A DNA stretch of 64,000 nucleotides, taken from NCBI GenBank assembly GCA_946623825.1, contig CAMORN010000001.1:16202-80201 (forward strand), in the 5' to 3' direction. The notes below the pieces were generated by a model that saw only the letters and a program-made list of their open reading frames with translations, made no database searches and had not been told where the DNA came from. Source of the DNA: an uncultured Alphaproteobacteria bacterium (GTDB lineage Bacteria > Pseudomonadota > Alphaproteobacteria > Rs-D84). This document shows positions 1 to 64,000 of this stretch, piece by piece. Made by a program: the position numbers and the translations under genes. Numbering within the stretch: position 1 is the first letter of the stretch; every line of letters starts with the position of its first letter.

Positions 1-117
1 GTTGCGACAAAAAATTTGCAATAAATTTTTGTTTAAAAAACGCATTCTCTCTCTTATATATATTTTTTATTATTGAATTATATCACATTTTATATATTTT
101 GTGGTATAATTAAAATT

Positions 118-1410
118 ATGAAAGTGTTAAAAAAATTTTGGCTGTGGTTTATAGCGTTATTTCCATTAAGTGCTGGTGCGGTTGTGCCATTGGTTATTGG
201 TGGGGCGGCAGTTGGTGTTGGAATAATAGGTGTTTCTATATGGCGTACGGCATCACCGGTGGACATGGCCAGTGCACTTGATTTCTTTTCTTCATGTTGG
301 ACATGCCAAATGTTTTCAGATGTTATGATTTCTATGTCTAACCTGTTGCCAAAGGTTTATTCAGCGATAGGCAAAGTTGTTATTCCAATGGCAATAACAT
401 TATTGGCGATATTTATTGCGTGGCGAATGACATCTGGGTTTATCAACGGTAAATTTGAAGAAGCATCAAAAATAATGGGCAATTTCGGTTCATATATTGT
501 TAAATTGGTTGTTTTGATAACATTGTTGTTGATGCCTTTGCCACGAATGATAACTTCTATTTTGATAGAACCTGCGCTAACTATCGGGACATCGCTTGAT
601 TATGTCATATCTGATAACAGCAAATTTTCAGAATGTATGGTTGCGACTGCAATTGCAGACCCCGTGACGGTTTCTGCCGATGCGTCTGCGTATGGGGCTT
701 TTTCACCAAAATTGCGTCATCAATTGGCGTGTGAGGTTGCAAATGTTCATCAAATAACCGGACTTGGCATGATGGTTGGTTGGACAATGATGAATATGGC
801 ATTTAATTATGATTATGAACACAAGGTATTATGGGTAATGCCGATATTCCCGAATATTCCTATATTTTTTGCGGGATTGTTGGTGTTTGTGTTGTATTTT
901 ATAGCATTGTTGCCGATACCTTTGTATTTTCTTGAAGTGTTTGTAAAATTATCAATGGATTTGATTATGTTGCCATTAATGTTAATGGCATGGATGTTTG
1001 ATGACAAAGATTTTGCTTTCTTTCCAAAAGGGGGCAGAACGATTCGCCAAATGATAGATGATGTTGTAAAGGCAGTTGTCGGAATTGCGTTAACAGTTGT
1101 GTTTTTAACATTCTCGGTTATGGTGTTAAATGCGGCATTTGGTTCTTTCTATGGTTCAGATATGTTAATGACAGCGATAGAAAGAAACGATTCGAAATTT
1201 TTGATGGACGGCTTGGTAATGGCGAACAACAGCATAATTACCACGATTTTATTGGGTATATTTATGGCTATGTTTATGACAATGATACCACAATTGACCA
1301 ATATGTTATTCAAGATACAAATATCAGAAAAATACTATGAAACTGCGAAAAATGATATGAAAATAATGTGGGGAAACGCCAAAAAATGGCTGTCTTCAAT
1401 AAAAAAATAA
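118..1410 (+). CDS. Polytopic membrane protein, VirB6/TrbL-like T4SS component
   Basis: Many hydrophobic segments; N-terminal CWTC motif; central 'FVLYFIALLPIPLYFLEVFVKLSMDLIMLPLMLMAWMFD' stretch resembles VirB6/TrbL. ATG at 118 chosen over the TTG at 73. Family call is by recall, not by search. Confidence 0.55.
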   Translation: MKVLKKFWLWFIALFPLSAGAVVPLVIGGAAVGVGIIGVSIWRTASPVDMASALDFFSSCWTCQMFSDVMISMSNLLPKVYSAIGKVVIPMAITLLAIFIAWRMTSGFINGKFEEASKIMGNFGSYIVKLVVLITLLLMPLPRMITSILIEPALTIGTSLDYVISDNSKFSECMVATAIADPVTVSADASAYGAFSPKLRHQLACEVANVHQITGLGMMVGWTMMNMAFNYDYEHKVLWVMPIFPNIPIFFAGLLVFVLYFIALLPIPLYFLEVFVKLSMDLIMLPLMLMAWMFDDKDFAFFPKGGRTIRQMIDDVVKAVVGIALTVVFLTFSVMVLNAAFGSFYGSDMLMTAIERNDSKFLMDGLVMANNSIITTILLGIFMAMFMTMIPQLTNMLFKIQISEKYYETAKNDMKIMWGNAKKWLSSIKK

Positions 1411-1478
1411 AAAATCAAGTACTTTATTTAACTTTCACTACTTTTTTCATCGAACCGAATCTGATATAATTCACAGTG

Positions 1479-1988
1479 ATGAGAAGTTTTCCGATTCTTT
1501 ATTGGCCAGATTCAACAAATGGTAATGCAGATTACCAGTTGGCGCGCAAGGTTATAAATAATGACACGGGTATCATGCCGGAAGTTATTCTTGATGATTT
1601 CGATTTGGGTGAAATTTTCAAGAAGAACATAGATGCCACTATTTATTATCCTGTGTTTTGTGAATCTACGGGCTGGTGGGGTGAATTATTGGGTGGAAAC
1701 GGAGTTATCGTTGAAAAAATCATTATTTCCCCAGAATGTCAATTGATGGTTATTGTTGCCGAATCAAAGGCTAAACCACATGGAAAACAACAATTATTTG
1801 CCGCTGAAATCCGTCCTGCCAGCGGTTTTTTCAAGAAAATGAATTCGTCCATCGCAACTGTGTCTGATATGTTGGCGACAGATGCGGGAACGATTTTGGC
1901 TTTGTTTAAGGGTAAAAACCCAAATCAATTTATAAATATCTTGGAATCTACGGGTAATTCGTATCTGGGATGTATCGGACAATATTAA
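1479..1988 (+). CDS. Hypothetical protein
   Basis: About 170-aa ORF filling the gap between neighbouring genes; no motif recognised. Confidence 0.6.
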   Translation: MRSFPILYWPDSTNGNADYQLARKVINNDTGIMPEVILDDFDLGEIFKKNIDATIYYPVFCESTGWWGELLGGNGVIVEKIIISPECQLMVIVAESKAKPHGKQQLFAAEIRPASGFFKKMNSSIATVSDMLATDAGTILALFKGKNPNQFINILESTGNSYLGCIGQY

Positions 1989-2077
1989 AAAACACTGTAA
2001 TTTATCTTGATTTTACGAAAAAACTAGGTATAATCTGTCGGCTAGTAAGTTCTACAAAAAATAAAAAGGATTATAAG

Positions 2078-2290
2078 ATGAAAAAAGGAATTCATCCAGA
2101 ATATCATGAAATCAACGTCACAACAACTGACGGAAAAACAGTAAAAATGTATTCTTCTGTTAAAAAAGATTTGATTTTATCAACAGATAATTTGAACCAT
2201 CCTGCATGGACTGGCCAACGTAATAACGAAGGTGCCAAGGGTAAACGCGCAGAAGAATTCAAAAGCAAATTTGCTGGATTTAATTTTTAA
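2078..2290 (+). CDS. rpmE: 50S ribosomal protein L31 (Zn-free alpha type)
   Basis: MKKGIHPEYHEINVTTTDG...HPAWTG signature; AAGGA RBS upstream of ATG 2078. Confidence 0.95.
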   Translation: MKKGIHPEYHEINVTTTDGKTVKMYSSVKKDLILSTDNLNHPAWTGQRNNEGAKGKRAEEFKSKFAGFNF

Positions 2291-2317
2291 TAATTCTCTG
2301 AATTTGAGGGGGATATT

Positions 2318-3028
2318 ATGGATTTGCTGATAAAAGGTTCAACAGAATTAAACAAAATGTTTGCTGCGTTGCAAAATACAGCAACTGGTTTGCGCCACGA
2401 TTTTGGCGAAGTTGAAAATTTACAGCAATCTCTGCGTGGTGCGCGTGATTTCGTAGCCAAGGCATCTGCAAGAATCGAAGAAAGCATTCTTGACGATTTG
2501 CAATTGGTTCGCCCAAGTGCTGGTTTGTTGACACCAAATGTATCAAAATCGGGCGAAGGTCGCGATGAATTTGTTCTGGCATTATCTGGTGCGGGCAATT
2601 TTGTTCGTGGAAATTCACATTTTGCGATTTCTTTGGCATTGCGTACAAACGGTGAAACAAAAATAGCATTGGTTTATTCCCCAATCGAAGACAGATTATA
2701 TTATGCAGAATCGGGCAATGGCGCATATATCTTTTATGCGTATCATTCTGAAAAAATCCATGTTTCTAATTTAAATGAACCACATGATTTAACAATTGGT
2801 TATAATACAACCGGAATGCGCCCAGTGATAGAAGGAACCGCACTTGAAACGGGGTGTCCTGCATTGGATTTAGCATTTGTTGCATCTGGTAAAATGGACG
2901 CGTTTGTTTCGGACCCAATTGATTTTGCAGAAATCGCCGCCGGTGAATTATTGGTCCGTGAAGCGGGCGGAAAAATCAAAATAGATGGCGCAGACATAAT
3001 CGCCACCAATGGCAAGGTTGAATTATAA
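2318..3028 (+). CDS. suhB: Inositol monophosphatase-family (SuhB-like) protein with degenerate catalytic motifs
   Basis: Helical N-terminus, 'NFVRGNSHFAISLAL', 'LDLAFVASGKMDAF' and 'AAGELLVREAGG' motifs; DPIDGT and WD motifs replaced. Confidence 0.75.
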   Translation: MDLLIKGSTELNKMFAALQNTATGLRHDFGEVENLQQSLRGARDFVAKASARIEESILDDLQLVRPSAGLLTPNVSKSGEGRDEFVLALSGAGNFVRGNSHFAISLALRTNGETKIALVYSPIEDRLYYAESGNGAYIFYAYHSEKIHVSNLNEPHDLTIGYNTTGMRPVIEGTALETGCPALDLAFVASGKMDAFVSDPIDFAEIAAGELLVREAGGKIKIDGADIIATNGKVEL

Positions 3029-3050
3029 AAAACCGAAAAAAGCAATAAAT

Positions 3051-3080
3051 AAAAACACCCGCAAATTCGTGGGTGTTTTT
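3051..3080. terminator. Intrinsic terminator after suhB-like gene
   Basis: aaaaacacccgc-aaatt-cgtgggtgttttt imperfect hairpin with A and T tracts. Confidence 0.7.
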
Positions 3081-3158
3081 TTGTGTGAAAAAAATACTTG
3101 CACAACGAATCGCTTTTTTTGTAGAGTGTTTATATAGGAAAAAAGGAAAGGGAAAACC

Positions 3159-4334
3159 ATGAAACAAAAAATCTTTTTAACCAGTGCACTCGCAATGGGC
3201 TTTGTTGCGCCGGCAATGGCGGAACCAAGTAATACGGGTGATTTTCCATCCACCGGTTTAATGCAGGAAGATTATACATATACCGGTGCGGCAACCGAAG
3301 CAAATATGGGCGTGTACGAGGGGACGGTTAACGCCACCGCAGAATATACAGATGATTTATATAACATCGTCGCGGGAAACTATTTAGAGGCAGGTTCCGA
3401 AGATGAAAACGGAACACAATGTACAGCGGGTAATTTCTGTCCTGGGTTAACAAATGCATTGTATAATGAAACCACAGACCAGGGATTAAATTCATGTTCC
3501 GACGCAACGAACGGAATATACACATTGTCCGCGGCTGGCGCATCATCACAAAACGAATGTTATCGTGAATGTACAACTGCGGATGTTGCACATTCAAGGG
3601 GAACATTAAATGGTGGCTATTATTACGGTGATAGCAACCAATGTGGTGCAACAGATTGTGTTGACGGTTGGCATGTCAAACCAAGTTTAGATTTAGTCAA
3701 TACAATTGGTACGGCCACAGGTGTCAATGCAAGTGTGCTCAATAATGGTAGTGCTACTGATAATATTTCAACGTATGGTTTAACAAGCAGTGATATAGAT
3801 ACATGGGTTGCGGATTTTGGTGAAAAAGGAATTTTAAGAGGAAAATCTTATTGTTCTGCTCTTTCAGGAACCGAGCATCAAACAACCAAAACAACATCAG
3901 AATTAGGTGATTATTCTAATTATAGAAATTGTTGGTGTAATGTAACAAGTTATACACCAGTTAATGGTAATACGCAAAACTTATCTTCACTTTGGGTCTT
4001 GTTTTCAGATTGGGACAATGATGGACCTTACGGTTTAGATTGTGATACTAATTGTGCTTTCGTTTGTGGTATTCAAATGGCTCGTTATCCTAATAATCGT
4101 TCTGCGTTGCTCAATTCTGTTACAGGGTTTCAGCCAGAACCAGCATCATGTGAAGCAAACATTATTAACATTAATTGGTCAAATGCGGATGCGGCGGATA
4201 TATCTGCAAACAACGCGGGTACTGCCACATACGACAGCGATATCCGTACCCCTGTCAAGGCTCAGACCATTAAGGGTAAGACATTCCGCGGTTGGCGTTT
4301 CAGCAAACCGGAACAAACAACAACTGGTAATTAA
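3159..4334 (+). CDS. Secreted Cys-rich surface protein, paralog 1 (conserved ends, variable core, InlB-B-repeat-like tail)
   Basis: Signal peptide (MKQKIFLTSALAMGFVAPAMA); clearly homologous to 58012-59241; C-terminal 'TPVKAQTIKGKTFRGWRF'; CxxxCxxxC motif in the variable core. Confidence 0.85.
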   Translation: MKQKIFLTSALAMGFVAPAMAEPSNTGDFPSTGLMQEDYTYTGAATEANMGVYEGTVNATAEYTDDLYNIVAGNYLEAGSEDENGTQCTAGNFCPGLTNALYNETTDQGLNSCSDATNGIYTLSAAGASSQNECYRECTTADVAHSRGTLNGGYYYGDSNQCGATDCVDGWHVKPSLDLVNTIGTATGVNASVLNNGSATDNISTYGLTSSDIDTWVADFGEKGILRGKSYCSALSGTEHQTTKTTSELGDYSNYRNCWCNVTSYTPVNGNTQNLSSLWVLFSDWDNDGPYGLDCDTNCAFVCGIQMARYPNNRSALLNSVTGFQPEPASCEANIININWSNADAADISANNAGTATYDSDIRTPVKAQTIKGKTFRGWRFSKPEQTTTGN

Positions 4335-4347
4335 ATTTACCGTTTAT

Positions 4348-4378
4348 AAAAAACACCGACATTTTGTCGGTGTTTTTT
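4348..4378. terminator. Bidirectional intrinsic terminator (same hairpin inverted at 57922-57951)
   Basis: aaaaaacaccgac-atttt-gtcggtgtttttt perfect stem. Confidence 0.8.
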
Positions 4379-4426
4379 TGCTATCAAAACTTGCATTGTT
4401 CAAATATTTAACATAAAATTAAATGT

Positions 4427-6475
4427 ATGAAATTCAAGAAATATTTACATTATTTTACTAATTTTATTTTCTGGGGCTTTGTGGCCGCTATTGCGGGTTT
4501 GGCTGTATTGGTTTTGATTTATGGTCATGATTTGCCAGATTATAAAAAATTGGCAACCTATACCCCACCGGTTGCAACGCGTTTATATGCGTCTGATGGG
4601 TCGCTCTTAATCGAATATGCCGAAGAAAGACGCGTTTTCATAGATTTTGAAGATATGCCACCACAATTGGTAAATGCCTTTATCGCCGCCGAAGACCAAA
4701 ATTTTTGGACGCATCCGGGTATCGATGTCCAAGGTATCATTCGTGCAAGTCTTAATAACGCAATGCGTTTAATGGGATTTGATAAAAAATTCACCGGTGC
4801 ATCTACAATCACACAACAGGTTGCAAAAAATTTCTTCCTTACATCCGACAGAACCATTTCAAGAAAGGTCAAAGAGGCAATTCTTGCATTGCGCTTGGAA
4901 CGCAGTTTTTCTAAAAAACACATAATGACTTTGTATTTAAACGAAATATTCCTTGGGGCGCGTGCGTATGGTGTTGGGTCTGCGTCTTTGATGTATTTCA
5001 ATAAATCTGTGAAAGATCTCAGTTTGTCTGAATGTGCGTTTTTGGCATCTTTGCCAAAGGCACCAAATGACAGAAATCGCGCCGTCGAACGCAGAAACTA
5101 TGTTTTACGCCGTATGGTTGATGATGGATACATCACAAAAGAGGAAGCACAAATTGCGTCCGCAGAACCATTAAATATAAATTCTGGCTTTACCGCCCAG
5201 ATGGAGGTTGATTTCCAATATTTCGCAGAAGATGTTCGTCGCAGATTGTTGGAATCTATTGGTCGTGATACATTGTATAATGACGGTTTATATATCAAAA
5301 CAACTATTGTTCCGGAATTTCAACGCGCAGCCGCCACCGCTTTGGCAAAAGAATTAGATGCGTTTAACAAGGGTAAGGGCGAAAACGAACCAAAATTGCA
5401 GGGTGCAATTATTGCTATGAATCCACATACGGGGCGTATTGTTGCGATGACGGGGGGGCGTTCTTTCCGTGAATCTTCTTTTAACCGCGCAACACAGGCA
5501 TATCGTCAAATCGGTTCAACAATTAAACCGTTTGTTTATTTAGCTGCGCTGGAAAAAGGATACAGTCCTGAATCTTTGATATTAGATGCACCGGTTGTCG
5601 GTTGGCGCGAAAATAACAAAGAATGGAAACCTGAAAATTATGACAGAAAATTCTTGGGTAATATTCCATTAAGATTTTCACTTGAAACATCTCGTAATGT
5701 GCCTACTGTCCGTCTGGTGGAACAAATCGGGGTCAAAGAATCTATTGATGCCGCACAAAGATTTGGTGTTTATCCAAAAGATTTGTCCCAATTTAATGAA
5801 TCTATGGCGCTGGGGTCTGGCGAAACAACTTTGCAGAAATTGGTGTTGGGTTATTCTGCATTTGTAAACGGTGGTCGCGCGATAGAACCAAAAATGATTG
5901 ACTATGTCGAAGACAGATATGGTAATGTCTTGGGCGGACAAAAACCTGTTCAAATCGAATGGAGCGAAGATTTATTGCCACCACAGGAAGCAGCAAAAAC
6001 AGAACCTTTGTCTGATGCACAAAGTTTATATCAAATCGTTTCTATATTACAGGGTGCTGTTGAACGCGGAACTGGAAAACAGGCACGCGTTGCGGGGCAT
6101 ACAATCGCAGGTAAAACAGGTACCACAAATCAGGTAAAAGATGTATGGTTTATTGGTTTTTCTAAAAATCTGATTGCGGGTGTATATCTTGGGTATGATA
6201 AACCAAAACCATTGGGCAAGGGCGCCGGTTCCCACATGGCTGCACGCGTATTTGCTGATTTTATGAGTGTTGCGTTGAAAGATGAAAGTAATCAACCGTT
6301 CCCAGTGCCAGATGGGTTAACTTTTATGCGTGTGAACAGAAACAGCGGTATTTCAGCAGCCCTTGATCCAGAAGGTATTATTGTCAATGAAGCCTTCAAA
6401 GAAGGTCAAAAACCAAACACCCCACAAACAGTTCAAAAACAGGTTGAACAGACAACTGTCGGTGGAATTTTCTGA
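4427..6475 (+). CDS. mrcA: Penicillin-binding protein 1A (transglycosylase/transpeptidase)
   Basis: AAEDQNF, GASTITQQVAKN, RKVKE transglycosylase motifs; STIK (SxxK), SRN and KTGT transpeptidase motifs. Confidence 0.95.
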   Translation: MKFKKYLHYFTNFIFWGFVAAIAGLAVLVLIYGHDLPDYKKLATYTPPVATRLYASDGSLLIEYAEERRVFIDFEDMPPQLVNAFIAAEDQNFWTHPGIDVQGIIRASLNNAMRLMGFDKKFTGASTITQQVAKNFFLTSDRTISRKVKEAILALRLERSFSKKHIMTLYLNEIFLGARAYGVGSASLMYFNKSVKDLSLSECAFLASLPKAPNDRNRAVERRNYVLRRMVDDGYITKEEAQIASAEPLNINSGFTAQMEVDFQYFAEDVRRRLLESIGRDTLYNDGLYIKTTIVPEFQRAAATALAKELDAFNKGKGENEPKLQGAIIAMNPHTGRIVAMTGGRSFRESSFNRATQAYRQIGSTIKPFVYLAALEKGYSPESLILDAPVVGWRENNKEWKPENYDRKFLGNIPLRFSLETSRNVPTVRLVEQIGVKESIDAAQRFGVYPKDLSQFNESMALGSGETTLQKLVLGYSAFVNGGRAIEPKMIDYVEDRYGNVLGGQKPVQIEWSEDLLPPQEAAKTEPLSDAQSLYQIVSILQGAVERGTGKQARVAGHTIAGKTGTTNQVKDVWFIGFSKNLIAGVYLGYDKPKPLGKGAGSHMAARVFADFMSVALKDESNQPFPVPDGLTFMRVNRNSGISAALDPEGIIVNEAFKEGQKPNTPQTVQKQVEQTTVGGIF

Positions 6476-6590
6476 TGTATATTTAACCCGATTTTTATCG
6501 GGTTTTATTTTATAAAAAATATATTTTTTATAATCGTTTTATTTATGCTTTTTTTATGATAAAATATCAGCATAAGAAAAGGAGATTTTT

Positions 6591-7724
6591 ATGCTGACTG
6601 ATTTCTTGATTTCACGTGGTTATCAATTTTTTGCAAGTGGATGGACTCAATTTTCTGCTGCGTTCGGTTTGTCGTTTATTATTATGCTGCTTTTTGGAAA
6701 CAGTTTTATTCGTTTGATGCACAAAATTCAAGGTATGGGTCAACCAATCAGTGATAATGTCCCATTGGAACATCAAAAGAAAGCAGGCACACCATCTATG
6801 GGTGGGGTGTTGATGATAATTGCGATATTGGTGTCTTCTTTGTTATTTATGCCAACCCATAATGCAACAGGTTGGATTGCTTTGTCATCTTTGTTAATGT
6901 TTGGGTTAATTGGTTTTGCAGATGATTATAAAAAAATTTCAAGCCAATCTAAAAAGGCGTCAAATGGTTTGTCTCCGTCATTGCGTTTGATATTAGAAGG
7001 TGTATGTGTATTAATTTTGGCTTATTTTATAGATAAAACAATGCCGGGGTATGTCCCAAATTTATCAATCGTATTGGGATCCAGTATTGTTTTACCTTTA
7101 GATTCTTGGGAAATTGGTTATTTGTTTGGTGTGCCATTAACATTGGGATTTTTATATTATGTGTTTGCGTATTTTGTGATTTGTGGTTCTGCAAATGCTG
7201 CAAACATTACAGATGGATTGGACGGTATGTTGTCCAAGATTTATTTACCAGTATTGATTGTTTTGGTTGTTGCGTTGTATGGTGCAACCAGAATTGGTTT
7301 TATGGACGCAGTTATGTTTTTACCAGAAGCAAGCGCACTGTATGCGGTATTGGGCGGGGCGTTCGGCGCAGTACTTGGTTTCTTGTGGTTTAATACAAAA
7401 CCGGCGGCTATATTTATGGGCGATGTGGGTTCACTTGCGCTGGGTGGATTTATGGGTACGGTTGCGATGTTGTTAAAATCTGAAATTATTATGGGTGTAG
7501 CAGCGGGTATGATGGTTTTGATTTTATTGTCTTCTTTCACACAAACAATGTATTTCAAATTAACACGCAAAATATCTGGTACGGGAAAACGCATATTCTT
7601 GCGTGCGCCATTGCATCATCATTTTGAAGAATTGGGTTGGCCTGAAACAAAAATTGTAGATAGATTTTTTGTACTGTCTATCTTGTTTTCTGGGTTGGCG
7701 TTGGTGTTATTGAAATTTGCATAA
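6591..7724 (+). CDS. mraY: Phospho-N-acetylmuramoyl-pentapeptide transferase
   Basis: KAGTPSMGG, ADDYKK, NAANITDGLDG, IFMGDVGS and APLHHHFE motifs. Confidence 0.97.
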   Translation: MLTDFLISRGYQFFASGWTQFSAAFGLSFIIMLLFGNSFIRLMHKIQGMGQPISDNVPLEHQKKAGTPSMGGVLMIIAILVSSLLFMPTHNATGWIALSSLLMFGLIGFADDYKKISSQSKKASNGLSPSLRLILEGVCVLILAYFIDKTMPGYVPNLSIVLGSSIVLPLDSWEIGYLFGVPLTLGFLYYVFAYFVICGSANAANITDGLDGMLSKIYLPVLIVLVVALYGATRIGFMDAVMFLPEASALYAVLGGAFGAVLGFLWFNTKPAAIFMGDVGSLALGGFMGTVAMLLKSEIIMGVAAGMMVLILLSSFTQTMYFKLTRKISGTGKRIFLRAPLHHHFEELGWPETKIVDRFFVLSILFSGLALVLLKFA

Positions 7725-7737
7725 ATGGTGTAAGAAA

Positions 7738-8889
7738 ATGGTAAGAATAACACGTGGTGAAGAAAGTAGACTGACAAATTGGTATTTCAGAACAGACAAA
7801 AAATTAATCAGTCTGTTGGCAATTTTATTGTTGGCCAGTATTATTATGATGCTTTCTGCTGGTTCGGCTGAGGCAAATCGTTTATCGCAACCATGGTATC
7901 ATTTCTTGCAAAAGGCAACACCTTTTTATCTACTTGGTATATTTTCGTTGTTTTTTTGCAGTATGTTAAACAAAAAATGGATATTGTATATAGCTTGGTT
8001 GATGTTTGCGTTTGGTATGGGGTGTATGGTTTTAACTTTGATTCAACATAATGTTATAAACGGCAGTACCAGATGGGTGTTCTTGGGTGGGGTTAGATTT
8101 TTACCTGCGGATGTGTTGAAACCCGCTTTGATTATATTGACCGCATGGTTTATGCAACGATTACAGGGAATTTATGGACAAAATATTTTCTGGAACAAGG
8201 AAGCTTTTAAATTCAGTAAAGACAGTTGGTGGCCATATATAATTGCTTTTATGATATGTTTTGGAATTATGGTTAAACAACCAGATCTTGGAACCGGAAT
8301 TTTATTCGGTGGTGTGGTGTTAATAATGGCTTTGGTCGCTGGTATGCCAATAAAATTATTTGGAATGGTGTGTGCTTTGGGTATAACTGGTGTTTTTGGT
8401 TTCGCAATAGCAACCATGTCTCATATTCAAAATCGTATGGCACAGATTTTTTATGTGCCACCACGAACTCAGGTTTGGTATTCTTTAAATGCAATTCGAC
8501 ATGGCGGGCTTATGGGCAGTGGTGATGAAGCATATGTTCAAGAGGTTTTACCAGAAGCAACAAATGATTTTATCTTTGCTGCTATCGTAGAAAATTGGGG
8601 TGCAATCGCTGCATGTATTTTGATAGCGGTATTATTTGCAATTTTGAAAGTGTTGGTGGAACATGCGATTGTAGCGAAAGATAATTTTGTTATTTATGCA
8701 TTGACGGGAACTGCCGCGTTGTTTTTCGGACAGATTTGTTTTAATTTGATGACTTCTTTGCATATATTTATAAACAAAGGAATGACATTGCCTTTCGTTT
8801 CGTATGGTGGTGGTTCTTTTGTTTCTTTCTGTATATTGTTCGGAATGGTACTTGCGCTGATAAGGGAAGATATTTGGAATAACAGATAA
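7738..8889 (+). CDS. ftsW: SEDS family cell division protein FtsW
   Basis: NGSTRW, KQPDLGT, LPEATNDFIFA and GMTLPFVSYGGGS motifs; lies between mraY and murG. Confidence 0.9.
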   Translation: MVRITRGEESRLTNWYFRTDKKLISLLAILLLASIIMMLSAGSAEANRLSQPWYHFLQKATPFYLLGIFSLFFCSMLNKKWILYIAWLMFAFGMGCMVLTLIQHNVINGSTRWVFLGGVRFLPADVLKPALIILTAWFMQRLQGIYGQNIFWNKEAFKFSKDSWWPYIIAFMICFGIMVKQPDLGTGILFGGVVLIMALVAGMPIKLFGMVCALGITGVFGFAIATMSHIQNRMAQIFYVPPRTQVWYSLNAIRHGGLMGSGDEAYVQEVLPEATNDFIFAAIVENWGAIAACILIAVLFAILKVLVEHAIVAKDNFVIYALTGTAALFFGQICFNLMTSLHIFINKGMTLPFVSYGGGSFVSFCILFGMVLALIREDIWNNR

Positions 8890-8899
8890 GGGGGCAAAT

Positions 8900-9946
8900 A
8901 TGAAAATATGGATTGCAACAGGTGGAACAGGTGGTCATGTTTTTCCAGCATTAAGTGTTGCTACTGAATTGGCAAAACGCGGACATAAAATAACCGTGTC
9001 AACAGATGGTCGCGTTATGAAAATGGTCAAAGACGGTAAACCTGAACAGGCAAATGTTGTTTTTATTTGGGCTGCTGGTGTTGGTGCTAAATCAAAAATA
9101 AAACAGATGTTATCTTTGGCAAAAATCGGTGTTTCTGCTGTCGCGTTGATTTTAAGATTTATATTTTCTCGCCCAGACAGAATGGTTGCGTTTGGTGGAT
9201 ATGCATCGGTGCCAGCTGTATTTGCTGCACATGTTTGGAAAATACCAACTTTTTTACATGAACAAAATGCGGCGATTGGTCGTGCAAATAAATTTACTAT
9301 GCGTTGGGTTAAAACTTTGATGACAAGTTTCCCATCGGTTGATGGAATGCCATCAAAAACAAATGCAAATATTATTTATACGGGATTGCCAGTTCGTGAA
9401 GATTTTATAAATGCGTCAAATACACCATTGAAACACGAAAATAAATTATTGATTACAGGTGGTTCATTGGGGGCGCAAATACTGGACGAAATTGTTCCAC
9501 AGGCAATTGCTGAAATAAAAAACAAGAAATTGTTCATAACACATCAAACCAGACCTGAAAATGTTGCAAAATTACAAAAATTTTATGCAGACCATAAAAT
9601 TCATGCAAATGTTTTGTCTTTCATTCGTGATATGTCTGGCGCGATTATAGATGCAGATTTAATTATTGGACGCAGTGGGGCCAGTACTGTAATAGAACTT
9701 GAAACGGTTGGACGACCTGCAATATTGGTGCCACTTGGTATAAACCCAGACCAAGCTGCAAATGCTGCTTCTTTTGCAAAATTGGGCGGTGGTTTTAATA
9801 TTCCGCAAGATAAATTCACAGTAAAATGGTTAACTGCAACATTGGACGATTTGTTTGATAATCCGGCGCGTCTGGACAAGATGGCAAAAAAATCTTATGT
9901 AGAAAATCTTGCCGTGCAAAAAATAGCGGATACTATAACAAAATAA
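8900..9946 (+). CDS. murG: UDP-GlcNAc:lipid I GlcNAc transferase
   Basis: GGTGGHVFP, FGGYAS, HEQNA, GGSLGA and GRSGAST motifs. Confidence 0.96.
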   Translation: MKIWIATGGTGGHVFPALSVATELAKRGHKITVSTDGRVMKMVKDGKPEQANVVFIWAAGVGAKSKIKQMLSLAKIGVSAVALILRFIFSRPDRMVAFGGYASVPAVFAAHVWKIPTFLHEQNAAIGRANKFTMRWVKTLMTSFPSVDGMPSKTNANIIYTGLPVREDFINASNTPLKHENKLLITGGSLGAQILDEIVPQAIAEIKNKKLFITHQTRPENVAKLQKFYADHKIHANVLSFIRDMSGAIIDADLIIGRSGASTVIELETVGRPAILVPLGINPDQAANAASFAKLGGGFNIPQDKFTVKWLTATLDDLFDNPARLDKMAKKSYVENLAVQKIADTITK

Positions 9947-10059
9947 AAGACACCCGAAAGGGTGTTTTTTAACAGATTAAAAAAAATTATAAATGTATAT
10001 TTTTTTGCTTGCTTGACTTTCGTGATTTGTTCTATGATTAAGCAAGGAAGGAAAGGAAT

Positions 10060-11277
10060 ATGCAGCGTTTTTCTGTTATATTTATATTATCATTAATATC
10101 ATTGAATGCCACAGCCAGTGCGTATTTGCCGGTTGTTGATGTTGCAAATGGAACCGTTTCAGCAAGGGCTGCTTTCGGTGAAGAAATAGCACCTGTAAAA
10201 AAGGTTGCTGTCGAAAAAAATGTAAAAACAACAGAAAAAAAAGTTGTTGCACGCAGTGCTAAAAAAACAAATACAGCAAAAAATTCATACGCATCAAATG
10301 ATGTTTTAAGACCTCAACGTCCAACATCTAATTTGTGGGCAAATAATGATGCGCCTTTGCGTATGCCACGTATGGATGAAATTGCTCTTATTCGTTCTGA
10401 TTCTGTTTTGCCAGAAGAAAGTATTGATTCAACAATTGCATCTAATTCAGAAAAGGTTGTTGAAAGAACTACACAACATGAAATTGATTCTTTGCGTCAG
10501 GAAATTGCGCGTTTGGAACAAAAGCAAAAAGAAACAGAAGAAAGATTGGTTCGTGCGCGTCCTGTTATGGTCAGAACACCAATCGACGGCGAAAGCAATG
10601 TTAAACCGGTTGCAAAAAATAACGATGTAAATGTTAAACGCGAAATTGTTCCTTATTCAGCAGATAAAAACACTATTGCACGCAGTGCTGTTGCAGAACC
10701 TAAATTTGCATCGGTCAGTGATATGTCAAAAATGTCGCCAAATGAATTGAAAAAGGCGTTTAAGAAAACATATTTGTCTGAAAACAAACATTTATCAACA
10801 TATCAAATAGATGATCGTTATGATGTGGCAAGTGATATGTCCGCGGACATAGAAGGTTTTTCTGCACAACGCGATTTGTCTGAAACAAATGACGGTGTTC
10901 GTCCATTGGAAATTAAAATATCTTTCTTGAACGGTGATTCTGGATTATCACGCGAAAATTATAATTTATTAAGTGAAACTGCATCTATCGTTGTAAATAA
11001 TCCAAAACGCGCGATTCAAGTTGCAATTCCAGAATCTGCGACATATGACAAAGATGCGCGTAAATTGGCTGCACGTCGTTTGGCAATTGTAGAACAGGTT
11101 TTACGTGATACTGGTGTTGCAGAACAACGCATTGTTCCGGTATTATCACAACGCGATGATGATGTTTTTGTGTTGCGTGTGATTTCTGGTGATTTGTTTG
11201 AAACTTTGACCCAACAAAAACGCAATATGTTTGGCGACAGTATTTCAAATAAAACATACAAAAGTATGTCGTGGTAA
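10060..11277 (+). CDS. Exported hypothetical protein with coiled coil and degenerate OmpA-like C-terminal domain
   Basis: Signal peptide; coiled coil 'EIDSLRQEIARLEQKQKETEERL'; C-terminal 'ISFLNGDSGLS...LAARRLAIVEQVLRDTGVAEQRI' resembles the OmpA_C fold. Confidence 0.7.
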   Translation: MQRFSVIFILSLISLNATASAYLPVVDVANGTVSARAAFGEEIAPVKKVAVEKNVKTTEKKVVARSAKKTNTAKNSYASNDVLRPQRPTSNLWANNDAPLRMPRMDEIALIRSDSVLPEESIDSTIASNSEKVVERTTQHEIDSLRQEIARLEQKQKETEERLVRARPVMVRTPIDGESNVKPVAKNNDVNVKREIVPYSADKNTIARSAVAEPKFASVSDMSKMSPNELKKAFKKTYLSENKHLSTYQIDDRYDVASDMSADIEGFSAQRDLSETNDGVRPLEIKISFLNGDSGLSRENYNLLSETASIVVNNPKRAIQVAIPESATYDKDARKLAARRLAIVEQVLRDTGVAEQRIVPVLSQRDDDVFVLRVISGDLFETLTQQKRNMFGDSISNKTYKSMSW

Positions 11278-11993
11278 AATTTTTCAATAATCTTTTTAAT
11301 TTTATATATCCCGCGGTTTGTCCCGTATGCAACGATTTTGTTGAAAGACATGGTATGTTGTGTGCGAAATGTTGGAATGATTTTAATTGGATATCAAATC
11401 CAAAATGTTTTAAATGTGGTTATCCTTTTCCTGCTGATTTAGATTTGGGTCCGCGACCATTGTGTCCGCATTGTGCAACCGGTGAATGTGAATTAGATTT
11501 TATACGCAGTGCATGCGTGTATGATGATGTTTCTAAAAATATAATGTTGCCGTTCAAACACGCGTCAAACCTGAAATACGGGCGTTTGATGTCGCATGCT
11601 ATGATAAATTGTTTGAAAGACATGGATATAAAATTTGATATTGTGATGCCGGTACCACTTGCGTATAAAAGATTGTTTAAACGCGGATATAATCAGGCGA
11701 CATTATTAGCGCGTCCAATTGCTAAATATTGTAATGCGATTTTAGATGTTGATTCTGTGTCCAGAAAATACAGACAAGATATGGGACACAAAACCACAAA
11801 AGAAAGGAAAATCAACGTAAAGGGTGTTTTTGTTGTGAAAAACAAAGATGCTGTAAAGGATAAGAATATTTTATTGGTTGATGATGTTATGACATCGGGT
11901 GCAACATTTTATGAATTGAATCATGTACTAAGAAAGGCTGGTGCGAAATCTGTATGTGCAGTTTCTTTTTGTCGTGTTGTTCATGCAATTTAA
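11271..11993 (+). CDS. comF: ComF family protein (double zinc ribbon plus PRTase domain)
   Basis: CPVC/CAKC/CFKC/CPHC zinc ribbon; RGYNQA; ILLVDDVMTSGAT PRPP-binding motif. Confidence 0.93.
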   Translation: MVKFFNNLFNFIYPAVCPVCNDFVERHGMLCAKCWNDFNWISNPKCFKCGYPFPADLDLGPRPLCPHCATGECELDFIRSACVYDDVSKNIMLPFKHASNLKYGRLMSHAMINCLKDMDIKFDIVMPVPLAYKRLFKRGYNQATLLARPIAKYCNAILDVDSVSRKYRQDMGHKTTKERKINVKGVFVVKNKDAVKDKNILLVDDVMTSGATFYELNHVLRKAGAKSVCAVSFCRVVHAI

Positions 11994-12352
11994 TGTTTGA
12001 TAGCGCACAATTTTGTTTGTAAAAAATTTGCTATTTCTAATTCTTTGTGATTCATGGTTTGTGCTGTTTCTTGCAAATCTATTTTTTCTTTGCAGGCGTT
12101 TATTATATCCAACATATCTTTTTGCTCGTTTGTCAAAGGTCTGGAATTGGTTTCGTCCCATTTTACAGCCAGAATAATTTTGCCGTCTATTGCGATGTTG
12201 TATTGGTTCGTTGCCCAACCATTATGGACAGACAAAATTTCATGCCCATTTTTATCAAAAATAACGTATTGATTTCCAGAATTTGTTGCGCGATTAGAAA
12301 TCATATTGTTATGAATTGTTTCTTTGACCAATATTTTAAGAATTTTATTCAT
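11990..12352 (-). CDS. Hypothetical protein
   Basis: 120-aa ORF with GAGG RBS; converges on comF with a 4-bp overlap. Confidence 0.6.
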   Translation of the reverse strand: MNKILKILVKETIHNNMISNRATNSGNQYVIFDKNGHEILSVHNGWATNQYNIAIDGKIILAVKWDETNSRPLTNEQKDMLDIINACKEKIDLQETAQTMNHKELEIANFLQTKLCAIKH

Positions 12353-12488
12353 TTCTGACCTCTGGTTTACGTGTTAAATAATAACTGTTTTAAAGGGTGT
12401 TTTCACTAGGAACCTTTTTCGTTTATTTATTTGATTTTGTATTTTTATTGTGTAAAATTTGTCTTGGAATAAATTATTGGGGTAAAAA

Positions 12489-14891
12489 ATGAATATAGAT
12501 TTGGGTAAAAATATAGATACTCGTGAAATGGAAACCAAAATTCAAGAATTTTGGGATAATAATGATTTTTGGGCAAATGATGTAAAAAGTGATAAAAAAT
12601 CATTTTGTATTATGATGCCACCACCAAACGTGACTGGTAATTTACACATGGGTCATGCGTTGGACAATGTTTTGACAGATATTATTTGCCGTTATAAACG
12701 TATGGACGGTTTTGATGTGTTGTGGCAACCGGGGACAGACCATGCGTCTATTGCAACACAATTATTGGTTGAACGCGATTTGTCAAAACGTGGTATAAAC
12801 CCAAATACTATGACTTTGGATGAAAAATTAAACGCTGCTTGGACATGGAAGGCGGACAAGGGCGGACAAATAATGAATCAATTGCATATTCTTGGCGTAA
12901 CACCAGTTTGGAAACGCGAAAGATTCACCATGGACGAAGGTTTATCCCGTGCGGTTACAAAATTGTTTGTTAAAATGTATAACGAAGGTTTAATCTATCG
13001 TGAAAAACGTCTGGTAAATTGGTGTCCAAAACAACAAACATCTGTTTCAGATTTGGAAATTGATACACGTGAAGAACATGGTAAATTTTATTATTTCAAT
13101 TATCCGCTTGTCGACGGTGGTTTTATTGAAATTGCAACTACACGTCCTGAAACTTTGTTTGGTGATAAAGCAATTGCTGTTCATCCGGAAAATGAAAAAT
13201 TGAAACATTTGATTGGAAAGCATGCAATTATTCCATTGACCGATATTGAAATCCCGATTGTGGCGGACGAACACGCTGACCCTGAAAAGGGAACTGGTGC
13301 GGTTAAAATTACACCTGCACATGATTTTGATGACTATGAAGTTGGACTTCGTCATAATCTTGAACCACTTTGCATTTTAACAAAAGATGCAAAATTAAAT
13401 GATGAATCTGTTGTTCCTGAAAAATATCGTGGTATGGACAGGTATGTTGCGCGTAAGGCAATTATTGAAGATTTAGAAGCCGCGGGCTTAATGGTTAAAA
13501 TTGAAGACAAAATTATTCCAACACCATATTCTGAACGTGGCGGTGTTCCGGTTGAACCAATGTTGACAACACAATGGTTTGTTGATGCTGAAAAACTTGC
13601 AAAACCTGCGATTAAAGCTGTAGAAGAAGGTAAAATTAAATTCTTGCCAGAACATAGATATAATTTATTTATGGCATGGATGCGTGAAATTCGTCCATGG
13701 ACTATTTCTCGTCAATTATGGTGGGGACATCATATACCTGCATGGTATGATGAAGAAGGTAATGTTTATGTAGCAGAAACAGAAGCTGACGCAATTAAGC
13801 AATCTGGTGGTAAAACATTAACACGCGATAAAGATGTTTTGGACACTTGGTTTTCATCTGGATTGTGGCCATTTTCAACATTGGGTTGGCCAGATGACAC
13901 ACTTGAATTGAAAAAATATTATCCAACAGATTTATTATACACTGGTGCAGATATTATATTCTTCTGGGTTGCGCGTATGATAATGATGGGTATGTATGTA
14001 ATGGGTGATGTTCCATTCCGTACTGTGAATTTCCATGGACTTGTTCGTGATTCCAAGGGGCAAAAAATGTCCAAGACAAAAGGAAATGGTACAGACCCAT
14101 TGGATTCTGTAAACAAATTCGGTGCGGACGCGTTGCGTTATTGGATTGCAACTGCGCCAATTGGAACTGATTTAAGATACAGTGATGACGAGGTTAAACG
14201 TGGTTCAAGATTATTAACAAAATTGTGGAATGCATCAAAATATGTTTTGATGAATTTGAATGATTTTGATCCAAAATCTGCACAACAAATTCCTGTGTCT
14301 GACAGATTTATCGAAGACAGATGGGTATTGTCTGAATTGAATAAAGCAATTGCAGAAACAAGACGCAATCTGGATAAATACGATAATTATAACGGACGCA
14401 GTGCGATTGATACTTTCTTCTGGGATATATTCTGCGATCAATATCTTGAATTTATCAAAGACAGATTCTGGTCACCTGAAAAATACAGTGCGGAATCTAA
14501 ATTGTCTGCCCAATGGACACTTTACACAGTGTTGCGTGCGATAATTGGTTTATATGCACCGTTTATTCCATTTATCACAGAAGAATTATGGCAAAAAATC
14601 TACAAAGATTTTGAAGGTGGCGATACATTGCATTTGACACAATATCCAACTGTGAAAGAAGAATATAATACAGATGTTTCCCAAATGAACATTGCATTGG
14701 AAATATTGAAAAATGTTCGTGGTCTTCGTACAGACAGAAAGGTTGGTAATGGTGCAAAATTGGAAACTTTGACAATTCCATCTGATACACCTGAAATATT
14801 GCATGGGTTGATTAAATCTGCGGCACGTGCAAATGAAATTGTTTTGGAAAACAGTGTAGATTTTGTTGTTCTGCAAAATAACGAACAATAA
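12489..14891 (+). CDS. valS: Valyl-tRNA synthetase (short, apparently chimeric)
   Basis: PPPNVTGNLHMGH (HIGH), TTRPET editing domain, WTISRQLWWGH and KMSKT; 800 aa with no C-terminal coiled coil. Confidence 0.97.
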   Translation: MNIDLGKNIDTREMETKIQEFWDNNDFWANDVKSDKKSFCIMMPPPNVTGNLHMGHALDNVLTDIICRYKRMDGFDVLWQPGTDHASIATQLLVERDLSKRGINPNTMTLDEKLNAAWTWKADKGGQIMNQLHILGVTPVWKRERFTMDEGLSRAVTKLFVKMYNEGLIYREKRLVNWCPKQQTSVSDLEIDTREEHGKFYYFNYPLVDGGFIEIATTRPETLFGDKAIAVHPENEKLKHLIGKHAIIPLTDIEIPIVADEHADPEKGTGAVKITPAHDFDDYEVGLRHNLEPLCILTKDAKLNDESVVPEKYRGMDRYVARKAIIEDLEAAGLMVKIEDKIIPTPYSERGGVPVEPMLTTQWFVDAEKLAKPAIKAVEEGKIKFLPEHRYNLFMAWMREIRPWTISRQLWWGHHIPAWYDEEGNVYVAETEADAIKQSGGKTLTRDKDVLDTWFSSGLWPFSTLGWPDDTLELKKYYPTDLLYTGADIIFFWVARMIMMGMYVMGDVPFRTVNFHGLVRDSKGQKMSKTKGNGTDPLDSVNKFGADALRYWIATAPIGTDLRYSDDEVKRGSRLLTKLWNASKYVLMNLNDFDPKSAQQIPVSDRFIEDRWVLSELNKAIAETRRNLDKYDNYNGRSAIDTFFWDIFCDQYLEFIKDRFWSPEKYSAESKLSAQWTLYTVLRAIIGLYAPFIPFITEELWQKIYKDFEGGDTLHLTQYPTVKEEYNTDVSQMNIALEILKNVRGLRTDRKVGNGAKLETLTIPSDTPEILHGLIKSAARANEIVLENSVDFVVLQNNEQ

Positions 14892-14912
14892 ATCATACAA
14901 CAGGAGGGCGCA

Positions 14913-15641
14913 ATGGTCGAAAAAATGATTGAAACACATGTATTAAAATCATATCAATGTGATAGATATGGTTTTATGCGCCCAATCATGTTGATGAATG
15001 AATTGCAGGGGTTGGCTGGAAAGCATGCTGATATTTTGGGTGCGGGTCGTGAAAATTGTTTTGCACGCGGTATTGCATGGGTTGTAACCCACATGTTCAT
15101 AGACATAATAGATATGCCAACTGCGAAAGAAAAATTGGTTTATTCAACATGGCCATCTGTATCTGGGGCGGTTCGCAGTGAACGTGATTTTGAAATCAGA
15201 GATGAAGCGGGCAATCTGAAAATTCGTGCAATTTCCCAATGGGTTTTAATAGATTTACAAACGCGTCGTCCGGTTCGTATTACTGATTATTTCCCAGAAT
15301 GGACGGGATTACCAGAACGCATTTGGGACAGAAATTTTGACAAGGCTTCTGATTTTATTCCAACAAAATCCCATGTTATGGCGTGCCGTTTCGATGATAT
15401 TGATGTGAACCAACATATAAACAATGCTGTGTACAGTGTGTGGGCAACCGAATCGGTTGGTTTTGAATACAGAAATAATCATAAATTGCGCGGTATGGAT
15501 ATTTATTTTGAACACGAAATAAATCCAAACACACCAACGGTCAGAATAGAAGTTGCGCTGGACGGTAACATAACCAGACATAAAATAATGACTGATGAAA
15601 CAGAACACGCAAATATTGTGTGTTATTGGAACGAAAGATAA
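14913..15641 (+). CDS. Acyl-ACP thioesterase (FatA/B-like double hot-dog)
   Basis: 'SYQCDRYG', 'AWVVTHMFIDI' and 'RFDDIDVNQHINNAVY' thioesterase motifs. Confidence 0.88.
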   Translation: MVEKMIETHVLKSYQCDRYGFMRPIMLMNELQGLAGKHADILGAGRENCFARGIAWVVTHMFIDIIDMPTAKEKLVYSTWPSVSGAVRSERDFEIRDEAGNLKIRAISQWVLIDLQTRRPVRITDYFPEWTGLPERIWDRNFDKASDFIPTKSHVMACRFDDIDVNQHINNAVYSVWATESVGFEYRNNHKLRGMDIYFEHEINPNTPTVRIEVALDGNITRHKIMTDETEHANIVCYWNER

Positions 15642-15715
15642 TTCAAATTATTTTATAAAAAACAAATAAAAAAACCGCCAATTGGCGATTTTTTAATTTC
15701 GTTTTACCATCAAAA

Positions 15716-15868
15716 TTATTTAACAGCAGATACTGCCAAACGTTTACGACCGGCAGCACGACGACGATTCAATACATCACGTCCAGATTTAGTTGCCATT
15801 TTTTCACGGAACCCGTGTGTCTTTACACGACGTGTTTTAGATGGTTGATATGTTCTTTTTGTTGCCAT
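15716..15868 (-). CDS. rpmH: 50S ribosomal protein L34 (not in the ORF track)
   Basis: Manual translation [50 protein letters not shown] (50 aa). Confidence 0.97.
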
Positions 15869-15925
15869 AATTTATCCTTTTGCTGCACCCTATTTAATCA
15901 TATGTTTTTGAAAAACGCAACTATT

Positions 15926-16036
15926 TTATTTACTTTTTACTAAACCGACTTTTTTAAGCAGTTCTAAAAACAAATAATAAACAAAAAGCCACCCCATAAA
16001 TTTCCAAAATGGTAAAAATATGTTTTTAGTATCCAT
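15926..16036 (-). CDS. Putative 36-aa single-pass membrane peptide
   Basis: Manual translation MDTKNIFLPFWKFMGWLFVYYLFLELLKKVGLVKSK; AAGGA 9 nt upstream; hydrophobic core with a basic tail. Confidence 0.4.
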   Translation of the reverse strand: MDTKNIFLPFWKFMGWLFVYYLFLELLKKVGLVKSK

Positions 16037-16207
16037 GCGTTTTTATCCTTTGTTTATATATCTATCGTAGCACATAAAATAAATTTGTCAATATTTGTTT
16101 CTGGGTAAAATTATTTGCAAAAAAATGTGTTTTTTTATGCTTTAATCCTTGACCGAAAGGGTTAAATTTTGCTATCTTTCAAGTATTGAAAAACAAGGGA
16201 AAAAGTA

Positions 16208-18982
16208 ATGTCTGAAATAAATGATTTAAACAACGAAATAAATGAAATCAAGGTTCCTACTTCGCCTATTGAACATGAAATGCGAACAAGTTTCCTTGAT
16301 TATGCTATGTCGGTTATTGTTGACCGTGCATTGCCAGATGTAAGGGACGGTTGTAAACCGGTGCATCGTCGTATTTTATATGTTATGAACGAGGTTGCGC
16401 CTGCTACAAAATCAACTGTGAAATCTGCGCGTATCGTCGGTGATGTTATGGGACGTTATCACCCACATGGGGATTCTTCTATTTACGAAGCGATGGCACG
16501 TATGGCACAAGATTTCTCGATGGGTGAAATGTTGGTCCAAGGTCAGGGTAACTTTGGTTCCCGCGACGGTGATAAACCTGCTGCTATGCGTTATACAGAA
16601 GCACGTCTTTCTAAATTGGGTGCGTCTTTGATGGAAGATTTAGACAAAGATACCGTTGATTGGCAACCAAACTTTGACGGCACATTGCAAGAACCAATTG
16701 TATTGCCAACTAAGTTTCCAAATTTCTTGGTGAACGGGGGCAGTGGTATTGCAGTTGGTATGGCAACAAATGTTCCAACATATAATCTTGGTGAAATTTG
16801 CAATGGTATTTTAGCAATCTTGGATAACAAAGATTTATCAGATGACGAATTGTTTGGAATTATACCGGGACCAGATTTTCCAACAGGTGGTATTATAATG
16901 GGACATGCCGGTGCGTACAAGGCACACACAACCGGACGTGGTTCTATAATTGTTCGTTCAAAAACTCATTTTGAAACAATTCATGATCATCCTGCAATTA
17001 TCGTAGAAGAATTACCATATCAGGTAAATAAATCTCAATTGATTATCAAAATTGCAGAAATGGTAAAAGATAAACGCATAGAGGGTATTTCTGATATCCG
17101 TGATGAATCATCAAAAGAAGGCTTGCGCGTGGTTATCGAATTGAAACGCGACACAATGCCAGAAGTTGTTTTGAATCATTTGTTCCAAGATACAGAAATG
17201 CAATCTAATTTCCCAGTAAATATGATGGCATTGAATCGTGGTCGTCCAATGTTATTCAATGTTCGTGGTGTATTAGATGCGTTTATCGAATTCCGTGAAG
17301 AAGTTATTCGTCGTCGTACAATATTTGATTTGAACAAGGCACGCAATCGTGCACACACATTGTTGGGGTTGTCTGTTGCGTGCGGTAATTTGGACGAAGT
17401 AATTAAATTGATTAAAGAATCTGCAAACCCAGATGAAGCAAAATCTGCATTGTTATCACGCGGTTGGGCTGCATCGGATATTGAATCTTATATCAATTTG
17501 ATAGATGACCCAAACACTGAATACAAAGACGGAATGTTTTATATGTCCGAAGATCAAGCGAAAGCAATTCTTGAATTGCAATTGCATAGATTGACTGGTC
17601 TTGAACGTGATAAAATCCACAACGATTTGACAGAATTGGGTGCGGTTATCAAAGATTTACTTGCCATCTTGGGCAGTCACGAACGTATAGTTCAAATTAT
17701 TCGTGATGAAACAACCGCGGTTCGCGACAGTTGGTCTCAGCCACGCAGAACAGAAATTTCTGATGCTGAAATTGATATAGATATCGAAGATTTGATTGCA
17801 CGCGAAGATATGGTTGTAACAGTTTCTAATACTGGCTATATCAAACGTGTTGCGCTGGATACATATCGTGCACAAAAACGTGGTGGCAAGGGACGTAATG
17901 CAATGACAACAAAAGATGATGATTATGTTGTAAATGTATTCGTTGCAAATACACATACACCATTGTTGTTCTTCTCGTCCAAGGGGTTGTGTTATAAATT
18001 AAAAACATACAAATTACCAGAAGCATCTGCCGCAGGCAAGGGACGTCCATTGGTTAATTTGTTGCCTTTGACAGAAGGTGAAACAATAACCGCTATCTTG
18101 CCAGTGCCAGAAGACGAAGTAAAACGCGTCCAAGAATCTGGTGTAGAACATTTCTTGATGTTTGCAACTGCATCTGGAACGGTTCGTCGTAATCGTATGT
18201 CTGATTTTGATTCTATCCGCGCAAATGGAAAGATTGCTATGAAATTAGACGAAGGTGATTCATTGATTTCTGTATTGCCATGTAATGAAAACCAAGATGT
18301 GTTCTTGTCAACATATCGTGGTCGTTGCATCAGATTTGCAGTCCCAGAAATTCGTATCTTCGCAGGCCGTAATTCAACCGGTGTTCGTGGTTTAACATTA
18401 CAGAAAGATGATTATGTAATCGGTATGGCTATGTTGAATCATGGTGAATCTGATTCTGTTGTTCGTGCTGCGTATGTAAAGCAAAGCCGTGCATTGCGCC
18501 GTGCACAAACAGGTATCGAAGAAGAAGCAGATGCCGAAGAAGAAAATACAACATTGGTATTAAGCGATGAACAAATGGCCAAGATGGCGTTAACCGAAGA
18601 ATTCATTTTGACAATATCTGAAAATGGATTTGGAAAACGTACATCTTCATACGAATATCGTTTGACACACCGTGGCGGTAATGGATTTACCAACATTAAA
18701 TTGGGTGGTAAAAATACAGCTGTTGCAGGTTCATTCCCAGTGAACGAAGACCAAGATATTATGATGGTTACAAACGGTGGTAAAATTATCAGAACACCGG
18801 TAAAGGATGTTCGTATCGCTGGTCGTTCAACAGCGGGTGTAACATTATTCAGAACCGCTGAAAATGAAAAGGTTGTATCTGCAATCGCAATTGACCACGA
18901 AGAACCAGAAGAAAGTGTTGAATCTGATGTTTCAGAAAACACCTCTGCGGCAGAAACCGTGGCGGATAGCGAAAACGCATAA
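16208..18982 (+). CDS. gyrA: DNA gyrase subunit A
   Basis: [23 protein letters not shown] (catalytic Tyr) and GyrA-box QKRGGKG; beta-pinwheel CTD. Confidence 0.98.
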
Positions 18983-19006
18983 TAAAACAAAAGGGAATGT
19001 GCAGAC

Positions 19007-19390
19007 ATGGTAAACAATAATGAATATTTTGTTGCAATAAATGATGTGGCAAAAAAATTAGATGTGCCTGCACATACCCTGCGTTATTGGGAAAAACAAT
19101 TCCCAACCGCAATACGTCCAACAACTGGGGCGGGCGGACGCAGATATTATCGTCAAGAAACAATCGCAAGATTGGAAACAATTAAATCTCTGCTTTATGA
19201 CAAAGGAATGACAATTGCTGGTGTAAAAAAGATTTTACATAATGGCGAATTTGGTAATGAAGTAGATGAAGTAAAAAATACAAAAACACCTGTTGCAACG
19301 GAAACAAAAACAGTTGTAAAAAATGTGGATCAAGATTCCATAGAAATTGCAATAAATTTGTTGAAACAGGCCAAGATGTTTTTGGAATAA
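19007..19390 (+). CDS. MerR family transcriptional regulator
   Basis: 'INDVAKKLDVPAHTLRYWEKQF...GGRRYY' MerR HTH. Confidence 0.9.
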   Translation: MVNNNEYFVAINDVAKKLDVPAHTLRYWEKQFPTAIRPTTGAGGRRYYRQETIARLETIKSLLYDKGMTIAGVKKILHNGEFGNEVDEVKNTKTPVATETKTVVKNVDQDSIEIAINLLKQAKMFLE

Positions 19391-19454
19391 AAAGACCCTT
19401 AAAAAAATTAAAAAAAAGCCGGTAAATGCCGGCGTTTTTTTGTTTAATTTTGAA

Positions 19455-19482
19455 TAATTTTTATGGCAGTCCCAATGGGAAT
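19455..19482 (-). repeat. 28-bp duplicate of the tRNA-Glu 3' end and flank (att-like)
   Basis: taatttttatggcagtcccaatgggaat is identical at 19455-19482 and 19631-19658. Confidence 0.9.
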
Positions 19483-19639
19483 GTATATTCCCACGCATAA
19501 TAATGCGCGGGCCCCTTTCAACTCGTAAATTAAAAACTGCGTGAAACTTGTTTTTAATAACTTCGTACACGAACCAATGGCTTCGATTCTTGCAATTGGG
19601 GATAAAAATAAAATCCGAATAAATCGGATTTAATTTTTA

Positions 19640-19714
19640 TGGCAGTCCCAATGGGAATCGAACCCATATTGTCAGAATGAGAATCTGATGTCCTAACCGT
19701 TAGACGATGGGACC
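19640..19714 (-). tRNA. tRNA-Glu (anticodon CTC)
   Basis: Reverse complement folds as GGTCCCA/TGGGACT acceptor stem, TCAGA-TTCTCAT-TCTGA anticodon arm, ATGGG-TTCGATT-CCCAT T-arm and encoded CCA. Confidence 0.97.
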
Positions 19715-19734
19715 TTTGGTTTTTTATTTTAATA

Positions 19735-20268
19735 TTACAAATCGGCTTTTTCAAGTAATGGTGCCCAAATAGATTTTACATATTCGTCATCTGTTTTTTC
19801 ATGAAAGATTTCAAATGATTTTTTGATTATTTCCATTTGTTCATCTGTCCACCCCAGATTTGCCATTTTGTTTTCAAACCATGTTTCGATTTCTACGGCT
19901 TCCGGATCATGGATAATATTTTTTTGTTCAAAATTAGCGGACGCCCAATCTGCAACCATTTCATAAACACGAATCAATGGAATTTCGCTGACATGGTTAT
20001 AATGTTGAATATGATGTGTGGCACCCGCGTGGTGTATATTTATTGCATCACGACATAATGCTTCGTGTTCTGGGGTTGGGTGAAAATTTTTGTGATATGT
20101 TTTATAAAATATATATGAATATCCCGTGCGAACCGGTTCGGCTGTTTTATCGCCATCGTGTTCTGGGAAATGATATCCCAACAATGATGCAAAATAATTT
20201 ACCGCTGCAACATGGCTTTTTACACGCAATTCATAGAAATCAAAAATATCATTTACATTTATATTCAT
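19735..20268 (-). CDS. HD-like protein (DUF5662-like)
   Basis: 'EHDGDK', 'HHAGATHHIQHY' and 'EMVADWASA' resemble DUF5662 (by recall). Confidence 0.65.
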   Translation of the reverse strand: MNINVNDIFDFYELRVKSHVAAVNYFASLLGYHFPEHDGDKTAEPVRTGYSYIFYKTYHKNFHPTPEHEALCRDAINIHHAGATHHIQHYNHVSEIPLIRVYEMVADWASANFEQKNIIHDPEAVEIETWFENKMANLGWTDEQMEIIKKSFEIFHEKTDDEYVKSIWAPLLEKADL

Positions 20269-20393
20269 TGTTAAAATCCTTTCATAAAAATATATAAAAA
20301 AAAGGTTTTTATAACAATAAAAAAATAGAATTTTATATATTTTTATGTATAATTGTTCATAAAGATAACAATAAAAACATGGGGGAGGAAAAA

Positions 20394-21443
20394 ATGAGAG
20401 TATCTTTATTTGGAATATTTGCAGTTATTTTAATTTCTGGCGTTGTTGGTTATATGTTCGCGAATCGTGAAATACCACATCTGTCAAATCAATGGGATAA
20501 GGTTTTTGTAAAAAATGACCAAGTTTCCACACAAAAAGTGGTATTTAAAAACAGATATGGAATCAAATTGGTTGGTGATTTATATATGCCGAAAGAAAAA
20601 ATTAAAGATTACAGATATCCTGCGATTGCTGTTTCTGGACCTTTTGGTGCAGTGAAAGAACAATCTTCGGGTCTGTATGCTCAAGAAATGGCAAAACGTG
20701 GTTTTATAACATTGGCTTTTGATCCATCTTTTACTGGTGAAAGTGGGGGCAAGGTTCGTAATGTCGCGTCTCCAGACATTAACACAGAAGATTTTTCTGC
20801 CGCGGTTGATTATTTATCAAATCGCAAAGATGTAAATCCTGAAAAAATAGGTATCATTGGTATTTGTGGTTGGGGTGGTATGGCTATAAATGCGGCCGCT
20901 ATGGATACCCGTATCAAGGCAACAGTTGCATCAACTATGTATGATATGACACGTGTTACTGCAAATGGTTATTTTGATGCGGACGACAATGAAGATGCTC
21001 GTTTTGCAAGCAAGAAAGCAATGAATGAACAAAGAACAATAGATTATAAAAACGGCAAATATGAATTGGCGGGCGGTGTTGTTGACCCATTACCAGCAGA
21101 TGCACCACAATTTGTAAAAGATTATTATGCTTATTATAAAACACCACGCGGATATCATAAACGTTCATTGAATTCCAATGGTGGCTGGAATAAAACAAGT
21201 GCGCTGTCTTTTATAAATATGCCAATATTACAACGTGCTGATGAAATCAGAAGTGCGGTTTTGATTGTTCATGGTGAAAATGCACATTCCCGTTATTTTA
21301 GTGAAGATGCGTTTGCTAAATTGAAGGGCGATAACAAAGAATTGTTGATTATTCCGGGTGCAAACCATGTTGATTTATATGACAATATGGAAAAAATCCC
21401 ATTTGATAAAATAGACGATTTCTTTGAATCAAATCTGAAATAA
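20394..21443 (+). CDS. Alpha/beta hydrolase (YcjY/dienelactone hydrolase-like)
   Basis: GPFGAVKEQ, FDPSFTGESGG, GICGWGG (Cys nucleophile elbow) and GANHVDLYD motifs; N-terminal TM/signal segment. Confidence 0.9.
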   Translation: MRVSLFGIFAVILISGVVGYMFANREIPHLSNQWDKVFVKNDQVSTQKVVFKNRYGIKLVGDLYMPKEKIKDYRYPAIAVSGPFGAVKEQSSGLYAQEMAKRGFITLAFDPSFTGESGGKVRNVASPDINTEDFSAAVDYLSNRKDVNPEKIGIIGICGWGGMAINAAAMDTRIKATVASTMYDMTRVTANGYFDADDNEDARFASKKAMNEQRTIDYKNGKYELAGGVVDPLPADAPQFVKDYYAYYKTPRGYHKRSLNSNGGWNKTSALSFINMPILQRADEIRSAVLIVHGENAHSRYFSEDAFAKLKGDNKELLIIPGANHVDLYDNMEKIPFDKIDDFFESNLK

Positions 21444-21559
21444 TAAAAAAGATAATAAAAAAGCACCCGAAAGGGTGTTTTTTTATACTATAACCATAAT
21501 AACAAAATACTTGACAAAAACTTTTATTGTGTTATTTTTTATAAAAAAAAGAGGGCAAA

Positions 21560-21922
21560 ATGGAAAATTATGAAAAACAAATTCATTCCAATATCATAGG
21601 GCGTGTTAAAAATCATGCTGGTTATGTAAAGGAAGAAGATGAATATTCAACAAATCCAGATGATTTGTATATTACAAATGAAAAAGAATTTGGTTTGGAT
21701 GAAGATATGGTAAGGGTTGATAAAAACGAAGTTGTCGTTTCGTATGTAAAAAAATTAAAAATGGTTCAGACCCGTCTTAAAACCGAAAAAAATCCAAAAG
21801 AAAAAAGAAAGTTGGAAAAAATTATAGAAAATATAAAAACAGGTTTGTTTTTGGAACGTGATTTTATAGAACGTTCAAAAAAACAAAAATTTGCTGAATT
21901 TATGGCAACTTTGTCAAAATAA
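21560..21922 (+). CDS. Hypothetical protein
   Basis: 120-aa ORF with GAGGG RBS and a downstream terminator. Confidence 0.7.
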   Translation: MENYEKQIHSNIIGRVKNHAGYVKEEDEYSTNPDDLYITNEKEFGLDEDMVRVDKNEVVVSYVKKLKMVQTRLKTEKNPKEKRKLEKIIENIKTGLFLERDFIERSKKQKFAEFMATLSK

Positions 21923-21947
21923 AAGAACGCCCGTTTGGGCGTTTTTT

Positions 21948-22499
21948 TTATATCTCTGATTTCAATTTTCCAAAATAACATTTATCTCTTAAAGAACCGT
22001 TTGGCCATTTGGAATCTTTGCGGATAATACCTTCTAGTTTATAACCATTTTTTTCTGCAATTTTTCTGGACGCTGTGTTTTCTGTGTCGCAATTTATTTG
22101 AATTTTATGACACCAATCACAATCAAAAGCCAACTTTTCAATATGTGGTAATAATTTATTTATTATTCCATGACCACGGGCAGATTTTTTAAGCCAATAT
22201 GCAATCATAACCTTTCCTGTTCGTGGCATTATCGCAGAAAAGCCAATTTCGCCCAATAATTCATCATCTTGAAAAATCTGAAACATTTTTCTGTTTGGTG
22301 TTATTGTGCGTTTTTTATAATGCATATATGTTTCTTCCACAGATTCAAATACACCGTCTGGTAAAAAGAAAGTCATTGTTTCACGATCTGAATCAAATAT
22401 GTTGAAAACTTCAATTGCCAATTTAAATGTAGGCGGTAATATTTTTAATGTGAAACCTTCGGCATTTAATTCGGTTGTTGGTATGAAATCTGGGTTCAT
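21948..22499 (-). CDS. RimJ/RimL-type GNAT acetyltransferase
   Basis: 'IAYWLKKSARGHGI' and 'NTASRKIAEKNGYKLEGIIR' motifs. Confidence 0.9.
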   Translation of the reverse strand: MNPDFIPTTELNAEGFTLKILPPTFKLAIEVFNIFDSDRETMTFFLPDGVFESVEETYMHYKKRTITPNRKMFQIFQDDELLGEIGFSAIMPRTGKVMIAYWLKKSARGHGIINKLLPHIEKLAFDCDWCHKIQINCDTENTASRKIAEKNGYKLEGIIRKDSKWPNGSLRDKCYFGKLKSEI

Positions 22500-22570
22500 T
22501 TGTTGTCCTTTTTTATATTATAACATATCTTTTTTATTATGATATAATTAAAATATATTTAGGAGATTAT

Positions 22571-23257
22571 ATGAAGAAATTATTGATATGGGATTTTGAT
22601 GGTGTTATCGCAGACAGCGAAAAATTATGGGTTCGTGCATGGGACGAAGTTTTAAAAAGCGAAAAAAATATTTCTTTGTCTGAAAATGATAAAACGAATT
22701 TGTTGGTTGGTGTTGCGGATAAAACAAGACGTGACAGATTGCAAAATTTAATTCCAAATTTAATTTTAGATGATGAATTTATGAATAAAATCAGCGAACG
22801 TGAATTTTATCTCGGAACCAATTTTATGACTGCGATAAATGGTGTTGAAAATGTTATGAATAATAATTTATTTGAACATTGTATTGCAACGGGTGGAACG
22901 CGCGAACAACACAATTGGAAAATGACACAATTCAAATGGATTGAAAAATATATGTCTGTGGACGATTATTTTACAGTTGATATGGTTGAACATGGAAAAC
23001 CAGAACCTGATTTATTTTTAATTGCTGCCAAAACAAAGGGGTATAAACCGTCTGACTGTATTGTTATTGGCGACAGTATAAATGATTTTATTGCCGCAAC
23101 AAAGGCGGGTATGTCATGTATAGCATTTATTGGTGCAACCGGTAATAATACGCCAGAGTATGCTGAAAAATGTAAACAATATGGCGTTTATGCCGTATGT
23201 AATACAATGATTCGGGTAAATGATGTTTTGAATAAATGGTATGAAGAAAGGAAGTAA
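22571..23257 (+). CDS. HAD-family phosphatase (beta-PGM-like)
   Basis: WDFDGVIADSE, GKPEPDLF and VIGDSIND HAD motifs. Confidence 0.92.
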   Translation: MKKLLIWDFDGVIADSEKLWVRAWDEVLKSEKNISLSENDKTNLLVGVADKTRRDRLQNLIPNLILDDEFMNKISEREFYLGTNFMTAINGVENVMNNNLFEHCIATGGTREQHNWKMTQFKWIEKYMSVDDYFTVDMVEHGKPEPDLFLIAAKTKGYKPSDCIVIGDSINDFIAATKAGMSCIAFIGATGNNTPEYAEKCKQYGVYAVCNTMIRVNDVLNKWYEERK

Positions 23258-23259
23258 AT

Positions 23260-23838
23260 ATGGAAAAATTTTTTAGTTTATTTAAAAGAAATCTTGAAAC
23301 AGAACGTCTCGATTTGCGTATATTGGAACCAAGTTTAGAAAACGCACAAATTGTTTGGAATGTTATGAAAAACGAAAATCCAGATGATTATAAATATATG
23401 TGGTTTTCAATGACACATAAATCACATTTGGTTGAATCTGTGGAAGAAACTTTTGACAGAATCAATGTTGATTACAATCAAAAAAATGGTTGTGCATATT
23501 ATATTTTCTATGAAAACAAATTTATTGGTTATATGCGTGTTCATTATATAGAAAATAATAATTCATTACAGTGCGCTAGTGTTTGGTTTATAAAATCACA
23601 ATGGGGTAAAGGATTCAACAAAGAAGTCCATAAAAAATTGGAAGATTTAGCTTTTAATGAATTACATGTAAATCGTATCTGTCGTCAAGTTATGGCAGAT
23701 AATGAACGTTCCAGACATTCCATAGAATCAAGCGGTTATCATCTGGACGGTATTGATCGTCAGGCAAATAAAATGGAAGATGGAACATATATGGACCATT
23801 TGTGGTATTCTAAATTGGCCAGCGAATATAAAGGCTAG
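23260..23838 (+). CDS. RimJ/RimL-type GNAT acetyltransferase
   Basis: 'LETERLDLR', 'QWGKGF' and 'NERSRHSIESSGY' motifs. Confidence 0.88.
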   Translation: MEKFFSLFKRNLETERLDLRILEPSLENAQIVWNVMKNENPDDYKYMWFSMTHKSHLVESVEETFDRINVDYNQKNGCAYYIFYENKFIGYMRVHYIENNNSLQCASVWFIKSQWGKGFNKEVHKKLEDLAFNELHVNRICRQVMADNERSRHSIESSGYHLDGIDRQANKMEDGTYMDHLWYSKLASEYKG

Positions 23839-24512
23839 TCCTGTTCGTGTCCACCAAATTGATTTTGTATGTTAAATAAATTTTTTATTTTTATAGATGC
23901 ATTATTAAATATGCGTTTTATAAAAACACGATTATATATTTTCTTTAATTTTTCATAAGAATCAATTTGTGCGTGTTCATTTGGAGTTAAAATCGCGGAT
24001 ATTATATAATCGTTTGTTCCGTGTTGTGTGGCATCTATTTTATTTCCAATTTTGCATTCAAAATCTATTTTTGCACGATTGAAATTTTTTACACCACCAG
24101 CTGGGTTTAATAATTGTAAACCGTTTGACATTTTAACGGCAACAATTTGATGGCCAGACAATTGGTGGCCTTTGTTTTCTATTTTCACACATGGAATAAT
24201 AAATATATCTGATAAACCGATTTCTTGGGCGTATTTTGCAAACATATCGGCGCGTCCAGAACACCCAACAACATAAGACGGAATTTTATATTGTTCAATT
24301 TCATCTGCATTGAAAGAAAACATATTTTGTTTTGATTTTATTTTGTGGTTTTTGTCGTGCAACCACAAATTACGATAATAAAATTCATCATGTCCGTTAT
24401 TGGAATGCGCCATTTGTTTATAAGATTCAGGAACAACATCAACAGATGCAAAAAAATCGTCTGTTTTACGCAACGTGATATTTATTTTTTCAATTGTTTC
24501 TTTATCTGTCAT
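23835..24512 (-). CDS. Hypothetical protein with possible transglutaminase-like Cys/His core
   Basis: 'GCSGRADMFAKYA' followed by 'GHQIVAV' and 'LNP' resembles the papain-like transglutaminase core. Confidence 0.6.
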   Translation of the reverse strand: MTDKETIEKINITLRKTDDFFASVDVVPESYKQMAHSNNGHDEFYYRNLWLHDKNHKIKSKQNMFSFNADEIEQYKIPSYVVGCSGRADMFAKYAQEIGLSDIFIIPCVKIENKGHQLSGHQIVAVKMSNGLQLLNPAGGVKNFNRAKIDFECKIGNKIDATQHGTNDYIISAILTPNEHAQIDSYEKLKKIYNRVFIKRIFNNASIKIKNLFNIQNQFGGHEQD

Positions 24513-25254
24513 GGCTTTGAATATTTGCTGATGATTCTTGGGTGTCCAACATTTGTTGTATTTTTATACGCAAATCTTTGCGGTCTTGGTTTGCGTTTAA
24601 TTCAAGTGGGTTTTCTTTGTATAAATCTCTGTCGCGTCTTGGGTTAACATAAAACATTTGTGCTTCTTCATTAACCGTTGGATCAAGAATAGATATGTTT
24701 TGAATATACATATCAACCACATGAGTCATTTCGTGTTTCAAATCCATCAAGAAAAGCAAAGGTGTTTTTTGATAAAATACATCTGATACATTAATATACA
24801 GTTTATTGGTTCTGGTTACACCCATCAGGGCACCTGGGACATCTCTGTTTATTACGGTGAGATTTGGTATGCAAGATATAATATCTTCACGAAAAGCCTT
24901 GTCTGCGATATCATTTGTTTTTACATAATCACTGCCATCGCGGGTATGTAATGCAACTTTGTCATTTAAAATATCAAATTTAATATTTTGCAAAAAAGCT
25001 TTTACGATTTTATCTGTGATAGATACTTTTTCATCAGGTGTTTTTTTATCCCAATTTATAAAAGAACCGAATACAGTTTTATCATTACATGCGTCTAAAA
25101 ATCTTTGTGTTAAATAGTTTGCAAATTTTTCTGCTTTTTCTTTATCTATTTGACCACGGAAAACTTCGTTTTTCGCACGAACATATTTTTCCCATTTTTC
25201 TGTTGTTTCCATTGCATCAAATATTTCTGTAAGCTTTTTGTTTTCGTTAGTCAT
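24502..25254 (-). CDS. Hypothetical protein with HExxH zinc-metallopeptidase motif
   Basis: 'LKHEMTHVVD' with a downstream 'NPLELNA' glutamate. Confidence 0.65.
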   Translation of the reverse strand: MTNENKKLTEIFDAMETTEKWEKYVRAKNEVFRGQIDKEKAEKFANYLTQRFLDACNDKTVFGSFINWDKKTPDEKVSITDKIVKAFLQNIKFDILNDKVALHTRDGSDYVKTNDIADKAFREDIISCIPNLTVINRDVPGALMGVTRTNKLYINVSDVFYQKTPLLFLMDLKHEMTHVVDMYIQNISILDPTVNEEAQMFYVNPRRDRDLYKENPLELNANQDRKDLRIKIQQMLDTQESSANIQSHDR

Positions 25255-25267
25255 AATAAACCCTTTC

Positions 25268-25855
25268 TTATGCAGCCTGTTTTGCAGAACCCTTGATTAA
25301 TTCAAGATTTTGTCGATAGAAAGCAAGCGAATTGTCCATAACTTTTTTTAATGTTTCAGCCAAATTTAATGCCATTGTGTGTTTTGTTCTTGCAAATAAT
25401 AATCTTTCTGTCAGTGTTTTTATGTTTGCTTCTATATCTGGTGCAGGATTTTTAGAATATTGTAATTTTGCTGCTGCCAATTTTGCTTCTATTGTTGTTA
25501 CTGATTTAAAAGCAGGGATTGTTTCATTATCTAATTGATTACGCCATGCCTGTTTGTTATCCAGATATTGTTGCCACAATTCATCTAAATGTTTATTAAA
25601 AGCAGGATTTGCAAATTTTGTTTCATCTTTTACTGGTTCTGCTGGTTTTTGAACATTTTTATTTTGTTCCAAGAAATGTTTTTGGAAAACCATATTTGCT
25701 GCATTTACAGATTGCATCATATCTTTCGCATTTTCATCGTTTGGATGCAGGTCAGGGTGATACAATTTTGTCATTTTCTTATATGCAGTATGAACCTGTT
25801 CTTTTGTAGCGGTTGGTTCAATGTTTAATATTTTGGCAGCTTCTGTTAAATTCAT
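25268..25855 (-). CDS. J-domain-containing protein
   Basis: N-terminal J domain with HPD ('LYHPDLHP'); helical C-terminus. Confidence 0.88.
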   Translation of the reverse strand: MNLTEAAKILNIEPTATKEQVHTAYKKMTKLYHPDLHPNDENAKDMMQSVNAANMVFQKHFLEQNKNVQKPAEPVKDETKFANPAFNKHLDELWQQYLDNKQAWRNQLDNETIPAFKSVTTIEAKLAAAKLQYSKNPAPDIEANIKTLTERLLFARTKHTMALNLAETLKKVMDNSLAFYRQNLELIKGSAKQAA

Positions 25856-25895
25856 GTTTTAATTCCTTTTATGGATATATTATACCATATTTTGA

Positions 25896-26195
25896 TTAAA
25901 TTTTGTTTGATTTTTTAATAGGTTTGTGGTTTTGATAATACAAAGTCAAAACGAATACAATTATTACCAAAGACAAACTTAAAATAGAAACAGATATAAT
26001 TCCGATTTCAGGTGTTTCCAATAAAACATAAATCAAATAGCATACATCTGAAACAACCCATGATGCCCACGAAGCCAAACTTAAATCATCTGCGGATTTT
26101 GTTTTGATGATTTTAACAATTTGTGGGACATAAGAAACAAATTCCATAACTGTATAAACTGATAAAAAACATAACGCAATCAAAGTTTTCGTCAT
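25896..26195 (-). CDS. PQ-loop/SemiSWEET family transporter
   Basis: 'YVPQIVKIIKTKSADDLS' PQ-loop motif; three TM helices. Confidence 0.88.
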   Translation of the reverse strand: MTKTLIALCFLSVYTVMEFVSYVPQIVKIIKTKSADDLSLASWASWVVSDVCYLIYVLLETPEIGIISVSILSLSLVIIVFVLTLYYQNHKPIKKSNKI

Positions 26196-26262
26196 AATAA
26201 ATCCTTTTAAGGAATTATATCATAAATATATGTAAATAAAAACACCCGTTTGGGCGTTTTTT

Positions 26263-26946
26263 TTATTCGTATTTAGATAATAAATCTTTCCATTTTTGTG
26301 GGGCGTTTATTTCATCAAAATATGTTTTAAGAAAATTTACAACTGTTTGATGTCTTTTGTTTATACATTTTTTTCCAGGTTCTGTTAAACATACATCACG
26401 CAATTTTAATATTTTTTCAAAAAAATGATTTACAGTTGGTGTATAAACGCGTTGTTTATATGTTTCTGCATCTAATGATTCGCGTGGAAAACAATCTGGG
26501 TCAAAGAACGGTTCGTGAATTGAACCCGAACGATATTCTATCGCACGAATTAAACCGATTAAACCAGATGCGTCGCACATATCTGCATCAGACACAATTG
26601 CACCTTCTATGCCGTATGCTTGGATACCTTTTAATCTTTTGCTGTATCCGATGGTTTTTACAATATTTATGCAATTTTCACAAAAATCATTATCAAAACC
26701 AGAACCAGCCAATATGCGTCGTGTATTGGTTAGCAATCGTTCAGATTCAGCACCAAATAATTTGTAATCATCACAATCATGTAATAACGCAGCGGCTGCA
26801 ACTAAATCACGATTTGCGTTTGGAATTTCATCACAGAAAGACATGGCATTATCATAGACACGAAATACATGTTTATCATCATGACCAACAGAATTGTTGC
26901 CCAATAATTCAGAAACTGCATTTTTAATATATTCTATGTTTGCCAT
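26263..26946 (-). CDS. HD domain phosphohydrolase
   Basis: 'GHDDKHVFRV', 'ALLHDCDD', 'IVSDADMCDA' and 'HFFEKILKL' motifs. Confidence 0.9.
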   Translation of the reverse strand: MANIEYIKNAVSELLGNNSVGHDDKHVFRVYDNAMSFCDEIPNANRDLVAAAALLHDCDDYKLFGAESERLLTNTRRILAGSGFDNDFCENCINIVKTIGYSKRLKGIQAYGIEGAIVSDADMCDASGLIGLIRAIEYRSGSIHEPFFDPDCFPRESLDAETYKQRVYTPTVNHFFEKILKLRDVCLTEPGKKCINKRHQTVVNFLKTYFDEINAPQKWKDLLSKYE

Positions 26947-26963
26947 GTTCTTTCCGTTTTTTA

Positions 26964-28121
26964 TTACAGTGATGATTTGATTATTTCCAATGCTTTCTTT
27001 AATGTATCAAAAGGAATGTTTAATGCAGGCAACAAACGAACCTTGTCTTTTGCAGTTAAACATAAAACACCTTTTTCAATGCATTCTTTGACAACATCTG
27101 CTGCTTTTTTGTTTGCAGGTTTTATTCCAACCATTAAACCAATTCCAGATATTTCTGCAACATTAGAATCGCCATTAAAGAATTCTTTGATGAAATCACC
27201 TTTTTCTTTAACAGACGCTAATAATTCATCATCTATTCTTTCAACGATAGAAACCGCACCAGATGCAACAACAGGATTTCCACCAAATGTAGAACCGTGG
27301 TCACCAAATGCAAACACATCTTTTACTTTTTCGCCCAGTAAAGTTGCCCCCATTGGCAAACCGCCCGCCAGACCTTTTGCGGTGCTGACAACATCAGGTT
27401 TAATTCCATAATTCATGTATGAATAAAATTTACCTGTTCTGCCATTCCCAGTTTGCACTTCGTCTATGATTAACAGAATATCGTTTTGCGCACAATATTC
27501 TGCGACAGATTTAACATAATCTTGTGGTAAAACATTTACGCCACCTTCGCCCTGAATACATTCAATCATAATCGCAGCGGTTGTTTTTGGATCAACTGAT
27601 TTCAATTCGTCTAAATCGCCAATGTGAATATGTTTGAATCCTGGGGTCAATGGTTGAAACAATTCATGATAGTGGTCTTGACCTGTGGCGGCCAATGTTG
27701 TCAATGTACGACCATGAAAACTGTTCCAAAGAGTGACGATATTATAGCAATCAGTTCCTTTCTTTTCAGCGGCATATTTACGTGCAATTTTGATGGCACA
27801 TTCGTTCGCTTCTGCCCCAGAATTAGAAAAGAACACTTTTGACATACCTGTTTTTTCTATCAACAAAGATGCCAGTTTCGTGCAAGGTTCTGTATAATAT
27901 AGATTTGATGTATGTTGTACCAGATTGATTTGTTTTGTGATTGCGTTTTTCCAAATTTCATCACAGAAACCAAAACTGGTCACACCAATTCCAGAACCCA
28001 TATCAATATATTCTTTGCCATTTTCATCTATTGCAATTGAACCGTGTCCCGAAACAATAGTCACAGGAAATCTGTTATAAGTAGATGCAATAAATTGTTT
28101 ATCTGTTTCTTGAATATTCAT
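26964..28121 (-). CDS. argD: Acetylornithine aminotransferase
   Basis: NSGAEANE, FHGRT, IQGEGG, DEVQTG and TAKGLAGG (PLP Lys) motifs; operon context. Confidence 0.95.
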   Translation of the reverse strand: MNIQETDKQFIASTYNRFPVTIVSGHGSIAIDENGKEYIDMGSGIGVTSFGFCDEIWKNAITKQINLVQHTSNLYYTEPCTKLASLLIEKTGMSKVFFSNSGAEANECAIKIARKYAAEKKGTDCYNIVTLWNSFHGRTLTTLAATGQDHYHELFQPLTPGFKHIHIGDLDELKSVDPKTTAAIMIECIQGEGGVNVLPQDYVKSVAEYCAQNDILLIIDEVQTGNGRTGKFYSYMNYGIKPDVVSTAKGLAGGLPMGATLLGEKVKDVFAFGDHGSTFGGNPVVASGAVSIVERIDDELLASVKEKGDFIKEFFNGDSNVAEISGIGLMVGIKPANKKAADVVKECIEKGVLCLTAKDKVRLLPALNIPFDTLKKALEIIKSSL

Positions 28122-28125
28122 TTTT

Positions 28126-28992
28126 TTAATCCTTTGTAATCATGGTTCCTGCACCTTCATCAGTTAACAATTCCATCAGAATTGAATGAGGTACACGTCC
28201 GTCCATAATAATTACATTTTGAACGCCTTCGTTTAAGGCTTCTACGGCACATTCTACCTTTGGTATCATGCCACCAGAAATTATGCCTGCATCATGTAAT
28301 TGTTTTGATTCTTCCAATGTTATTTTTGGAATCAGTGTTGTTGGGTCATCTTTATCACGTAATATTCCTGCGATATCTGTCATCATGATAAGTTTTTCTG
28401 CACCCAACGCACCCGCTATATGTGCCACCGCAGTATCACCGTTTATGTTATAAACATTACCTTCATAATCGGCACCAACGGTTGAAATCACAGGTATATA
28501 ATTGTTTGCGATTAAATCAAGAATTGGTTGTGGATTTACATCTGTAATGCTTCCAACAAACCCCAATTTTTCATCTTTCTTTTTGCACATCAATAAACCG
28601 CCGTCCATACCGGATAAACCGATAGCGTTTCCGCCGTTCATTTCAAGCAGGTTAACCAAACTTTTGTTCACTTTACCTGCTAAAACCATCTGGACAATAT
28701 CAACGGTTTCTTTGTCTGTGACACGACAACCGTCTATGAATTGTGGAACATGTCCCAATCTTTCCATTAAATTGGTGATTTCTGGGCCGCCACCGTGAAC
28801 CAAAACAATTTTGACACCAATCAGCCACAACAGAACAATGTCTTCCATGACTTGTTGTTTTAATTCTTCGTTTATCATGGCGTTTCCGCCATATTTTACA
28901 ACAACGATTTTTCCAGTGTAACGTTTAATATATGGCAGAGCCTGAGTTAAAACTTCGGCTCTGTCTGAATTTGTGAAATCTGTTTTCATCAT
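28126..28992 (-). CDS. argB: Acetylglutamate kinase
   Basis: VVKYGGNAM, VHGGGPEI, NINGD and SGGMIPK motifs. Confidence 0.97.
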   Translation of the reverse strand: MMKTDFTNSDRAEVLTQALPYIKRYTGKIVVVKYGGNAMINEELKQQVMEDIVLLWLIGVKIVLVHGGGPEITNLMERLGHVPQFIDGCRVTDKETVDIVQMVLAGKVNKSLVNLLEMNGGNAIGLSGMDGGLLMCKKKDEKLGFVGSITDVNPQPILDLIANNYIPVISTVGADYEGNVYNINGDTAVAHIAGALGAEKLIMMTDIAGILRDKDDPTTLIPKITLEESKQLHDAGIISGGMIPKVECAVEALNEGVQNVIIMDGRVPHSILMELLTDEGAGTMITKD

Positions 28993-30212
28993 GTTCTGTA
29001 ATCCCCATTAATTTTGACATAGTCATATGTTAAATCACAACCATATGCTGTTGCAGATTCGTTTCCTGAATTCAGAGAAACCAAAATTTCAATTTCATCT
29101 TCTAATAAAATTTCTTTTGCAATTTCTTCTGAGAAAGGAACCCCAGCGCCATCTTTGCAAACATCAATTGTTCCTTTTGCACTTTTGAATGCAACATCAA
29201 CCTTTGTCACATCAACATCTGCACCGCTGTATCCAATCGCGCATAATACACGACCCCAGTTTGCATCTGAACCAAACATGGCTGCTTTTACAAGTGATGA
29301 ACAAATCACACTTTTTGCAACTGTTCTTGCAATGTCTTTTGTTTTTGCACCGCTTACAACACATTCAAGTAATTTTGTTGCACCTTCGCCGTCTTTTGCA
29401 ATTCTGCGAGATAAATTTGTCATCAACATATTTAATGCAGACAAAAATATTTTATAGTTTTCATCTTCCGTGACAATTCTATCATTTCCAGCCAACCCAT
29501 TTGCCATGATTGAAACCATGTCATTTGTAGATGTGTCGCCATCAACAGAAATCATATTAAATGTATCTTGGACAGTGTTAAACAAAGCCGTATGTAATAA
29601 ACCAGAATCAATATTTACATCAGATGTTATGAACACCAACATTGTTGCCATGTTTGGATGAATCATACCACTGCCTTTCGCGATACCACCAATTCTGCAT
29701 GTTTTACCATTGATGTTAAATTCCAATGCGATTTCTTTCATTTTTGTATCTGTTGTCATGATACCTTCTGCTGCATTGGCACTGCCGTTCGCAGATAATC
29801 CAGAAATTAAATTTGGAATTCCGTTTTTAATTGGTTCGATGCTCAAAGGTTGACCGATAACACCGGTTGAACCAACAATAACATCAGTTTTGTTTATGTG
29901 TAATTCATCAGATAATAATTTGCACATTTCTTCTGCAATTTCTATACCGTTTGCATTGCATGTGTTTGCATTTCCGCTGTTGCAAATTATTGCTTGCGCT
30001 TTGCCATCTGATAAATTGTTTTTTGTAACAGTCAAAGGTGCACCTTTGACAAGATTGGTTGTGTAAACAGCCGCGGCGTCTGCCTGTGTGGAAGATAAAA
30101 CCAAAGCTAAATCTTTCTTGGTTGTATTTTTTCTAATTCCACAGTGAACACCATTTGCTGTAAATCCGATAGGGGCACAAACACCACCATCTATTAAATT
30201 TATTGTGTCCAT
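28989..30212 (-). CDS. argJ: Ornithine acetyltransferase / N-acetylglutamate synthase
   Basis: NSGNAN, STGVIG, KGSGMIHPNMATML (autocleavage Thr), DGDTSTND and DGEGATK motifs. Confidence 0.97.
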   Translation of the reverse strand: MDTINLIDGGVCAPIGFTANGVHCGIRKNTTKKDLALVLSSTQADAAAVYTTNLVKGAPLTVTKNNLSDGKAQAIICNSGNANTCNANGIEIAEEMCKLLSDELHINKTDVIVGSTGVIGQPLSIEPIKNGIPNLISGLSANGSANAAEGIMTTDTKMKEIALEFNINGKTCRIGGIAKGSGMIHPNMATMLVFITSDVNIDSGLLHTALFNTVQDTFNMISVDGDTSTNDMVSIMANGLAGNDRIVTEDENYKIFLSALNMLMTNLSRRIAKDGEGATKLLECVVSGAKTKDIARTVAKSVICSSLVKAAMFGSDANWGRVLCAIGYSGADVDVTKVDVAFKSAKGTIDVCKDGAGVPFSEEIAKEILLEDEIEILVSLNSGNESATAYGCDLTYDYVKINGDYRT

Positions 30213-31144
30213 TATAAATCTCCTTTCTTAAGGCCTGTGTCTTTCGCCAGACCCATAACAATATTCATGTTTTCAATTGCTGAACCAGATGCACCTTTGC
30301 CCAGATTATCAAATCTTGAAACCAAAGTTATTCTGTCAGAATTCCCGAAAACAGAAATTTCCATATCGTCCCTGTCTGAAAAAGCCAACGCAGACAAAAA
30401 TCCATTTTCATCATTGTTTTCTGCGAAATGAACAATGCTGTCGTTATACATTTTTCGGTAGATATTTTTTATGTCATCTATATTTCCATTTATCGCGTTT
30501 GCAGATAACATAACAACTGTTGTCATGCCTTCATAATAAGGGGCAACAATTGGTGAAAATATAGGTTCGTTATTTAAACCACAAATTTTTTTCATTTCTG
30601 GTAAATGTTTGTGGTTTTGTGTCAAACCATAGATACGCGGTGCAGAAAATAAAAATGGTTTTTCAGCATCTTCATATTCTGCAATCATCTTTTTACCACC
30701 GCCGGAATAACCGGTCAGCGAATAACAAGACAACACAGTATCCACTGGTATAATTCCATTTTTTACAAGTGGTGCAACCAATGAAATAAAACCAATGGCA
30801 TGACAGCCCGGATTCGCAATTCGTTTTGCATTTTTAATTTTGTCGTGTTGATTTTCAAGTTCTGCGAATCCATAAACCCAATCATCGTTTGTACGATGTG
30901 CGGTTGATGTATCTATTACAATAGTGTTTTCATTTTCAATCATTTTTACTGCTTCAATACTTTCTGCATCTGGCAGACATAAAAAAGCAATATCAGATTT
31001 GTTAAGGGCATCTTTTCGTGCCTCTGGATTTTTCCTGAGTTCTTCAGGCAGAGTAATAATTTCAATGTCGTCTCTGTGCGAGAGTCTTTCAAATAATTTC
31101 AGTCCTGTTGTACCCTTACTTCCGTCTATGAATATTTTCTTCAT
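30212..31144 (-). CDS. argC: N-acetyl-gamma-glutamyl-phosphate reductase (short type)
   Basis: IFIDGSKGTTGL, IANPGCH, GYSGGGK and DNLGKGASG motifs. Confidence 0.96.
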   Translation of the reverse strand: MKKIFIDGSKGTTGLKLFERLSHRDDIEIITLPEELRKNPEARKDALNKSDIAFLCLPDAESIEAVKMIENENTIVIDTSTAHRTNDDWVYGFAELENQHDKIKNAKRIANPGCHAIGFISLVAPLVKNGIIPVDTVLSCYSLTGYSGGGKKMIAEYEDAEKPFLFSAPRIYGLTQNHKHLPEMKKICGLNNEPIFSPIVAPYYEGMTTVVMLSANAINGNIDDIKNIYRKMYNDSIVHFAENNDENGFLSALAFSDRDDMEISVFGNSDRITLVSRFDNLGKGASGSAIENMNIVMGLAKDTGLKKGDL

Positions 31145-31318
31145 ATTAACCTCTGTTTAGTGTTTATGCAGAACCACTTTTTTGATTAAATCGTATAAAG
31201 CGACTCTATTCACATTTTAGAGAAAAATGCAAATACAGGTCAAGTAAATTGCAACACAAAATAGATGTTTTTATGGGGTGAAAAATTACAAAAAATTACC
31301 CGCATTTTGCGGGTGTTT

Positions 31319-31993
31319 TTATTTCTTTCTGATTAAAACATGCCAATGATAACTTTCAAAAGTTTTATCATCTTTGGTTATGTATGTTCCAATGTGCTTT
31401 GTTTCAATGATTTCAAAATCGCAGAATATTTTTAATATCGCATCACGGTCTGCGTAAAAATGTGGAACCATGTATTCTGGGCCCGGTTCGTCACGTAATT
31501 TAGTGTTTTCATCAACGACAGGCCAATTTTGTTTGAATCCCCATGTTTCTTTTGATGCCAATGTGAAATAACATTCGCCACCAGATTTCAGAACGCGTTT
31601 TAATTCGTTTGCGATTTTATGAACCCCATTTGTATCGGTGTGTGAAATAACATTCATACATAAAATACAATCCATGCTGTTGTCTGTAAACGGAACATTT
31701 AACATGTCGCCTTGTTTCAATTCCAGATTGATTCCTAATTCTTTTGCCCACGCGCCGGTGCGTTCAATCGCGTTTTCGCTGATGTCAAAAGCAGACACAT
31801 CAAAACCGTTTAATCCAAATAAAATACAATGACGACCCAAACCGCAACCCAAATCAAGAAAAGTTTTTTTGTTTTGCTGTTTCCAACGGTGCAATAAATA
31901 ATAAGTTTCTGGGGCAGGGTTTTTCCAGACGTCTGCAATATTATCTGAAACGATTTTCCAATCCCAACCCTTTGATTCAATAATATCCGCCAT
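31319..31993 (-). CDS. Class I SAM-dependent methyltransferase
   Basis: 'FLDLGCGLGRH', 'AFDIS' and 'GDMLNVPF' motifs. Confidence 0.92.
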   Translation of the reverse strand: MADIIESKGWDWKIVSDNIADVWKNPAPETYYLLHRWKQQNKKTFLDLGCGLGRHCILFGLNGFDVSAFDISENAIERTGAWAKELGINLELKQGDMLNVPFTDNSMDCILCMNVISHTDTNGVHKIANELKRVLKSGGECYFTLASKETWGFKQNWPVVDENTKLRDEPGPEYMVPHFYADRDAILKIFCDFEIIETKHIGTYITKDDKTFESYHWHVLIRKK

Positions 31994-32088
31994 TGTTATT
32001 CCTTTTTTTTGGGTTGTGGTGTGTTAACAAAATGCGAACTATTTATTCCTTCTTCTCTTGCTCTTTGTGCACAATCAGCGTTATTCAT

Positions 32089-32304
32089 TCAATAATGTTC
32101 GCATTTATCACCGCCAACCAAATAAAACACGATGATGGGTATTATAAGAAGCATTCCAATACAGTAGAACCAGGCAAACCATGATTCTTTTTTGTATTCA
32201 GGTTGTAGCACTCTTAATAATATGCCCCAAAAAACAAGAACTAATAAAAATGCTAAATGTCCTTCTGTCATTTGTGTCTCCTTATTCGTTACTGTTATCG
32301 GCAT
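32089..32304 (-). CDS. Small two-TM membrane protein (possibly truncated)
   Basis: Two hydrophobic stretches; probable start at the internal MTEGH with an AAGGAG RBS. Confidence 0.5.
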   Translation of the reverse strand: MPITVTNKETQMTEGHLAFLLVLVFWGILLRVLQPEYKKESWFAWFYCIGMLLIIPIIVFYLVGGDKCEHY

Positions 32305-32357
32305 CCTCTTTATAGGTAGCAGTGTAATAGTTTTAATAAAAAAATAAAGATAATTTT
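32303..32357 (-). repeat. About 55-bp leader repeat, copy A (copy B at 33937-33992)
   Basis: atcctctttat..gtagca..gtaatagttttaataaaaaaataaagataatttt is shared, with 4 mismatches and 1 indel. Confidence 0.85.
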
Positions 32358-32427
32358 ATTTATAATTTAAACTCACCTTTTATCAGGCGAGTTTAATAGC
32401 TTTATACGTTTTTTACCATTTTGATAA

Positions 32428-33324
32428 TTATTTTTTTACACCCATAAAGTATGCCGGGTCCACAGATTTATGATTTGAAAAACCGTGTTGTATTTTTATC
32501 CCTGATACATAATTTTCATTGCCGCTGTAATGCATTTCGTAATGTAAATGTGAAATGCTTTTTTTCATGGTTGGATAATCTGTTTGTAATGTGTTTTTAA
32601 ATGCCTTGGCGCCACCAGTGTTGCCCAATGTTCCAATTTGACAGCCAGCCGACACATGTTGTCCTTGTTGGACCAATATCTGATTTAAATGCATATAATA
32701 TGTTTTAAAACCATTACCATGATTTATGCGGATATAATTTCCAGCGGAACTACCTTTTTTATTATGTTTTACAGTATCAACTGTGCCATCAGCCGTCGCA
32801 AAAATAGGTTTGTCGTAATGCCTTTCTGTACATCCAATATCAAATCCATAATGGTTGTCCCATTTAGGTTTGTCTTTTGTGCCAAAATTTCTTTTGCCGT
32901 ATGGAGAACAAAAAGTATAATCAGATTCCAATACTGGTTTTCCAATTGGAATTTTTTGCCCCGATGGAATCGCAGGATTTTTTATTGCACAAAATGTCGT
33001 TGATGATGTGTTTGGGCCGGAATTTGATGCGCCTGTGTTAATTGTTGTTGTTGTGGAAGCAGGCGTTGTTGCATCTGTTGCTTCGTTTTGTGCGATTTCT
33101 TCGGCGGTATCTTGATCAGTATAAACTATATTTAATTGATCGTATGCACTCAAACCGGCAAACAGTGCATAATCTTCGGCTTTGAATTCTTGTCTGGTGG
33201 AAAAATCTAAATCGTTAAATGTAGATGGAAAACCCTGAGCAGATAAAAAACTGTCCGCCAATGCGATATTTGGCCCAATCAAAACAAACAAAGATAATAA
33301 TACAGATTTTTTCATTATATCCAT
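32428..33324 (-). CDS. Secreted M23 family metallopeptidase
   Basis: Signal peptide, Thr/Ser-rich linker, HYGFD (HxxxD), YMHL and HLHYE motifs. Confidence 0.92.
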   Translation of the reverse strand: MDIMKKSVLLSLFVLIGPNIALADSFLSAQGFPSTFNDLDFSTRQEFKAEDYALFAGLSAYDQLNIVYTDQDTAEEIAQNEATDATTPASTTTTINTGASNSGPNTSSTTFCAIKNPAIPSGQKIPIGKPVLESDYTFCSPYGKRNFGTKDKPKWDNHYGFDIGCTERHYDKPIFATADGTVDTVKHNKKGSSAGNYIRINHGNGFKTYYMHLNQILVQQGQHVSAGCQIGTLGNTGGAKAFKNTLQTDYPTMKKSISHLHYEMHYSGNENYVSGIKIQHGFSNHKSVDPAYFMGVKK

Positions 33325-33449
33325 TTCGTCCTATTATAACAAAAAAAGGCGGTAAAATCTACTTGTTGTTGGACGATGTTTGGAACCAAACGGGCGTTCC
33401 AAAAGCCAAAATTAAAACGCACCATACAAATCTCTGGAATACGCACGCG

Positions 33450-33482
33450 ACCAAAAATTAAACCACCCGCATGGGGTGGTTG
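33450..33482. repeat. 33-bp terminator-containing direct repeat (second copy 35104-35136)
   Basis: accaaaaat(t/a)aaaccacccgcatggggtggttg with one mismatch. Confidence 0.88.
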
Positions 33483-33507
33483 TTTTTATTAATAAAATGC
33501 GAACTAA

Positions 33508-33933
33508 TTATTCTTTAGGTTTTTGCTCTTTTTCCCATTTTTCGTATTCTGGGTTTGGAATATATTTATCTATCATTTTTAATTTTGGGACAGTTTTTAA
33601 GACCTTATTTTTAGTTGTATATTCGTAGGTGCCATCGATGATTAAACACTTTTCTTCAGAACTTGGTGAAATTATTTGTTCATCATAAAAAAGTGTGTTT
33701 TTAGGTTTTTTGAGAAATACCACCATTCCCGGTAAACAAGAAGTACTATACTCTTGTTTGCATACATATGCTAATGCTCCATTTTCATTGGATAGTGTTT
33801 GTAGTATTTCAAAAGTTTTATTGCTAAAATCTGAACATTTAGGATTTTCTATTGTTTTTGATGGTTGTGTTATAACTGCTGGTAATGTACAACCACATAC
33901 TAAAACAGACAATAATAAAACAAATTTTTTCAT
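33508..33933 (-). CDS. Putative lipoprotein
   Basis: MKK, hydrophobic stretch and lipobox-like VCGC; AAGAGG RBS. Confidence 0.75.
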   Translation of the reverse strand: MKKFVLLLSVLVCGCTLPAVITQPSKTIENPKCSDFSNKTFEILQTLSNENGALAYVCKQEYSTSCLPGMVVFLKKPKNTLFYDEQIISPSSEEKCLIIDGTYEYTTKNKVLKTVPKLKMIDKYIPNPEYEKWEKEQKPKE

Positions 33934-33991
33934 GGTATCCTCTTTATGAGTAGCATGGTAATAGTTTTAATAAAAAAAATAAAGATAATTT

Positions 33992-34981
33992 TTAAAAAGA
34001 ACCTTCTAATATAAAGTTTGCTGCGTCTTCTGGTAAAACATTATTATCATTAAACCAACAAAGTAGCTTAGTGTATATAGAAATATCGGCAACAATCTCA
34101 ATCTTAATAGGCGCAATAAAACATTTTTTTGATATTATGTCAGCAACTAATTTTCTGTATTCTATATTATCTGTGTGGTGGTGTTTTTGATTTTTGCCAA
34201 TAATATGTGACAAATCATCTTGTTTATTTGTCATTATAGCATATCTTTTGTCAATTTCTTCAGTTTTTAAACAGTTGTTGTATTTTTCAAGCATATTTGC
34301 TTCGAGTTCTTTCTGTAATATTTTTTGTTTTATTGTTAGAAGTTTATCTCTAAAAGTATTTTGTTTTACTTCCTTTACGAATTGTTCAAAATATATTTCT
34401 TCCATTATATTATTGTCAGGGAAAATACGATAAAGCAATCTATCACCAGAATTTTTAAAACCAAAAAAATCGAAAATTACAGGTACTGTATTTTTTTGCC
34501 ATGCGTCTGGAAAACAATCTCTGGAAATATACGCCAAATCAGTACTTTCAATGGTGTCTTTCAAATTGTTCTGTTTTTGAAATTTTTTGTAGGCATTTTT
34601 AGAATTAGAACAATCAACCACCCAAATCATATTTTTATAAAACTTCTCTCGTTTTCGTTGTTCTTCCATTGACATAGGAGAATGTTGAAATTCTATAACA
34701 AGCCCATCTGGTGTTTTTATATCAGCTATATGTCTTTCGCCGTTTTCTTCAACTACGATTTCTTGCCAATCATTATCAAAACTATCTTGCCATTTACGAT
34801 GCCATTCGCCTTTGTTTTCCCACCATGAATCACAATCTTGTACAGATTCATGAGCCCAGTGATGTGCTTTTTTTTCGCCACATTTTGCAATTACAGGATT
34901 TCCACATACTGGACATTGACCATGTAGCCCTTTATGGGCTTCTGTTTTTTTACCGTCAACAATCGCAAATTTAGTCTTCAT
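33992..34981 (-). CDS. CoiA-like (competence-associated) nuclease family protein
   Basis: CPVC...HWAH zinc ribbon, 'HRKWQ', 'HIADI', 'VIEFQHS' PD-(D/E)xK-like core and 'WVVD'. Confidence 0.85.
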   Translation of the reverse strand: MKTKFAIVDGKKTEAHKGLHGQCPVCGNPVIAKCGEKKAHHWAHESVQDCDSWWENKGEWHRKWQDSFDNDWQEIVVEENGERHIADIKTPDGLVIEFQHSPMSMEEQRKREKFYKNMIWVVDCSNSKNAYKKFQKQNNLKDTIESTDLAYISRDCFPDAWQKNTVPVIFDFFGFKNSGDRLLYRIFPDNNIMEEIYFEQFVKEVKQNTFRDKLLTIKQKILQKELEANMLEKYNNCLKTEEIDKRYAIMTNKQDDLSHIIGKNQKHHHTDNIEYRKLVADIISKKCFIAPIKIEIVADISIYTKLLCWFNDNNVLPEDAANFILEGSF

Positions 34982-35142
34982 ATCAAATTAAATGATAATG
35001 GTTTATTTTGCAATTTAAAGTAAAAATCCAAATGAATACAATATTTTTTCTTATTCGTTTCTCTTGCTGTTTACATCCATTTCAAATCAAACGGACAAAC
35101 CAAACCAAAAATAAAACCACCCGCATGGGGTGGTTGAATTTT

Positions 35143-35216
35143 TGGTTGGAGCGCACGGATTCGAACCATGATAAAGAGAACCAAAATCTCTTGTCCTACC
35201 ATTAGACGACGCTCCA
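35143..35216 (-). tRNA. tRNA-Gln (anticodon TTG)
   Basis: Reverse complement folds as TGGAGCG/CGCTCCA acceptor stem, AGAGA-TTTTGGT-TCTCT anticodon arm, CATGG-TTCGAAT-CCGTG T-arm and encoded CCA. Confidence 0.96.
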
Positions 35217-35398
35217 AGGACTGTTGCTTATTATATATACTTTCTTTGCTTTTGCAATAAAAAATTTGGGTCAATAAAATTATTTCTATAATTTATTAAA
35301 TTTTTTAATGTTTTTTGCTTGACTTTGTTTTTGTTATAAATATAATCATTAAAGTTTTTAATGATTTATTTTTTGAATAATCAAAAAAGGAAAAAACA

Positions 35399-35848
35399 AT
35401 GACCCATGCAGAAGTGTCAAAATTGATGGCTGAAAATATGCGTATAATTGGCAGATTATCCAGCAGATTACAACCTATATTTGAAGAAACATCTAAAAAC
35501 AGCAGACAACAGATGTCTGTTTTGGTTCGTTTATATTTAGCTGGTAAAATTAAATTGAAAGATTTTGCCGCGAGAGAGGTTATTTCCACCGCTAATTTAT
35601 GCAGTGTATTTCGCAAATTGGAACAAGACAAATTGATTGTTCGTTCTGTGGATAAAGATGACCACAGGGACACTTGGTATGAAGTCAGCAAATCAGGTAA
35701 AGTGATGGCTGAAAAATTATTGGATAAATTTTTAACCGCGCTTGAATCTTTGTGCAAGGTTTTACCAGAAGAAGACGAAGATGCGTTGGCGGAAACAGTT
35801 AAAACTATGAACGGTATTTTGAAAAAGATGGAGATTGCAAATGCGTAA
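35399..35848 (+). CDS. MarR family transcriptional regulator
   Basis: wHTH 'NLCSVFRKLEQDKLIVRSVDKDDHR'; first gene of the efflux operon. Confidence 0.88.
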   Translation: MTHAEVSKLMAENMRIIGRLSSRLQPIFEETSKNSRQQMSVLVRLYLAGKIKLKDFAAREVISTANLCSVFRKLEQDKLIVRSVDKDDHRDTWYEVSKSGKVMAEKLLDKFLTALESLCKVLPEEDEDALAETVKTMNGILKKMEIANA

Positions 35849-37154
35849 ATATTTATTTTGTATTTTATCTGGTTTAATGTTTTTGCCAAATGCGTATTCT
35901 ATGGATTTGACATTAAATGATGTGATAAACAAAATTGTTGCAGAATCAAATGATGTTAAAACCGCTGATGCAAATATTAAAAAAGCCAAGGCACAATTAC
36001 GCAGTGTCAATGCAAATCGTTGGATGTCTGTTGATGCGACTGCTACATATATGAATCTAATTGACCCAACACACCCAAGCCGTTCCGAAGGTGTAAAAAT
36101 TCCATCTGAAATTGGTGCATTGATAAACAGTTCTATGCCAATCCCATTAAAAGAAATCCCAGACAATATGTTTATGGCGGGGGTGCAAATTACACAACCA
36201 ATTTATACATTTGGAAAAATTGGAAACGCGGTTGATGCAATGCATGATGCAATTGATATGTCTAAATCTGCAAAAGATTTAACAATCAGAGAGGTTAAAT
36301 ATGCCGCCGCGAATTTATATTGGACCGCTAAAATGACAGATGGTATTGTTGTTGCCAGTCAAAAAAATTTGGATAATGTTCGTGCGGCGAAAAAGAAATT
36401 GACCGCTGCGGGTCGTGCAAACAGAAGCAATTTGATTAAAATCGAATCTGATATTGCAGCAAAAGAAATCAATTTATCTGATGCTGAATTTAATCGTGAT
36501 ACCGCATACAGAATGTTAAAAATTATGGCTGGTATAGATTTAGATGAAGAAATCAAATTGGTTGATGAAATTCCGTCTAAATTCTCTGAAATAGAAGCAA
36601 AAGAATTAAAATCTAATCCGGAATGGGATATTTATCAAAAACAAATTAAAATGTATGAATCAAATGCGTCATCTAAACGCGCCGGTGGGTATCCAACATT
36701 GGCTGCGATGGCGGAATATGATTATTTTTCAATGGGGACAAATATGAATAATATTTTCGCCAAGGAAGGTGATCAATCAGCATATTGGGGTTTGGCGTTA
36801 AAGGTTCCTTTGTTTAACGGTGGTCTGCATTCTGCAAACGCAACAATAGAAGCGATGAACGCGGAATCTGCACGTCAGGAATTAGATAAATCTAAAAAAC
36901 TGAAAAAGGAAGAATACAATACAGCTGTGAAAAAATATAAACATTTGTGTTCTAATTTGGACAAATTGAACGAAGCATATTCTTTGGCACAAAAGGCATA
37001 TGATGTTTCTGTGAATCGTTTTGCCGCCGGTCAAACATCTGCGATTGAATTGTCTGATGTTTCAAATGCTTTGTATCAAATGGATATGGCGTTATTAAAT
37101 GCGAAATATAATATTTTAATGTCAGAAGAAACTGTTAAAAAATTAGGTGAATAA
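35841..37154 (+). CDS. TolC family outer membrane efflux protein
   Basis: Signal peptide, OEP repeats 'ITQPIYTFGK' and 'LKVPLFNGG', and 'RFAAGQTSAIELSD'. Confidence 0.9.
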   Translation: MRKYLFCILSGLMFLPNAYSMDLTLNDVINKIVAESNDVKTADANIKKAKAQLRSVNANRWMSVDATATYMNLIDPTHPSRSEGVKIPSEIGALINSSMPIPLKEIPDNMFMAGVQITQPIYTFGKIGNAVDAMHDAIDMSKSAKDLTIREVKYAAANLYWTAKMTDGIVVASQKNLDNVRAAKKKLTAAGRANRSNLIKIESDIAAKEINLSDAEFNRDTAYRMLKIMAGIDLDEEIKLVDEIPSKFSEIEAKELKSNPEWDIYQKQIKMYESNASSKRAGGYPTLAAMAEYDYFSMGTNMNNIFAKEGDQSAYWGLALKVPLFNGGLHSANATIEAMNAESARQELDKSKKLKKEEYNTAVKKYKHLCSNLDKLNEAYSLAQKAYDVSVNRFAAGQTSAIELSDVSNALYQMDMALLNAKYNILMSEETVKKLGE

Positions 37155-37155
37155 A

Positions 37156-37773
37156 ATGACAAAGACCGAAAGAATAGAAAACATTGTTAAAAAATTGAAA
37201 ACTCGTAAATCTAAAAATGTGATTTATACGATTATAATTGCGCTGGTTGTTGGTGCGTTTGCACACAGATTTTATATTTATGGTGTTGAACAAAATACCA
37301 AGGTATTTAATATCGCACGCAATAATATTGAAAATGGTTTGCCGGTTGATGTTTTGGAAATGCACAAAACAGACGGTGTTTTATATGAACCGTTAAATAT
37401 AAAAAATAATCGTGCATTTGTTGATGGTAAACGCGTAAAGTTATTCAAAGCGGGACAAAAAATTGGTAATTGCAAAATAGTATCTGTTTCACAAAATATA
37501 GATCTTGATTATGGTATGCATGTAATCAGAACAAAAAATTGTGAAAACGGTTTGCAAAATGTTGAATTAAAGGCAAATGGTTTTTATGTGCCTGTATCCG
37601 CAATTGTTGGTAATACTGTTTTTGTTGCAGATGGCGGAATTGCCCGTGCACGTGAAATTGTTATATCTGGTCGTGATTCACAAAATGCATTGGTAAAATC
37701 AGGTTTAAATGATGGCGATATTGTCATTTTATCTGATGTTCGTGATAATCAAAAAATTAAAATTGAAAAATAG
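37156..37773 (+). CDS. Short efflux periplasmic adaptor (MFP-like)
   Basis: N-terminal TM segment; C-terminal 'VPVSAI...VFV...AREIVISG...VKSGLNDGDIVI' membrane-proximal motif; lies between tolC and the RND gene. Confidence 0.75.
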   Translation: MTKTERIENIVKKLKTRKSKNVIYTIIIALVVGAFAHRFYIYGVEQNTKVFNIARNNIENGLPVDVLEMHKTDGVLYEPLNIKNNRAFVDGKRVKLFKAGQKIGNCKIVSVSQNIDLDYGMHVIRTKNCENGLQNVELKANGFYVPVSAIVGNTVFVADGGIARAREIVISGRDSQNALVKSGLNDGDIVILSDVRDNQKIKIEK

Positions 37774-37790
37774 TCTTGGGGGAAAACAAA

Positions 37791-40700
37791 ATGTTAAAAT
37801 TCTTTATTCGCAAACCTGTTACAACAATTATGTTTGTTTTGTTCTTTGTTATATTGGGAATTGTTTCTTTCCCAAAGATGAATATTGAAAGAACACCATC
37901 TGTTGATTTTCCATATGTGACGGCTACATTTGTTTATCCAGGGGCGTCCAGTGAAGAAATTGAAAGTCAGGTTGTAAAAAAAGCTGAAAACGCAATGTCA
38001 GAAGTTGCGGGTGTGAAAAAAATCACATCTTCTGTTTATGAAAATTCTGCATTTGTGGTGGCTGAATTTAATTTGGGTGTAAATGTAGATGACAAGGCGA
38101 ATGAAGTTAAAGCAAAGATAGACGGACTTGCTAATGATTTTCCAGATGATTTAAAACAGCCTGTGATTGCTAAATTGAATCCTTTGCAACAGGCGGTTTT
38201 AGATATTGTTATCAAGGGTGGTAATCCAAAAGATATTGAAAAATATATAGATGACACTTTGTCCAATAAATTAACATCTGTAAAAGGTGTCGCATCTGTT
38301 GATACATTTGGTGGCCGCGAAAGGGCTGTTCGTATTTCTATGGACCCAGATTTAATGGCTGCGCATGGTGTGACAATAAATGACATTGTAAATGCAATTG
38401 CAACGCGTAATTTGAATGTGCCTGGGGGAAAAATAGAAACAAATATAAATTCTGAAAATGTCAGATTTGTTGGTGAATTTCAATCTGTTGATGAAATCGC
38501 AAATCTTGAAATCGCAACAGTAGAAGGTGAAACTTTCAAATTATCATCTGTCGCAAATGTCAGGGACGAAATGCGTGATATTGAAAATGGTGCAAGATAC
38601 AACGGTGAAAATGTTGTTATTATGTCTATTGTAAAAGCATCCGATGGTAATGCAATTAAAATATCAAAGGCTTTGCGTCAAAAATTGCCAGAATTGGAAT
38701 CAGTAATGCAACAAAAATTCCCAGATACCACAATGGAAATTGTGTTTGATTCATCTATCCATGTTTCAGATGATACAAACGATACCATTAACGGTATTAT
38801 CTTGGGTGTTATATTTACAATTATTGTTTTGTTGGCATTTACCAGAAATTGGCGTTCAACAATTATTGCTGGTGTTGTGATTCCTGCGTCTTTGTTATCA
38901 GGTTTCTTTTTAATGGACGGTTCTGGATTTACTATCAATGCGATGACTTTGTTGGCGTATGCAACGGCACTTGGGACATTGGTGTCAAATGCTATTATTT
39001 TGATTGAATCTGCATTGACTGAATTGCATGCTGGAAAAAGTCCAGATGAAGCCGCAGAACAAGGAACCAAGAAAGTTGCCGTTCCGGTGTTGGCGGGTGT
39101 TGGAACAAATGTTGTTGTGTTTTTACCATTGGCATTTATGGGTGGTATTGCCGGTCAATTTATGTTGCAATTTGGTATGACAGTTGTTTATTTAACTTTG
39201 TTGTCTTTGCTGTTTTCGTTCACTTTGACACCTATGATGATTGCAAAATTGTTAAGATTGCCACGCAAACAACAAACAAAAAAAGACATAAAAGAATTGA
39301 AAGAACACAACGACGCAACAAGATTGCATTCATGGTATGAATATCAATATAAACATCCGTTCTATGTTATCTTGGGTGCAATTGGTGTTTTAATTATGTC
39401 TGCGCAATTGATGGGTTTTGTTGGAAACGAATTTTCACCATCAACCGATGCAAATGAAATTACTATCAAAGCGCGTACACCAATGGGCAGTGTTTATGCA
39501 AAATCTGAATCTGTGGCAAAACAGATAGAAGAAAAATTAAAACAATTCCCAGAAGTTGAATCTACAACTGTAAAAATCGGGGAACGTGGTTTGGAAAACA
39601 TCAATGTCAAAGTTTCTTTGGTTGATGTGAAAAAAAGAAATATATCTGATAAAAAATTGGCTCAAAAAATATTGCCAACATTATCAGATATCAAAGACGC
39701 AGAAATTCAAATTCGTGCTGGTGAAGCAATCTCTGGTTCCGCAATCAGTTCGGATATGGTTTTGAATGTCTATGGTGATGATGATGTAAAAAGAGCTGCT
39801 TATGCAAATCAAATTATAGATATGGTAAATAAAATTGAAGCGGTGCAGAGTGCAGTTATCGCTCAACAAGAACCAAGTAATGAAATTCGTTTTATCCCAG
39901 ATGATGAAAAAATGAATTTTTGGGGTGTAAAAAATGCTCAGGCAGGTTCTACTCTGCGTACGGCTTTGTTTGGAAATGATAATTATAAATATAAAGAAAA
40001 AGGTGATGAATACCCGATTATTTTAGAATTTGAAAAACAATATAAAAAACAAACTATGTTTGAAAATGTTTATGTAAATTCACACAAGGGCATGGTTGCA
40101 TTATCTCAATTGGGACAAATAAAAAGTGTTCCTGCAACATCTAATATCAATCGTCTGGATAAAAGCCGTGTGACAGAAATAGATATTAATATTGGTAAAT
40201 CAACATTAGGACCGGTGCAGAACGAAATTCAAAAGAAATTAGATTCTATAAATTGGGAAACTGGATATCGTGCTTCTTTCGCAGGTATGTCTGAAATTCA
40301 AGATGAAACAAACGGTGAAATCGGTCAGGCATTCTTGCTGGCCACAATTTTGACATTTATGTTGTTGGCTGCAATTATGAATTCCTTGATTCATCCGTTC
40401 ACAATTGCAACATCTATTATAACCAGTTTTGCCGGTGTGTTTGTTGTGTTGTTCTTGTCTGGTGCTTCGTTAAATATTGGTGCGATGTTGGCATTTATTA
40501 TGTTGGTTGGTTTGGTGGTTAACAACAATATTTTGGTGTTGGAACCAACGGTTGCGCGTGTCCAGTCTGGCGAAGACGCAAAAACAGTTTTATGGCAAGA
40601 ATTGATGGATAAAAAACGTATGATTTGGATGACTACGATTGCAGTTGTTGCGGGTATGATTCCACAATTATGGGCAAATGATGGTATGAAGGTCGCAATG

Positions 40701-40817
40701 GGTGCTGTTATGATTGGTGGTATGTGTGCATCTTTGATATGGACTTTTTCATTAACGCCAGCGTTATTCTTTGTCATGGAAAAATTGCGTATGAAATTGG
40801 CTAAATTGAAAAGATAA
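37791..40817 (+). CDS. RND efflux permease (AcrB/AcrD/AcrF family)
   Basis: 'FFIRKPV', 'YPGASSEEIESQV', two periplasmic halves and about 12 TM helices; about 1008 aa. Confidence 0.95.
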   Translation: MLKFFIRKPVTTIMFVLFFVILGIVSFPKMNIERTPSVDFPYVTATFVYPGASSEEIESQVVKKAENAMSEVAGVKKITSSVYENSAFVVAEFNLGVNVDDKANEVKAKIDGLANDFPDDLKQPVIAKLNPLQQAVLDIVIKGGNPKDIEKYIDDTLSNKLTSVKGVASVDTFGGRERAVRISMDPDLMAAHGVTINDIVNAIATRNLNVPGGKIETNINSENVRFVGEFQSVDEIANLEIATVEGETFKLSSVANVRDEMRDIENGARYNGENVVIMSIVKASDGNAIKISKALRQKLPELESVMQQKFPDTTMEIVFDSSIHVSDDTNDTINGIILGVIFTIIVLLAFTRNWRSTIIAGVVIPASLLSGFFLMDGSGFTINAMTLLAYATALGTLVSNAIILIESALTELHAGKSPDEAAEQGTKKVAVPVLAGVGTNVVVFLPLAFMGGIAGQFMLQFGMTVVYLTLLSLLFSFTLTPMMIAKLLRLPRKQQTKKDIKELKEHNDATRLHSWYEYQYKHPFYVILGAIGVLIMSAQLMGFVGNEFSPSTDANEITIKARTPMGSVYAKSESVAKQIEEKLKQFPEVESTTVKIGERGLENINVKVSLVDVKKRNISDKKLAQKILPTLSDIKDAEIQIRAGEAISGSAISSDMVLNVYGDDDVKRAAYANQIIDMVNKIEAVQSAVIAQQEPSNEIRFIPDDEKMNFWGVKNAQAGSTLRTALFGNDNYKYKEKGDEYPIILEFEKQYKKQTMFENVYVNSHKGMVALSQLGQIKSVPATSNINRLDKSRVTEIDINIGKSTLGPVQNEIQKKLDSINWETGYRASFAGMSEIQDETNGEIGQAFLLATILTFMLLAAIMNSLIHPFTIATSIITSFAGVFVVLFLSGASLNIGAMLAFIMLVGLVVNNNILVLEPTVARVQSGEDAKTVLWQELMDKKRMIWMTTIAVVAGMIPQLWANDGMKVAMGAVMIGGMCASLIWTFSLTPALFFVMEKLRMKLAKLKR

Positions 40818-40880
40818 AACGCATACTTGATATTTTATCTTTTTAGGTTATATTTTATATGTGAATAAAATCGGGATAAA

Positions 40881-41543
40881 ATGAAAAAAGAAACAGTTAT
40901 AAATGATATTAAAACAGCCGGTGTTATAGTTAGTGCTGCGTTGGTATTGAATTCCTGTGATGGGGATAAAAAAGCATTGTCTGAAAAACAAATGCAAACT
41001 GTTTGTCATAAAACAGACAGCGTGGTTAAGACAGACCAATATTACAGGGTTGCACACAGTATGAATTATTTGGCAGATAAACAAGTAAATGAATATCGTG
41101 CGAAAAATAAATCTTTGGTAAAAAAATATTCTTCATCTTATATAAAAAAAGAAATCAAAGAAGAAAAATTGTATAAATTTATGATGTCTTCTTTGAAATA
41201 TGAAACAATGGCGTTGGATGATAGTGATGTTATAATTGATGCCGAAGATTATGTTGATCACAGTGAAAGAAACGATAATATAAATTATATTCGCAGAAAC
41301 GAAAGATGGTTTAATGATTTGATGTTGTATTTGTCTGGTAAATATAATGACAGACAATTGTTAAACAGCGAATTTTTCAAAATCATCAAAGATAAAAATT
41401 TAAGACAAAGTTTCGAACATAACACAAAACAAATTGAAAAGTTGTCTGCTGTTGTTCATGATACAGACAGTGTTCAAAACAGTATTTACACAAAATATTT
41501 TAATGAATATAAATCAGAAGAAATGAAAACAAAAAAGAGATAA
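40881..41543 (+). CDS. Hypothetical protein, possible lipoprotein
   Basis: Hydrophobic stretch followed by LNSC; lysine-rich; ends in KTKKR. Confidence 0.65.
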   Translation: MKKETVINDIKTAGVIVSAALVLNSCDGDKKALSEKQMQTVCHKTDSVVKTDQYYRVAHSMNYLADKQVNEYRAKNKSLVKKYSSSYIKKEIKEEKLYKFMMSSLKYETMALDDSDVIIDAEDYVDHSERNDNINYIRRNERWFNDLMLYLSGKYNDRQLLNSEFFKIIKDKNLRQSFEHNTKQIEKLSAVVHDTDSVQNSIYTKYFNEYKSEEMKTKKR

Positions 41544-41549
41544 AATATT

Positions 41550-42146
41550 ATGTTACAGAAAGTAAATGTAGTGGTTTTTGATTTTGATGGCACATTGTCA
41601 GCAAGTGATTCTAATTATGAATTTGGAAAATATTGTTTTAAACATTCAATTCGTCCTTGGTTTTTTTTGCCAATGATTTTTGTTGCACAAATTGGGAAAA
41701 TATTGAATCCAGATGGAATTTGGTGGCGTCAAACTATGCGCAGATTTTTAACAGAAAACATGGTCAAAGAATTGTCTGGAAAATTGATTGTTGAACATAA
41801 ACAGAGACGTTTTGGTTGGGCAAAAGACCAAGTTGCAAAAGAAAGAAAAAACGGCAACAAAGTTGTTTTGATTTCAGCCAGCACAAATTATATGATTCCT
41901 AAATTGGTTTCTGATATGAAATTTGATGCGGTTTTGACTTCTCAAATGGAACAATCAAAACCATGGAAATATAAATTTTTGTGTTGGGGAAATAATAAAG
42001 TAGTCGCATTGGATAATTGGGCAAAAGAAAACAAATATATTCCAAATGTGGTTCGTGCTTATTCGGACAGCAAATCAGATTTGCCAATCATGGAAATCGC
42101 AAAAGAACAGGTTTGGATAGATAAGAAAACAGGTCTCAGAAAATAA
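41550..42146 (+). CDS. HAD-IB family hydrolase
   Basis: VFDFDGTL, LISAS, NKV and AYSDSKSD motifs. Confidence 0.92.
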   Translation: MLQKVNVVVFDFDGTLSASDSNYEFGKYCFKHSIRPWFFLPMIFVAQIGKILNPDGIWWRQTMRRFLTENMVKELSGKLIVEHKQRRFGWAKDQVAKERKNGNKVVLISASTNYMIPKLVSDMKFDAVLTSQMEQSKPWKYKFLCWGNNKVVALDNWAKENKYIPNVVRAYSDSKSDLPIMEIAKEQVWIDKKTGLRK

Positions 42147-42239
42147 TTGAAAAAAGCCACTTTTTTGTGGCTTTTTTATTTTCTTGCTTAACTTGATATT
42201 TAGGTTTTTTGGTGTATAATTCGGCAAAAGAGGTTTTGT

Positions 42240-43490
42240 ATGGATATGGTCAGTTTTTTTATCGGTGGCACAATAGGATTAATTCTCGGGATTATGGCTA
42301 TTTTGTTGTTTCGTAAAAACAGCAATAATTCTGATGTCGAATTAGAACGAGCCAAGGCTATTGTCATGACGCAAAAACAAGAATTGGATAAATTGCGTCT
42401 TGATAACCAAGAATTAAATCGTGAAGCTGCTGCAAAAAAACAAGAAGTTGCGACTTTAAATAATGTTCGTGATAAAATGTTAAACGATTTCAAGGCAATA
42501 TCTGCGGAATTAATAGAAAAACAGAAAGAATCTGTCATTGGAACACAAAAAACCGTATTGGGACCAATGCAGGAACAAATGCAAAAATTAAAAGATGGTT
42601 TTGAAAACAAGATTACAGAAATTCTTAAAACAACTTCTGCAAATAAAGCAAGCATTGATGAACAAATTAAAAATATGTTATCACACAGTGATTCTTTACA
42701 GAAAGAAGCAAATAATCTTGCAAATGCTCTTAAAAACAAAAAGACACAGGGTTGTTGGGGTGAATTGTATCTCGAAAATATTTTGCAAATGTTGGGCATG
42801 GTTGAAGGGGTAGATTACACCCGCGAAGAATTTTTCCGTGTTGAACAAGATGATGATGAAAAAAAGAAAAATATTCGTCCTGATTTTATTGTGAATTTAC
42901 CAAACAATAAACGCATTATTATTGATTCCAAGGTTTCTATGGAAAGTTATCTGAAATATGAAAACGCAGAAACAGATGAAGAACGTGAACAATATGCAAA
43001 CGAATTTATTCAAGCAACTGAAAACCATATAAACGAATTATCAACAAAAGAATATCAAAAGAAAGTCAAAAATAGCGGTCTTGATTATGTGTTTATGTTT
43101 ATGCCGTTGGAATCTGCTTATATATTGGCTATGCGTAAAAAACCAGATTTATATGCCAGTGCACAAAAAGATGGTGTGGCATTAATTACATCGTCATTGT
43201 TGTTTCCTATGTTAAAGACTGTCGAAATGATGCTGAAAATGGAAAAACAAAGCAAAAACATAACAGAAGTTGTAGATATAATAAACAAACTGTATGAAAA
43301 ATATGTTTTGTTCACCGAAAATTTTGCAAGTATAGGAAGAAGTTTGGAATCTGTGTCCAAGACATATGACAAGGCACGTGGTCAATTGGTCGATGGAAAT
43401 AACAATATGTCTAAATTGTTTAATGATGTTAAACAAAAAAGTGGTATAACAACAAATAAAAACATAGCATTGGAATACAAAGATGAATAA
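42240..43490 (+). CDS. rmuC: DNA recombination protein RmuC
   Basis: N-terminal TM segment and coiled coil; 'QGCWGELYLENIL', 'RPDFIVNLP', 'IIDSKVS' and 'FMFMPLES' motifs. Confidence 0.93.
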   Translation: MDMVSFFIGGTIGLILGIMAILLFRKNSNNSDVELERAKAIVMTQKQELDKLRLDNQELNREAAAKKQEVATLNNVRDKMLNDFKAISAELIEKQKESVIGTQKTVLGPMQEQMQKLKDGFENKITEILKTTSANKASIDEQIKNMLSHSDSLQKEANNLANALKNKKTQGCWGELYLENILQMLGMVEGVDYTREEFFRVEQDDDEKKKNIRPDFIVNLPNNKRIIIDSKVSMESYLKYENAETDEEREQYANEFIQATENHINELSTKEYQKKVKNSGLDYVFMFMPLESAYILAMRKKPDLYASAQKDGVALITSSLLFPMLKTVEMMLKMEKQSKNITEVVDIINKLYEKYVLFTENFASIGRSLESVSKTYDKARGQLVDGNNNMSKLFNDVKQKSGITTNKNIALEYKDE

Positions 43491-43989
43491 ATTAGAAATG
43501 AAAGTTTGTGGTGATTTGGTTTTGCGTGAAAAATGCGAACCTGTTGAAAATATCACACAAGAAATCTTGGACGATATGAACGAAATGATTAAGATGATGC
43601 AGGAACAAAGTGGGGTCGGTATGGCTGCGCCTCAGGTTGGTATTACAAAAAGATTCTTGGTCATGATGGATCCAGATACCAATGTTATTTATCGCATGAT
43701 AAATCCTGAAATCATTTCAAGAAGTGAAGAAACCTGTGTTATGGAAGAAGGATGTTTGTCCGTATTGGGGGCAGATGGGTTGCCTGTTTATTCAAATGTC
43801 AGACGTCCAAAGACAGTAGAAGTTAAATGGACAAATGAAAAAGGCGAACATTGTCAAAGTGTTATGACAAATACATTGGGACGAATTGTTCAACACGAAA
43901 CAGACCATCTGGACGGGATTTTGTTTATAGATTATTTGTCCGGGGTAAAACGTGAAATGTTGATGCGCAAAGTAAATCGGAGACATTAA
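43483..43989 (+). CDS. def: Peptide deformylase
   Basis: GVGMAAPQVG, EGCLS and QHETDHLDG motifs. Confidence 0.97.
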   Translation: MNKLEMKVCGDLVLREKCEPVENITQEILDDMNEMIKMMQEQSGVGMAAPQVGITKRFLVMMDPDTNVIYRMINPEIISRSEETCVMEEGCLSVLGADGLPVYSNVRRPKTVEVKWTNEKGEHCQSVMTNTLGRIVQHETDHLDGILFIDYLSGVKREMLMRKVNRRH

Positions 43990-44802
43990 ATGAAAATTAT
44001 TTTAATGGGAACAAATTCATTTGTTGTACCTGTGTTTGATGCGGTTGCGAACAAACACGATGTTGTTTCTGTTTTTACGCGTGCGCCAAAACCAACGGGA
44101 CGCAAACATATTTTAACACCATCACCGGTTCATCAATGGGCTGAAAAACGTGGTTTGACGGTTCATACATCTATCAAAGAATTTGATGCAGAACATGAAC
44201 ATGCAGATATGATATTGGTTTTTTCGTACGGTGTTATTTTGCGTGATAATGTTTTAAATGCTGCAAGATGTGTAAATATTCACCCAAGTTCTTTGCCAAA
44301 ATATCGTGGTCCATCACCAATTAGAACCGCTATATTAAATGGTGATAAAAATATGGATGTGTGTTTGATGGCTATGTCTGCGGAAATGGACGCGGGCGAT
44401 ATTTATATGCGTAAAACCATAGATATAGACGAAAACGACACAAATGAAATTATGGAATCTAAGGTTTCAGATATCGCAATAAAAATGTTAGATGAATATA
44501 TGGAAAATCCTGAGGGTTTTATTGCGGAACCACAAATTGGTGAACCTACATTTACCAGAAAATTCGAAGGAAACGATGAAATCATAGATTGGACAAAAGA
44601 TGTACATCAAATACATAACCAGATTCGCGCATTGGGTTGTGGACGAACAAAAATAAACGGTGTTGATGTCAAAATCTTGGAAACCAAAATAGAAAATAAC
44701 GAGTTGAGAATTGTAAAAATTCAACCTGCTGGTAAAAACGCAATGGATTGGAAAAGTTTCCTTAACGGATTACACACCAGCGAAATTAAATATGGAGAAT
44801 AA
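43990..44802 (+). CDS. fmt: Methionyl-tRNA formyltransferase
   Basis: MGTNSF, NIHPSSLPKYRGPSPI and MDAGD motifs; follows def. Confidence 0.95.
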   Translation: MKIILMGTNSFVVPVFDAVANKHDVVSVFTRAPKPTGRKHILTPSPVHQWAEKRGLTVHTSIKEFDAEHEHADMILVFSYGVILRDNVLNAARCVNIHPSSLPKYRGPSPIRTAILNGDKNMDVCLMAMSAEMDAGDIYMRKTIDIDENDTNEIMESKVSDIAIKMLDEYMENPEGFIAEPQIGEPTFTRKFEGNDEIIDWTKDVHQIHNQIRALGCGRTKINGVDVKILETKIENNELRIVKIQPAGKNAMDWKSFLNGLHTSEIKYGE

Positions 44803-44804
44803 AA

Positions 44805-44969
44805 ATGGCTTTTTTCTGTAAAGTTCAACAATGTCTTGTTCGACCAAATGTATATAATGGCAATGCTGATTCTCAAAAAGAATGTATCAATTTTAATGCA
44901 CAAAACCAAAATATATGTAATCAATGTGTCCAATGGGTCAGGGAAGCAATCACAGTACAATCAAGATAA
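44805..44969 (+). CDS. 54-aa Cys-rich small protein between fmt and truA (not in the ORF track)
   Basis: Manual translation MAFFCKVQQCLVRPNVYNGNADSQKECINFNAQNQNICNQCVQWVREAITVQSR; GGAG RBS; fills the gap with 2-bp and 3-bp spacers. Confidence 0.65.
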   Translation: MAFFCKVQQCLVRPNVYNGNADSQKECINFNAQNQNICNQCVQWVREAITVQSR

Positions 44970-44972
44970 ATA

Positions 44973-45731
44973 ATGACACGATATAAAATAAATATTGAAT
45001 ATGACGGAACAAATTTAATTGGTTGGCAAGAAAACCAACAGGGACCATCTGTACAATCTTTGTTGCAAGATGCAATTTACAAATTTTGTTCCGAAAACAC
45101 AGAGGTTTATTCTGCAGGCCGTACAGACGCGGGTGTTCATGCCGTGTGTATGTCTGCCCATTTTGATTTAGAAAAACAAGCAGAACCAGAAACCATTTTG
45201 CGTGCGTTGAATTTTTATTTAAATGGCGAACCAGTTGTTGTGTTGTCTTGCGAACGTGTTGATGATAATTTTCATGCAAGATTTGATTGTGTAAAACGTT
45301 GTTATAAATATGTTGTGTTAAATCGTCCTATGAATACGGTTTTGCAAAATAATCGTGTTTGGTGGGTTCCACAAAAATTAAATATAGACGCAATGAAAAA
45401 AGCTGCGAAAGATTTAATCGGAAAACATGATTTCACATCTTTTCGTGCAGCACAATGTCAGGCTAAATCCCCAATAAAAACTTTAGATGTTTGTGAAATA
45501 ACACAAAATGGTGATGAAATAGTTTTTTATTTTGAAGCGCGTTCTTTCTTGCATCATCAGGTGCGTAATATGGTTGGTACATTGATTGATATTGGTCGTG
45601 GTAAAGATTTAGATATAAATAAAATTTTTGATGCTAAAAATCGCAGCGCTGCGGGTATAAATGCACCGGCATCTGGGTTGTATTTTATGCGTGCGGTTTA
45701 TTCCACGGACGACGATAATAAATCTTTGTAA
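44973..45731 (+). CDS. truA: tRNA pseudouridine(38-40) synthase
   Basis: EYDGT..GWQ, AGRTDAGVHA, HARFD and SFLHHQVRNMVG motifs. Confidence 0.97.
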   Translation: MTRYKINIEYDGTNLIGWQENQQGPSVQSLLQDAIYKFCSENTEVYSAGRTDAGVHAVCMSAHFDLEKQAEPETILRALNFYLNGEPVVVLSCERVDDNFHARFDCVKRCYKYVVLNRPMNTVLQNNRVWWVPQKLNIDAMKKAAKDLIGKHDFTSFRAAQCQAKSPIKTLDVCEITQNGDEIVFYFEARSFLHHQVRNMVGTLIDIGRGKDLDINKIFDAKNRSAAGINAPASGLYFMRAVYSTDDDNKSL

Positions 45732-47646
45732 TTTTTCCAGACGGATAAATAAATATTGCGCCATTTAAAATTTTTGCATTGCATTTTGGTGCGTTTATTT
45801 CAAATGGTGAAATAATAAAATTAATATCTTCGTTTTTACACATTGTTGCTATGTTATTCATAATTGATGTGAAATTATTCAGATAAACCAAATTCCAATT
45901 TTTCGTATTATATATACAGATTCCTTTCTTGCATTTATGTGTTTCATTTGTCGTGGTTGCTGGTTCGCCGTTTAATTCGCGCCATGAATTAAACGCAAAA
46001 TAATGTGATGAAAATTTAGCCCTGTTGAATTTTATATGATTATCATAAACCATACCAATTAATTGATTGTCATATGTAGAATAAAACAAAGGTTTTTGAT
46101 TTGTTGTATATATTGTTAGTGATGAAATAATTAAAGCAGATGCGATAATATAATTTATGTTTCTTAACCAGAAATTTTTCACATCTGTTTTAACATATAA
46201 TACAACACACATTAAAGCCAAGATTGATAATATTAAAACAGTATTAGAAATATGATATGTATAAATATTTGCATATGGCAAATTTGTTATTTTGTCTGCG
46301 ATATTTAATGCGAAGTTATAAATGTTATCTGTTAAATGTAAAAGATAATGACCATTAAACAATGCGCATATTGTTCCAACCATAACCAACGGCATAATCA
46401 GGAAAGAAAATATTGGTAAAATAATCAAATTACCAATCACAGAATAGACGGGAATATTTCCAAAATGTGCGATTACAAAAGGCATGGTAAATATTGTTGC
46501 GATAAATGCAGTCTGGAAAGAAGCTTTTATGAAATATAAAAATTTTTGAATAAAATTTCTTTTCTTGTATTGCGTGTCGTTAAAGAACCAAAGCAACCCG
46601 AATATAGCAGCAAAAGATAATTGGAATCCAGCGTTCATTACAAAAAATGGATTTATAAAAAATAAAATTAAAAATGCCAATGCAGCGTTTCGCAATGATA
46701 AAATATTTCGTCCAAACAAAGTCGCAACAAATATCAAAGTTGTCATTAAAAACGCGCGAATTGTTGCGACACTGATGCCCGATAAACATAAATAAGATAT
46801 CAGACCAAACCATGAACAAATAATGGCTGGATATTTTGCAGGTATGCGTTTTGTTATGTATGAAACAGAACGAAATAATAAATAAAATAATGTAAATAAC
46901 CAACCACCGACCAATGTCATGTGAAAACCGCTGATTGACCAAACATGTCCCAGACCAACGGAACGCCAAATGTTTGCTTCGTTTTCAGGTAAAGATTTTT
47001 TATATCCCAAAACCAAAGAATCTGTTAAAACGGAATTTGATTTTTTATGAATATAATCTCGTAAATTATTATTATATTCAGTTGTTTTTGTTATTTTATA
47101 TGAATCTATGAAACCAATACCAGATAGGTTGTTAAAATATGACCATCTTTCAAAATCAAAAGAATCTGGAATATATTTTTGTGTTGGGTGAAATACATTT
47201 GCGGTTGCTGTTATTTCATCATTTATTTTTATATCTGTATCATTTTTAACAGAAAACCGTATGTTAAGATTTTTGTTGTCTTGAATTTTAGAATCTATTT
47301 GTTTTGTTGGCAGATTTATTGTTATAAATGATGATTTTTGTGAATAATCTATATTTGTTACAATACCAGATATATTTATCTTTCCAAAAGAATCATGAAT
47401 TTGCGGTGTATTAACAAAATGTGTAAAACACATTGCATAAAAGAAACCAAATGCAAATAACATTATCGCGCGCAGAAATACATTTTTATATTTATAAATA
47501 ATTGCCCCAATTAAAATTGTAATAAGGAAAGGAAATTGAATATCTGGTTCAATTCCTAATGAAAAATAAAGACCTGCACCGAAAGCCAATAAAAACGGCA
47601 CCCACAAAAACAGATTTTTATATTGATTTTCTATGATTTCTTTCAT
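45685..47646 (-). CDS. comEC: ComEC/Rec2 competence membrane channel
   Basis: 'GLGHVWSISGFHM', 'ATIRAFLM' and 'GFQLSFAA' motifs; N-terminal OB-like domain. Start placed at MKEIIEN; the 3' end overlaps truA. Confidence 0.92.
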   Translation of the reverse strand: MKEIIENQYKNLFLWVPFLLAFGAGLYFSLGIEPDIQFPFLITILIGAIIYKYKNVFLRAIMLFAFGFFYAMCFTHFVNTPQIHDSFGKINISGIVTNIDYSQKSSFITINLPTKQIDSKIQDNKNLNIRFSVKNDTDIKINDEITATANVFHPTQKYIPDSFDFERWSYFNNLSGIGFIDSYKITKTTEYNNNLRDYIHKKSNSVLTDSLVLGYKKSLPENEANIWRSVGLGHVWSISGFHMTLVGGWLFTLFYLLFRSVSYITKRIPAKYPAIICSWFGLISYLCLSGISVATIRAFLMTTLIFVATLFGRNILSLRNAALAFLILFFINPFFVMNAGFQLSFAAIFGLLWFFNDTQYKKRNFIQKFLYFIKASFQTAFIATIFTMPFVIAHFGNIPVYSVIGNLIILPIFSFLIMPLVMVGTICALFNGHYLLHLTDNIYNFALNIADKITNLPYANIYTYHISNTVLILSILALMCVVLYVKTDVKNFWLRNINYIIASALIISSLTIYTTNQKPLFYSTYDNQLIGMVYDNHIKFNRAKFSSHYFAFNSWRELNGEPATTTNETHKCKKGICIYNTKNWNLVYLNNFTSIMNNIATMCKNEDINFIISPFEINAPKCNAKILNGAIFIYPSGKITKIYYRRPWNKPHA

Positions 47647-47725
47647 ATTCAGATTATAGGATTTTATTTTGTTGCATCGCAACCAATAATTTTTTAATAT
47701 AAATTTACATAAGGAGAAAAAACTT

Positions 47726-49294
47726 ATGTCTAGATACATTTTTGTTACAGGTGGGGTTGTATCAAGTTTAGGTAAGGGCGTTTCAGCGGCTTCGTTGGGC
47801 GCCCTTCTTCAATCCCGTGGATACACTGTTCATGTTCGTAAATTTGACCCATATCTTAATGTGGATCCGGGAACTATGTCCCCATTACAACATGGCGAAG
47901 TTTATGTCACAAACGACGGTTTTGAAACAGACCTTGATTTGGGATATTATGAAAGATTTCTTGGTGTGCATTTATCAAGAGATGATTCGTGTTCCGGTGG
48001 TCGTATTTATTGGGAAGTTTTAAATGCAGAACGTCGTGGGGATTATTTGGGTGCAACCGTCCAGATGATTCCACATGTTTCTAATAAAATTAAAGAACAC
48101 ATTTCAATTCCAACAAATACTGATTTTGTGATTTGTGAAATTGGTGGAACAGTTGGCGATATTGAACAAAAAATATTCCTTGAATCTATTCGTCAATATG
48201 CAAATGATGTTGGGCGCAGAAATGTTATGTTTGTGCATTTGGCATTGGCACCATATCTTGAACAGAGTGGGGAATTAAAAACAAAACCAACACAAATGTC
48301 TGTTCGCAGATTGCTTGAAAACGGTATTCAGGCAGATATGTTATTTGTTCGTTCGCCAAGAATGTTGACCAACGAAGAACGTGCTAAAATTGGTATGTTC
48401 TGTAATTTGCCTGCGAAAAATGTTATCACCAGTATCAATGTAGATAATATTTATAAAATTCCATTGGTATATGATGAACAAGATGTATTTAACATAATGG
48501 CACAACATTTTGGATTGCCAGAAGCAGCGGGCGATATGTCTAAATTTAAAAAGATCGAACATTATCTGAATAATGATTTGCCAACATGTACAATTGGTGT
48601 TGTTGGTAAATATTTTGATGTTGCAGACGCATATAAATCTTTGAATGAAGCATTGTTCCATGCGGCTGTGCAAAATAATGTGCATTTAAAAATTAAAAAG
48701 ATAGATGCTGAAAAATTCACCCCAGAAGAATGCAGTGATGTAGATGGTATTTTGATACCTGGTGGTTTTGGTTCGCGTGGGGTTGAGGGTAAAATCGCTG
48801 CTGTAAAATATGCGCGTGAAAACAATGTTCCGTTCATGGGAATTTGTTTGGGTATGCAAACAGCGGTTATTGAATTTATGCGTAATGTTGTCGGGGACGA
48901 AAATGCTAATTCAACAGAATTCGCAAAAAATTGTACGCCTGTGATAAACATTATGAATGATTGTGATTCTGAAAATATGGGTGGCACATTAAGATTGGGT
49001 GCGTATCCATGTGTTATTAAATCTGGAACATTGGCTGAAAAGATTTATGGCACAACAGAGATTTCAGAACGTCATCGTCATAGATACGAAGTTGATATAA
49101 AATACAAAGATGAATTAGAGAAAAAAGGAATGATTATATCTGGAATGTCGCCTGATGGAAAATTGCCAGAGATAATTGAAATTCCATCTCATAAATTCTT
49201 TATTGCGGGTCAATTCCATCCTGAATTCCAAAGCAATCCATACGATGGACACCCAATGTTTAATGCGTTTATATCAGCCGCAAAAAGAAAATAA
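47726..49294 (+). CDS. pyrG: CTP synthase
   Basis: GGVVSSLGKG, DPYLNVDPGTMSP, GICLGMQ and QFHPEF motifs. Confidence 0.98.
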   Translation: MSRYIFVTGGVVSSLGKGVSAASLGALLQSRGYTVHVRKFDPYLNVDPGTMSPLQHGEVYVTNDGFETDLDLGYYERFLGVHLSRDDSCSGGRIYWEVLNAERRGDYLGATVQMIPHVSNKIKEHISIPTNTDFVICEIGGTVGDIEQKIFLESIRQYANDVGRRNVMFVHLALAPYLEQSGELKTKPTQMSVRRLLENGIQADMLFVRSPRMLTNEERAKIGMFCNLPAKNVITSINVDNIYKIPLVYDEQDVFNIMAQHFGLPEAAGDMSKFKKIEHYLNNDLPTCTIGVVGKYFDVADAYKSLNEALFHAAVQNNVHLKIKKIDAEKFTPEECSDVDGILIPGGFGSRGVEGKIAAVKYARENNVPFMGICLGMQTAVIEFMRNVVGDENANSTEFAKNCTPVINIMNDCDSENMGGTLRLGAYPCVIKSGTLAEKIYGTTEISERHRHRYEVDIKYKDELEKKGMIISGMSPDGKLPEIIEIPSHKFFIAGQFHPEFQSNPYDGHPMFNAFISAAKRK

Positions 49295-49327
49295 AAAAAA
49301 GTCCCAAATGGGACTTTTTTTATTCTT

Positions 49328-49642
49328 TTATTTACCAAAAATGAAATCTGGGTTTGATGATATTTTGATAATTGCATCAATATCATCATTTTCAGATGAA
49401 TGTTGTTTAATTGTTTTTCCACATACCAGACATTTATGAATAATTATAAAACCGTCTTTTGTTGGTGTTGCGGATATTGGTTCCATCAAACCACCGCAAT
49501 TTGATTGGCGGTCGCCGGGGTTGTTATCAACGTGTTTAGAATATAAACAATTTGGGCAATGGTTTGTATATCCATTGCCCGAAACCTGATGACCACAATG
49601 TTCACAGGTAAAATTTTCAATGCGTTTTGTGAATCTTTTCAT
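49328..49642 (-). CDS. RNHCP domain zinc-binding protein
   Basis: 'FTCEHCG...TNHCPNCLYSKHVD..PGDR..NCGGLMEP' signature. Confidence 0.9.
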   Translation of the reverse strand: MKRFTKRIENFTCEHCGHQVSGNGYTNHCPNCLYSKHVDNNPGDRQSNCGGLMEPISATPTKDGFIIIHKCLVCGKTIKQHSSENDDIDAIIKISSNPDFIFGK

Positions 49643-49891
49643 TTATAATCCCAACGCGGTACGATACATTTTGGTCAATTCGTCTGCTTCGTCAATTTCG
49701 TCTTGGTCCATTTTACGCAAACGTATCATTTGACGAATGTATTTAGGATCAAAACCTGCTGATTTTGCTTCCTTATAAACTTCTTTGACATCAGCGGCGA
49801 TTGCGGCTGCGTCTTCATTTAATTTTTCAATTCTTTCAATAATTGTAATCAATTGATTGTTATCAAGTGCGCCATGATTTTCTATTTTCAT
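49643..49891 (-). CDS. DUF2312 / GapR-like nucleoid-associated protein
   Basis: 'QLITIIERIEKLNED...DVKEVYKEAKSAGFD...IRLRK' signature. Confidence 0.9.
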   Translation of the reverse strand: MKIENHGALDNNQLITIIERIEKLNEDAAAIAADVKEVYKEAKSAGFDPKYIRQMIRLRKMDQDEIDEADELTKMYRTALGL

Positions 49892-49985
49892 AATCCTTCC
49901 TCTTGTTTTTTAGGTTGTTTATATGATATATTAAAGATTGGAAAAATCAAATATTTTTACAAATAAAAAAAGAGAGAATAATCAA

Positions 49986-51356
49986 ATGACACGTTTTACA
50001 AAAATTACAGCATCTATCGGTCCAAGTTCTGAAAGCAAAGAAGTTTTAACAAATATGATAAAGGCGGGCGTTAATGTCTGTCGTTTGAATTTTAGTCATG
50101 ATACCGGTGATATTCAGGGTGCAAAGATAGATATGATACGTTCTATTTCTGCGGAATTGGGAAAACCAGTTGCGGTTTTAATAGATATTCAGGGACCAAA
50201 ACACAGAATTGGTATTTTCGAAACAGAAAATCATTATCCATTAAAAATTGGTCAAAAATTTATATTAGATTCAGACCCAACACCTGGGAATGAAACACGT
50301 GTTCAATTGCCTGATTCAGATGTTATGCGTTCGCTGTCTGTTGGGGACAAGATTTTATTAAATGATGGTAAAATAGAATTGCGTGTTGATGCAGTATTTG
50401 ATGATAAAATTGAAACAACTGTTATTCGTGGGGACGAAATTTGGTCCAGACGCGGTTTCAATTTGCCAGATACAGATATAGACACAGAAATTTTAACACC
50501 AAAGGACAAAGCCGACCTTGAATACGCAATTACAAAAAATCCTGATTGGGTGGCGGTTTCTTTTGTGCAAAGGGCGGAAGATATCGCGTTTGTTCGTGAT
50601 TTTATTGCACAACGCACATCACACCCAATAAAAATTATTGCAAAGATAGAACGTCCAAACGCAGTTCAAAGAATTGTTGATATTGCGACAGCGGCGGACG
50701 GTATTATGATTGCGCGTGGTGATTTAGCGGTTGAAATGCCTTTTGAACAAGTGCCTGCGATTTCCCGTCAAATTATTCGTGAATGCAGAAAATTAAATCG
50801 TCCAGTTATAATGGCGACACAAATGTTGTCTAGCATGGTACACAGTGAATTTCCAACACGTGCTGAAATTTCAGACGTTGCAAATGCTGCATATTTGAGA
50901 ACAGACGCAACAATGACATCAGAAGAAACAACCATCGGTGATGATCCAGTGAATGTTGTAGATACTATGAATAAAATCCTGACATTTTCAGATATGGACA
51001 CAATCGCGAATCCATACGATTGGTCACGTATAGATAATGTTCCTGAAAATGATTGGTCGCGTTCTGTGTCATCTATGGCGTATTTGAACAAAGTAAATGC
51101 GATTGTTGTTTTTGCTCGTGATACAGATATTGCAATACAAATATCTTGCCGTCGTCCAGATATTCCAATTATTGCGGTTTGTGGGGACCAAGTTATTGCA
51201 AACCAATTGGCATTGGTTCGCGGTGTGTTCCCAATTTATGATGACTATTTATTCGGACAAAGGGACGCGTTTAATTCGGTTCGTCAATTTGGTATAGGAA
51301 CCGGAAAATTGGTTATCGTAGATGATGATAAGATAAGTTTAAGAACACTTGATTAA
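49986..51356 (+). CDS. pyk: Pyruvate kinase
   Basis: TKITASIGP, RLNFSH, DIQGPK, AKIE, IARGDL and ATQML motifs. Confidence 0.96.
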   Translation: MTRFTKITASIGPSSESKEVLTNMIKAGVNVCRLNFSHDTGDIQGAKIDMIRSISAELGKPVAVLIDIQGPKHRIGIFETENHYPLKIGQKFILDSDPTPGNETRVQLPDSDVMRSLSVGDKILLNDGKIELRVDAVFDDKIETTVIRGDEIWSRRGFNLPDTDIDTEILTPKDKADLEYAITKNPDWVAVSFVQRAEDIAFVRDFIAQRTSHPIKIIAKIERPNAVQRIVDIATAADGIMIARGDLAVEMPFEQVPAISRQIIRECRKLNRPVIMATQMLSSMVHSEFPTRAEISDVANAAYLRTDATMTSEETTIGDDPVNVVDTMNKILTFSDMDTIANPYDWSRIDNVPENDWSRSVSSMAYLNKVNAIVVFARDTDIAIQISCRRPDIPIIAVCGDQVIANQLALVRGVFPIYDDYLFGQRDAFNSVRQFGIGTGKLVIVDDDKISLRTLD

Positions 51357-51433
51357 AAAATGGGTCATTTGACCCATTTTTTTATATTTTTGTTGTTGAC
51401 CAATTTGTGTAAATTTTACTATCATTTTAAATT

Positions 51434-52579
51434 ATGAAGAGAATAATCAGCTTTGCTTTTTTAATATCTTGTTTTTTTGGTGCTGTATCTGCAAAAGATT
51501 ACCGTGCGGCATTGGTTGCAGATATAGATTCTGGTCAGGTTTTATACCAAGAAAACGCAGAACAATTAAATTATCCGGCATCACTTACAAAGATAATGAC
51601 TTTGTATTTAACTTTTGATGCGCTGGAACATGACAGATTGAAATTAGATGATTATTTAATTGTTTCTCAATATGCTGCAAATGCACAGCCTGTGAAATTG
51701 GGGCTGGCTGCGGGCAGCAAGATAAAGGTTGAAGATGCAATCAAGGCTGTTGCGGTTCATTCTGCAAATGATGTTGCGCGTGTGTTGGCTGAAAATTTAA
51801 AGGGTGGTAAAGAGGGCAGTTTTGCAACCATAATGACGCGTGTCGCAAAAGAAATTGGTTTGGAACATACTAATTTTGAAAATTCTTCGGGATTGCCAAA
51901 TGAAGACCATTTATCAACTGCGCGTGATATTGCAATGTTGTCTATGGCGGTGTATAAACATTTCCCACAATATTGGAAATATTTTGGAATCAAGACATGG
52001 ACTTATAACGGCAAAACATATACAAATGGAAACAGATTATTGGGAAATTATGCCGGTTGCGATGGTATGAAAACAGGTTTTACAAATAAATCAAAATATT
52101 CGTTGGTTGCAACTGCTAAACGTGAAAATACGCATTTGATTGCGGTTGTGTTGGGTGCTGAAAATAAAGATGTTCGTGCAGATGTTGCGCAAAAAATGTT
52201 AAATCTGGGATTCAGCAAATCTGGTCAAAAAATAACAACGGTTAAAACTGTACCTGCACCAAAAAACAGTCCTGTGACGCGTTACGCACAAAATTATGAA
52301 GAATATAGCGAGCCAGTCAGATATGAATACGAAAACACCGAAATATCTGCACGTATGACAGGTGATGCCGGTGTTCAATTTGGTGCGTTTTCCGTATATA
52401 CTTCTGCACAAAATCAGGCAAAACGAGTAAATGATTTATTGGGTGTAAAACCTGAAATTGTGTATGGTGAAGAAAACAGAGTTTATCGTGTTCGTGTAAA
52501 TGGTGTGTCGGAACAAACTGCACAAAAACTGAAAAATTCTGCTGCACAACATGGAATAGATAGTTATGTTTTTCATTAA
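51434..52579 (+). CDS. D-Ala-D-Ala carboxypeptidase (S11) with C-terminal SPOR domain
   Basis: PASLTK (SxxK), SAN and KTG motifs; 'VQFGAF...YRVRV' SPOR domain. Confidence 0.92.
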   Translation: MKRIISFAFLISCFFGAVSAKDYRAALVADIDSGQVLYQENAEQLNYPASLTKIMTLYLTFDALEHDRLKLDDYLIVSQYAANAQPVKLGLAAGSKIKVEDAIKAVAVHSANDVARVLAENLKGGKEGSFATIMTRVAKEIGLEHTNFENSSGLPNEDHLSTARDIAMLSMAVYKHFPQYWKYFGIKTWTYNGKTYTNGNRLLGNYAGCDGMKTGFTNKSKYSLVATAKRENTHLIAVVLGAENKDVRADVAQKMLNLGFSKSGQKITTVKTVPAPKNSPVTRYAQNYEEYSEPVRYEYENTEISARMTGDAGVQFGAFSVYTSAQNQAKRVNDLLGVKPEIVYGEENRVYRVRVNGVSEQTAQKLKNSAAQHGIDSYVFH

Positions 52580-52591
52580 AGAAATAAAAAG

Positions 52592-53182
52592 ATGAATGTA
52601 AAGATAGAAAAACTTATTAAACAATTTGCAAAATTGCCACGTGTTGGTAATCGTGCCGCGACGCGTATTGCATTGGGTTTATTACAGGACAAAAACGGAC
52701 GTATTCAAATGTTGACGGACGCATTAACGGATGCCGCAAACTGTATTCATCCGTGTTCTTGTTGTGGTGTATTAACAGATATGGATTTATGTGAATATTG
52801 TTCTGATATAACACGTAAAAATGGACAATTATGCATTGTTCGTGATTTGTCTGATGTGTTGGTCCTTGAAAAATCTGGGGTTTTTCATGGGCGCTATCAT
52901 GTGTTGGGTGGAAATTTAAGCGGTGTTTCTGGTATCACACCAAATGATTTAAATTTAGATAATATTAAAAACAGAATAGAAAAAGAAAATATCAAAGAAA
53001 TCATTTTTGCTTTGCCAAATACGGTAGAAGGAAAAACCACACAACAATATATCATGTCAATTATTGGCGATAGAGACGTTGTTTTTTCTGAATTGGCATC
53101 GGGCGTACCATTGGGCGGTGATTTAGATTATATAGATGATGGCACTTTGACATTGGCCTTTGGGGGACGTAAAAAATTATGA
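52592..53182 (+). CDS. recR: Recombination mediator RecR
   Basis: 'KLPRVGNRAATR', C4 zinc finger, 'YHVLGG' and 'GVPLGGDLDYID' motifs. Confidence 0.95.
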   Translation: MNVKIEKLIKQFAKLPRVGNRAATRIALGLLQDKNGRIQMLTDALTDAANCIHPCSCCGVLTDMDLCEYCSDITRKNGQLCIVRDLSDVLVLEKSGVFHGRYHVLGGNLSGVSGITPNDLNLDNIKNRIEKENIKEIIFALPNTVEGKTTQQYIMSIIGDRDVVFSELASGVPLGGDLDYIDDGTLTLAFGGRKKL

Positions 53183-54012
53183 CGGATAAAATTGCTTCTT
53201 TGCCACCGGTGTCAGAAATGATGCGTGAATGCGGTTTGGAACCAAAAAAACAATTTGGTCAAAATTTTTTATTTGATTTAAATTTAACATCTAAAATTGC
53301 TAAAAATGTTCCGAATATTGAAAATATCACGGTGGTAGAGGTTGGACCGGGGCCAGGCGGTTTAACACGCTCAATTTTAATGTGTGGTGCAAAAAAATTA
53401 ATTGCAATTGAAAAAGATACAACAACAGAACCTATATTAGATAAAATTCAAGATGCGTCTGACGGAAAATTAGAAATAATTTTTGGTGATGCATTAAAAA
53501 CAGATTTATCAAATTTGAACAAAGGTGGTTATGCAATTTGTTCTAATTTACCATACAATGTTGGTACAGAATTATTAATTGGTTGGTTGCATCAAATTGC
53601 AAATGGTGTGAATATTTTATCTTTAACTTGTATGTTTCAGAAAGAAGTTGCACAAAGAATTGTCGCAAATGTAGGAAACAAGCAATACGGCAGATTATCT
53701 GTGCTTGCGAATTTAATAGCAGACACGAAAATTTTATTTGATGTTCCAAATACTGCATTTGTTCCGATGCCAAAGGTTCAATCGGCAGTTGTTCAAATTA
53801 TTCCGAACAAAGATAAAATTAAAAAAATCAAAGATATATCATTGCTTGAAAAATTAACTGCGAAATTGTTTGGACAACGCAGAAAAATGATACGCGGAAT
53901 TATAAAAACAGATTGGGAAGAATTCGGGTTGACGGGTACCGAAAGGGCCGAAGAATTATCGCCTGAATTATTCTTAAAAATATCGGGAAATATAGATAAA
54001 AATCTGATATAA
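53179..54012 (+). CDS. rsmA: 16S rRNA dimethyladenosine transferase
   Basis: GQNFL, EVGPGPG, SNLPYN and MFQKEVA motifs. Confidence 0.97.
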   Translation: MTDKIASLPPVSEMMRECGLEPKKQFGQNFLFDLNLTSKIAKNVPNIENITVVEVGPGPGGLTRSILMCGAKKLIAIEKDTTTEPILDKIQDASDGKLEIIFGDALKTDLSNLNKGGYAICSNLPYNVGTELLIGWLHQIANGVNILSLTCMFQKEVAQRIVANVGNKQYGRLSVLANLIADTKILFDVPNTAFVPMPKVQSAVVQIIPNKDKIKKIKDISLLEKLTAKLFGQRRKMIRGIIKTDWEEFGLTGTERAEELSPELFLKISGNIDKNLI

Positions 54013-54038
54013 TATTCAAGAGAGAAGGAGAGAGAAAT

Positions 54039-55742
54039 ATGTCAATTGCGACACTTATATTTTTTGCAATCGCTTTTGTTGCGGTGTTTTTTATGCGTTT
54101 ATTCCGTATGGGGACTTTGCTGGCGTTTTTATTAACTGGCGTGTTGGCGGGTGAACATGTTCTTGGGTTGTTTGAGTTGTCTGGTACTTGGAATTTTCTG
54201 GGTGAATTAGGCATAATGTTTTTGTGGTTTAATATCGGTCTGCAAATTAATATGCACAGATTATGGCAACTGAGAAGAACTATATTCGGACTTGGTGCAT
54301 CTCAGGTTTTAATGGTTGCAATTATGCTGTTCCCAATATTATTTAATTTAACCCAATGGTCTTTGATTGGTACTGTTATGATTTCTTTAATTCTAGCAAT
54401 GTCCAGTACATCTGAAGATTTACAAATTTTGATGGATAAAAACCAATTACAGACAAATATGGGTCGACAAACTTTTTCTATTTTATTATTCCAAGATTTG
54501 TTATCAATTCCATTATTGGCTATGTTGCCGGTTATGGCGGGAAAATCTATAAACCTTGGTGCATCCGCGATAGATATTTTTGTGATGTCTGTCGGTTTAA
54601 TTTTGGGTGTGTTGGTTGTTTCTAAATTCTTGATAAACCCACTTATGCACGTTGTTGCAAAGGTACAATCTAACGAAGCTTTCGTATTGGCAATTATGGT
54701 TAATATTGCTGTTTGGGCAGTTGTGTTGGGATTGATGGGGTTGCCACCTGCGTTGGGGGCGTTTTTGGCCGGTATGTTGATGTCTGAAACAGTTTATAGC
54801 CATCAGGTAAATGCCCTGATAGAACCGTATGCAACATTATTCTTGTCTTTCTTTTTCATAGTGTTGGGTATGGGAATAAATTTACCTTTCTTGGCGGATC
54901 ATTGGAATATGGTTTTAATAGGTGTTGTTTGTTTGATTGCTATTAAGTTTTTTGCTTTATTTATGGTTGCACGTGTTCGTCATGTAGGAACCAGAGAAGC
55001 AACATTAATGTCATTAATTTTAGCTCAGGGTGGTGAATTTGGTTTGTTAATTTTACAGACCATGAAAACAAATGGAATATCTGCAATACCACCAGCCCAC
55101 CAAGAAATTTTAACAGCTATCATAATTGTTTCTATTATGATGACACCTATATTGGTTTTGATTTATGATCAATTTTTGAAATATGGATTAATATTTAATG
55201 GGGATAAAAATAAAAAAATATCAGAAGCAATTGTTGATAATACCCCGTCTGTTATAATCTGTGGTTTTGGTCGTATGGGACAAATTATTGCTCAGATGTT
55301 AGAAAGCGAAAATATTTCTTATGTTGCAATAGATGCAAATGTAGATGAAGTGGTTATGGCACGCGAAAGTGGTTATAATGTTATATATGGTGAATCTCGC
55401 AAAAAAGCTATTTTGTTGGCTGCTGGATTTAAATCAACAAAAACAAAAGCAGTTGTTATCGCTTTGAATGACGAAGTTGTTGCCCAAGAAGTTGTTCATA
55501 CAGTTAAAAGTATGTCAAATCGTACAAAAATATTTGCACGTGCACATAATTTAAAATCTTCACAAGAATTACTCGATTTGGGTGTAAAATCTGCAACACC
55601 AGAAATAATAGAATCTTCATTTACAATTGGTGAAAATTTAATGGCTGGGTTGGGATTGTCTCAGAATAAAATCAGTAATTTATTGAAAGATTTGCGTGCA
55701 AATAATTACGCGAAGGTCAAAAAACCAATTGATACAAAATAG
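54039..55742 (+). CDS. KefB/KefC-type cation:proton antiporter with TrkA-N domain
   Basis: 'ILLFQDL', 'LGAFLAG', 'LAQGGEFG' and 'ICGFGRMGQ' motifs. Confidence 0.93.
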   Translation: MSIATLIFFAIAFVAVFFMRLFRMGTLLAFLLTGVLAGEHVLGLFELSGTWNFLGELGIMFLWFNIGLQINMHRLWQLRRTIFGLGASQVLMVAIMLFPILFNLTQWSLIGTVMISLILAMSSTSEDLQILMDKNQLQTNMGRQTFSILLFQDLLSIPLLAMLPVMAGKSINLGASAIDIFVMSVGLILGVLVVSKFLINPLMHVVAKVQSNEAFVLAIMVNIAVWAVVLGLMGLPPALGAFLAGMLMSETVYSHQVNALIEPYATLFLSFFFIVLGMGINLPFLADHWNMVLIGVVCLIAIKFFALFMVARVRHVGTREATLMSLILAQGGEFGLLILQTMKTNGISAIPPAHQEILTAIIIVSIMMTPILVLIYDQFLKYGLIFNGDKNKKISEAIVDNTPSVIICGFGRMGQIIAQMLESENISYVAIDANVDEVVMARESGYNVIYGESRKKAILLAAGFKSTKTKAVVIALNDEVVAQEVVHTVKSMSNRTKIFARAHNLKSSQELLDLGVKSATPEIIESSFTIGENLMAGLGLSQNKISNLLKDLRANNYAKVKKPIDTK

Positions 55743-55805
55743 ATACATATCATTTGATTTTATGATGTCTAATTGCTATATTTTAAGAAACATAGGGAAA
55801 TTAAA

Positions 55806-56357
55806 ATGAAAAAGTTTCTTAAATATATAGCAATTATTTTTTCTGTATTTCTTATAGATTTAATAAGCAAGGTTGCTTTGTTGCATTTTCTTGCGCTGAA
55901 ATATGGTGATATTGTTTATAACCCGAATGTGGTTTGTGCAAAATGTCATATAGAGGGAATCTTTGTTCCATGGCAATATATAATTGGTTCTGATTTTGGA
56001 ATATCTCATTTGTTTAATGTTATTTTTGTTTGGAACAAGGGTGTTTCTTTTTCTGCTTTCGCGGGTATTATGCCAATAATAATATCTTTGTTAACCGCGT
56101 TAATTATTGCTTGGTTGATATATTATTTAATCAAGAAAGCGGCCAATTGGGAAAAATTACCTTTGGCAATTATTATAGGTGGTGCATTGGGTAATCTGGT
56201 TGACAGAATTCGTTTCGGCGCAGTTGCTGATTTTATACATTGGCATATTGGTAAATTGTGGACTTTCCCCGCGATATTCAATGTTGCAGATATATTTATA
56301 ACATTTGGTGTATGTTTATATTTAATAAATTTTATCAGAAACAGAAAGCATAAATAA
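55806..56357 (+). CDS. lspA: Lipoprotein signal peptidase II
   Basis: WNKGVSFS, GGALGNLVDR, VADF and FNVAD motifs. Confidence 0.95.
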   Translation: MKKFLKYIAIIFSVFLIDLISKVALLHFLALKYGDIVYNPNVVCAKCHIEGIFVPWQYIIGSDFGISHLFNVIFVWNKGVSFSAFAGIMPIIISLLTALIIAWLIYYLIKKAANWEKLPLAIIIGGALGNLVDRIRFGAVADFIHWHIGKLWTFPAIFNVADIFITFGVCLYLINFIRNRKHK

Positions 56358-56371
56358 AAAAAGGGTAAATT

Positions 56372-57916
56372 ATGGTTCAATATATGAATAATTCTGGTTT
56401 TAATCAATGGAATTCAATGCGTGAAAAAAACAATGCAAAACCACGCGCAGGATTTTTTACATGGTTGATAATGTTTTTAATTGCTTGGTGGGTTATTGGT
56501 TTGTTCGTACCGTCAAAACAAGACGCAACAAAAACAATAGAAACAACACAAATTGAAAAAACAAATGTAAAATCACAAACCCGTGTTGATGAAAATATTT
56601 CTTTTGATGTTCAGGGATTGCGTATATCAAAAATAGATTTATTGAAACACAAACAATCTGCAAAATCAGATGAAAAAGTTTCTTTGTTAAACGGTGAAAA
56701 TAATTTCATAGAAATTGGTTTAATTTCATCTGATGTGAAAACACCAAACATAAACACAAATTGGGAACATAAATCAAATTCATTGCATTGGAATTCTGAA
56801 AATGTTCATTTTGTTCGTGATATAAATGTTAATGAATATGTTATAACAATTACTGATACAATCAAAAATAATTCAGGCAAAGAAATAAGTATTACACCAT
56901 ATGCAAATATTGTTCGCAATGGTGTTGACGCTAAATCTTCTGTGGTTGAAACGGGCGGTGTTGTTTATGCAAACAAAGATTTAGATTATGCAAATTGGAA
57001 TCAATTGGATAAAAAATCTTTTGCATATTCTACGGTTCGTGGATCAATTGGTTTTGCAGATCAATATTGGGAAACAATATTATCGATTGACGCAAACGAC
57101 CAAACAATGAGTGTAAAGAAAAACGGTGAAAATTATTTTGCACAAACAAACGCTGCGCCGGTCAAGGTTGCCCCAAAATCAGAATCAAAAATAAATACTT
57201 ATATTTTTGCGGGCCCACGTTCAAGTGATGCGTTAAAAAATGCAGAAAGTATTATTCCGGGTATAGATGAAACAATCGATTATGGTTGGTTCTGGTTTTT
57301 CGCACAACCAATGTTGTGGATGTTGAATTGGTTGTTTGCGTTGGTTGGAAATTATGGAATCGCAATTATTTTGATGACTTTAATTGTCAGATTGTTGATA
57401 TGGCCATTAACACGCAAATCATATGTATCAACAATGATGATGCAAAAAATGCAACCTGAAATGCAAAGGGTTCAAAAATTATATGCAAATGACAAAGCGC
57501 GTCTTCAAATGGAAATGATGAAAATTTATCAAACACATAAAACATCGCCTATGTCTGGATGTTTGCCAATGTTGATTCAGATTCCAATCTTTTTCGCGTT
57601 GTACAAGGCTTTATTGATTTCCGTTCCTATGCGTTCAGCGCACTTTTTATGGATATCAGATTTAGCGGTAATGGACCCATATTTTATATTGCCAATTGTT
57701 ATGGGTTTAACAATGTGGTTGCAACAATATTTACAAACCCCAATCAAAACAACCGGTAATGATGTAATGGCATCTACACAACGTGTTATGAAATGGATGC
57801 CTGTGTTGTTCACAGTAATGTTCGCATGGATGCCGGCGGGTTTGGTTTTGTATTGGACGGTGTCTAATTTATTTGGAATATTGCAAATGTATATTATTAA
57901 AAAGACCACCAAATAA
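56372..57916 (+). CDS. yidC: Membrane protein insertase YidC
   Basis: DYGWFWF, GNYGIAII, MQKMQPEM, GCLPMLIQIP and LVLYW motifs. Confidence 0.97.
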   Translation: MVQYMNNSGFNQWNSMREKNNAKPRAGFFTWLIMFLIAWWVIGLFVPSKQDATKTIETTQIEKTNVKSQTRVDENISFDVQGLRISKIDLLKHKQSAKSDEKVSLLNGENNFIEIGLISSDVKTPNINTNWEHKSNSLHWNSENVHFVRDINVNEYVITITDTIKNNSGKEISITPYANIVRNGVDAKSSVVETGGVVYANKDLDYANWNQLDKKSFAYSTVRGSIGFADQYWETILSIDANDQTMSVKKNGENYFAQTNAAPVKVAPKSESKINTYIFAGPRSSDALKNAESIIPGIDETIDYGWFWFFAQPMLWMLNWLFALVGNYGIAIILMTLIVRLLIWPLTRKSYVSTMMMQKMQPEMQRVQKLYANDKARLQMEMMKIYQTHKTSPMSGCLPMLIQIPIFFALYKALLISVPMRSAHFLWISDLAVMDPYFILPIVMGLTMWLQQYLQTPIKTTGNDVMASTQRVMKWMPVLFTVMFAWMPAGLVLYWTVSNLFGILQMYIIKKTTK

Positions 57917-58011
57917 AAAACAAAAACACCGACAAAATGTCGGTGTTTTTTCGCTTTTTTCAAGACCCAATTTTTGGTATAATATTCGTATCAAAAAAAG
58001 GAAAAAGAGAG

Positions 58012-59241
58012 ATGAAAAATAAAATATTTTTAAGTTCTATGTTGATAATGTCTGTTGCACCGGCAATGGCGGAACCAAGTAATACGGGTGAATTTCCAAC
58101 CGGTGGTTTAATGCAGGAAGATTATACATATACCAATGCCGCAACATCAACCAACATGGACGGCGTATATGAAGGTTCAGTCAACGCCACCGCAGAATAC
58201 GAAGATGTGTTATATCAAATCGCCGCTGGACAATATTTACCGGCGGGCGCGGAATCGCCAATAGATTGTAATGTTGCGGGTTCGTTTTGTGCTGGGGTGC
58301 AAAATGGTGTTTATTATGATGCAAATAATAATCAGGGTTTAACATCATGTTCGGATGCGACAAACGGCGCATATACATTATCCGCCGGAACTGGTGACAG
58401 CGTAAATTCATGTTATCGTGAATGTACAAACGCGGATGTTGCACATTCCAAGGGAACATTAAATGGTGGTTATTATTACGGTGATAATAACCAATGCGAA
58501 CCAACAGACTGTTTTGACGGTTGGCATGTGAAAGCGGGTGTAAACGGTTCCGCAATTGCAACTGCAATTGGTACCGGAGAAGGTGAAAACAGAGCAAGTA
58601 TAAACGGCGCTGGTACATTCAAGCAACAAACATATGGTGGAACCGATCGTGCCCAGGCATTTTATGGCTTAACCGATAACAACACATGGGCGGTATATTA
58701 CGACAGCACCCATGGAATGTTGACAGGACAAGCGCGCTGCAGCACACAAAGTGGTAGCCTAGGAGAAATGTCAAATGGTACATATCCAGATATAACCACA
58801 TTCGCATCTTTAACCGATGAAACTGGACAAGAGGGTGCAAAATATTGTTATTGTAATGTAACCGGATATAAAGATACAAATGGCAACTTGCAAAGCTTGT
58901 CCTCCCCTTGGGTGTTCCGCAGCGACCTCTTCGGCGTGTCGGGTTGCGCGAACAGCTGCGCTGACTACTGTGCGTCTTACATGCGTGGCGCGAACTCGGG
59001 CAACCTCGCGTATCGTGCTGCGGTGTTTGGTTCAATTGAATCAAGTCCAGCCATGTGTGAAGCCAATACAATTACAATTAATTGGTCAAATGCAGATGCG
59101 GCTGATATATCTGCAAACAATGCGGGAACCGCGACATACGGTTCTGACGTTCGTACCCCAGTTAAGGCACAGACAATTAAGGGTAAAACATTCCGTGGTT
59201 GGCGTTTCAGCAAACCACAACAAACAACAACTGGTAATTAA
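58012..59241 (+). CDS. Secreted Cys-rich surface protein, paralog 2; putative DGR target
   Basis: Signal peptide; homologous to 3159-4334 at the N-terminus (through GWHVK) and the C-terminus (CEAN...TTTGN); contains a GC-rich, A-poor internal segment. Confidence 0.87.
   Translation: MKNKIFLSSMLIMSVAPAMAEPSNTGEFPTGGLMQEDYTYTNAATSTNMDGVYEGSVNATAEYEDVLYQIAAGQYLPAGAESPIDCNVAGSFCAGVQNGVYYDANNNQGLTSCSDATNGAYTLSAGTGDSVNSCYRECTNADVAHSKGTLNGGYYYGDNNQCEPTDCFDGWHVKAGVNGSAIATAIGTGEGENRASINGAGTFKQQTYGGTDRAQAFYGLTDNNTWAVYYDSTHGMLTGQARCSTQSGSLGEMSNGTYPDITTFASLTDETGQEGAKYCYCNVTGYKDTNGNLQSLSSPWVFRSDLFGVSGCANSCADYCASYMRGANSGNLAYRAAVFGSIESSPAMCEANTITINWSNADAADISANNAGTATYGSDVRTPVKAQTIKGKTFRGWRFSKPQQTTTGN
58894..59031 (+). 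other. Putative DGR variable region (VR)
   Basis: 46 consecutive codons with no third-position A; 22 end in C. 58901-59030 has 83/130 G+C and 14/130 A. Includes the run cgc-agc-gac-ctc-ttc-ggc. No template repeat seen in the window. Confidence 0.7.
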
Positions 59242-59261
59242 TTTTAATGTTTATAAAAAAA

Positions 59262-59282
59262 AACGCCCGTTTGGGCGTTTTT
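59262..59282. terminator. Intrinsic terminator (family also at 21926-21946 and 26241-26261)
   Basis: aacgccc-gttt-gggcgttttt hairpin. Confidence 0.8.
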
Positions 59283-59625
59283 ATTTTATGTATTTATATA
59301 AATCATCGGGGCGTTGTATAAATATGTTTTTTATGCCACATACATGCTTGGTAAATTGAACACAGGTTAATGATGTTGTTTTTGTTTCTTTTGCGTGTTG
59401 TGGGGCAAATTTAGCGTTATATTGAATAAATTCCCAGCCATGTGCAGATAATATTTTTAAATCACGTCTCGAAAGCTGTATTTGTACAATACGATTTCTT
59501 TTTTCAAATTGATATAAAATAAAACAATCTTTTGTTTCAATCATTGGTGCGCAATGTTTGAAATGTCTGCAAAATATTTTTGCTGATAATTTATGTGAAT
59601 ACATGGAAAAAGCGATATATACCAT
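59281..59625 (-). CDS. Hypothetical protein
   Basis: 114-aa ORF with GAGG RBS upstream; no motif recognised. Confidence 0.5.
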   Translation of the reverse strand: MVYIAFSMYSHKLSAKIFCRHFKHCAPMIETKDCFILYQFEKRNRIVQIQLSRRDLKILSAHGWEFIQYNAKFAPQHAKETKTTSLTCVQFTKHVCGIKNIFIQRPDDLYKYIK

Positions 59626-59679
59626 TTTAAATACCTCTTTTTAGGTTCTGATTTATTTCAAATAAATCAGAACCGATAA

Positions 59680-60030
59680 TTATTCTATTGTCCATCCTTT
59701 CTGCAGAGTGTGTTCACCCAATGTTTTCATTGCTGTTTCCCACAGGTGTGCAGATTTATTTTCAGAAAACACATATTGACGTGGTGCATGGCGTTTATCA
59801 CCAAATTTTTTCATTGTTTCAAGTTGTGCTTCGGATAATTTTCCAGACAGATATAATTTCGTAATCAATACTTCTACATCAAGAAGTTCACACGGTCTTT
59901 TTGTAGAAGAATGGTGTCCCCTGAAACCGTTTTGTACAGATTTACAATATAAAAACCAAAACCATAATTGTTCCGCGTTTTGGAATTTTTCTGTGGTGTT
60001 TATATTTTCAGCTTTGACTGTGTTTGTCAT
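59680..60030 (-). CDS. Conserved alphaproteobacterial hypothetical protein
   Basis: 'FQNAEQLWFWF...RPCELLDV...KLY...FG...AP' resembles a family I recall from Rhodospirillales; GGAG RBS. Confidence 0.7.
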   Translation of the reverse strand: MTNTVKAENINTTEKFQNAEQLWFWFLYCKSVQNGFRGHHSSTKRPCELLDVEVLITKLYLSGKLSEAQLETMKKFGDKRHAPRQYVFSENKSAHLWETAMKTLGEHTLQKGWTIE

Positions 60031-60145
60031 TTTTTGTTCTCCTTTTTTTGTTATTTAGTTTTAATTTTTTATGCATATTTTTTTATGCAGGAAAAAGTAT
60101 AATAAAAATTGATTGGTGTAAAATAATACAACTATAACTAGAAAC

Positions 60146-60198
60146 TCGAATCGGAAAACCGATTCGAAACAGGTTTTTATTGTTTTTAATCGAATCGG
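60146..60198. promoter_or_regulatory. Operator-like repeats (three copies of tcgaatcgg)
   Basis: Inverted repeat tcgaatcgg-aaaa-ccgattcga at 60146-60167 and a third half-site at 60190-60198, upstream of 59680-60030. Confidence 0.45.
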
Positions 60199-60257
60199 TT
60201 ATAAATAAAAAAATCCACATTTGTGGATTTTTTTACATTGTTATAATCGTTGTGTTT

Positions 60258-62678
60258 TTATTGTATTGGTGGGAAACAATCGCCACCGGTATCTGGACAA
60301 CAATTAAATCCGTCTTCGCCCATGTCGGTATATGTTTCGCCCGCACAGCAACCATTTGCATCTGGGGCAGAACCATCATCACAAGTGATTGTTTCTTCTA
60401 TACCAGGTGTATTTGATTCTATTTTTGCGAATGGGTCAACAATTAAACCTTCGTCATCATATGTTAAACCTAAAATATCTGTATTATAGGCTTTTGTTTG
60501 TTCATCACTTCTGGTGCCGTCACCCGCGCCATATTTGTTAGTGAATTGTTGTTGTGTTTGTGCACTGAAAACCTCATTCTTTTTGTTATTGATAGCTTGG
60601 TAATTTTGTGATTCACAGAATGCAAGAACACTTCTGTAATCTTGTCCTGAATTACCGTTTCTCCATTTTTCTTCATCAATTGTCCATTTACCGTTTTTCT
60701 GGGTACAATAATTTTCCATATTAAATGAACGAACCTGACCAATCCAAGAAGAATCGGATTTGTTTATTGAAACCTTGCCTTTCAATGTTTCCCATGAACG
60801 ACGTTGGTTATCAGAATATGCATGGAAAGCACATTTGCGTTTATCACCAGATTTATCACCACATGTTGCAATCAAATCAACCGGTGAAAATACATTGATA
60901 CGTGTACCGGCTGCAATTGAAAATGGTGGTGTTGTATTATCCAATGCATCAACCAATAATTTTTGAGCAACCTTGTTCCAAGTGCTGATTAATTCTTGTT
61001 TTGCCATTTCAGATGAACGCATTGTTCCAGATTGAACAATTGTGTTATTATCCAAATCTATTTGATTTACAACCGTGTCTGCAATTGGCGCAATCATATT
61101 TACAGCGGCAGGAACCATAGCGGTCAAAATAGGCATAACCATTTGTTCCACATAATCGGTGCTGCCATGACCCGGAACACCAACACGACCCTGAGCATCA
61201 CCAGAATAAGGGTCTTGACCGTCTGTAAAATTAAATTCAACGCCATCTGGTCTGATGAATTGATACCATTTAATATTCATACGGCCATATGTTTGATATG
61301 GGCCTGGTAAATCACCTTCGAGATAACCCATTAACAAAGTACCTGTTGGAATAATGATTGTGCGTCCATTGTCCGAATAAACATTTCTATCAACTGTTGC
61401 ACGAACAGGTATGCTGTGGTTTTTTGAACTGTCGCATTGTCCATTTGATGTGGCTTTGCAACCATAAACACTTGGGTCTGCGCGAACTTCTGAAACGATT
61501 GTTGCAGGAATAGGTTTAAATTGACGCAATATAAATGTTCTGTCGTATGGACGTGATGAATATACAGATTCAGCCTTACCGCTACCCATTAAAGCATCTT
61601 CATCATCTTTTTTCTGCCATTTTTCATAGTTAGCAGCAAAATCAGGATTTGAAAAACGTTGCATACCATTTCCTTGAGCGGTTCCTTCTGTATCCCATAC
61701 AGCATTTTCAAATGTTCCGTCCGATGCAACCGTTGCAGATGATTTTGGTGATGACAGAGATGGCATTTTTACATTTCTGTTTTTTATACCACGATAACCA
61801 ATGTGTTCAGCATCTGTACCCATTTTAGAACCATCTTCAAGTGATGTGATTATACCGGTTGCAAAATCATATTTACCAGTTGGATTGGAACAATCTTTGT
61901 CAGAAAATGGATGAAAATAATTTGCACCACGTTCTGGCTTTATCCAACCGATTTGTTTCCCAGAAACATCGTAACCCGCAATTGCGAATTCAGAACATTT
62001 TTCAGATGGTAAAATAATTTCTGGTTCTGGTTCAAAAATATTTGTTGGTGCAATTGTTGAAATTGCTTCTTCTATTTTTTCTTTTACTGGTTCTGGTTCA
62101 ACAATTGGTTCTGGTTCCGGTTCTACAACAGGTTCTGGTTCAATAATTGGTTCTGGTTCCGGTTCCACAACAGGTTCTGGTTTAGGTTCTTCCTTGGCAG
62201 AATAGGAAACAGAAACGGTTTCAGTTTGCGAGATATCTTCTTGGTCTTCGCTGTACCATGTTATAGTAAGTTTTGCATTCGCAGTTTTTTGAACAGATTT
62301 TGGTTTGTATATAACATTAACAATACAAGATTCCGTTAAATCTGCACAATCATTTGTAGTTGTAAAATCTGAAATTTCAAGTCCATCATTTGATAAAACT
62401 TTTATATCTTGCACAACAACAGGTGCATTAACAGAAATATTTAATGTTTGATTATCACTTTGTCCAACAAAAATATCTGTAAATTCAATTGATTCAGGTT
62501 CTATATCAAAAGTTATTTGTTGGTTTGCTTCTGAAACAGTTGTGTTGTTTGATTTTTTTCCTATTACTAATGTCAGTAATATTATAACAACAACAAAAGC
62601 AGCACCCAACAACAACCATTGTAAATATTTTGGTGTTGTAGAACGAAAATCTAAAATCTGTTGTTTAATGTTTTTCAT
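60258..62678 (-). CDS. VirB10/TrbI-like T4SS core protein with extra Ig-like and Cys-rich domains
   Basis: N-terminal TM segment, Pro/Glu linker and TrbI core ('PIPATIVSEV', 'IIIPTGTLLMG', 'W..FIRPDG', 'DAQGRVGVPG', 'IAAGTRINVF'). Confidence 0.85.
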   Translation of the reverse strand: MKNIKQQILDFRSTTPKYLQWLLLGAAFVVVIILLTLVIGKKSNNTTVSEANQQITFDIEPESIEFTDIFVGQSDNQTLNISVNAPVVVQDIKVLSNDGLEISDFTTTNDCADLTESCIVNVIYKPKSVQKTANAKLTITWYSEDQEDISQTETVSVSYSAKEEPKPEPVVEPEPEPIIEPEPVVEPEPEPIVEPEPVKEKIEEAISTIAPTNIFEPEPEIILPSEKCSEFAIAGYDVSGKQIGWIKPERGANYFHPFSDKDCSNPTGKYDFATGIITSLEDGSKMGTDAEHIGYRGIKNRNVKMPSLSSPKSSATVASDGTFENAVWDTEGTAQGNGMQRFSNPDFAANYEKWQKKDDEDALMGSGKAESVYSSRPYDRTFILRQFKPIPATIVSEVRADPSVYGCKATSNGQCDSSKNHSIPVRATVDRNVYSDNGRTIIIPTGTLLMGYLEGDLPGPYQTYGRMNIKWYQFIRPDGVEFNFTDGQDPYSGDAQGRVGVPGHGSTDYVEQMVMPILTAMVPAAVNMIAPIADTVVNQIDLDNNTIVQSGTMRSSEMAKQELISTWNKVAQKLLVDALDNTTPPFSIAAGTRINVFSPVDLIATCGDKSGDKRKCAFHAYSDNQRRSWETLKGKVSINKSDSSWIGQVRSFNMENYCTQKNGKWTIDEEKWRNGNSGQDYRSVLAFCESQNYQAINNKKNEVFSAQTQQQFTNKYGAGDGTRSDEQTKAYNTDILGLTYDDEGLIVDPFAKIESNTPGIEETITCDDGSAPDANGCCAGETYTDMGEDGFNCCPDTGGDCFPPIQ
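62089..62181. repeat. 42-bp tandem repeat (about 2.2 copies) encoding the EPEP linker
   Basis: 62089-62130 and 62131-62172 differ at 2 positions; a partial third copy follows. Confidence 0.85.
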
Positions 62679-62681
62679 TTT

Positions 62682-63999
62682 TTACTGTATTCTTACTACG
62701 TGGCAACTTGTTCCGCTGAATTTTAATAATTGATCACACAATTTTTGTGCTGTATCTATATCAGATAAAGGACCAATTCTTAAACGATACAAACGTGCAG
62801 TTGCAGATGCTGCGCCTAAATCACCGACACCCTGTTCATCGACAGCAAAAAATACACTGTTTTTATATGGTGTTAATAAACCGACGCCATCATCACCACT
62901 GAATTTTGCCAACAAATCTGTCCAGTAATCATTCAAGGCTTTAACCGAAGTATCGGATTTTAATTCGATTGCAACACCTGTTTGATTGCTTGGGATAAGT
63001 GGTATATTTGTTTGTGGTAAATAAGAACCAGCAGTAACACGTTCTGTTGGCATCATAACAACACCACCAGTACCAACTGAATTTGTATTATAACCAATTT
63101 GTTGATTATTCATATACATTGGTGTTGTTGTATAATTGTTCACAGAAGCATCCATTGCATATTGTTCATTCATATATGCAACATTGTTTAATGATTGGTT
63201 TGACATCATAGATTGTGCAACATTTGCCTCTGCCAATGCCATAACAGATGCAGTATCTGCAATCAAGAATGGTTTTTCACGTTTTTTGATACAAACAATT
63301 CTTTGACCGCTGCGCAATACCATATCACCAACAGCTTCTACAATTAATAAACGACCATCTTCACCATCTGTGCGGAAACCAACAGGGCTTTCGCCACCTT
63401 CGACCAATAATGATACAACCGGACGTTGTGTCATAGAAATAACTTTGTCGCCAAAATCGATGTATGTAAATATTCTGTCGCGCCATACGCGTTCAGGTGC
63501 GATAACATAATCATCTGGATTTGGAACAAATATATCTAAATCAAAACGGAATTCAGATGGGTCAATTTTCATTGTTTTTATCCAACCATAATCTTCGCCA
63601 TCAACACCGATAACTGAATTTGATTTTGCTTGTTTTTTGAATATAGAACCCATAGATGCAGGGGCAGCAGCAGTGTTTGTTGCGCCAGCAACCGCACCAC
63701 CATTACCCAATGTTATGTCAACCTGAGAATAAGAAATTTCACTTGAATTGATAGGGTAAGCGCGTAAATAGAATATGTATTTATTACCAGATTGTCCAGT
63801 TACAATCATATTTGTATCATTTCCATTGTTCCCAGATTCAGGCGTGATGTACATTGTCTGACCGCCTGGTTCTGCGTCAACAGTGAACAAACCTGCATTA
63901 CCAACAACAACATCTGCAATTTTTTCACCCATTGGCAATGTAACCAATGTTGCCATACCTGCACGTGTTTTTATTGGCAGTACGGTGCCGGTACTCCAT
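62682..63999 (-). CDS. VirB9/TrbG-like T4SS core protein with C-terminal SPOR-like domain (5' end outside the window)
   Basis: Frame stays open to the window edge (WSTGTVLPIKTRAGMATL). 'DTNMIV...Y.FYL' and 'IAPERVWRDRIFTYIDF' resemble CagX/VirB9; the end 'YRLRIGPLSDIDTAQKLCDQL' is SPOR-like. Confidence 0.82.
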   Translation of the reverse strand, partial: WSTGTVLPIKTRAGMATLVTLPMGEKIADVVVGNAGLFTVDAEPGGQTMYITPESGNNGNDTNMIVTGQSGNKYIFYLRAYPINSSEISYSQVDITLGNGGAVAGATNTAAAPASMGSIFKKQAKSNSVIGVDGEDYGWIKTMKIDPSEFRFDLDIFVPNPDDYVIAPERVWRDRIFTYIDFGDKVISMTQRPVVSLLVEGGESPVGFRTDGEDGRLLIVEAVGDMVLRSGQRIVCIKKREKPFLIADTASVMALAEANVAQSMMSNQSLNNVAYMNEQYAMDASVNNYTTTPMYMNNQQIGYNTNSVGTGGVVMMPTERVTAGSYLPQTNIPLIPSNQTGVAIELKSDTSVKALNDYWTDLLAKFSGDDGVGLLTPYKNSVFFAVDEQGVGDLGAASATARLYRLRIGPLSDIDTAQKLCDQLLKFSGTSCHVVRIQ

Positions 64000-64000
64000 G

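Follow-up and report, generated by a model that had tools for sequence, protein, structure and literature searches.

Multi-target diversity-generating retroelements (DGRs), such as those of the TvpA family of Treponema denticola and LdtA of Legionella, are the closest described systems to the gene family reported here, and remote DGR targets have been documented, up to seven (survey of Wu et al. 2018, PMC5758913). The Candidatus Enterousia family resembles them in that one target in congeners of the source genome has a template repeat next to it, together with genes for a reverse transcriptase and a small accessory protein, in that substitutions are adenine-specific and turn AAC codons into NNC, and in that several paralogous, probably exported targets are dispersed in the chromosome. 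It differs in its variable region, which is internal and followed by a conserved domain of 61 aa, and which sits on a predicted two-helix Cys-ladder hairpin with no Foldseek match rather than on a C-type-lectin fold; in its 108-aa accessory protein, which matches no Pfam, PHROG or NCBIfam model; in the source genome, where neither a reverse transcriptase nor a template was detected; and in the additional mosaicism of the target family through recombination among paralogs. The DGR of Bordetella phage BPP-1, which acts on Mtd, shares the inferred mutagenic retrohoming from a template repeat and the invariant scaffold with variable solvent-facing residues, but its single target is a phage tail-fibre protein of C-type-lectin fold, varied at the extreme C-terminus, and it has Avd.

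The conserved 61-aa tail carries the ...G.tF.GW.. signature of the Listeria-Bacteroides (InlB B) repeat and is likewise predicted to form a small strand-helix-strand domain, although it scores below threshold and occurs once, at the extreme C-terminus, instead of in tandem repeats. Conserved ends, a hypervariable middle and mosaic blocks, in a host-associated organism with a reduced genome, also recall Anaplasma msp2/p44, Neisseria opa/pil and Mycoplasma mgpB/MgPar. Anaplasma msp2, Neisseria pilE/pilS and Borrelia vlsE are systems with an expression site and silent cassettes, an architecture that the Enterousia family lacks; all its copies look independently expressible.

The initial annotation of the window (the whole 64,000-nt stretch of DNA analysed here) had described two look-alike genes sharing a signal peptide and an N block, and had explained them by a single old duplication. 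BLASTP bears out the likeness of genes A and B (full-length alignment at 55% identity, E 8e-138; AXA-type site ..APAMA before EPS in the signal peptides). A single duplication does not account for the family, which is not limited to these two copies: the 0.93-Mb genome holds 11 more paralogs, hence at least 13 members, along with one short 220-aa relative. The features of the two genes, all on the forward strand, are as follows.

3159..4334, +: gene A, 391-aa family member, with a suhB-like gene on one side and PBP1A on the other
3159..3221, +: predicted Sec-type signal peptide of gene A (MKQKIFLTSALAMGFVAPAMA, followed by EPS), from reading of the sequence; AXA site kept across paralogs
3222..3680, +: conserved N block of gene A, ending in GWHVK; its N1 part is beta-rich and its N2 part Cys-rich
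3681..3989, +: divergent middle of the gene A core domain, including C.CNVT.Y
3990..4145, +: helical-hairpin patch of gene A with CxxxCxxxC, positional homolog of the DGR variable region
4149..4331, +: C-terminal 61-aa tail domain of gene A (CEAN...GKTFRGWRFSKP...), dN/dS 0.07 against gene B, sub-threshold Flg_new
4341..4380, +: intrinsic terminator 3' of gene A (GTTTATAAAAAACACCGACATTTTGTCGGTGTTTTTTT)
58012..59241, +: gene B, 409-aa family member, with yidC on one side and the virB9/virB10 cluster on the other
58012..58071, +: predicted Sec-type signal peptide of gene B (MKNKIFLSSMLIMSVAPAMA, followed by EPS), from reading of the sequence
58072..58533, +: conserved N block of gene B
58534..58917, +: beta-rich part of the gene B core, to ..LSSPWVF, pLDDT 95-98
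58918..59031, +: DGR-type variable region of gene B, 38 codons (RSDLFGVSGCANSCADYCASYMRGANSGNLAYRAAVFG), 114 bp, GC-rich and A-poor
59056..59238, +: C-terminal 61-aa tail domain of gene B
59248..59285, +: intrinsic terminator 3' of gene B, bidirectional-looking

The reading frame of gene B is open from ATG 57937 or from ATG 58012; the latter (MKNK...) is the likely start because ATG 57937 falls inside the yidC terminator hairpin (57922-57950). The signal peptide of gene B is 100% identical in nucleotides to that of another paralog (C14:6098). Genes A and B are alike in their 3' ends, where, as had been noted before, GTTTATAAAAAA leads into a G+C-rich hairpin and a T-run; these appear to be ordinary intrinsic terminators.

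Family matches were found in 14 of the 41 genomes searched, namely the source genome and 13 of 24 congeners, and in none of the 16 searched genomes of other genera in the order Rs-D84, so that the family appears restricted to a subset of the genus Candidatus Enterousia. These Alphaproteobacteria of ruminant and horse guts have genomes of less than 1 Mb, reduced and without the TCA cycle and respiration (PMC12306168). In the source genome the copies are dispersed over at least seven contigs, among housekeeping genes. All 11 untruncated copies are complete ORFs that encode a signal peptide and have their own ribosome-binding site and 3' end, and the two cut by contig ends keep an open reading frame over the readable part. 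Every complete paralog begins, by reading of its sequence, with a Sec-type signal peptide (K-rich n-region, hydrophobic core, APAMA before EP, AXA site, no lipobox), and the family proteins are therefore predicted to be exported by Sec. A member of about 400 aa would comprise the signal peptide, a conserved N block, part of which is a Cys-rich repeat, then a compact core domain that is rich in beta structure and ends in a two-helix hairpin with a CxxxCxxxC ladder, and a 61-aa Flg_new-like tail held by strong purifying selection.

Of the 183 nucleotides in the 61 tail codons, 28 differ between genes A and B, with 5 residues changed (pS 0.49, dS 0.80, dN 0.055, dN/dS 0.07), in agreement with the purifying selection proposed earlier. 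Most of the tail pairs compared show pN of 0.01-0.1 against pS of 0.3-0.7, with pN reaching 0.24 in pairs that include the divergent copy C2:123226, and these values indicate strong purifying selection on the tail. Its description as InlB-B/Flg_new-like was upheld in part: PF09479 (Flg_new) matches 22 of 23 tails and PF18998 (Flg_new_2) matches 7 of 23, but all PF09479 matches are below threshold, with a best E of 1e-4. The gene B tail reaches 15.8 bits against a PF09479 gathering cut-off of 27, and the full-length proteins give no match at E<=1. In the gene B model the tail is predicted to fold as a four-stranded domain with a single helix; nothing in PDB matched it in sequence or fold, and a profile search of PDB sequences gave no InlB. 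We regard it as a putative, sub-threshold Flg_new-like domain.

Between GWHVK and CEAN, gene A has a core of about 157 aa and gene B one of about 175 aa. The two cores align poorly while keeping G..RCS, C.CNVT.Y and Q.LSS.WV, much as the initial annotation had it; its diversified core is indeed divergent, but the DGR-type variable region within it, a GC-rich patch in gene B, had been missed. In the AF2 model of gene B the core has a pLDDT of 95-98, and the variable region occupies helices 309-325 and 329-340; the model of gene A has the same architecture, with patch helices 295-309 and 311-319. Foldseek returned no structural match for the core in PDB or BFVD (best E 0.3-1.2), and genes A and B over their full length have no Pfam match. 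The C-type-lectin/FGE-sulfatase fold was not found for the core, whose variable region sits on the predicted helical hairpin instead.

In one congener (G009) a cassette contains, besides the target gene and its template repeat, a 108-aa ORF and the gene of a 343-aa reverse transcriptase with an IGNLTSQ motif. This template differs from its own target at 16 sites, 15 of which are template adenines, whereas 0 of 95 non-adenine sites differ. The same layout recurs in G015 and RGIG7797, and adenine-specific repeat pairs occur at six loci in congeners, each with at least 82% adenine-specific mismatches. The neighbours of a family member in at least six congeners are a template repeat, a 108-aa gene and a reverse transcriptase gene. 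The congener reverse transcriptase matches PF00078 and phrog_1423 (E 4e-99), and 24 of 61 genomes belonging to the genus encode such an enzyme. Judged by these repeat pairs and cassettes, family members in congeners are bona fide DGR targets.

The source genome carries the same adenine-directed codon signature, with NNC codons varying at positions 1 and 2 on an A-free invariant scaffold, and GC-rich variable-region patches are present in gene B and three other paralogs. The gene B patch has a GC content of 0.62 and an A content of about 0.10; homology to the relatives' template repeats starts some 20 nt upstream of 58918. Compared codon by codon with the G009 template, it has mismatches at 20 of 31 adenines and at 16 of 94 other sites, and across three variable regions of the genome 28 of 31 G009-template-adenine sites vary against 24 of 101 others (Fisher p 2.5e-11). 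Codon positions 1, 2 and 3 contribute 23, 22 and 14 variable sites of 30 within the patch and 9, 6 and 17 of 33 after it; positions 1 and 2 thus outvary position 3 inside the patch, and the reverse holds in the flanks. In 104 homologs, the W, C, C, C, A, L/M and AFRAA columns are invariant; alternating with them are columns of 3.2-3.8 bits in which S, D, N, Y, G and R predominate. By its signature the helical hairpin of gene B is probably a DGR variable region. Gene A has a T-rich rather than GC-rich patch (T at 30 of 52 third codon positions, p 0.003; A at 9 of 52, p 0.02), which we read as a decayed, fossil variable region; the syntenic ortholog of gene A in the sister MAG RUG14070 retains an NNC-rich, variable-region-like patch.

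Segment exchange among paralogs was seen as synonymous divergence that differs several-fold between adjacent blocks of one gene pair. Gene A and C3:53170 are 95% identical in nucleotides in the N2 part (pS 0.08), but their pS is 0.39 for the tail (p 3e-4) and 0.56 for the core (p 6e-9). For C15:3359 and C2:123226 the pS is 0.16 across N2 and 0.70 across the tail (p 1.6e-8). In the sister MAG, both syntenic loci have flanks of 83-91% identity around a gene interior that is unalignable. The flanks of the suhB-PBP1A locus of RUG14070 are 89-91% identical in nucleotides to those of gene A, and the gene A segment 3353-4097, which spans the N2 part, the core middle and most of the fossil patch, has no blastn match to the syntenic gene, whose N2 block is of another paralog type. 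Tree-conflict tests were weak, with an AU p of 0.034 for one clade and no significance for two others, which we attribute to saturation of the core. The proposal that conserved ends serve exchange stands for the family, given the block-wise pS and the replaced interiors, but genes A and B, with a uniform pS of 0.44-0.66, have not recently exchanged segments.

We consider it probable, at roughly 0.8, that these genes form a mosaic family of exported modular proteins in which segment exchange is combined with a DGR-type variable patch. A possible but doubtful alternative is that they are an ordinary fast-evolving paralog family whose retroelement has been lost, the GC-rich patches of gene B and three paralogs being fossils and present diversity being due solely to point mutation, indels and recombination, with diversifying selection acting on them. 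The 76%-complete assembly yielded no reverse transcriptase (PF00078 search and tblastn with the congeners' enzymes) and no 108-aa accessory gene, terminase or template repeat; the nrdD-adjacent site that bears the cassette in RGIG7797 is occupied by other genes, and the closest many-copy congeners, G001 and G002, also have no detectable reverse transcriptase. No cognate template of the gene B patch turned up in scans of viral, metagenome or genome contigs, and its non-adenine mismatches amount to 17-23% against the two closest heterologous templates and 32% against that of G015 (17-35% over every available template), so the patches may be relics of past activity. Some third positions vary inside patches, and the patches have decayed to T-rich in gene A and in the RUG14070 ortholog of gene B. 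However, the gene B patch keeps a GC3 of 74% and has A at 0 of 42 third positions (p 3e-7) in a genome of 35% GC. Of 70 pairwise comparisons at four-fold-degenerate scaffold sites, 62 are identical (89%), whereas identity in the flanks is about 62% (p 4e-6), an indication that templating postdates the duplications. DGR cassettes in prophage-like contexts are, moreover, easily lost from bins.

The remaining explanations fare worse. Programmed antigenic variation, with conserved ends guiding conversion from silent cassettes into one expressed copy, would fit the divergent interiors and the evident block-wise recombination, but we think it unlikely, as none of the copies is a promoterless 5'- or 3'-truncated cassette, the copies are spread among housekeeping genes rather than clustered at one expression site, and the A/B pair lacks recent exchange; the antigenic variation suggested initially is not supported in a silent-cassette form, all copies being complete genes. 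It is more improbable still that the proteins are prophage-borne receptor-binding or tail proteins diversified for host range, as in BPP-1 Mtd. The G009 cassette does adjoin a terminase large-subunit-like gene, but that of RGIG7797 adjoins nrdD/nrdG and not phage genes, genes A and B have housekeeping neighbours (suhB-like/PBP1A; yidC/virB9-B10), and their products have predicted Sec signal peptides, no PHROG match and no structural match to viral proteins. The position of gene B, about 1 kb from the virB9/virB10 cluster at 60258-63956, could suggest that the proteins serve the adjacent type IV secretion system as dedicated substrates or as adhesins at the pilus tip, a link already raised in the initial annotation. 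This too has very little probability, given that gene B is convergent with the cluster with a terminator in between, that the other 12 copies are located elsewhere, and that the yidC-virB10 neighbourhood of Enterousia SGB_3006 is without a family member. An N-terminal Sec signal is moreover atypical for T4SS effectors.

Returning to the mosaic, DGR-type family, N block, core and tail segments would be exchanged among paralogs by recombination or gene conversion, giving mosaic genes whose interiors are replaced at conserved chromosomal loci. In relatives, the reverse transcriptase would make a copy of the adjacent template repeat that carries errors at adenines, and this copy would then overwrite the helical-hairpin patch, so that NNC would replace AAC codons along one face of the hairpin and leave the Cys/Ala scaffold unchanged. 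We infer that the family proteins bind ligands in the manner of adhesins or receptors, either exposed at the cell surface or secreted, and that the conserved tail may anchor or sort them.

The initial annotation drew attention to two genes of the window that share an N-terminal block and a nearly identical C-terminal tail, and this observation was correct.

3159..4334 (+), gene A, 391 aa, between a suhB-like gene and PBP1A
58012..59241 (+), gene B, 409 aa, between yidC and the virB9/virB10 cluster

ORF calling gave gene B as 57937..59241 (+), but because ATG 57937 falls within the yidC terminator hairpin (57922-57950) the start is likely ATG 58012 (MKNKIF...), which has a purine-rich ribosome-binding site just 5' of it. 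The two proteins align end to end with 55% identity (E 8e-138), and have in common a Sec signal of the typical type (...APAMA/EPS) and an N block ending in GWHVK. Their last 61 codons differ at 5 residues compared with 28/183 nucleotides (dS 0.80, dN 0.055, dN/dS 0.07), while the N block has the same synonymous divergence (dS 0.79) and a dN/dS of 0.30, and the middle of the genes is close to saturation. Both were singletons in a look-up of protein clusters for near-identical variants. The elements 3' of both genes (GTTTATAAAAAA, a G+C-rich hairpin and a T-run) are ordinary intrinsic terminators. The stem CACCGAC....GTCGGTG that follows yidC (57922-57950, just 5' of gene B) is found again after gene A (4350-4378) with the loop inverted, and is a reused bidirectional terminator module. 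The type IV secretion genes at 60258-63956 (- strand) include an 806-aa VirB10/TrbI homolog, which contains a long repeat region rich in Pro and Glu (EPEPEPIVEPEP...) and is extended at its C-terminus by a Cys-rich segment, and a VirB9/CagX homolog with a SPOR domain.

The interpretation of these proteins as a repertoire with a constrained tail and a diversifying core was partly right; what it overlooked is the main mechanism of diversification. A composition scan identified ~140 bp of gene B (58885-59030) in which GC rises from ~40% to 62% and A falls from 30% to 10%; no such switch was seen in gene A. Homologous patches, of the type made by diversity-generating retroelements (DGRs), which copy a variable region from a template repeat with adenine-specific mismatches, occur in three other paralogs of this genome (given as contig and coordinates).

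C2:124066-124285, patch
C2:53124-53346, patch
C15:4240-4424, patch

In these patches invariant G/C/T islands are interspersed with variable sites, which occupy 23, 22 and 14 of 30 first, second and third codon positions, compared with 9, 6 and 17 of 33 just 3' of the patches (p 0.006). Third positions of the gene B patch carry A in 0/42 cases, against 109/333 elsewhere (p 3e-7). Across 104 homologs, the W, C...C...C, A, L/M and LAFRAA positions of the patch are invariant, and pairs of hypervariable columns (3.2-3.8 bits; mostly S, D, N, Y, G and R) alternate with invariant positions.

DGR cassettes were identified in congeners. Of 61 genomes in the genus, 24 have a reverse transcriptase; in the congener G009 it is encoded 2.3 kb downstream from a family member. 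The order of the G009 cassette (contig L042) is as follows.

2363-2512, variable region within the target gene
201-aa Cys-rich gene
188-aa ORF
4274-4423, template repeat, 89% identical to the variable region
108-aa ORF
343-aa reverse transcriptase with an IGNLTSQ motif

Adenines of the template account for 15 of the 16 mismatches between target and template (A>G 11, A>T 3, A>C 1), AAC codons of the template becoming NNC in the target, and 0/95 non-adenine sites differ. The same architecture was found in two further congeners, G015 and RGIG7797, the cassette of the latter adjoining nrdD/nrdG, and an automated scan of 73 family loci yielded six template/target pairs with at least 82% of mismatches at adenines. 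The reverse transcriptase matches PF00078 and phrog_1423 (E 4e-99). Directly upstream of it is a conserved 108-aa ORF (L042:4665-4988, L043:2288-2614, L102:1233-1556), which occupies the same position as Avd in DGR cassettes and whose product has no match in Pfam, PHROGs or NCBIfam.

The gene B patch aligns with the G009 template codon by codon, with mismatches at 20/31 adenines compared with 16/94 other sites (p 1.4e-6), and among three variable regions of the window's genome 28/31 sites that are adenine in this template vary, against 24/101 others (odds ratio 30, p 2.5e-11). Four-fold-degenerate positions of the scaffold are identical in 62/70 comparisons among four paralogs, whereas identity in the flanks is ~62% (p 4e-6), which argues that the patch scaffolds were templated from a common repeat after the paralogs had diverged.

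Neither a reverse transcriptase nor a template repeat was found in the assembly of this genome (0.93 Mb, 16 contigs, 76% complete). No match was obtained by tblastn with the reverse transcriptase, 108-aa accessory protein and terminase of the congeners, and the cassette proteins recovered only a homolog of the small Cys-rich gene. At C2:216151 a sequence resembling the 5' anchor was considered as a template, but it falls within a gene for an FtsX-like membrane protein and its similarity is due to chance. The A-free 18-mer CTCGCGTTCCGTGCTGCG had 7 matches in a scan of viral contigs, all in unrelated GC-rich phage genes, and the anchored variable-region pattern found 3 loci in metagenomes, all variable regions within family genes with no template, one of them identical to paralog C2:123226. 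The site beside nrdD that holds the cassette in RGIG7797 (NrdD 93% identical) is occupied by other genes. The closest available templates differ from the patch at 17-35% of non-adenine sites. A DGR may or may not be active in this strain at present, the machinery being missing from an assembly of 76% completeness. The metagenome contig L126 (AUXO014117975.1) has a 416-aa reading frame and a variable region matching C2:123226; it is probably from the same strain or sample, and so gives no independent view of variable-region turnover.

In gene A the equivalent stretch (3990-4145) keeps CxxxCxxxC and is T-rich, third positions carrying T in 30/52 cases (p 0.003) and A in 9/52 (p 0.02). C-to-T drift gives NNC codons this T-rich pattern, and the gene A stretch may be read as a fossil variable region that either decayed where it lies or was replaced. 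The sister MAG RUG14070 has syntenic loci for both genes, and there the patch of the gene A ortholog is still NNC-rich and matches the scaffold; the gene B locus is the reverse, variable-region-like in the genome studied here and decayed-looking in RUG14070. The suhB-like and PBP1A flanks of gene A are 97% identical to those of RUG14070 in protein and 89-91% in DNA, but the match covers only the first 194 nt of gene A, ending near ..AEY, and returns only over the last 221 nt (82% identity), with no alignment of the interior (3353-4097). The N2 block (the Cys-rich second part of the N block) of the RUG14070 ortholog is of the type found in paralogs C15:3359 and C2:123226. Flanks of the gene B locus are 83% identical across 3.5 kb, and within the gene only the tail region aligns. 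In one more distant Enterousia, yidC directly adjoins the two small genes beside virB10, without an intervening family member.

Among the paralogs of this genome, the best partner by block-wise nucleotide identity shifts along the gene.

Block-wise nucleotide identity of gene A and gene B with paralogs
Gene A and C3:53170: N2 95%, core 40%, tail 91%
Gene B and C14:6098: signal 100%, N2 72%, core 34%
Gene B and C7:18294: N2 91%, core 48%
Gene B and C2:123226: N2 52%, CxC segment 89%

Since such shifts could come from selection alone, synonymous differences were compared. Between gene A and C3:53170, pS amounts to 0.08 for N2, against 0.39 for the tail (Fisher p 3e-4) and 0.56 for the core (p 6e-9). 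For C15:3359 and C2:123226 the values are 0.16 (N2) and 0.70 (tail; p 1.6e-8), and for C1:202047 and C3:95388 they are 0.19 (core) and 0.44 (N2; p 4.5e-4). In AU tests of tree conflict one clade reached p 0.034, and two others were not significant (p 0.44 and 0.34); these tests are weak because the core is saturated, and mosaicism was therefore judged by block-wise synonymous divergence. Recombination through the conserved ends, which had been proposed from the pair, is thus supported for the family, given the discordant block-wise pS and the replaced interiors of orthologous loci, but not for gene A and gene B, between which synonymous divergence is uniform (pS 0.44-0.66).

The structure of gene B was predicted with AlphaFold2 from a 104-sequence alignment (mean pLDDT 81.7), and the gene A model has the same layout.

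Modules of the gene B model
N1 module, beta-rich
Residues 113-160, Cys-rich linker, poorly predicted
Residues 170-345, core, pLDDT 95-98, beta strands followed by helices 309-325 and 329-340
Residues 348-400, tail domain, four strands and one helix, pLDDT 91-94

The two core helices coincide exactly with the variable region. Foldseek searches of both models against PDB, and of the gene B model against BFVD, gave nothing below E 0.3, so that the predicted target scaffold differs from the C-type-lectin fold of known DGR variable proteins. The Cys-rich part has a weak local resemblance to the EphA2 cysteine-rich domain (Foldseek probability 0.28), a lead only. Tails match Pfam Flg_new in 22/23 cases, all sub-threshold (best E 1e-4; gene B 15.8 bits against a cut-off of 27), and Flg_new_2 in 7/23, also sub-threshold; the tail profile had only chance matches among PDB sequences.

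A six-frame search of this genome recovered 13 family members, 2 of them cut by contig ends, and a 220-aa relative. The tail HMM matched 13/13 members and the end of an 872-aa ORF; the N-block HMM matched the small protein and the 12 members whose N-terminus is present, as well as five larger ORFs with 4-8 repeats of the Cys-rich part; and the core HMM matched 11 members, two copies within a 2699-aa ORF (C3:~2-8099), hairpin region included, and, more weakly, a 1804-aa ORF on C1. Among 40 relatives, the family was found in 13/24 genomes of the same genus, with up to 46 matches in one genome, and in 0/16 genomes of other genera in the order. A large protein database holds 157 homologs, none named, and the genome records with the family are Candidatus Enterousia or rumen/gut alphaproteobacterial MAGs. 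Ca. Enterousia have been described as farm-animal gut bacteria with genomes <1 Mb and neither a TCA cycle nor respiration (PMC12306168). Neither full-length protein matched Pfam, PHROGs or NCBIfam. One family member is on a short contig (L089, JAFTTH010000041.1, 1963 bp) of a MAG labelled Oscillospiraceae, most likely through a binning error and not horizontal transfer. The small secreted Cys-rich protein (201-220 aa; L042:3018-3620 in G009, L043:3105-3761 in G015 and C1:162618-163280 in this genome) carries the family N-terminal motif FP.D.LMLENHVY.NAAVFENLG.Y.G and has no family-library match; two DGR cassettes have its gene between the target and the template, and in this genome the gene adjoins paralog C1:160988.

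The 140 nt upstream of five paralogs (C1:153274, C15:3359, C1:202047, C8:12468 and C14:6098) contain a (CA)n run of ~9-13 units, then a conserved ~110-nt leader with two hairpins, the second terminator-like, directly 5' of the ribosome-binding site. Another type of hairpin leader (ggttggaggg...aacctccaacc) precedes three further paralogs, and gene A and gene B have neither. The (CA)n tract could allow phase variation. In the 90 nt 3' of C3:53170, C15:3359, C7:18294, C2:52281, C1:153274 and C8:12468 there is a conserved element, CCAATTGG..hairpin..AAAGGGAAATCATGGTTCTCTTTCTTTTTCCTAGGCACCCCG, in place of which gene A, C1:202047 and C14:6098 have TAAATTTACCGTTYATAAA and a terminator.

The best-supported reading is that the family comprises exported, probably surface-associated ligand-binding proteins; export is suggested by the signal peptides, and binding and anchoring by comparison with DGR targets and with surface proteins that carry Flg_new. 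The specificity face would be one side of a disulfide-stapled helical hairpin, diversified by DGRs in the genus, with larger blocks reshuffled among a dozen loci. Because the tail is strongly constrained and also ends other large secreted proteins, it fits a shared anchoring or sorting role.

A more far-reaching proposal, to which we assign a probability of about 0.3, is that Ca. Enterousia diversify this one exported family in two, possibly three, tiers. In the first, a DGR with an accessory protein unlike Avd would rewrite a previously unseen internal, disulfide-laddered helical hairpin ahead of a conserved Flg_new-like sorting tail. In the second, recombination between paralogs would carry whole blocks between about a dozen dispersed loci and flip single loci between "live" and "fossil" variable-region states, as the opposite states of loci A and B here and in the sister MAG suggest. 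In the third, some copies would also be switched on and off through the (CA)n tracts and structured leaders before them. DGRs with multiple or remote targets are already documented, as are a few internal variable regions (PMC5758913), and a full-text literature search found no report of DGRs in rumen Alphaproteobacteria or Enterousia. The target family with its non-lectin scaffold, the unclassified 108-aa accessory protein and, in Ca. Enterousia, the pairing of a DGR with mosaicism among paralogs all seem to be without a previous description.

For DGR biology, the family offers a target scaffold other than the canonical C-type-lectin fold and an internal variable region on which a downstream domain imposes constraints, in genes subject to both retroelement mutagenesis and segmental recombination; the natural series of live and decayed regions at orthologous loci could reveal how targets are recruited and lost. 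Ca. Enterousia and the order Rs-D84 are uncultured bacteria of gut and rumen, with genomes <1 Mb and no TCA cycle or respiration (PMC12306168). The 13 family genes, each ~1.2 kb long, are together with their giant relatives an unusually large investment for a 0.93-Mb genome, and point to the molecules that mediate contact with a partner cell or substrate. If true, the tiered proposal would describe a compact toolkit for surface variation, carried by an obligate gut symbiont whose genome is <1 Mb.

What the first reader, a model, noticed from the sequence alone, without database searches (positions are those of the whole stretch)
12489..14891. ValRS appears to be a chimera of the two ValRS types
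Seen: the catalytic part has common bacterial-type motifs (PGTDHASIATQ, RERFTMDEGLS, WTISRQLWWGH, DTWFSSGLWPFSTLGWP, FFWVARMIMMG). After KMSK the sequence reads GADALRYW..A..GTDLRYS..EVKRG.RLLTKLWNASKYV, FFWDIFCDQYLEFIK and SAQWTLYTVL, and it ends at 800 aa with no tRNA-binding coiled coil. Established (from recall): RYW, TKLWNA, FFW..FCD.YLE and the missing coiled coil typify the archaeal/Rickettsia-type ValRS (PRK13208). Inference: intragenic recombination fused a bacterial catalytic core to the other type's anticodon-binding domain.
Basis: partly seen in the sequence, partly recalled or inferred. Interest (0 to 1): 0.55.

Follow-up and report, generated by a model that had tools for sequence, protein, structure and literature searches.

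The report
Hybrid valine-tRNA synthetase of two types
The only valine-tRNA charging enzyme of this small gut alphaproteobacterium is a natural hybrid, with its catalytic and proofreading part from the ordinary bacterial enzyme and its tRNA-anticodon-binding tail from the archaeal/Rickettsia-like enzyme; many related species carry the same hybrid, so two anciently diverged versions of an essential enzyme can be spliced and still work.

Summary

- **N part (aa 1 to about 539):** ordinary alphaproteobacterial PRK05729-type core, 55-60% identical to long alphaproteobacterial ValRS and 24-30% to PRK13208-type.
- **C part (aa about 551-800):** the pattern reverses. It is 41-43% identical to PRK13208-type ValRS found in the same bacterial order and 19-26% to that order's bacterial-type ValRS.
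- **Trees:** separate ML trees place the two parts on opposite sides of the bacterial | PRK13208 split (100/100 and 100/99). Forcing the C-part grouping onto the N part costs 638 lnL (p-AU 4e-6). Holding the C part with the bacterial type is rejected (p-AU 0.006).
- **Breakpoint:** site likelihoods put it at aa 539-550, just after KMSK, in the conserved GADALR stretch.
- **Function:** the hybrid is under purifying selection (dN/dS 0.04-0.09), folds confidently (pLDDT 91.6) and has no coiled coil.
- **Distribution:** it is shared by three families of the order. That order also holds the long bacterial form and two PRK13208 lineages, and the type switches even within a genus.

No published description was found in the library searched. 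I class it as a new variant of a known enzyme; interest is moderate to high.

The parts
12489..14891 (+). valS, 800-aa hybrid valine--tRNA ligase (stop codon included)
   Evidence: ORF. NCBIfam PRK05729 1010 bits against PRK13208 605 bits. Only ValRS found in the genome.
12489..14105 (+). aa 1-539: bacterial (alphaproteobacterial) PRK05729-type part, comprising the Rossmann catalytic domain, the CP1 editing domain and the KMSKS loop
   Evidence: 52-60% identity to bacterial-type ValRS and 24-30% to PRK13208-type. Sits in the bacterial clade at 100/100. At 55 type-specific alignment columns, 48 carry the bacterial state and 1 the PRK13208 state.
12645..12656 (+). HIGH signature (HMGH, aa 53-56)
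   Evidence: Translation. H53 and H56 are invariant in alignment A2.
14064..14078 (+). KMSKT signature (aa 526-530), bacterial-type loop without the insertion seen in the related PRK13208 sublineage
   Evidence: Alignment. K526, S528 and K529 are invariant.
14106..14138 (+). Recombination junction, aa 540-550 (SVNKFGADALR): the conserved stretch in which the affinity switches
   Evidence: Cumulative site log-likelihood peaks at aa 550 with a plateau from aa 539. The sliding-window identity crossover lies at 540-560. D547 and R550 are invariant in both types.
14139..14888 (+). aa 551-800: PRK13208-type (archaeal/Rickettsia-like) part, comprising the helices after KMSKS, the helix-bundle anticodon-binding domain (about 566-709) and a small alpha/beta C-terminal domain (about 733-794); no coiled coil
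   Evidence: 41-43% identity to same-order PRK13208 ValRS and 19-26% to same-order bacterial ValRS. Nested in the PRK13208 clade. The AU test rejects union with the bacterial type, p 0.006. Profile scores; model.
11271..11993 (+). Upstream neighbour, ComF-like phosphoribosyltransferase (marks the conserved valS slot in the family)
   Evidence: Pfam DZR_2 and Pribosyltran. Synteny.
14913..15641 (+). Downstream neighbour, acyl-ACP thioesterase (marks the conserved valS slot in the family)
   Evidence: Pfam Acyl-ACP_TE. Synteny.

Best explanation
The gene encodes the cell's working, and only found, valyl-tRNA synthetase. It is an inter-type recombinant.

- **Codons 1 to about 545** descend from an alphaproteobacterial, bacterial-type valS. 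They carry the Rossmann fold with HMGH and KMSKT and the CP1 editing domain.
- **Codons about 550 to 800** descend from a PRK13208-type valS, the 'archaeal/Rickettsia-like' type. The source is a sublineage that still occurs as a full-length gene in sister families of the same order.

The crossover lies in the short stretch conserved in both types just 3' of KMSKS (DP..(K)FGADALR). This is the boundary between the catalytic body and the tRNA anticodon-arm-binding region, so each parent contributed whole folding units.

Inferred mechanism: valine activation, transfer and editing are done by the bacterial core. Anticodon and anticodon-stem recognition of tRNA-Val is done by the PRK13208-type helix bundle and small C-terminal domain, without the bacterial coiled coil that reaches the tRNA elbow, exactly as in full PRK13208 enzymes.

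The hybrid arose before the divergence of the lineages that now carry it (three families of the order) and has been kept by purifying selection.

Shown: mosaic ancestry, breakpoint, sole copy found, selection, a confident fold and the distribution. Inferred: recombination between two co-resident genes, the division of labour in tRNA binding, and enzymatic activity.
For: **Identity pattern reverses along the protein**.
- N part: 52-55% to same-order bacterial forms and 24-28% to same-order PRK13208 forms.
- C part: 19-26% and 41-43% respectively.
- For the hybrid of genome G029 against the PRK13208 enzyme of G036 (same genus): N part 30%, C part 52%, with 84% in one window.

**Profile halves** behave as described for the split-score test.

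**Trees.**
- N part (62 x 548 columns): PRK13208 | bacterial+hybrids split at 100/100. The hybrids form one clade (99/95) inside a 99/92 clade with 17 alphaproteobacterial ValRS.
- C part (62 x 263 columns): the bacterial clade is 100/99 and excludes the hybrids. All 8 hybrids lie in a 97/91 PRK13208 subclade with L047, L048 and L049 (same order), P0132, L064 and L099.

**Topology tests.** C part held with the bacterial type: dlnL 37, p-AU 0.006. N part forced into the C-part subclade: dlnL 638, p-AU 4e-6.

**Breakpoint.** Site log-likelihoods sum to +727 for the bacterial placement up to aa 550 and -57 after it.

**Shared indels**. The hybrids lack the KMSKS-loop insertion of the related PRK13208 sublineage. 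They share its 1-aa gap after RYW and its 4-aa SAQWTL segment.

**BLAST ranks** separate the two parts completely.

**Not an assembly artefact.** More than 120 clusters at 83-92% identity come from independent ENA, JGI, NCBI and Logan assemblies, on contigs up to 357 kb. Most of the 233 sampled species of the genus gave a full-length match of at least about 80% identity to the hybrid.

**Functional.**
- It is the only ValRS found in G000.
- In the 99%-complete G029, a PRK13208-profile search found the hybrid and, below it, only a much weaker match (272 bits, profile positions 254-790), which I read as IleRS.
- dN/dS is 0.04-0.07 for the N part and 0.07-0.09 for the C part.
- The AlphaFold model has pLDDT 91.6 and pTM 0.86, and superposes on T. 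thermophilus ValRS 1GAX at TM 0.91.
Against: - No biochemical data; activity and tRNA recognition are inferred.
- G000 is only 76% complete.
- The C part is short (263 usable columns) and fast-evolving. The bootstrap had not fully settled, several rows have deviant composition, and the AU p of 0.006 is clear but not extreme.
- Only 4 type-specific columns exist in the C part, so the simple signature count is uninformative there.
- The history is not a clean single event. The G029 hybrid's C part groups with full PRK13208 genes L047+L048 (99/99) rather than with the other seven hybrids, and monophyly of the hybrids' C parts is borderline (p-AU 0.049).
- The direction, meaning which gene was resident, is unresolved.
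- The parental bacterial-type gene of exactly this lineage was not found as a full-length gene.
Confidence: 0.92

Rival explanations
1. It is an ordinary bacterial-type ValRS that lost its C-terminal coiled coil during genome reduction. Its anticodon-binding region then diverged quickly and only looks PRK13208-like by chance or convergence.
For: The genome is small (0.93 Mb). The whole protein passes the PRK05729 cut-off. The C parts of bacterial ValRS in this order are very divergent from each other, at 25-29% identity. K(L/I)WNA and FCD.Y(L/I)E occur in both types.
Against: - The C part is 41-55% identical to PRK13208-type genes of the same order and only 19-26% to bacterial ones.
- It shares their indels.
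- It is nested in a supported PRK13208 subclade.
- Union with the bacterial type is rejected, p-AU 0.006.
- The first bacterial BLAST hit ranks 90th.
- Rate acceleration cannot make the C part more similar to the other type than the N part is.
Confidence: 0.03
2. It is a metagenome-assembly or binning chimera: two valS genes from different organisms were joined in silico at a conserved motif.
For: The genome is a 16-contig draft. The junction lies in a motif conserved in both types. Both gene types occur in related gut bacteria.
Against: - The same junction is found in hundreds of independently assembled genomes and metagenome contigs from four data sources, some on contigs over 300 kb.
- The hybrids' N-part and C-part trees agree with each other for seven of the eight hybrids.
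- Both parts show the same synonymous divergence between species, with dS about 1.0 in each.
- Flanking synteny is conserved across the genus.
Confidence: 0.01
3. The hybrid is real but arose more than once, or was re-recombined. On this reading the KMSKS-GADALR boundary is a recurrent crossover site, and the G029-type hybrid and the window-type hybrid took their C parts separately from resident PRK13208 genes.
For: - In the C-part tree the G029 hybrid groups with full PRK13208 genes L047+L048 (99/99), away from the other seven hybrids (99/97). In the N-part tree all eight form one clade with G029 basal.
- AU for a single C-part clade gives p 0.049.
- G029 and G036 belong to one genus, carry different forms and share the gene just downstream of valS.
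- The G029 hybrid and L047 share the N-terminal KLPELDK.
Against: - The AU value is borderline.
- The junction is the same within about 10 residues in all hybrids, as expected from one event.
- The C part is short and fast-evolving.
- No upstream DNA similarity was found between G029 and G036.
Confidence: 0.3

Closest known systems
Bacterial-type valine--tRNA ligase (NCBIfam NF004349/PRK05729, TIGR00422; structural reference T. thermophilus ValRS, PDB 1GAX)
   Same: The catalytic Rossmann fold, the HIGH and KMSKS signatures and the CP1 editing domain. The N part is 55-60% identical to alphaproteobacterial members. The whole-protein score of 1010 bits is above the 704 cut-off. The model superposes on 1GAX at TM 0.91.
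   Different: From about aa 550 onward the sequence is not of this type. The C-terminal coiled-coil domain is absent, since the profile match ends at position 743 of 860. The protein has 800 aa instead of about 860-900.
PRK13208-type ('archaeal/Rickettsia-type') valine--tRNA ligase (NCBIfam NF009687)
   Same: The anticodon-binding helix bundle and small C-terminal domain, the absence of a coiled coil, and a length of about 800 aa. The C part is 41-43% identical to members in the same order (L047, L048) and is nested in that clade.
   Different: The N-terminal 540 residues are only 24-30% identical. The whole-protein score of 605 bits is below the 738 cut-off. The KMSKS-loop insertion of the nearest PRK13208 sublineage is lacking.
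Reported mosaic aminoacyl-tRNA synthetases, e.g. bacterial GluRS2, proposed as a chimera of catalytic and anticodon-binding domains with different histories (PMC3927822, title and abstract only)
   Same: The same kind of event is proposed: the catalytic domain and the anticodon-binding domain of one synthetase have different phylogenetic origins.
   Different: It is a different enzyme. Here the two parents are the two deep ValRS types, both parental types still occur in the same bacterial order, and the breakpoint is mapped to about 10 residues. I read only the title and abstract of that paper.

Membership tests
Class Ia aminoacyl-tRNA synthetase / ValRS in general | HIGH and KMSKS signatures, a CP1 editing domain with its threonine-rich and GTG..TPAHD motifs, and an Anticodon_1 domain | tested here: met
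   HMGH at aa 53-56, KMSKT at 526-530, TTRPET at 217-222 and GTGAVKITPAHD at 268-279. Pfam tRNA-synt_1 at 2.5e-134 and Anticodon_1 at 1.9e-36. All ValRS profiles outscore IleRS and LeuRS.
Bacterial-type ValRS (NF004349 / PRK05729) | Whole-protein score above the curated cut-off (704 bits) | tested here: met
   1010 bits. The score is carried by aa 1-530, which alone give 821 bits.
Bacterial-type ValRS (NF004349 / PRK05729) | Anticodon-binding region of bacterial ancestry | tested here: not met
   The C-part tree and AU test. Identity is 19-26%. PRK05729 scores lower than PRK13208 on the C half, unlike the bacterial controls.
Bacterial-type ValRS (NF004349 / PRK05729) | C-terminal coiled-coil tRNA-binding domain | tested here: not met
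   The profile match ends at 743 of 860, whereas long forms of the same order reach 855-857 of 860. There is no Pfam hit beyond Anticodon_1. The model ends in an alpha/beta domain.
PRK13208-type ValRS (NF009687) | Whole-protein score above the curated cut-off (738 bits) | tested here: not met
   605 bits. True members in the same order score 824-1009 bits.
PRK13208-type ValRS (NF009687) | Catalytic core of PRK13208 ancestry (e.g. the DTPPP(Y/T) block before HIGH) | tested here: not met
   The hybrid has MMPPPNVTG as bacterial ValRS do. In the N-part tree it is separated at 100/100. dlnL is 638 against that placement.
PRK13208-type ValRS (NF009687) | Anticodon-binding and C-terminal region of PRK13208 ancestry, without a coiled coil | tested here: met
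Working housekeeping ValRS of the organism | Sole copy, purifying selection, enzymatic charging of tRNA-Val | tested here: inconclusive
   It is the sole copy found in G000 (76% complete). In G029 (99% complete) a PRK13208-profile search found no other ValRS-level match. dN/dS is 0.04-0.09. Enzymatic activity is not testable with these tools.

The most novel reading that the evidence does not exclude
ValRS in this order of reduced gut alphaproteobacteria behaves as a swappable two-module gene. Four forms coexist in the order: long bacterial, two separate PRK13208 lineages, and the hybrid. The form changes within genera and even within the same comF-valS-thioesterase slot, and the KMSKS/GADALR boundary has been used for recombination more than once. 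That would point to recurrent selection on ValRS type or module, for example by an unknown inhibitor or by tRNA-Val changes, rather than to one frozen accident.
Probability: 0.25. Interest if true: 0.75.

Novelty: new variant of a known kind. Interest (0 to 1): 0.6.

Why it matters
Whole-gene horizontal replacement of aminoacyl-tRNA synthetases is textbook knowledge, and ValRS of Rickettsia is the classic 'archaeal-type in a bacterium' case (my own knowledge of the literature, not checked here). A fixed, functional splice between the two deep ValRS types is a different matter.

- It shows that the catalytic/editing body and the tRNA anticodon-arm-binding body of a class Ia synthetase stayed interchangeable after a very long separate history.
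- It gives a natural, selection-tested junction for building hybrid synthetases. The junction is the conserved stretch just after KMSKS.
- It warns that whole-protein profile naming (PRK05729 passes its cut-off) and single-gene ValRS trees will mis-describe these genes.
- Both parental types and the hybrid occur in one order, and in the same chromosomal slot in one family. That makes the lineage a tractable system for asking what drives synthetase replacement.

Tried and rejected
- **Signature-column count.** It works for the N part (48 bacterial, 1 PRK13208 of 55 columns). Only 4 such columns exist in the C part, so it says nothing there.
- **AU test of 'hybrids + PRK13208 | bacterial' on the N part** gave p 0.12. 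On reflection this only asks whether the hybrids are nested in, or sister to, the sampled bacterial clade, so it is not a test of ancestry. I replaced it with the direct congruence test.
- **Naming the nearest C-part relatives.** Cluster members carried no organism names. Names came instead from genome contigs.
- **Remnants of the hybrid gene** in the empty comF-thioesterase slot of G041 and G082: none were detectable.
- **Upstream DNA homology** between G029 (hybrid) and G036 (PRK13208): none was found.
- **Base composition** across the gene shows no sharp step, at 0.36-0.40 against 0.345-0.35 GC. This fits an old event but is not informative.
- **Literature searches** for a chimeric ValRS found none. 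The library lacks most subscription journals, so this is not proof of novelty.
- **Earlier scan notes** held nothing on this gene.
- **Unpublished genome G339** (locus L156) appeared in the table.
Full report
**1. What is there**

window:12489-14891(+) is an uninterrupted 800-codon ORF. It carries HMGH (aa 53-56), KMSKT (526-530), the CP1 editing motifs and a Pfam Anticodon_1 domain.

Every NCBIfam ValRS profile beats the IleRS and LeuRS profiles. The best is the bacterial-type PRK05729 (1010 bits, cut-off 704), while PRK13208 reaches 605 bits against a cut-off of 738.

The assembly that holds the window (0.93 Mb, 16 contigs, 76% complete) has no other ValRS-level match; the remaining matches are much weaker (about 270 bits or less) and lie in separate long ORFs, which I read as IleRS, LeuRS and MetRS. 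Close homologues are annotated by their sources as valine--tRNA ligase of uncultured Alphaproteobacteria or 'Candidatus Enterous...'. This is a gut lineage named in PMC8035907 (search hit only).

**2. The two parts have opposite affinities**

| Part | PRK05729 bits | PRK13208 bits |
|---|---|---|
| aa 1-530 | 821 | 386 |
| aa 531-800 | 166 | 197 |

Controls from the same bacterial order show what the small C-half difference means:

| C half of | PRK13208 minus PRK05729, bits |
|---|---|
| true PRK13208 enzymes | +43 and +24 |
| true bacterial enzymes | -73 to -104 |
| four hybrids | +24 to +35 |

Pairwise identities are clearer still:

| Window protein compared with | N part | C part |
|---|---|---|
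| long bacterial-type ValRS of sister families f2/f3 | 52-55% | 19-26% |
| PRK13208-type ValRS of sister family f6 (L047, L048) | 25-28% | 41-43% |

The N part is 55-60% identical to ordinary 880-930-aa alphaproteobacterial ValRS.

In a BLAST of each part against 142 collected ValRS, all 38 bacterial-type sequences outrank all 104 PRK13208-type ones for the N part. For the C part the first bacterial-type sequence ranks 90th of 141.

**3. Trees and tests**

I used 62 sequences:
- 8 hybrids;
- 19 bacterial-type (same order, other Alphaproteobacteria and two others);
- 35 PRK13208-type (same order, Rickettsiaceae, DPANN and methanogen archaea, Dependentiae, Clostridia, Chloroflexota and others; names).

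The N-part ML tree (548 columns, LG+C20 PMSF) splits PRK13208 from bacterial+hybrids at 100/100. It puts the eight hybrids as one clade (99/95) inside a 99/92 clade with 17 alphaproteobacterial ValRS.

The C-part tree (263 columns) has a 100/99 bacterial clade without any hybrid. All eight hybrids lie inside a 97/91 PRK13208 subclade together with L047, L048 and L049 (same order), P0132, an Acidobacteriota MAG (L064) and a proteobacterial MAG (L099). The same non-hybrid sequences also form one subclade in the N-part tree (100/98). So the PRK13208 lineage itself is congruent, and it is the hybrids that move.

AU tests:
- Holding the hybrids' C part with the bacterial type is rejected (dlnL 37, p 0.006).
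- Forcing the hybrids' N part into the C-part subclade costs 638 lnL (p 4e-6).
- A first N-part test (p 0.12) asked the wrong question. I discount it for the reason given under tried and rejected.

**4. Breakpoint**

Sliding-window identity crosses over between aa 540 and 560.

Site-wise log-likelihoods under the two placements accumulate +727 in favour of the bacterial placement up to aa 550 and -57 after it. There is a flat stretch from aa 539 to 550.

In the alignment the hybrids have the bacterial HGLVRD..G.K(M/F)SK..GN..DP loop, without the 9-10-residue insertion of the L047/L048/L049/P0132 sublineage. From GADALR(Y/H)W onward they follow that sublineage, including a one-residue gap after RYW and the SAQWTL segment that alphaproteobacterial bacterial-type enzymes lack.

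D547 and R550 are invariant in both types, so the crossover sits in a shared conserved stretch.

In the AlphaFold model (pLDDT 91.6, pTM 0.86) this is the pair of helices right after the KMSKS loop. It precedes the helix bundle (566-709) and a small alpha/beta domain (733-794), and there is no coiled coil. The model superposes on T. thermophilus ValRS 1GAX at TM 0.91.

By my recollection of the 1GAX description, not checked here, this position corresponds to the start of the stem-contact fold. If so, the swap exchanged the whole tRNA anticodon-arm-binding body.

**5. Real and functional**

The same architecture is found in many independent sources:
- more than 120 clusters (90% identity level) at 83-92% identity, from four independent data sources, on contigs up to 357 kb;
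- most of the 233 sampled species of the genus, which gave a full-length match of at least about 80% identity to the hybrid;
- families f5 and f6 of the order at 57-67% identity, with the same junction.

The N-part and C-part topologies among seven of the eight hybrids agree.

dN/dS against five congeners is 0.04-0.07 (N part) and 0.07-0.09 (C part), with equal dS in both parts.

In G029 (99% complete) a PRK13208-profile search found the hybrid and, below it, only a much weaker match that I read as IleRS. An assembly artefact and a decaying gene are therefore excluded.

**6. Context in the order**

The order holds four ValRS forms:
- **Long bacterial type with coiled coil**, in f2 and f3.
- **A PRK13208 lineage in f6 and f4** (L047, L048, L049), which is the source type of the hybrid's C part.
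- **A second PRK13208 lineage**, sister to the Rickettsiaceae genes in the N-part tree (96/98). It occurs in some genera of the window's own family and even in some species of its genus, verified in G041, G082, G099 and G168. By E-value class, 8 of 233 sampled congeners and 16 genomes of other genera in the family probably carry this form; only those four genomes were checked.
- **The hybrid.**

In the window's genus the hybrid always lies in the order comF-like gene, small ORF, valS, acyl-ACP thioesterase. G099 has its PRK13208 valS in that same slot. G041 and G082 have the slot empty, without remnants, and their PRK13208 valS elsewhere.

G029 (hybrid) and G036 (PRK13208) belong to one genus and share the gene just downstream of valS, but not the upstream side.

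**7. What remains open**

The hybrid's C part in G029 groups with L047+L048 (99/99) and not with the other hybrids, and a single clade of hybrid C parts is borderline (p-AU 0.049). At least one further recombination or transfer is therefore needed, or the hybrid formed twice at the same boundary.

Which gene was resident, and where the exact bacterial-type parent is, could not be settled. No upstream DNA similarity was found between G029 and G036, although their proteins share the N-terminal KLPELDK.

Enzymatic activity and the mode of tRNA binding are inferences.

**8. Comparison and novelty**

The protein works like a ValRS. It passes the PRK05729 cut-off, but it fails two defining features of that family (bacterial anticodon-binding region and coiled coil). 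It also fails the cut-off and the core of PRK13208. It is best described as a hybrid of the two.

Mosaic synthetases have been proposed before, for example GluRS2 (PMC3927822, abstract only). I found no report of a chimeric ValRS in four searches, though the library is incomplete.

Verdict: a real feature, a new variant of a known kind, of moderate to high interest to people working on synthetase evolution and engineering.

Noticed in passing
G041:C4:116261-118768 (L056), G082:C2:6449-8968 (L057), G099:C1:7943-10414 (L058), G168:C8:55905-58367 (L059): Some species of the window's own genus, and other genera of its family, carry a full PRK13208-type ValRS (929-1009 bits) instead of the hybrid. 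This lineage is sister to the Rickettsiaceae ValRS in the N-part tree (96/98). It is not the source of the hybrid's C part, to which it is only 23-26% identical.
   Followed up: partly
window 11271-15641; L058 (G099); L178 (G041:C4:30600-33600); L179 (G082:C3:24200-26300): The slot from the comF-like gene to the acyl-ACP thioesterase holds the hybrid valS throughout the genus. It holds a PRK13208 valS in G099. It is empty in G041 and G082 (1.5 kb and 0.5 kb, no valS remnant), whose valS lies elsewhere.
   Followed up: yes
L042 / L175 (G029) versus L047 / L176 (G036), same genus: One genus holds both the hybrid and the full PRK13208 form. The G029 hybrid's C part groups with L047+L048 rather than with the other hybrids (99/99). 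The two proteins share the N-terminal KLPELDK and the gene just downstream, but no upstream DNA similarity.
   Followed up: partly
L047, L048, L049, P0132, at the KMSKS loop (alignment): This PRK13208 sublineage has a 9-10-residue insertion inside the KMSKS loop, reading KISKR(H/D)(M/I/L).K.TDK.(D/T)GYN. It is absent from the other PRK13208 enzymes shown in that alignment and from the hybrids.
   Followed up: no
L064-L143: PRK13208-type ValRS is widespread in bacteria well beyond Rickettsia: Dependentiae, Clostridia/Lachnospiraceae, Bacilli, Chloroflexota, CPR groups, Cyanobacteriota MAGs, Micavibrio, Acidobacteriota. 'Archaeal/Rickettsia-type' is therefore a narrow label.
   Followed up: no
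L145 (G313:C133): An alphaproteobacterial bacterial-type ValRS has an open frame of only 788 aa. Its C part falls in the bacterial clade. It is probably cut by the contig end rather than being another short form.
   Followed up: no
window 12047-12358 (+): A 103-aa ORF lies between the comF-like gene and valS. It has no Pfam match and is conserved only among the closest congeners (89% down to 38-46% identity).
   Followed up: no

Follow-up and report, generated by a model that had tools for sequence, protein, structure and literature searches.

A very probable DGR-written variable region inside a secreted-protein gene of an uncultured alphaproteobacterium whose assembly contains no DGR cassette

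Background

What wrote 138 GC-rich, adenine-poor nucleotides into the interior of an AT-rich gene of an uncultured alphaproteobacterium, and is that process still running? The gene lies in a window of 64,000 nucleotides (the whole stretch of DNA that was analysed, C1:16202-80201) taken from the assembly G000, which comprises 933 kb in 16 contigs at 35% GC and is estimated to be ~76% complete. The original prediction, drawn from the letters of the window, took this patch for an active or recently active variable region (VR) of a diversity-generating retroelement (DGR), placed inside its gene and served from a distance. Having compared the locus with its paralogs, with congeners (‘Candidatus Enterousia’) and with metagenome relatives, we consider it very probable that a DGR wrote 58894-59031 as a variable region. 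The features on which the argument is built are listed below in window coordinates; L034 stands for a cassette of a metagenome relative, whose template repeat (TR) is used as a reference, and G001 for the closest congener.

3159..4334, + strand: second paralog within the window, 391 aa (tblastn)
58012..59241, + strand: target gene, coding for a 409-aa secreted protein (open reading frame; signal peptide MKNKIFLSSMLIMSVAPAMA)
58543..59046, + strand: VR-bearing module, aa 178-345, modelled as a beta sheet with a hairpin of two helices after it (AlphaFold2, homologs)
58894..59031, + strand: putative VR, the stretch homologous to the TRs of relatives, GC-rich, A-poor and without A at codon position 3 (composition, alignment)
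58918..59004, + strand: putative mutagenised core, codons 303-331 (alignment to the L034-type TR)
59005..59031, + strand: 3′ invariant scaffold CTCGCGTATCGTGCTGCGGTGTTTGGT (LAYRAAVFG), start of an IMH-like block (equals the unmutated 3′ end of the relatives’ TRs)
59032..59064, + strand: coding 3′ flank TCAATTGAATCAAGTCCAGCCATGTGTGAAGCC (nucleotide-level conservation among those paralogs of G000 and G001 that bear a VR)
59056..59238, + strand: extra C-terminal domain (CEANTITINW...GKTFRGWRFSKP), kept in every long paralog
59255..59288, + strand: hairpin and T-run ACGCCCGTTTGGGCGTTTTT 3′ of the stop codon (read from the sequence)

Results

The patch lies in frame with its gene, and its composition (62.3% GC, 10.9% A) is close to the ~64% GC and ~11% A originally claimed for it. 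None of the 46 codons has A as its last base, which is C in 22, G in 13 and T in 11, and six consecutive codons are NNC (CGC AGC GAC CTC TTC GGC); the missing A, the 22 codons ending in C and the run of six had all been counted correctly in the original prediction. The encoded peptide reads ...SPWVFRSDLFGVSGCANSCADYCASYMRGANSGNLAYRAAVFG. Outside the VR, 124 of the 364 codons of the gene (34%) carry A at position 3, compared to 0 of 46 within it (P = 4.8e-9), and the GC content reaches 0.59 at 58870-59009 vs 0.41-0.47 in the neighbouring windows of the same gene. When the whole 933-kb G000 was scanned (931,198 windows of 138 nt, GC of at least 0.60 and either A or T at no more than 0.12), only three regions passed, namely this VR and the homologous patches of two paralogs. 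The compositional anomaly is confirmed and lies far beyond chance. The distance from the end of the VR to the stop codon, given as ~210 bp (~70 codons), was measured at 207 nt (69 codons).

The 409-aa target protein found no match in Pfam and NCBIfam searches, and tblastn placed its gene among at least 13 paralogs in G000. Within the core, 18 codons stand opposite AAC, AAT, GAC, ACG or ATG in the L034-type TR, and the fixed scaffold consists of Cys312, Cys316 and Cys320 together with the neighbouring GCG/GCT Ala codons 313, 317 and 321. The coding flank at 59032..59064 is a candidate IMH and as such unproven. A palindrome at 59031-59040 (TTCAATTGAA) was considered as a DGR cruciform and rejected, being weak, AT-rich and only partially conserved among the VRs. 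The hairpin and T-run at 59255..59288 look like an intrinsic terminator. A resemblance of the C-terminal domain to the Listeria-Bacteroides repeat (Flg_new) was discarded with 0 Pfam matches at E <= 1. In the second paralog of the window (3159..4334), the homologous segment is AT-rich (GC 0.38, GC3 0.26), retains the scaffold of W-V and CxxxCxxxC, and does not represent a current VR.

Members of the family (at least 13 paralogs) are alike in layout: their N-terminal region is conserved, their middle varies, and all have the block CYC...W-V...CxxxCxxxC...R, to which the long paralogs add a conserved C-terminal domain (CEAN.I.INW...GWRFS). Four of the 13 paralogs carry the patch, i.e., the gene at 58012..59241, C2_52281, C2_123226 and C15_3359, and at the homologous position these four display a GC3 of 0.76-0.78 with 0-3 A-ending codons, vs a GC3 of 0.09-0.31 in the other nine. 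The A-free scaffold with NNC-type variable codons, which had been read from a single gene, is common to all four (CCTTGGGTG.TC ... TG[CT] ... TGC ... TGT ... TCG ... CTCGCGT..CGTGCTGCG.TGTT.GG), and the differences between them fall at the intervening positions. In the alignment of the four VRs, A occurs in 2 of 69 invariant columns (3%), compared to 34-36% of the invariant columns in the flanks, and the 69 variable columns (50%) show all four bases, as is expected if every template adenine is randomised. A single TR that would give all four VRs through mutation of its adenines alone was rejected, since half of the columns vary and C15 agrees better with the L032-type TR of another relative (17 non-A mismatches vs 25); judging from these alignments, at least two TR types, one L034-like and one L032-like, seem to be needed. 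Note that VR lengths differ as well, with a 141-nt VR in G000 and a 147-nt VR in G001, for which the indels documented opposite AAC codons in DGRs (Wu et al. 2018, PMC5758913) can account. Since the same patch recurs in four assembled secreted paralogs, the element would diversify a dispersed family of secreted proteins, in line with the proposal that several family members are diversified across the genome. In addition, several contigs of G000 terminate inside family genes, and L051, a VR gene of G001, falls exactly into the gap that separates the starts of the G000 contigs C2 and C14; a fifth patch-bearing paralog is probably located in an assembly gap.

The structure of the whole 409-aa protein was predicted with AlphaFold2 from 79 homologs, and the isolated module was modelled separately. 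The whole-protein model reached a pLDDT of 80, with 92-97 for residues 178-345, and the module alone a pLDDT of 95 and a pTM of 0.90. In the model, the VR contributes a strand (300-305) and two helices (309-325 and 329-340), and the AAC/AAT codons of the TR correspond to positions 303, 304, 306, 311, 314/315, 318/319, 322/323, 326, 328 and 330/331. Those in the first helix follow an i, i+3, i+4, i+7 pattern that puts them on one face (311, 314/315, 318/319, 322/323), and Cys312, Cys316 and Cys320 are modelled on the opposite face. Cys243, 279, 281, 316 and 320 are invariant over the 79 homologs, and Cys312 nearly so; the model suggests that the cysteines of the module may brace it through disulfides and that the variable helix face would be exposed at the surface. 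Foldseek searches with the module gave a best E = 0.31 with TM <= 0.28 against the PDB and a best E = 0.44 against BFVD, and a profile search of PDB sequences gave 0 matches. The assignment of a C-type lectin, an Ig or any Pfam domain to the module found no support in Pfam, NCBIfam, PDB or BFVD. As modelled, it has no recognisable C-type lectin or Ig fold, and we provisionally describe it as having no known fold across PDB and BFVD. The reading of a Cys-spaced motif in place of a C-type lectin tail was thus sound, CxxxCxxxC being a conserved scaffold of the family.

About 10 of the 36 congeners contain a reverse transcriptase (RT) ORF of 336-380 aa. The RT of the relatives has the motifs IGNLTSQ and YCDD and matches over its full length PDB 8ub7_A (E = 1.7e-48), which we take to be the Bordetella DGR RT (bRT); group II intron and retron RTs match at ~1e-17. 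Five congener cassettes were compared, one of them (L018) of a different type, and their TR/VR mismatches fall at TR adenines in 13 of 15 cases for L017, 13 of 14 for L018, 15 of 16 for L019, 16 of 18 for L020 and 21 of 21 for L021. The targets of L019 (in G009) and L021 (in G034) belong to the same family (458/459 aa) and carry their VR 185-210 nt before the stop codon, which makes an internal position native to functional-looking cassettes. The internal VR that had been singled out as atypical is therefore real and common to these cassette-adjacent targets. Since the targets of L017 and L020 are ~150-aa proteins corresponding to the VR-bearing module alone, the VR appears internal because a module that is elsewhere standalone and C-terminally diversified has an extra C-terminal domain appended.

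Further cassettes were found in the buffalo MAG RGIG7797 (L032) and on metagenome contigs (L034/L035) that share ~88% nucleotide identity with G000 around secG-rnc-lepB. Their gene order is target, TR, 108-aa ORF and 341/342-aa RT; L032 is located upstream of a DUF378 gene, and L034/L035/L037 next to secG-rnc-lepB. The 108-aa accessory ORF, conserved between TR and RT in the relatives, gave no Pfam, NCBIfam or PDB match and no detectable similarity to Avd. A segment downstream of the TR is conserved in all cassettes (AAAAGTTTTGCCAACCTGTGGGACAAAGTGT.CA.ACACTTTTCAGATGTG) and, by analogy, may occupy the place of the BPP-1 priming spacer RNA. RGIG7797 also bears a VR of a TR type that it does not encode, which indicates that orphaning does occur in the clade. 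A full-text literature search returned no paper linking DGRs with Enterousia.

The TR of L034/L035 (CCTTGGGTGTTCAACAACGACAACGGCGACGCGTCTAATTGCGCGAACAACTGCGCTAACAACTGTGCGAACAACATGCGTAACACGAACTCGAACAACCTCGCGTTTCGTGCTGCG) contains verbatim the string that had been predicted for the template (TGGGTGTTC(AAC)n...TGCGCGAACAACTGCGCTAACAACTGTGCG) and lies beside the accessory gene and a DGR-type RT. Over 138 aligned nucleotides, the G000 VR differs from the L034 TR at 19 of 32 adenines and at 9 of 106 other bases; the expected concentration of mismatches at TR adenines was thus recovered, against the TR of a relative. For comparison, L034’s own VR differs from this TR at 13 adenines and 2 non-A positions. 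Six of the nine non-A differences run from GC to AT, several of the nine sit at positions where other G000 and G001 VRs differ as well, and ~3 are private to the VR at 58894-59031. On the strength of the alignments, the shared ones probably reflect differences in the cognate TR.

The Enterousia-type cassettes (L019 in G009, L021 in G034, L032, L034/L035) have the same target family, the same VR position and the same scaffold as G000 (WVF...C...C...C...FRxA), and their TRs are homologous. In contrast, their VRs are cassette-adjacent, ~12 nt longer (GTTGGC) and followed by a GC-rich hairpin, which reads GTTGGCGCCTCGCCGGCG downstream of the cassette-adjacent VRs of L034, L019 and L025 and of the VR at the start of L032. 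In G000 and G001, this hairpin is replaced by a conserved, AT-richer coding flank (CAATTGAATCAAGTCCAGCC), a difference from the Enterousia-type cassettes that G212, another genome of the genus, also displays. The unmutated 3′ block that closes the common scaffold (from CTCGCGT onwards) is present in the G000 VRs. Note that GC-rich inverted repeats of this kind lie downstream in only 34% of DGRs (PMC5758913).

As originally claimed, the 64-kb window contains no RT, Avd or TR, and none was found in the whole ~76%-complete assembly. An HMM search of G000 for the RT (PF00078) gave 0 matches at E <= 1, and tblastn of G000 with the congener proteins (five RTs, and the accessory protein) returned nothing. 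The TR that a whole-genome BLASTN was expected to reveal did not appear in G000: with word size 7, relaxed scoring and the predicted TR as query, only the four VRs were recovered, and a scan of G000 on the invariant scaffold positions alone again gave only these four, the next best reaching 49/98. No GC-rich donor copy of the patch occurs elsewhere in G000. Both sites occupied by the cassette in relatives (upstream of the DUF378 gene and beside secG-rnc-lepB) are uninterrupted in G000 and hold no cassette. G001, the closest congener (89% complete), has none either, and G212 has a VR-type patch alone. A search of 257 genomes of the genus for a TR with the G000-type 3′ flank found only VR-type matches, in G000, G001 and G212; pattern scans of public genomes and metagenomes recovered further VRs, the TR of L032 and contigs from the same strain (AUXO), and no cognate TR.

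Many of the closest RT homologs sit on contigs of 1.4-6 kb, which, together with the gap at L051 and the contigs breaking in family genes, indicates that the cassette possibly went unassembled. If the VR is DGR-written, we lean modestly towards a cassette that exists in the real genome and was lost to an assembly or binning gap, and we rate its presence in such a gap as more likely than its recent loss. The cassette would then act remotely and in trans within G000, and its cognate TR is predicted to read ...CCTTGGGTGTTC(AAC)n...CTCGCGT..CGTGCTGCG..., continuing into CAATTGAATCAAGTCC or a variant of it.

Discussion

Judged on its sequence, the patch has the attributes of a target-side VR: it is in frame, with an A-free scaffold, NNC-type codons and no stops, and a homologous TR lies beside a DGR RT. 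Characterised DGRs and the congener cassettes suggest, by analogy, how it would have been written. A bRT-like RT, working with a small accessory protein, would copy a TR-containing RNA into cDNA, the template adenines being read as any base, and this cDNA would then replace the VR. From an AAC-rich TR, ~18 codons (303-331) would be turned into NNC-type codons without the creation of stops, and the A-free scaffold (PWVF, Cys312/316/320 with the neighbouring Ala codons, and LAxRAAVFG) would be left unchanged. In the predicted structure, diversification would thereby reach a strand end, one helix face, the inter-helix loop and the start of the second helix. The theoretical repertoire obtainable from an L034-type TR amounts to ~6e18 peptides.

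The recent writing of this VR is supported by the almost complete lack of AT-decay in a 35%-GC genome, and its current activity we only infer. Indeed, of the ‘active or recently active’ state that had been claimed, the ‘recently active’ half is the one that a GC3 of 0.76, the absence of third-position A and the ~3 private non-A changes bear out. Decayed patches on the same scaffold are found in G001 (L053; GC 0.41, A 0.26) and in G212 (L047; GC 0.49, A 0.24), and illustrate the fate of a VR that is no longer rewritten. In the syntenic pair formed by C2_52281 of G000 and C4 of G001, the core is GC-rich in both genes and shows 63% identity, vs 79-83% for the remaining gene. Two AUXO metagenome contigs from the same strain (100% and 99.9% identical) have identical VRs and possibly derive from the same sample.

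The most serious rival grants the writing by a DGR and holds that the cassette has since been lost from the lineage, leaving four VRs that have started their AT-ward decay; we regard this as a real possibility, which falls short of an even chance. The lack of RT, accessory gene and TR in both G000 and G001, the VR-type patch alone in G212 and the relatives’ cassette sites standing empty in G000 are what such a loss would leave behind, and the decayed VR-like patches of G001 and G212 indicate that rewriting does get lost in the clade. The predominance of GC-to-AT changes among the non-A differences from the nearest TR (6/9), the missing GC-rich hairpin after the G000 VRs, the VR of RGIG7797 whose TR type it does not encode and the need for at least two TR types behind four VRs point the same way, as do the identical VRs of the AUXO contigs, with the caveat that these may represent one sample. 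However, with a GC3 of 0.76, no position-3 A and at most ~3 private non-A changes, the loss would have to be very recent; moreover, the assembly is ~76% complete and breaks exactly at family genes, and the DGR cassettes of the clade are often found on short, unbinned contigs.

Explanations that dispense with reverse transcription fare far worse. The abrupt GC jump within an AT-rich gene could suggest a foreign or gene-converted segment, a mosaic drawn from a high-GC donor or from a paralog, particularly as the family is recombinogenic (five mismatches between the AUXO contig and C2 are clustered in 66 nt). Such an origin is at odds with invariant columns that are nearly A-free next to variable columns with all four bases, with the AAC that the RT-adjacent TR of relatives has at exactly the variable codons, with the lack of a GC-rich donor copy in G000 and with four paralogs whose patches are all confined to one homologous stretch of 138 nt, and we hold it to be highly improbable. 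Less credible still, to the point of being negligible, is that selection on the mRNA or the protein (a structured RNA, or local codon usage for the Cys-rich motif) produced a GC-rich, A-poor patch: the motif is conserved family-wide, but nine paralogs encode the same scaffold in ordinary AT-rich codons, and selection of this kind would not give hypervariable residues between the scaffold positions while excluding A from position 3.

Writing by a DGR being the reading we retain, a more detailed version of it can be put forward tentatively, as one that we think rather unlikely to hold as a whole. The VRs of G000, G001 and G212 would be served by an unseen cassette, hidden in a gap of the assembly or carried by a separate mobile replicon, in which an AT-rich coding IMH (CAATTGAATCAAGTCCAGCC) replaces the GC block and hairpin; this cassette would home in trans into at least 5 dispersed internal sites and, aided by a non-Avd accessory protein of 108 aa, diversify a new helical-hairpin scaffold that is Cys-laddered and not a lectin. 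If this were true, target fold, cis-element and helper protein would all set the system apart as a distinct DGR variant. The classical DGR mechanism, remote or multiple targets and internal VRs are already documented; what is unusual here is the VR-bearing fold, the Avd-unlike accessory protein of 108 aa that the relatives encode and, in this sub-lineage, a 3′ flank that is both coding and AT-rich.

Compared to the BPP-1 DGR (mtd VR, avd, TR, brt), the locus and its relatives would be alike in the A-to-N rewriting from an AAC-rich TR, the A-free scaffold with its unmutated 3′ block, the full-length homology of the relatives’ RT to PDB 8ub7_A and the conserved RNA segment downstream of the relatives’ TR. 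In contrast to BPP-1, no C-type lectin is recognisable in the target domain, the accessory gene of the relatives encodes a 108-aa protein without detectable similarity to Avd, 69 more codons follow the VR, and G000 has neither an adjacent cassette nor a GC-rich inverted repeat after the VR. The DGR of Treponema denticola, with TvpA and as many as seven targets at remote sites (Wu et al. 2018, PMC5758913), offers a parallel for one element acting on several dispersed paralogous surface or secreted proteins, and the targets of cellular DGRs can be located more than 100 kb from the RT (PMC5758913). However, its RT and TR are in its genome, whereas the G000 assembly has no cassette; it acts on C-type lectin lipoproteins; and the four VRs here seem to call for at least two TR types. 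Internal VRs are listed as exceptions, e.g., in 9 of 34 ‘Ig1’ DGRs (Wu et al. 2018, PMC5758913), which share with our locus a VR that is not C-terminal, so that the IMH must overlap coding sequence (PMC5758913). The ‘Ig1’ DGRs belong to another VR class, the fold here being different and Cys-laddered, and Roux et al. 2021 (PMC8144416) reassign the ‘Ig’ cases to a VR domain that is uncharacterised and not Ig.

Conclusions

According to large surveys, annotated VR regions of DGRs were systematically C-type lectin folds at protein C-termini, and searches centred on cassettes miss remote targets (Roux et al. 2021, PMC8144416). Here, the VR falls, as modelled, on a helix face with three cysteines opposite and another domain after it, in several paralogs of a ~1 Mb genome, and orphan VRs that are overlooked by cassette-based pipelines prove detectable from composition alone. 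If confirmed, this module would be a second natural scaffold that tolerates massive variation, which would be relevant to DGR biology as well as to protein-display engineering. It would also mean that hypervariable secreted proteins are an investment made by rumen and gut Alphaproteobacteria with tiny genomes, and the presumed role of these proteins is to bind host, phage or other microbial surfaces.

Window neighbourhood and a second family member

The variable-region (VR) gene (58012-59241, +) shares the window with a secreted-protein paralog, recognised by homology, and lies beside two small and two large reverse-strand ORFs:
3159-4334 (+), paralog of the VR gene
59281-59625 (-), small ORF downstream of the VR gene
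59680-60030 (-), small ORF downstream of the VR gene
60258-62678 (-), large ORF beyond the small ORFs
62682-63956 (-), large ORF beyond the small ORFs

The paralog's VR-homologous segment is AT-rich (GC 0.38, GC3 0.26) and keeps the W-V and CxxxCxxxC scaffold, so this copy either carries a VR that decayed long ago or has never been a target. Neither small ORF has a Pfam match. The translations of the large ORFs resemble, by appearance, type IV secretion VirB10/TrbI and VirB9. The forward-strand ORFs upstream of the VR gene, judged likewise by appearance, resemble a Kef-type transporter, LspA and YidC. Nothing seen in the window connects the VR gene functionally with its flanking ORFs.

Cassettes in related genomes

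Every 'Candidatus Enterousia'-type cassette conserves, between the template repeat (TR) and the reverse transcriptase, a 108-aa ORF (MTIDDIKKLD...VVKIDKYYSFS), found at:
1233-1559 in L032 (buffalo MAG RGIG7797)
7165-7491 in L019 (congener genome G009)
6963-7289 in L017 (a further cassette locus)
2432-2758 in L034 (metagenome contig)

Since it has no match in Pfam, NCBIfam or PDB sequences, its product is a candidate non-Avd accessory protein. A second conserved element, reading AAAAGTTTTGCCAACCTGTGGGACAAAGTGT.CA.ACACTTTTCAGATGTG and containing a small hairpin (AAAGTGT...ACACTTT), follows the TR at about 2190-2260 in L034 and lies just after it in L019, L021 (from congener G034) and L032 too; this element probably corresponds to the spacer within the DGR RNA.

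A DGR of a different kind was found in contig C3 of congener G013 (locus L018):
6918-7030, TR
8584-8696, VR

There, 13 of the 14 TR-VR mismatches fall at TR adenines, and the encoded protein, 669 aa long, has its VR at about aa 65-102, a rare placement close to the N-terminus.

Possible exchange, loss and decay

Over 4.7 kb, the source assembly differs from a same-strain metagenome contig (AUXO014117975.1) at only 5 positions, all within 66 nt (C2:123565-123630) in the N-terminal region of a paralog. This clustering points to gene conversion between family members or to a mixed assembly. Elsewhere in this assembly and outside the window, two near-identical terminator-like hairpins, about 130 nt apart (C3:73245-73420; AAAAACACCCAC..TGTGGGTGTTTTTT), adjoin secG, the site of the DGR cassette in relatives, and may be the scar of cassette loss or exchange.

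Two VR-like patches and one remote VR were located in congeners:
G001:C8:18169-18197 region, patch (L053)
G212:C4:36048-36076 region, patch (L047)
G061:C9:23582-23698, remote VR of RGIG7797 (L040)

Both patches retain the scaffold and the CGTGCTGCG..GG 3' block, but their composition has shifted to GC 0.41-0.49 and A 0.24-0.26, as if they were VRs caught partway through decay. The remote VR has a scaffold fitting the G009-type TR and not the TR of RGIG7797 itself, the genome that holds the L032 cassette. VRs without a cognate TR are recurrent in this clade.
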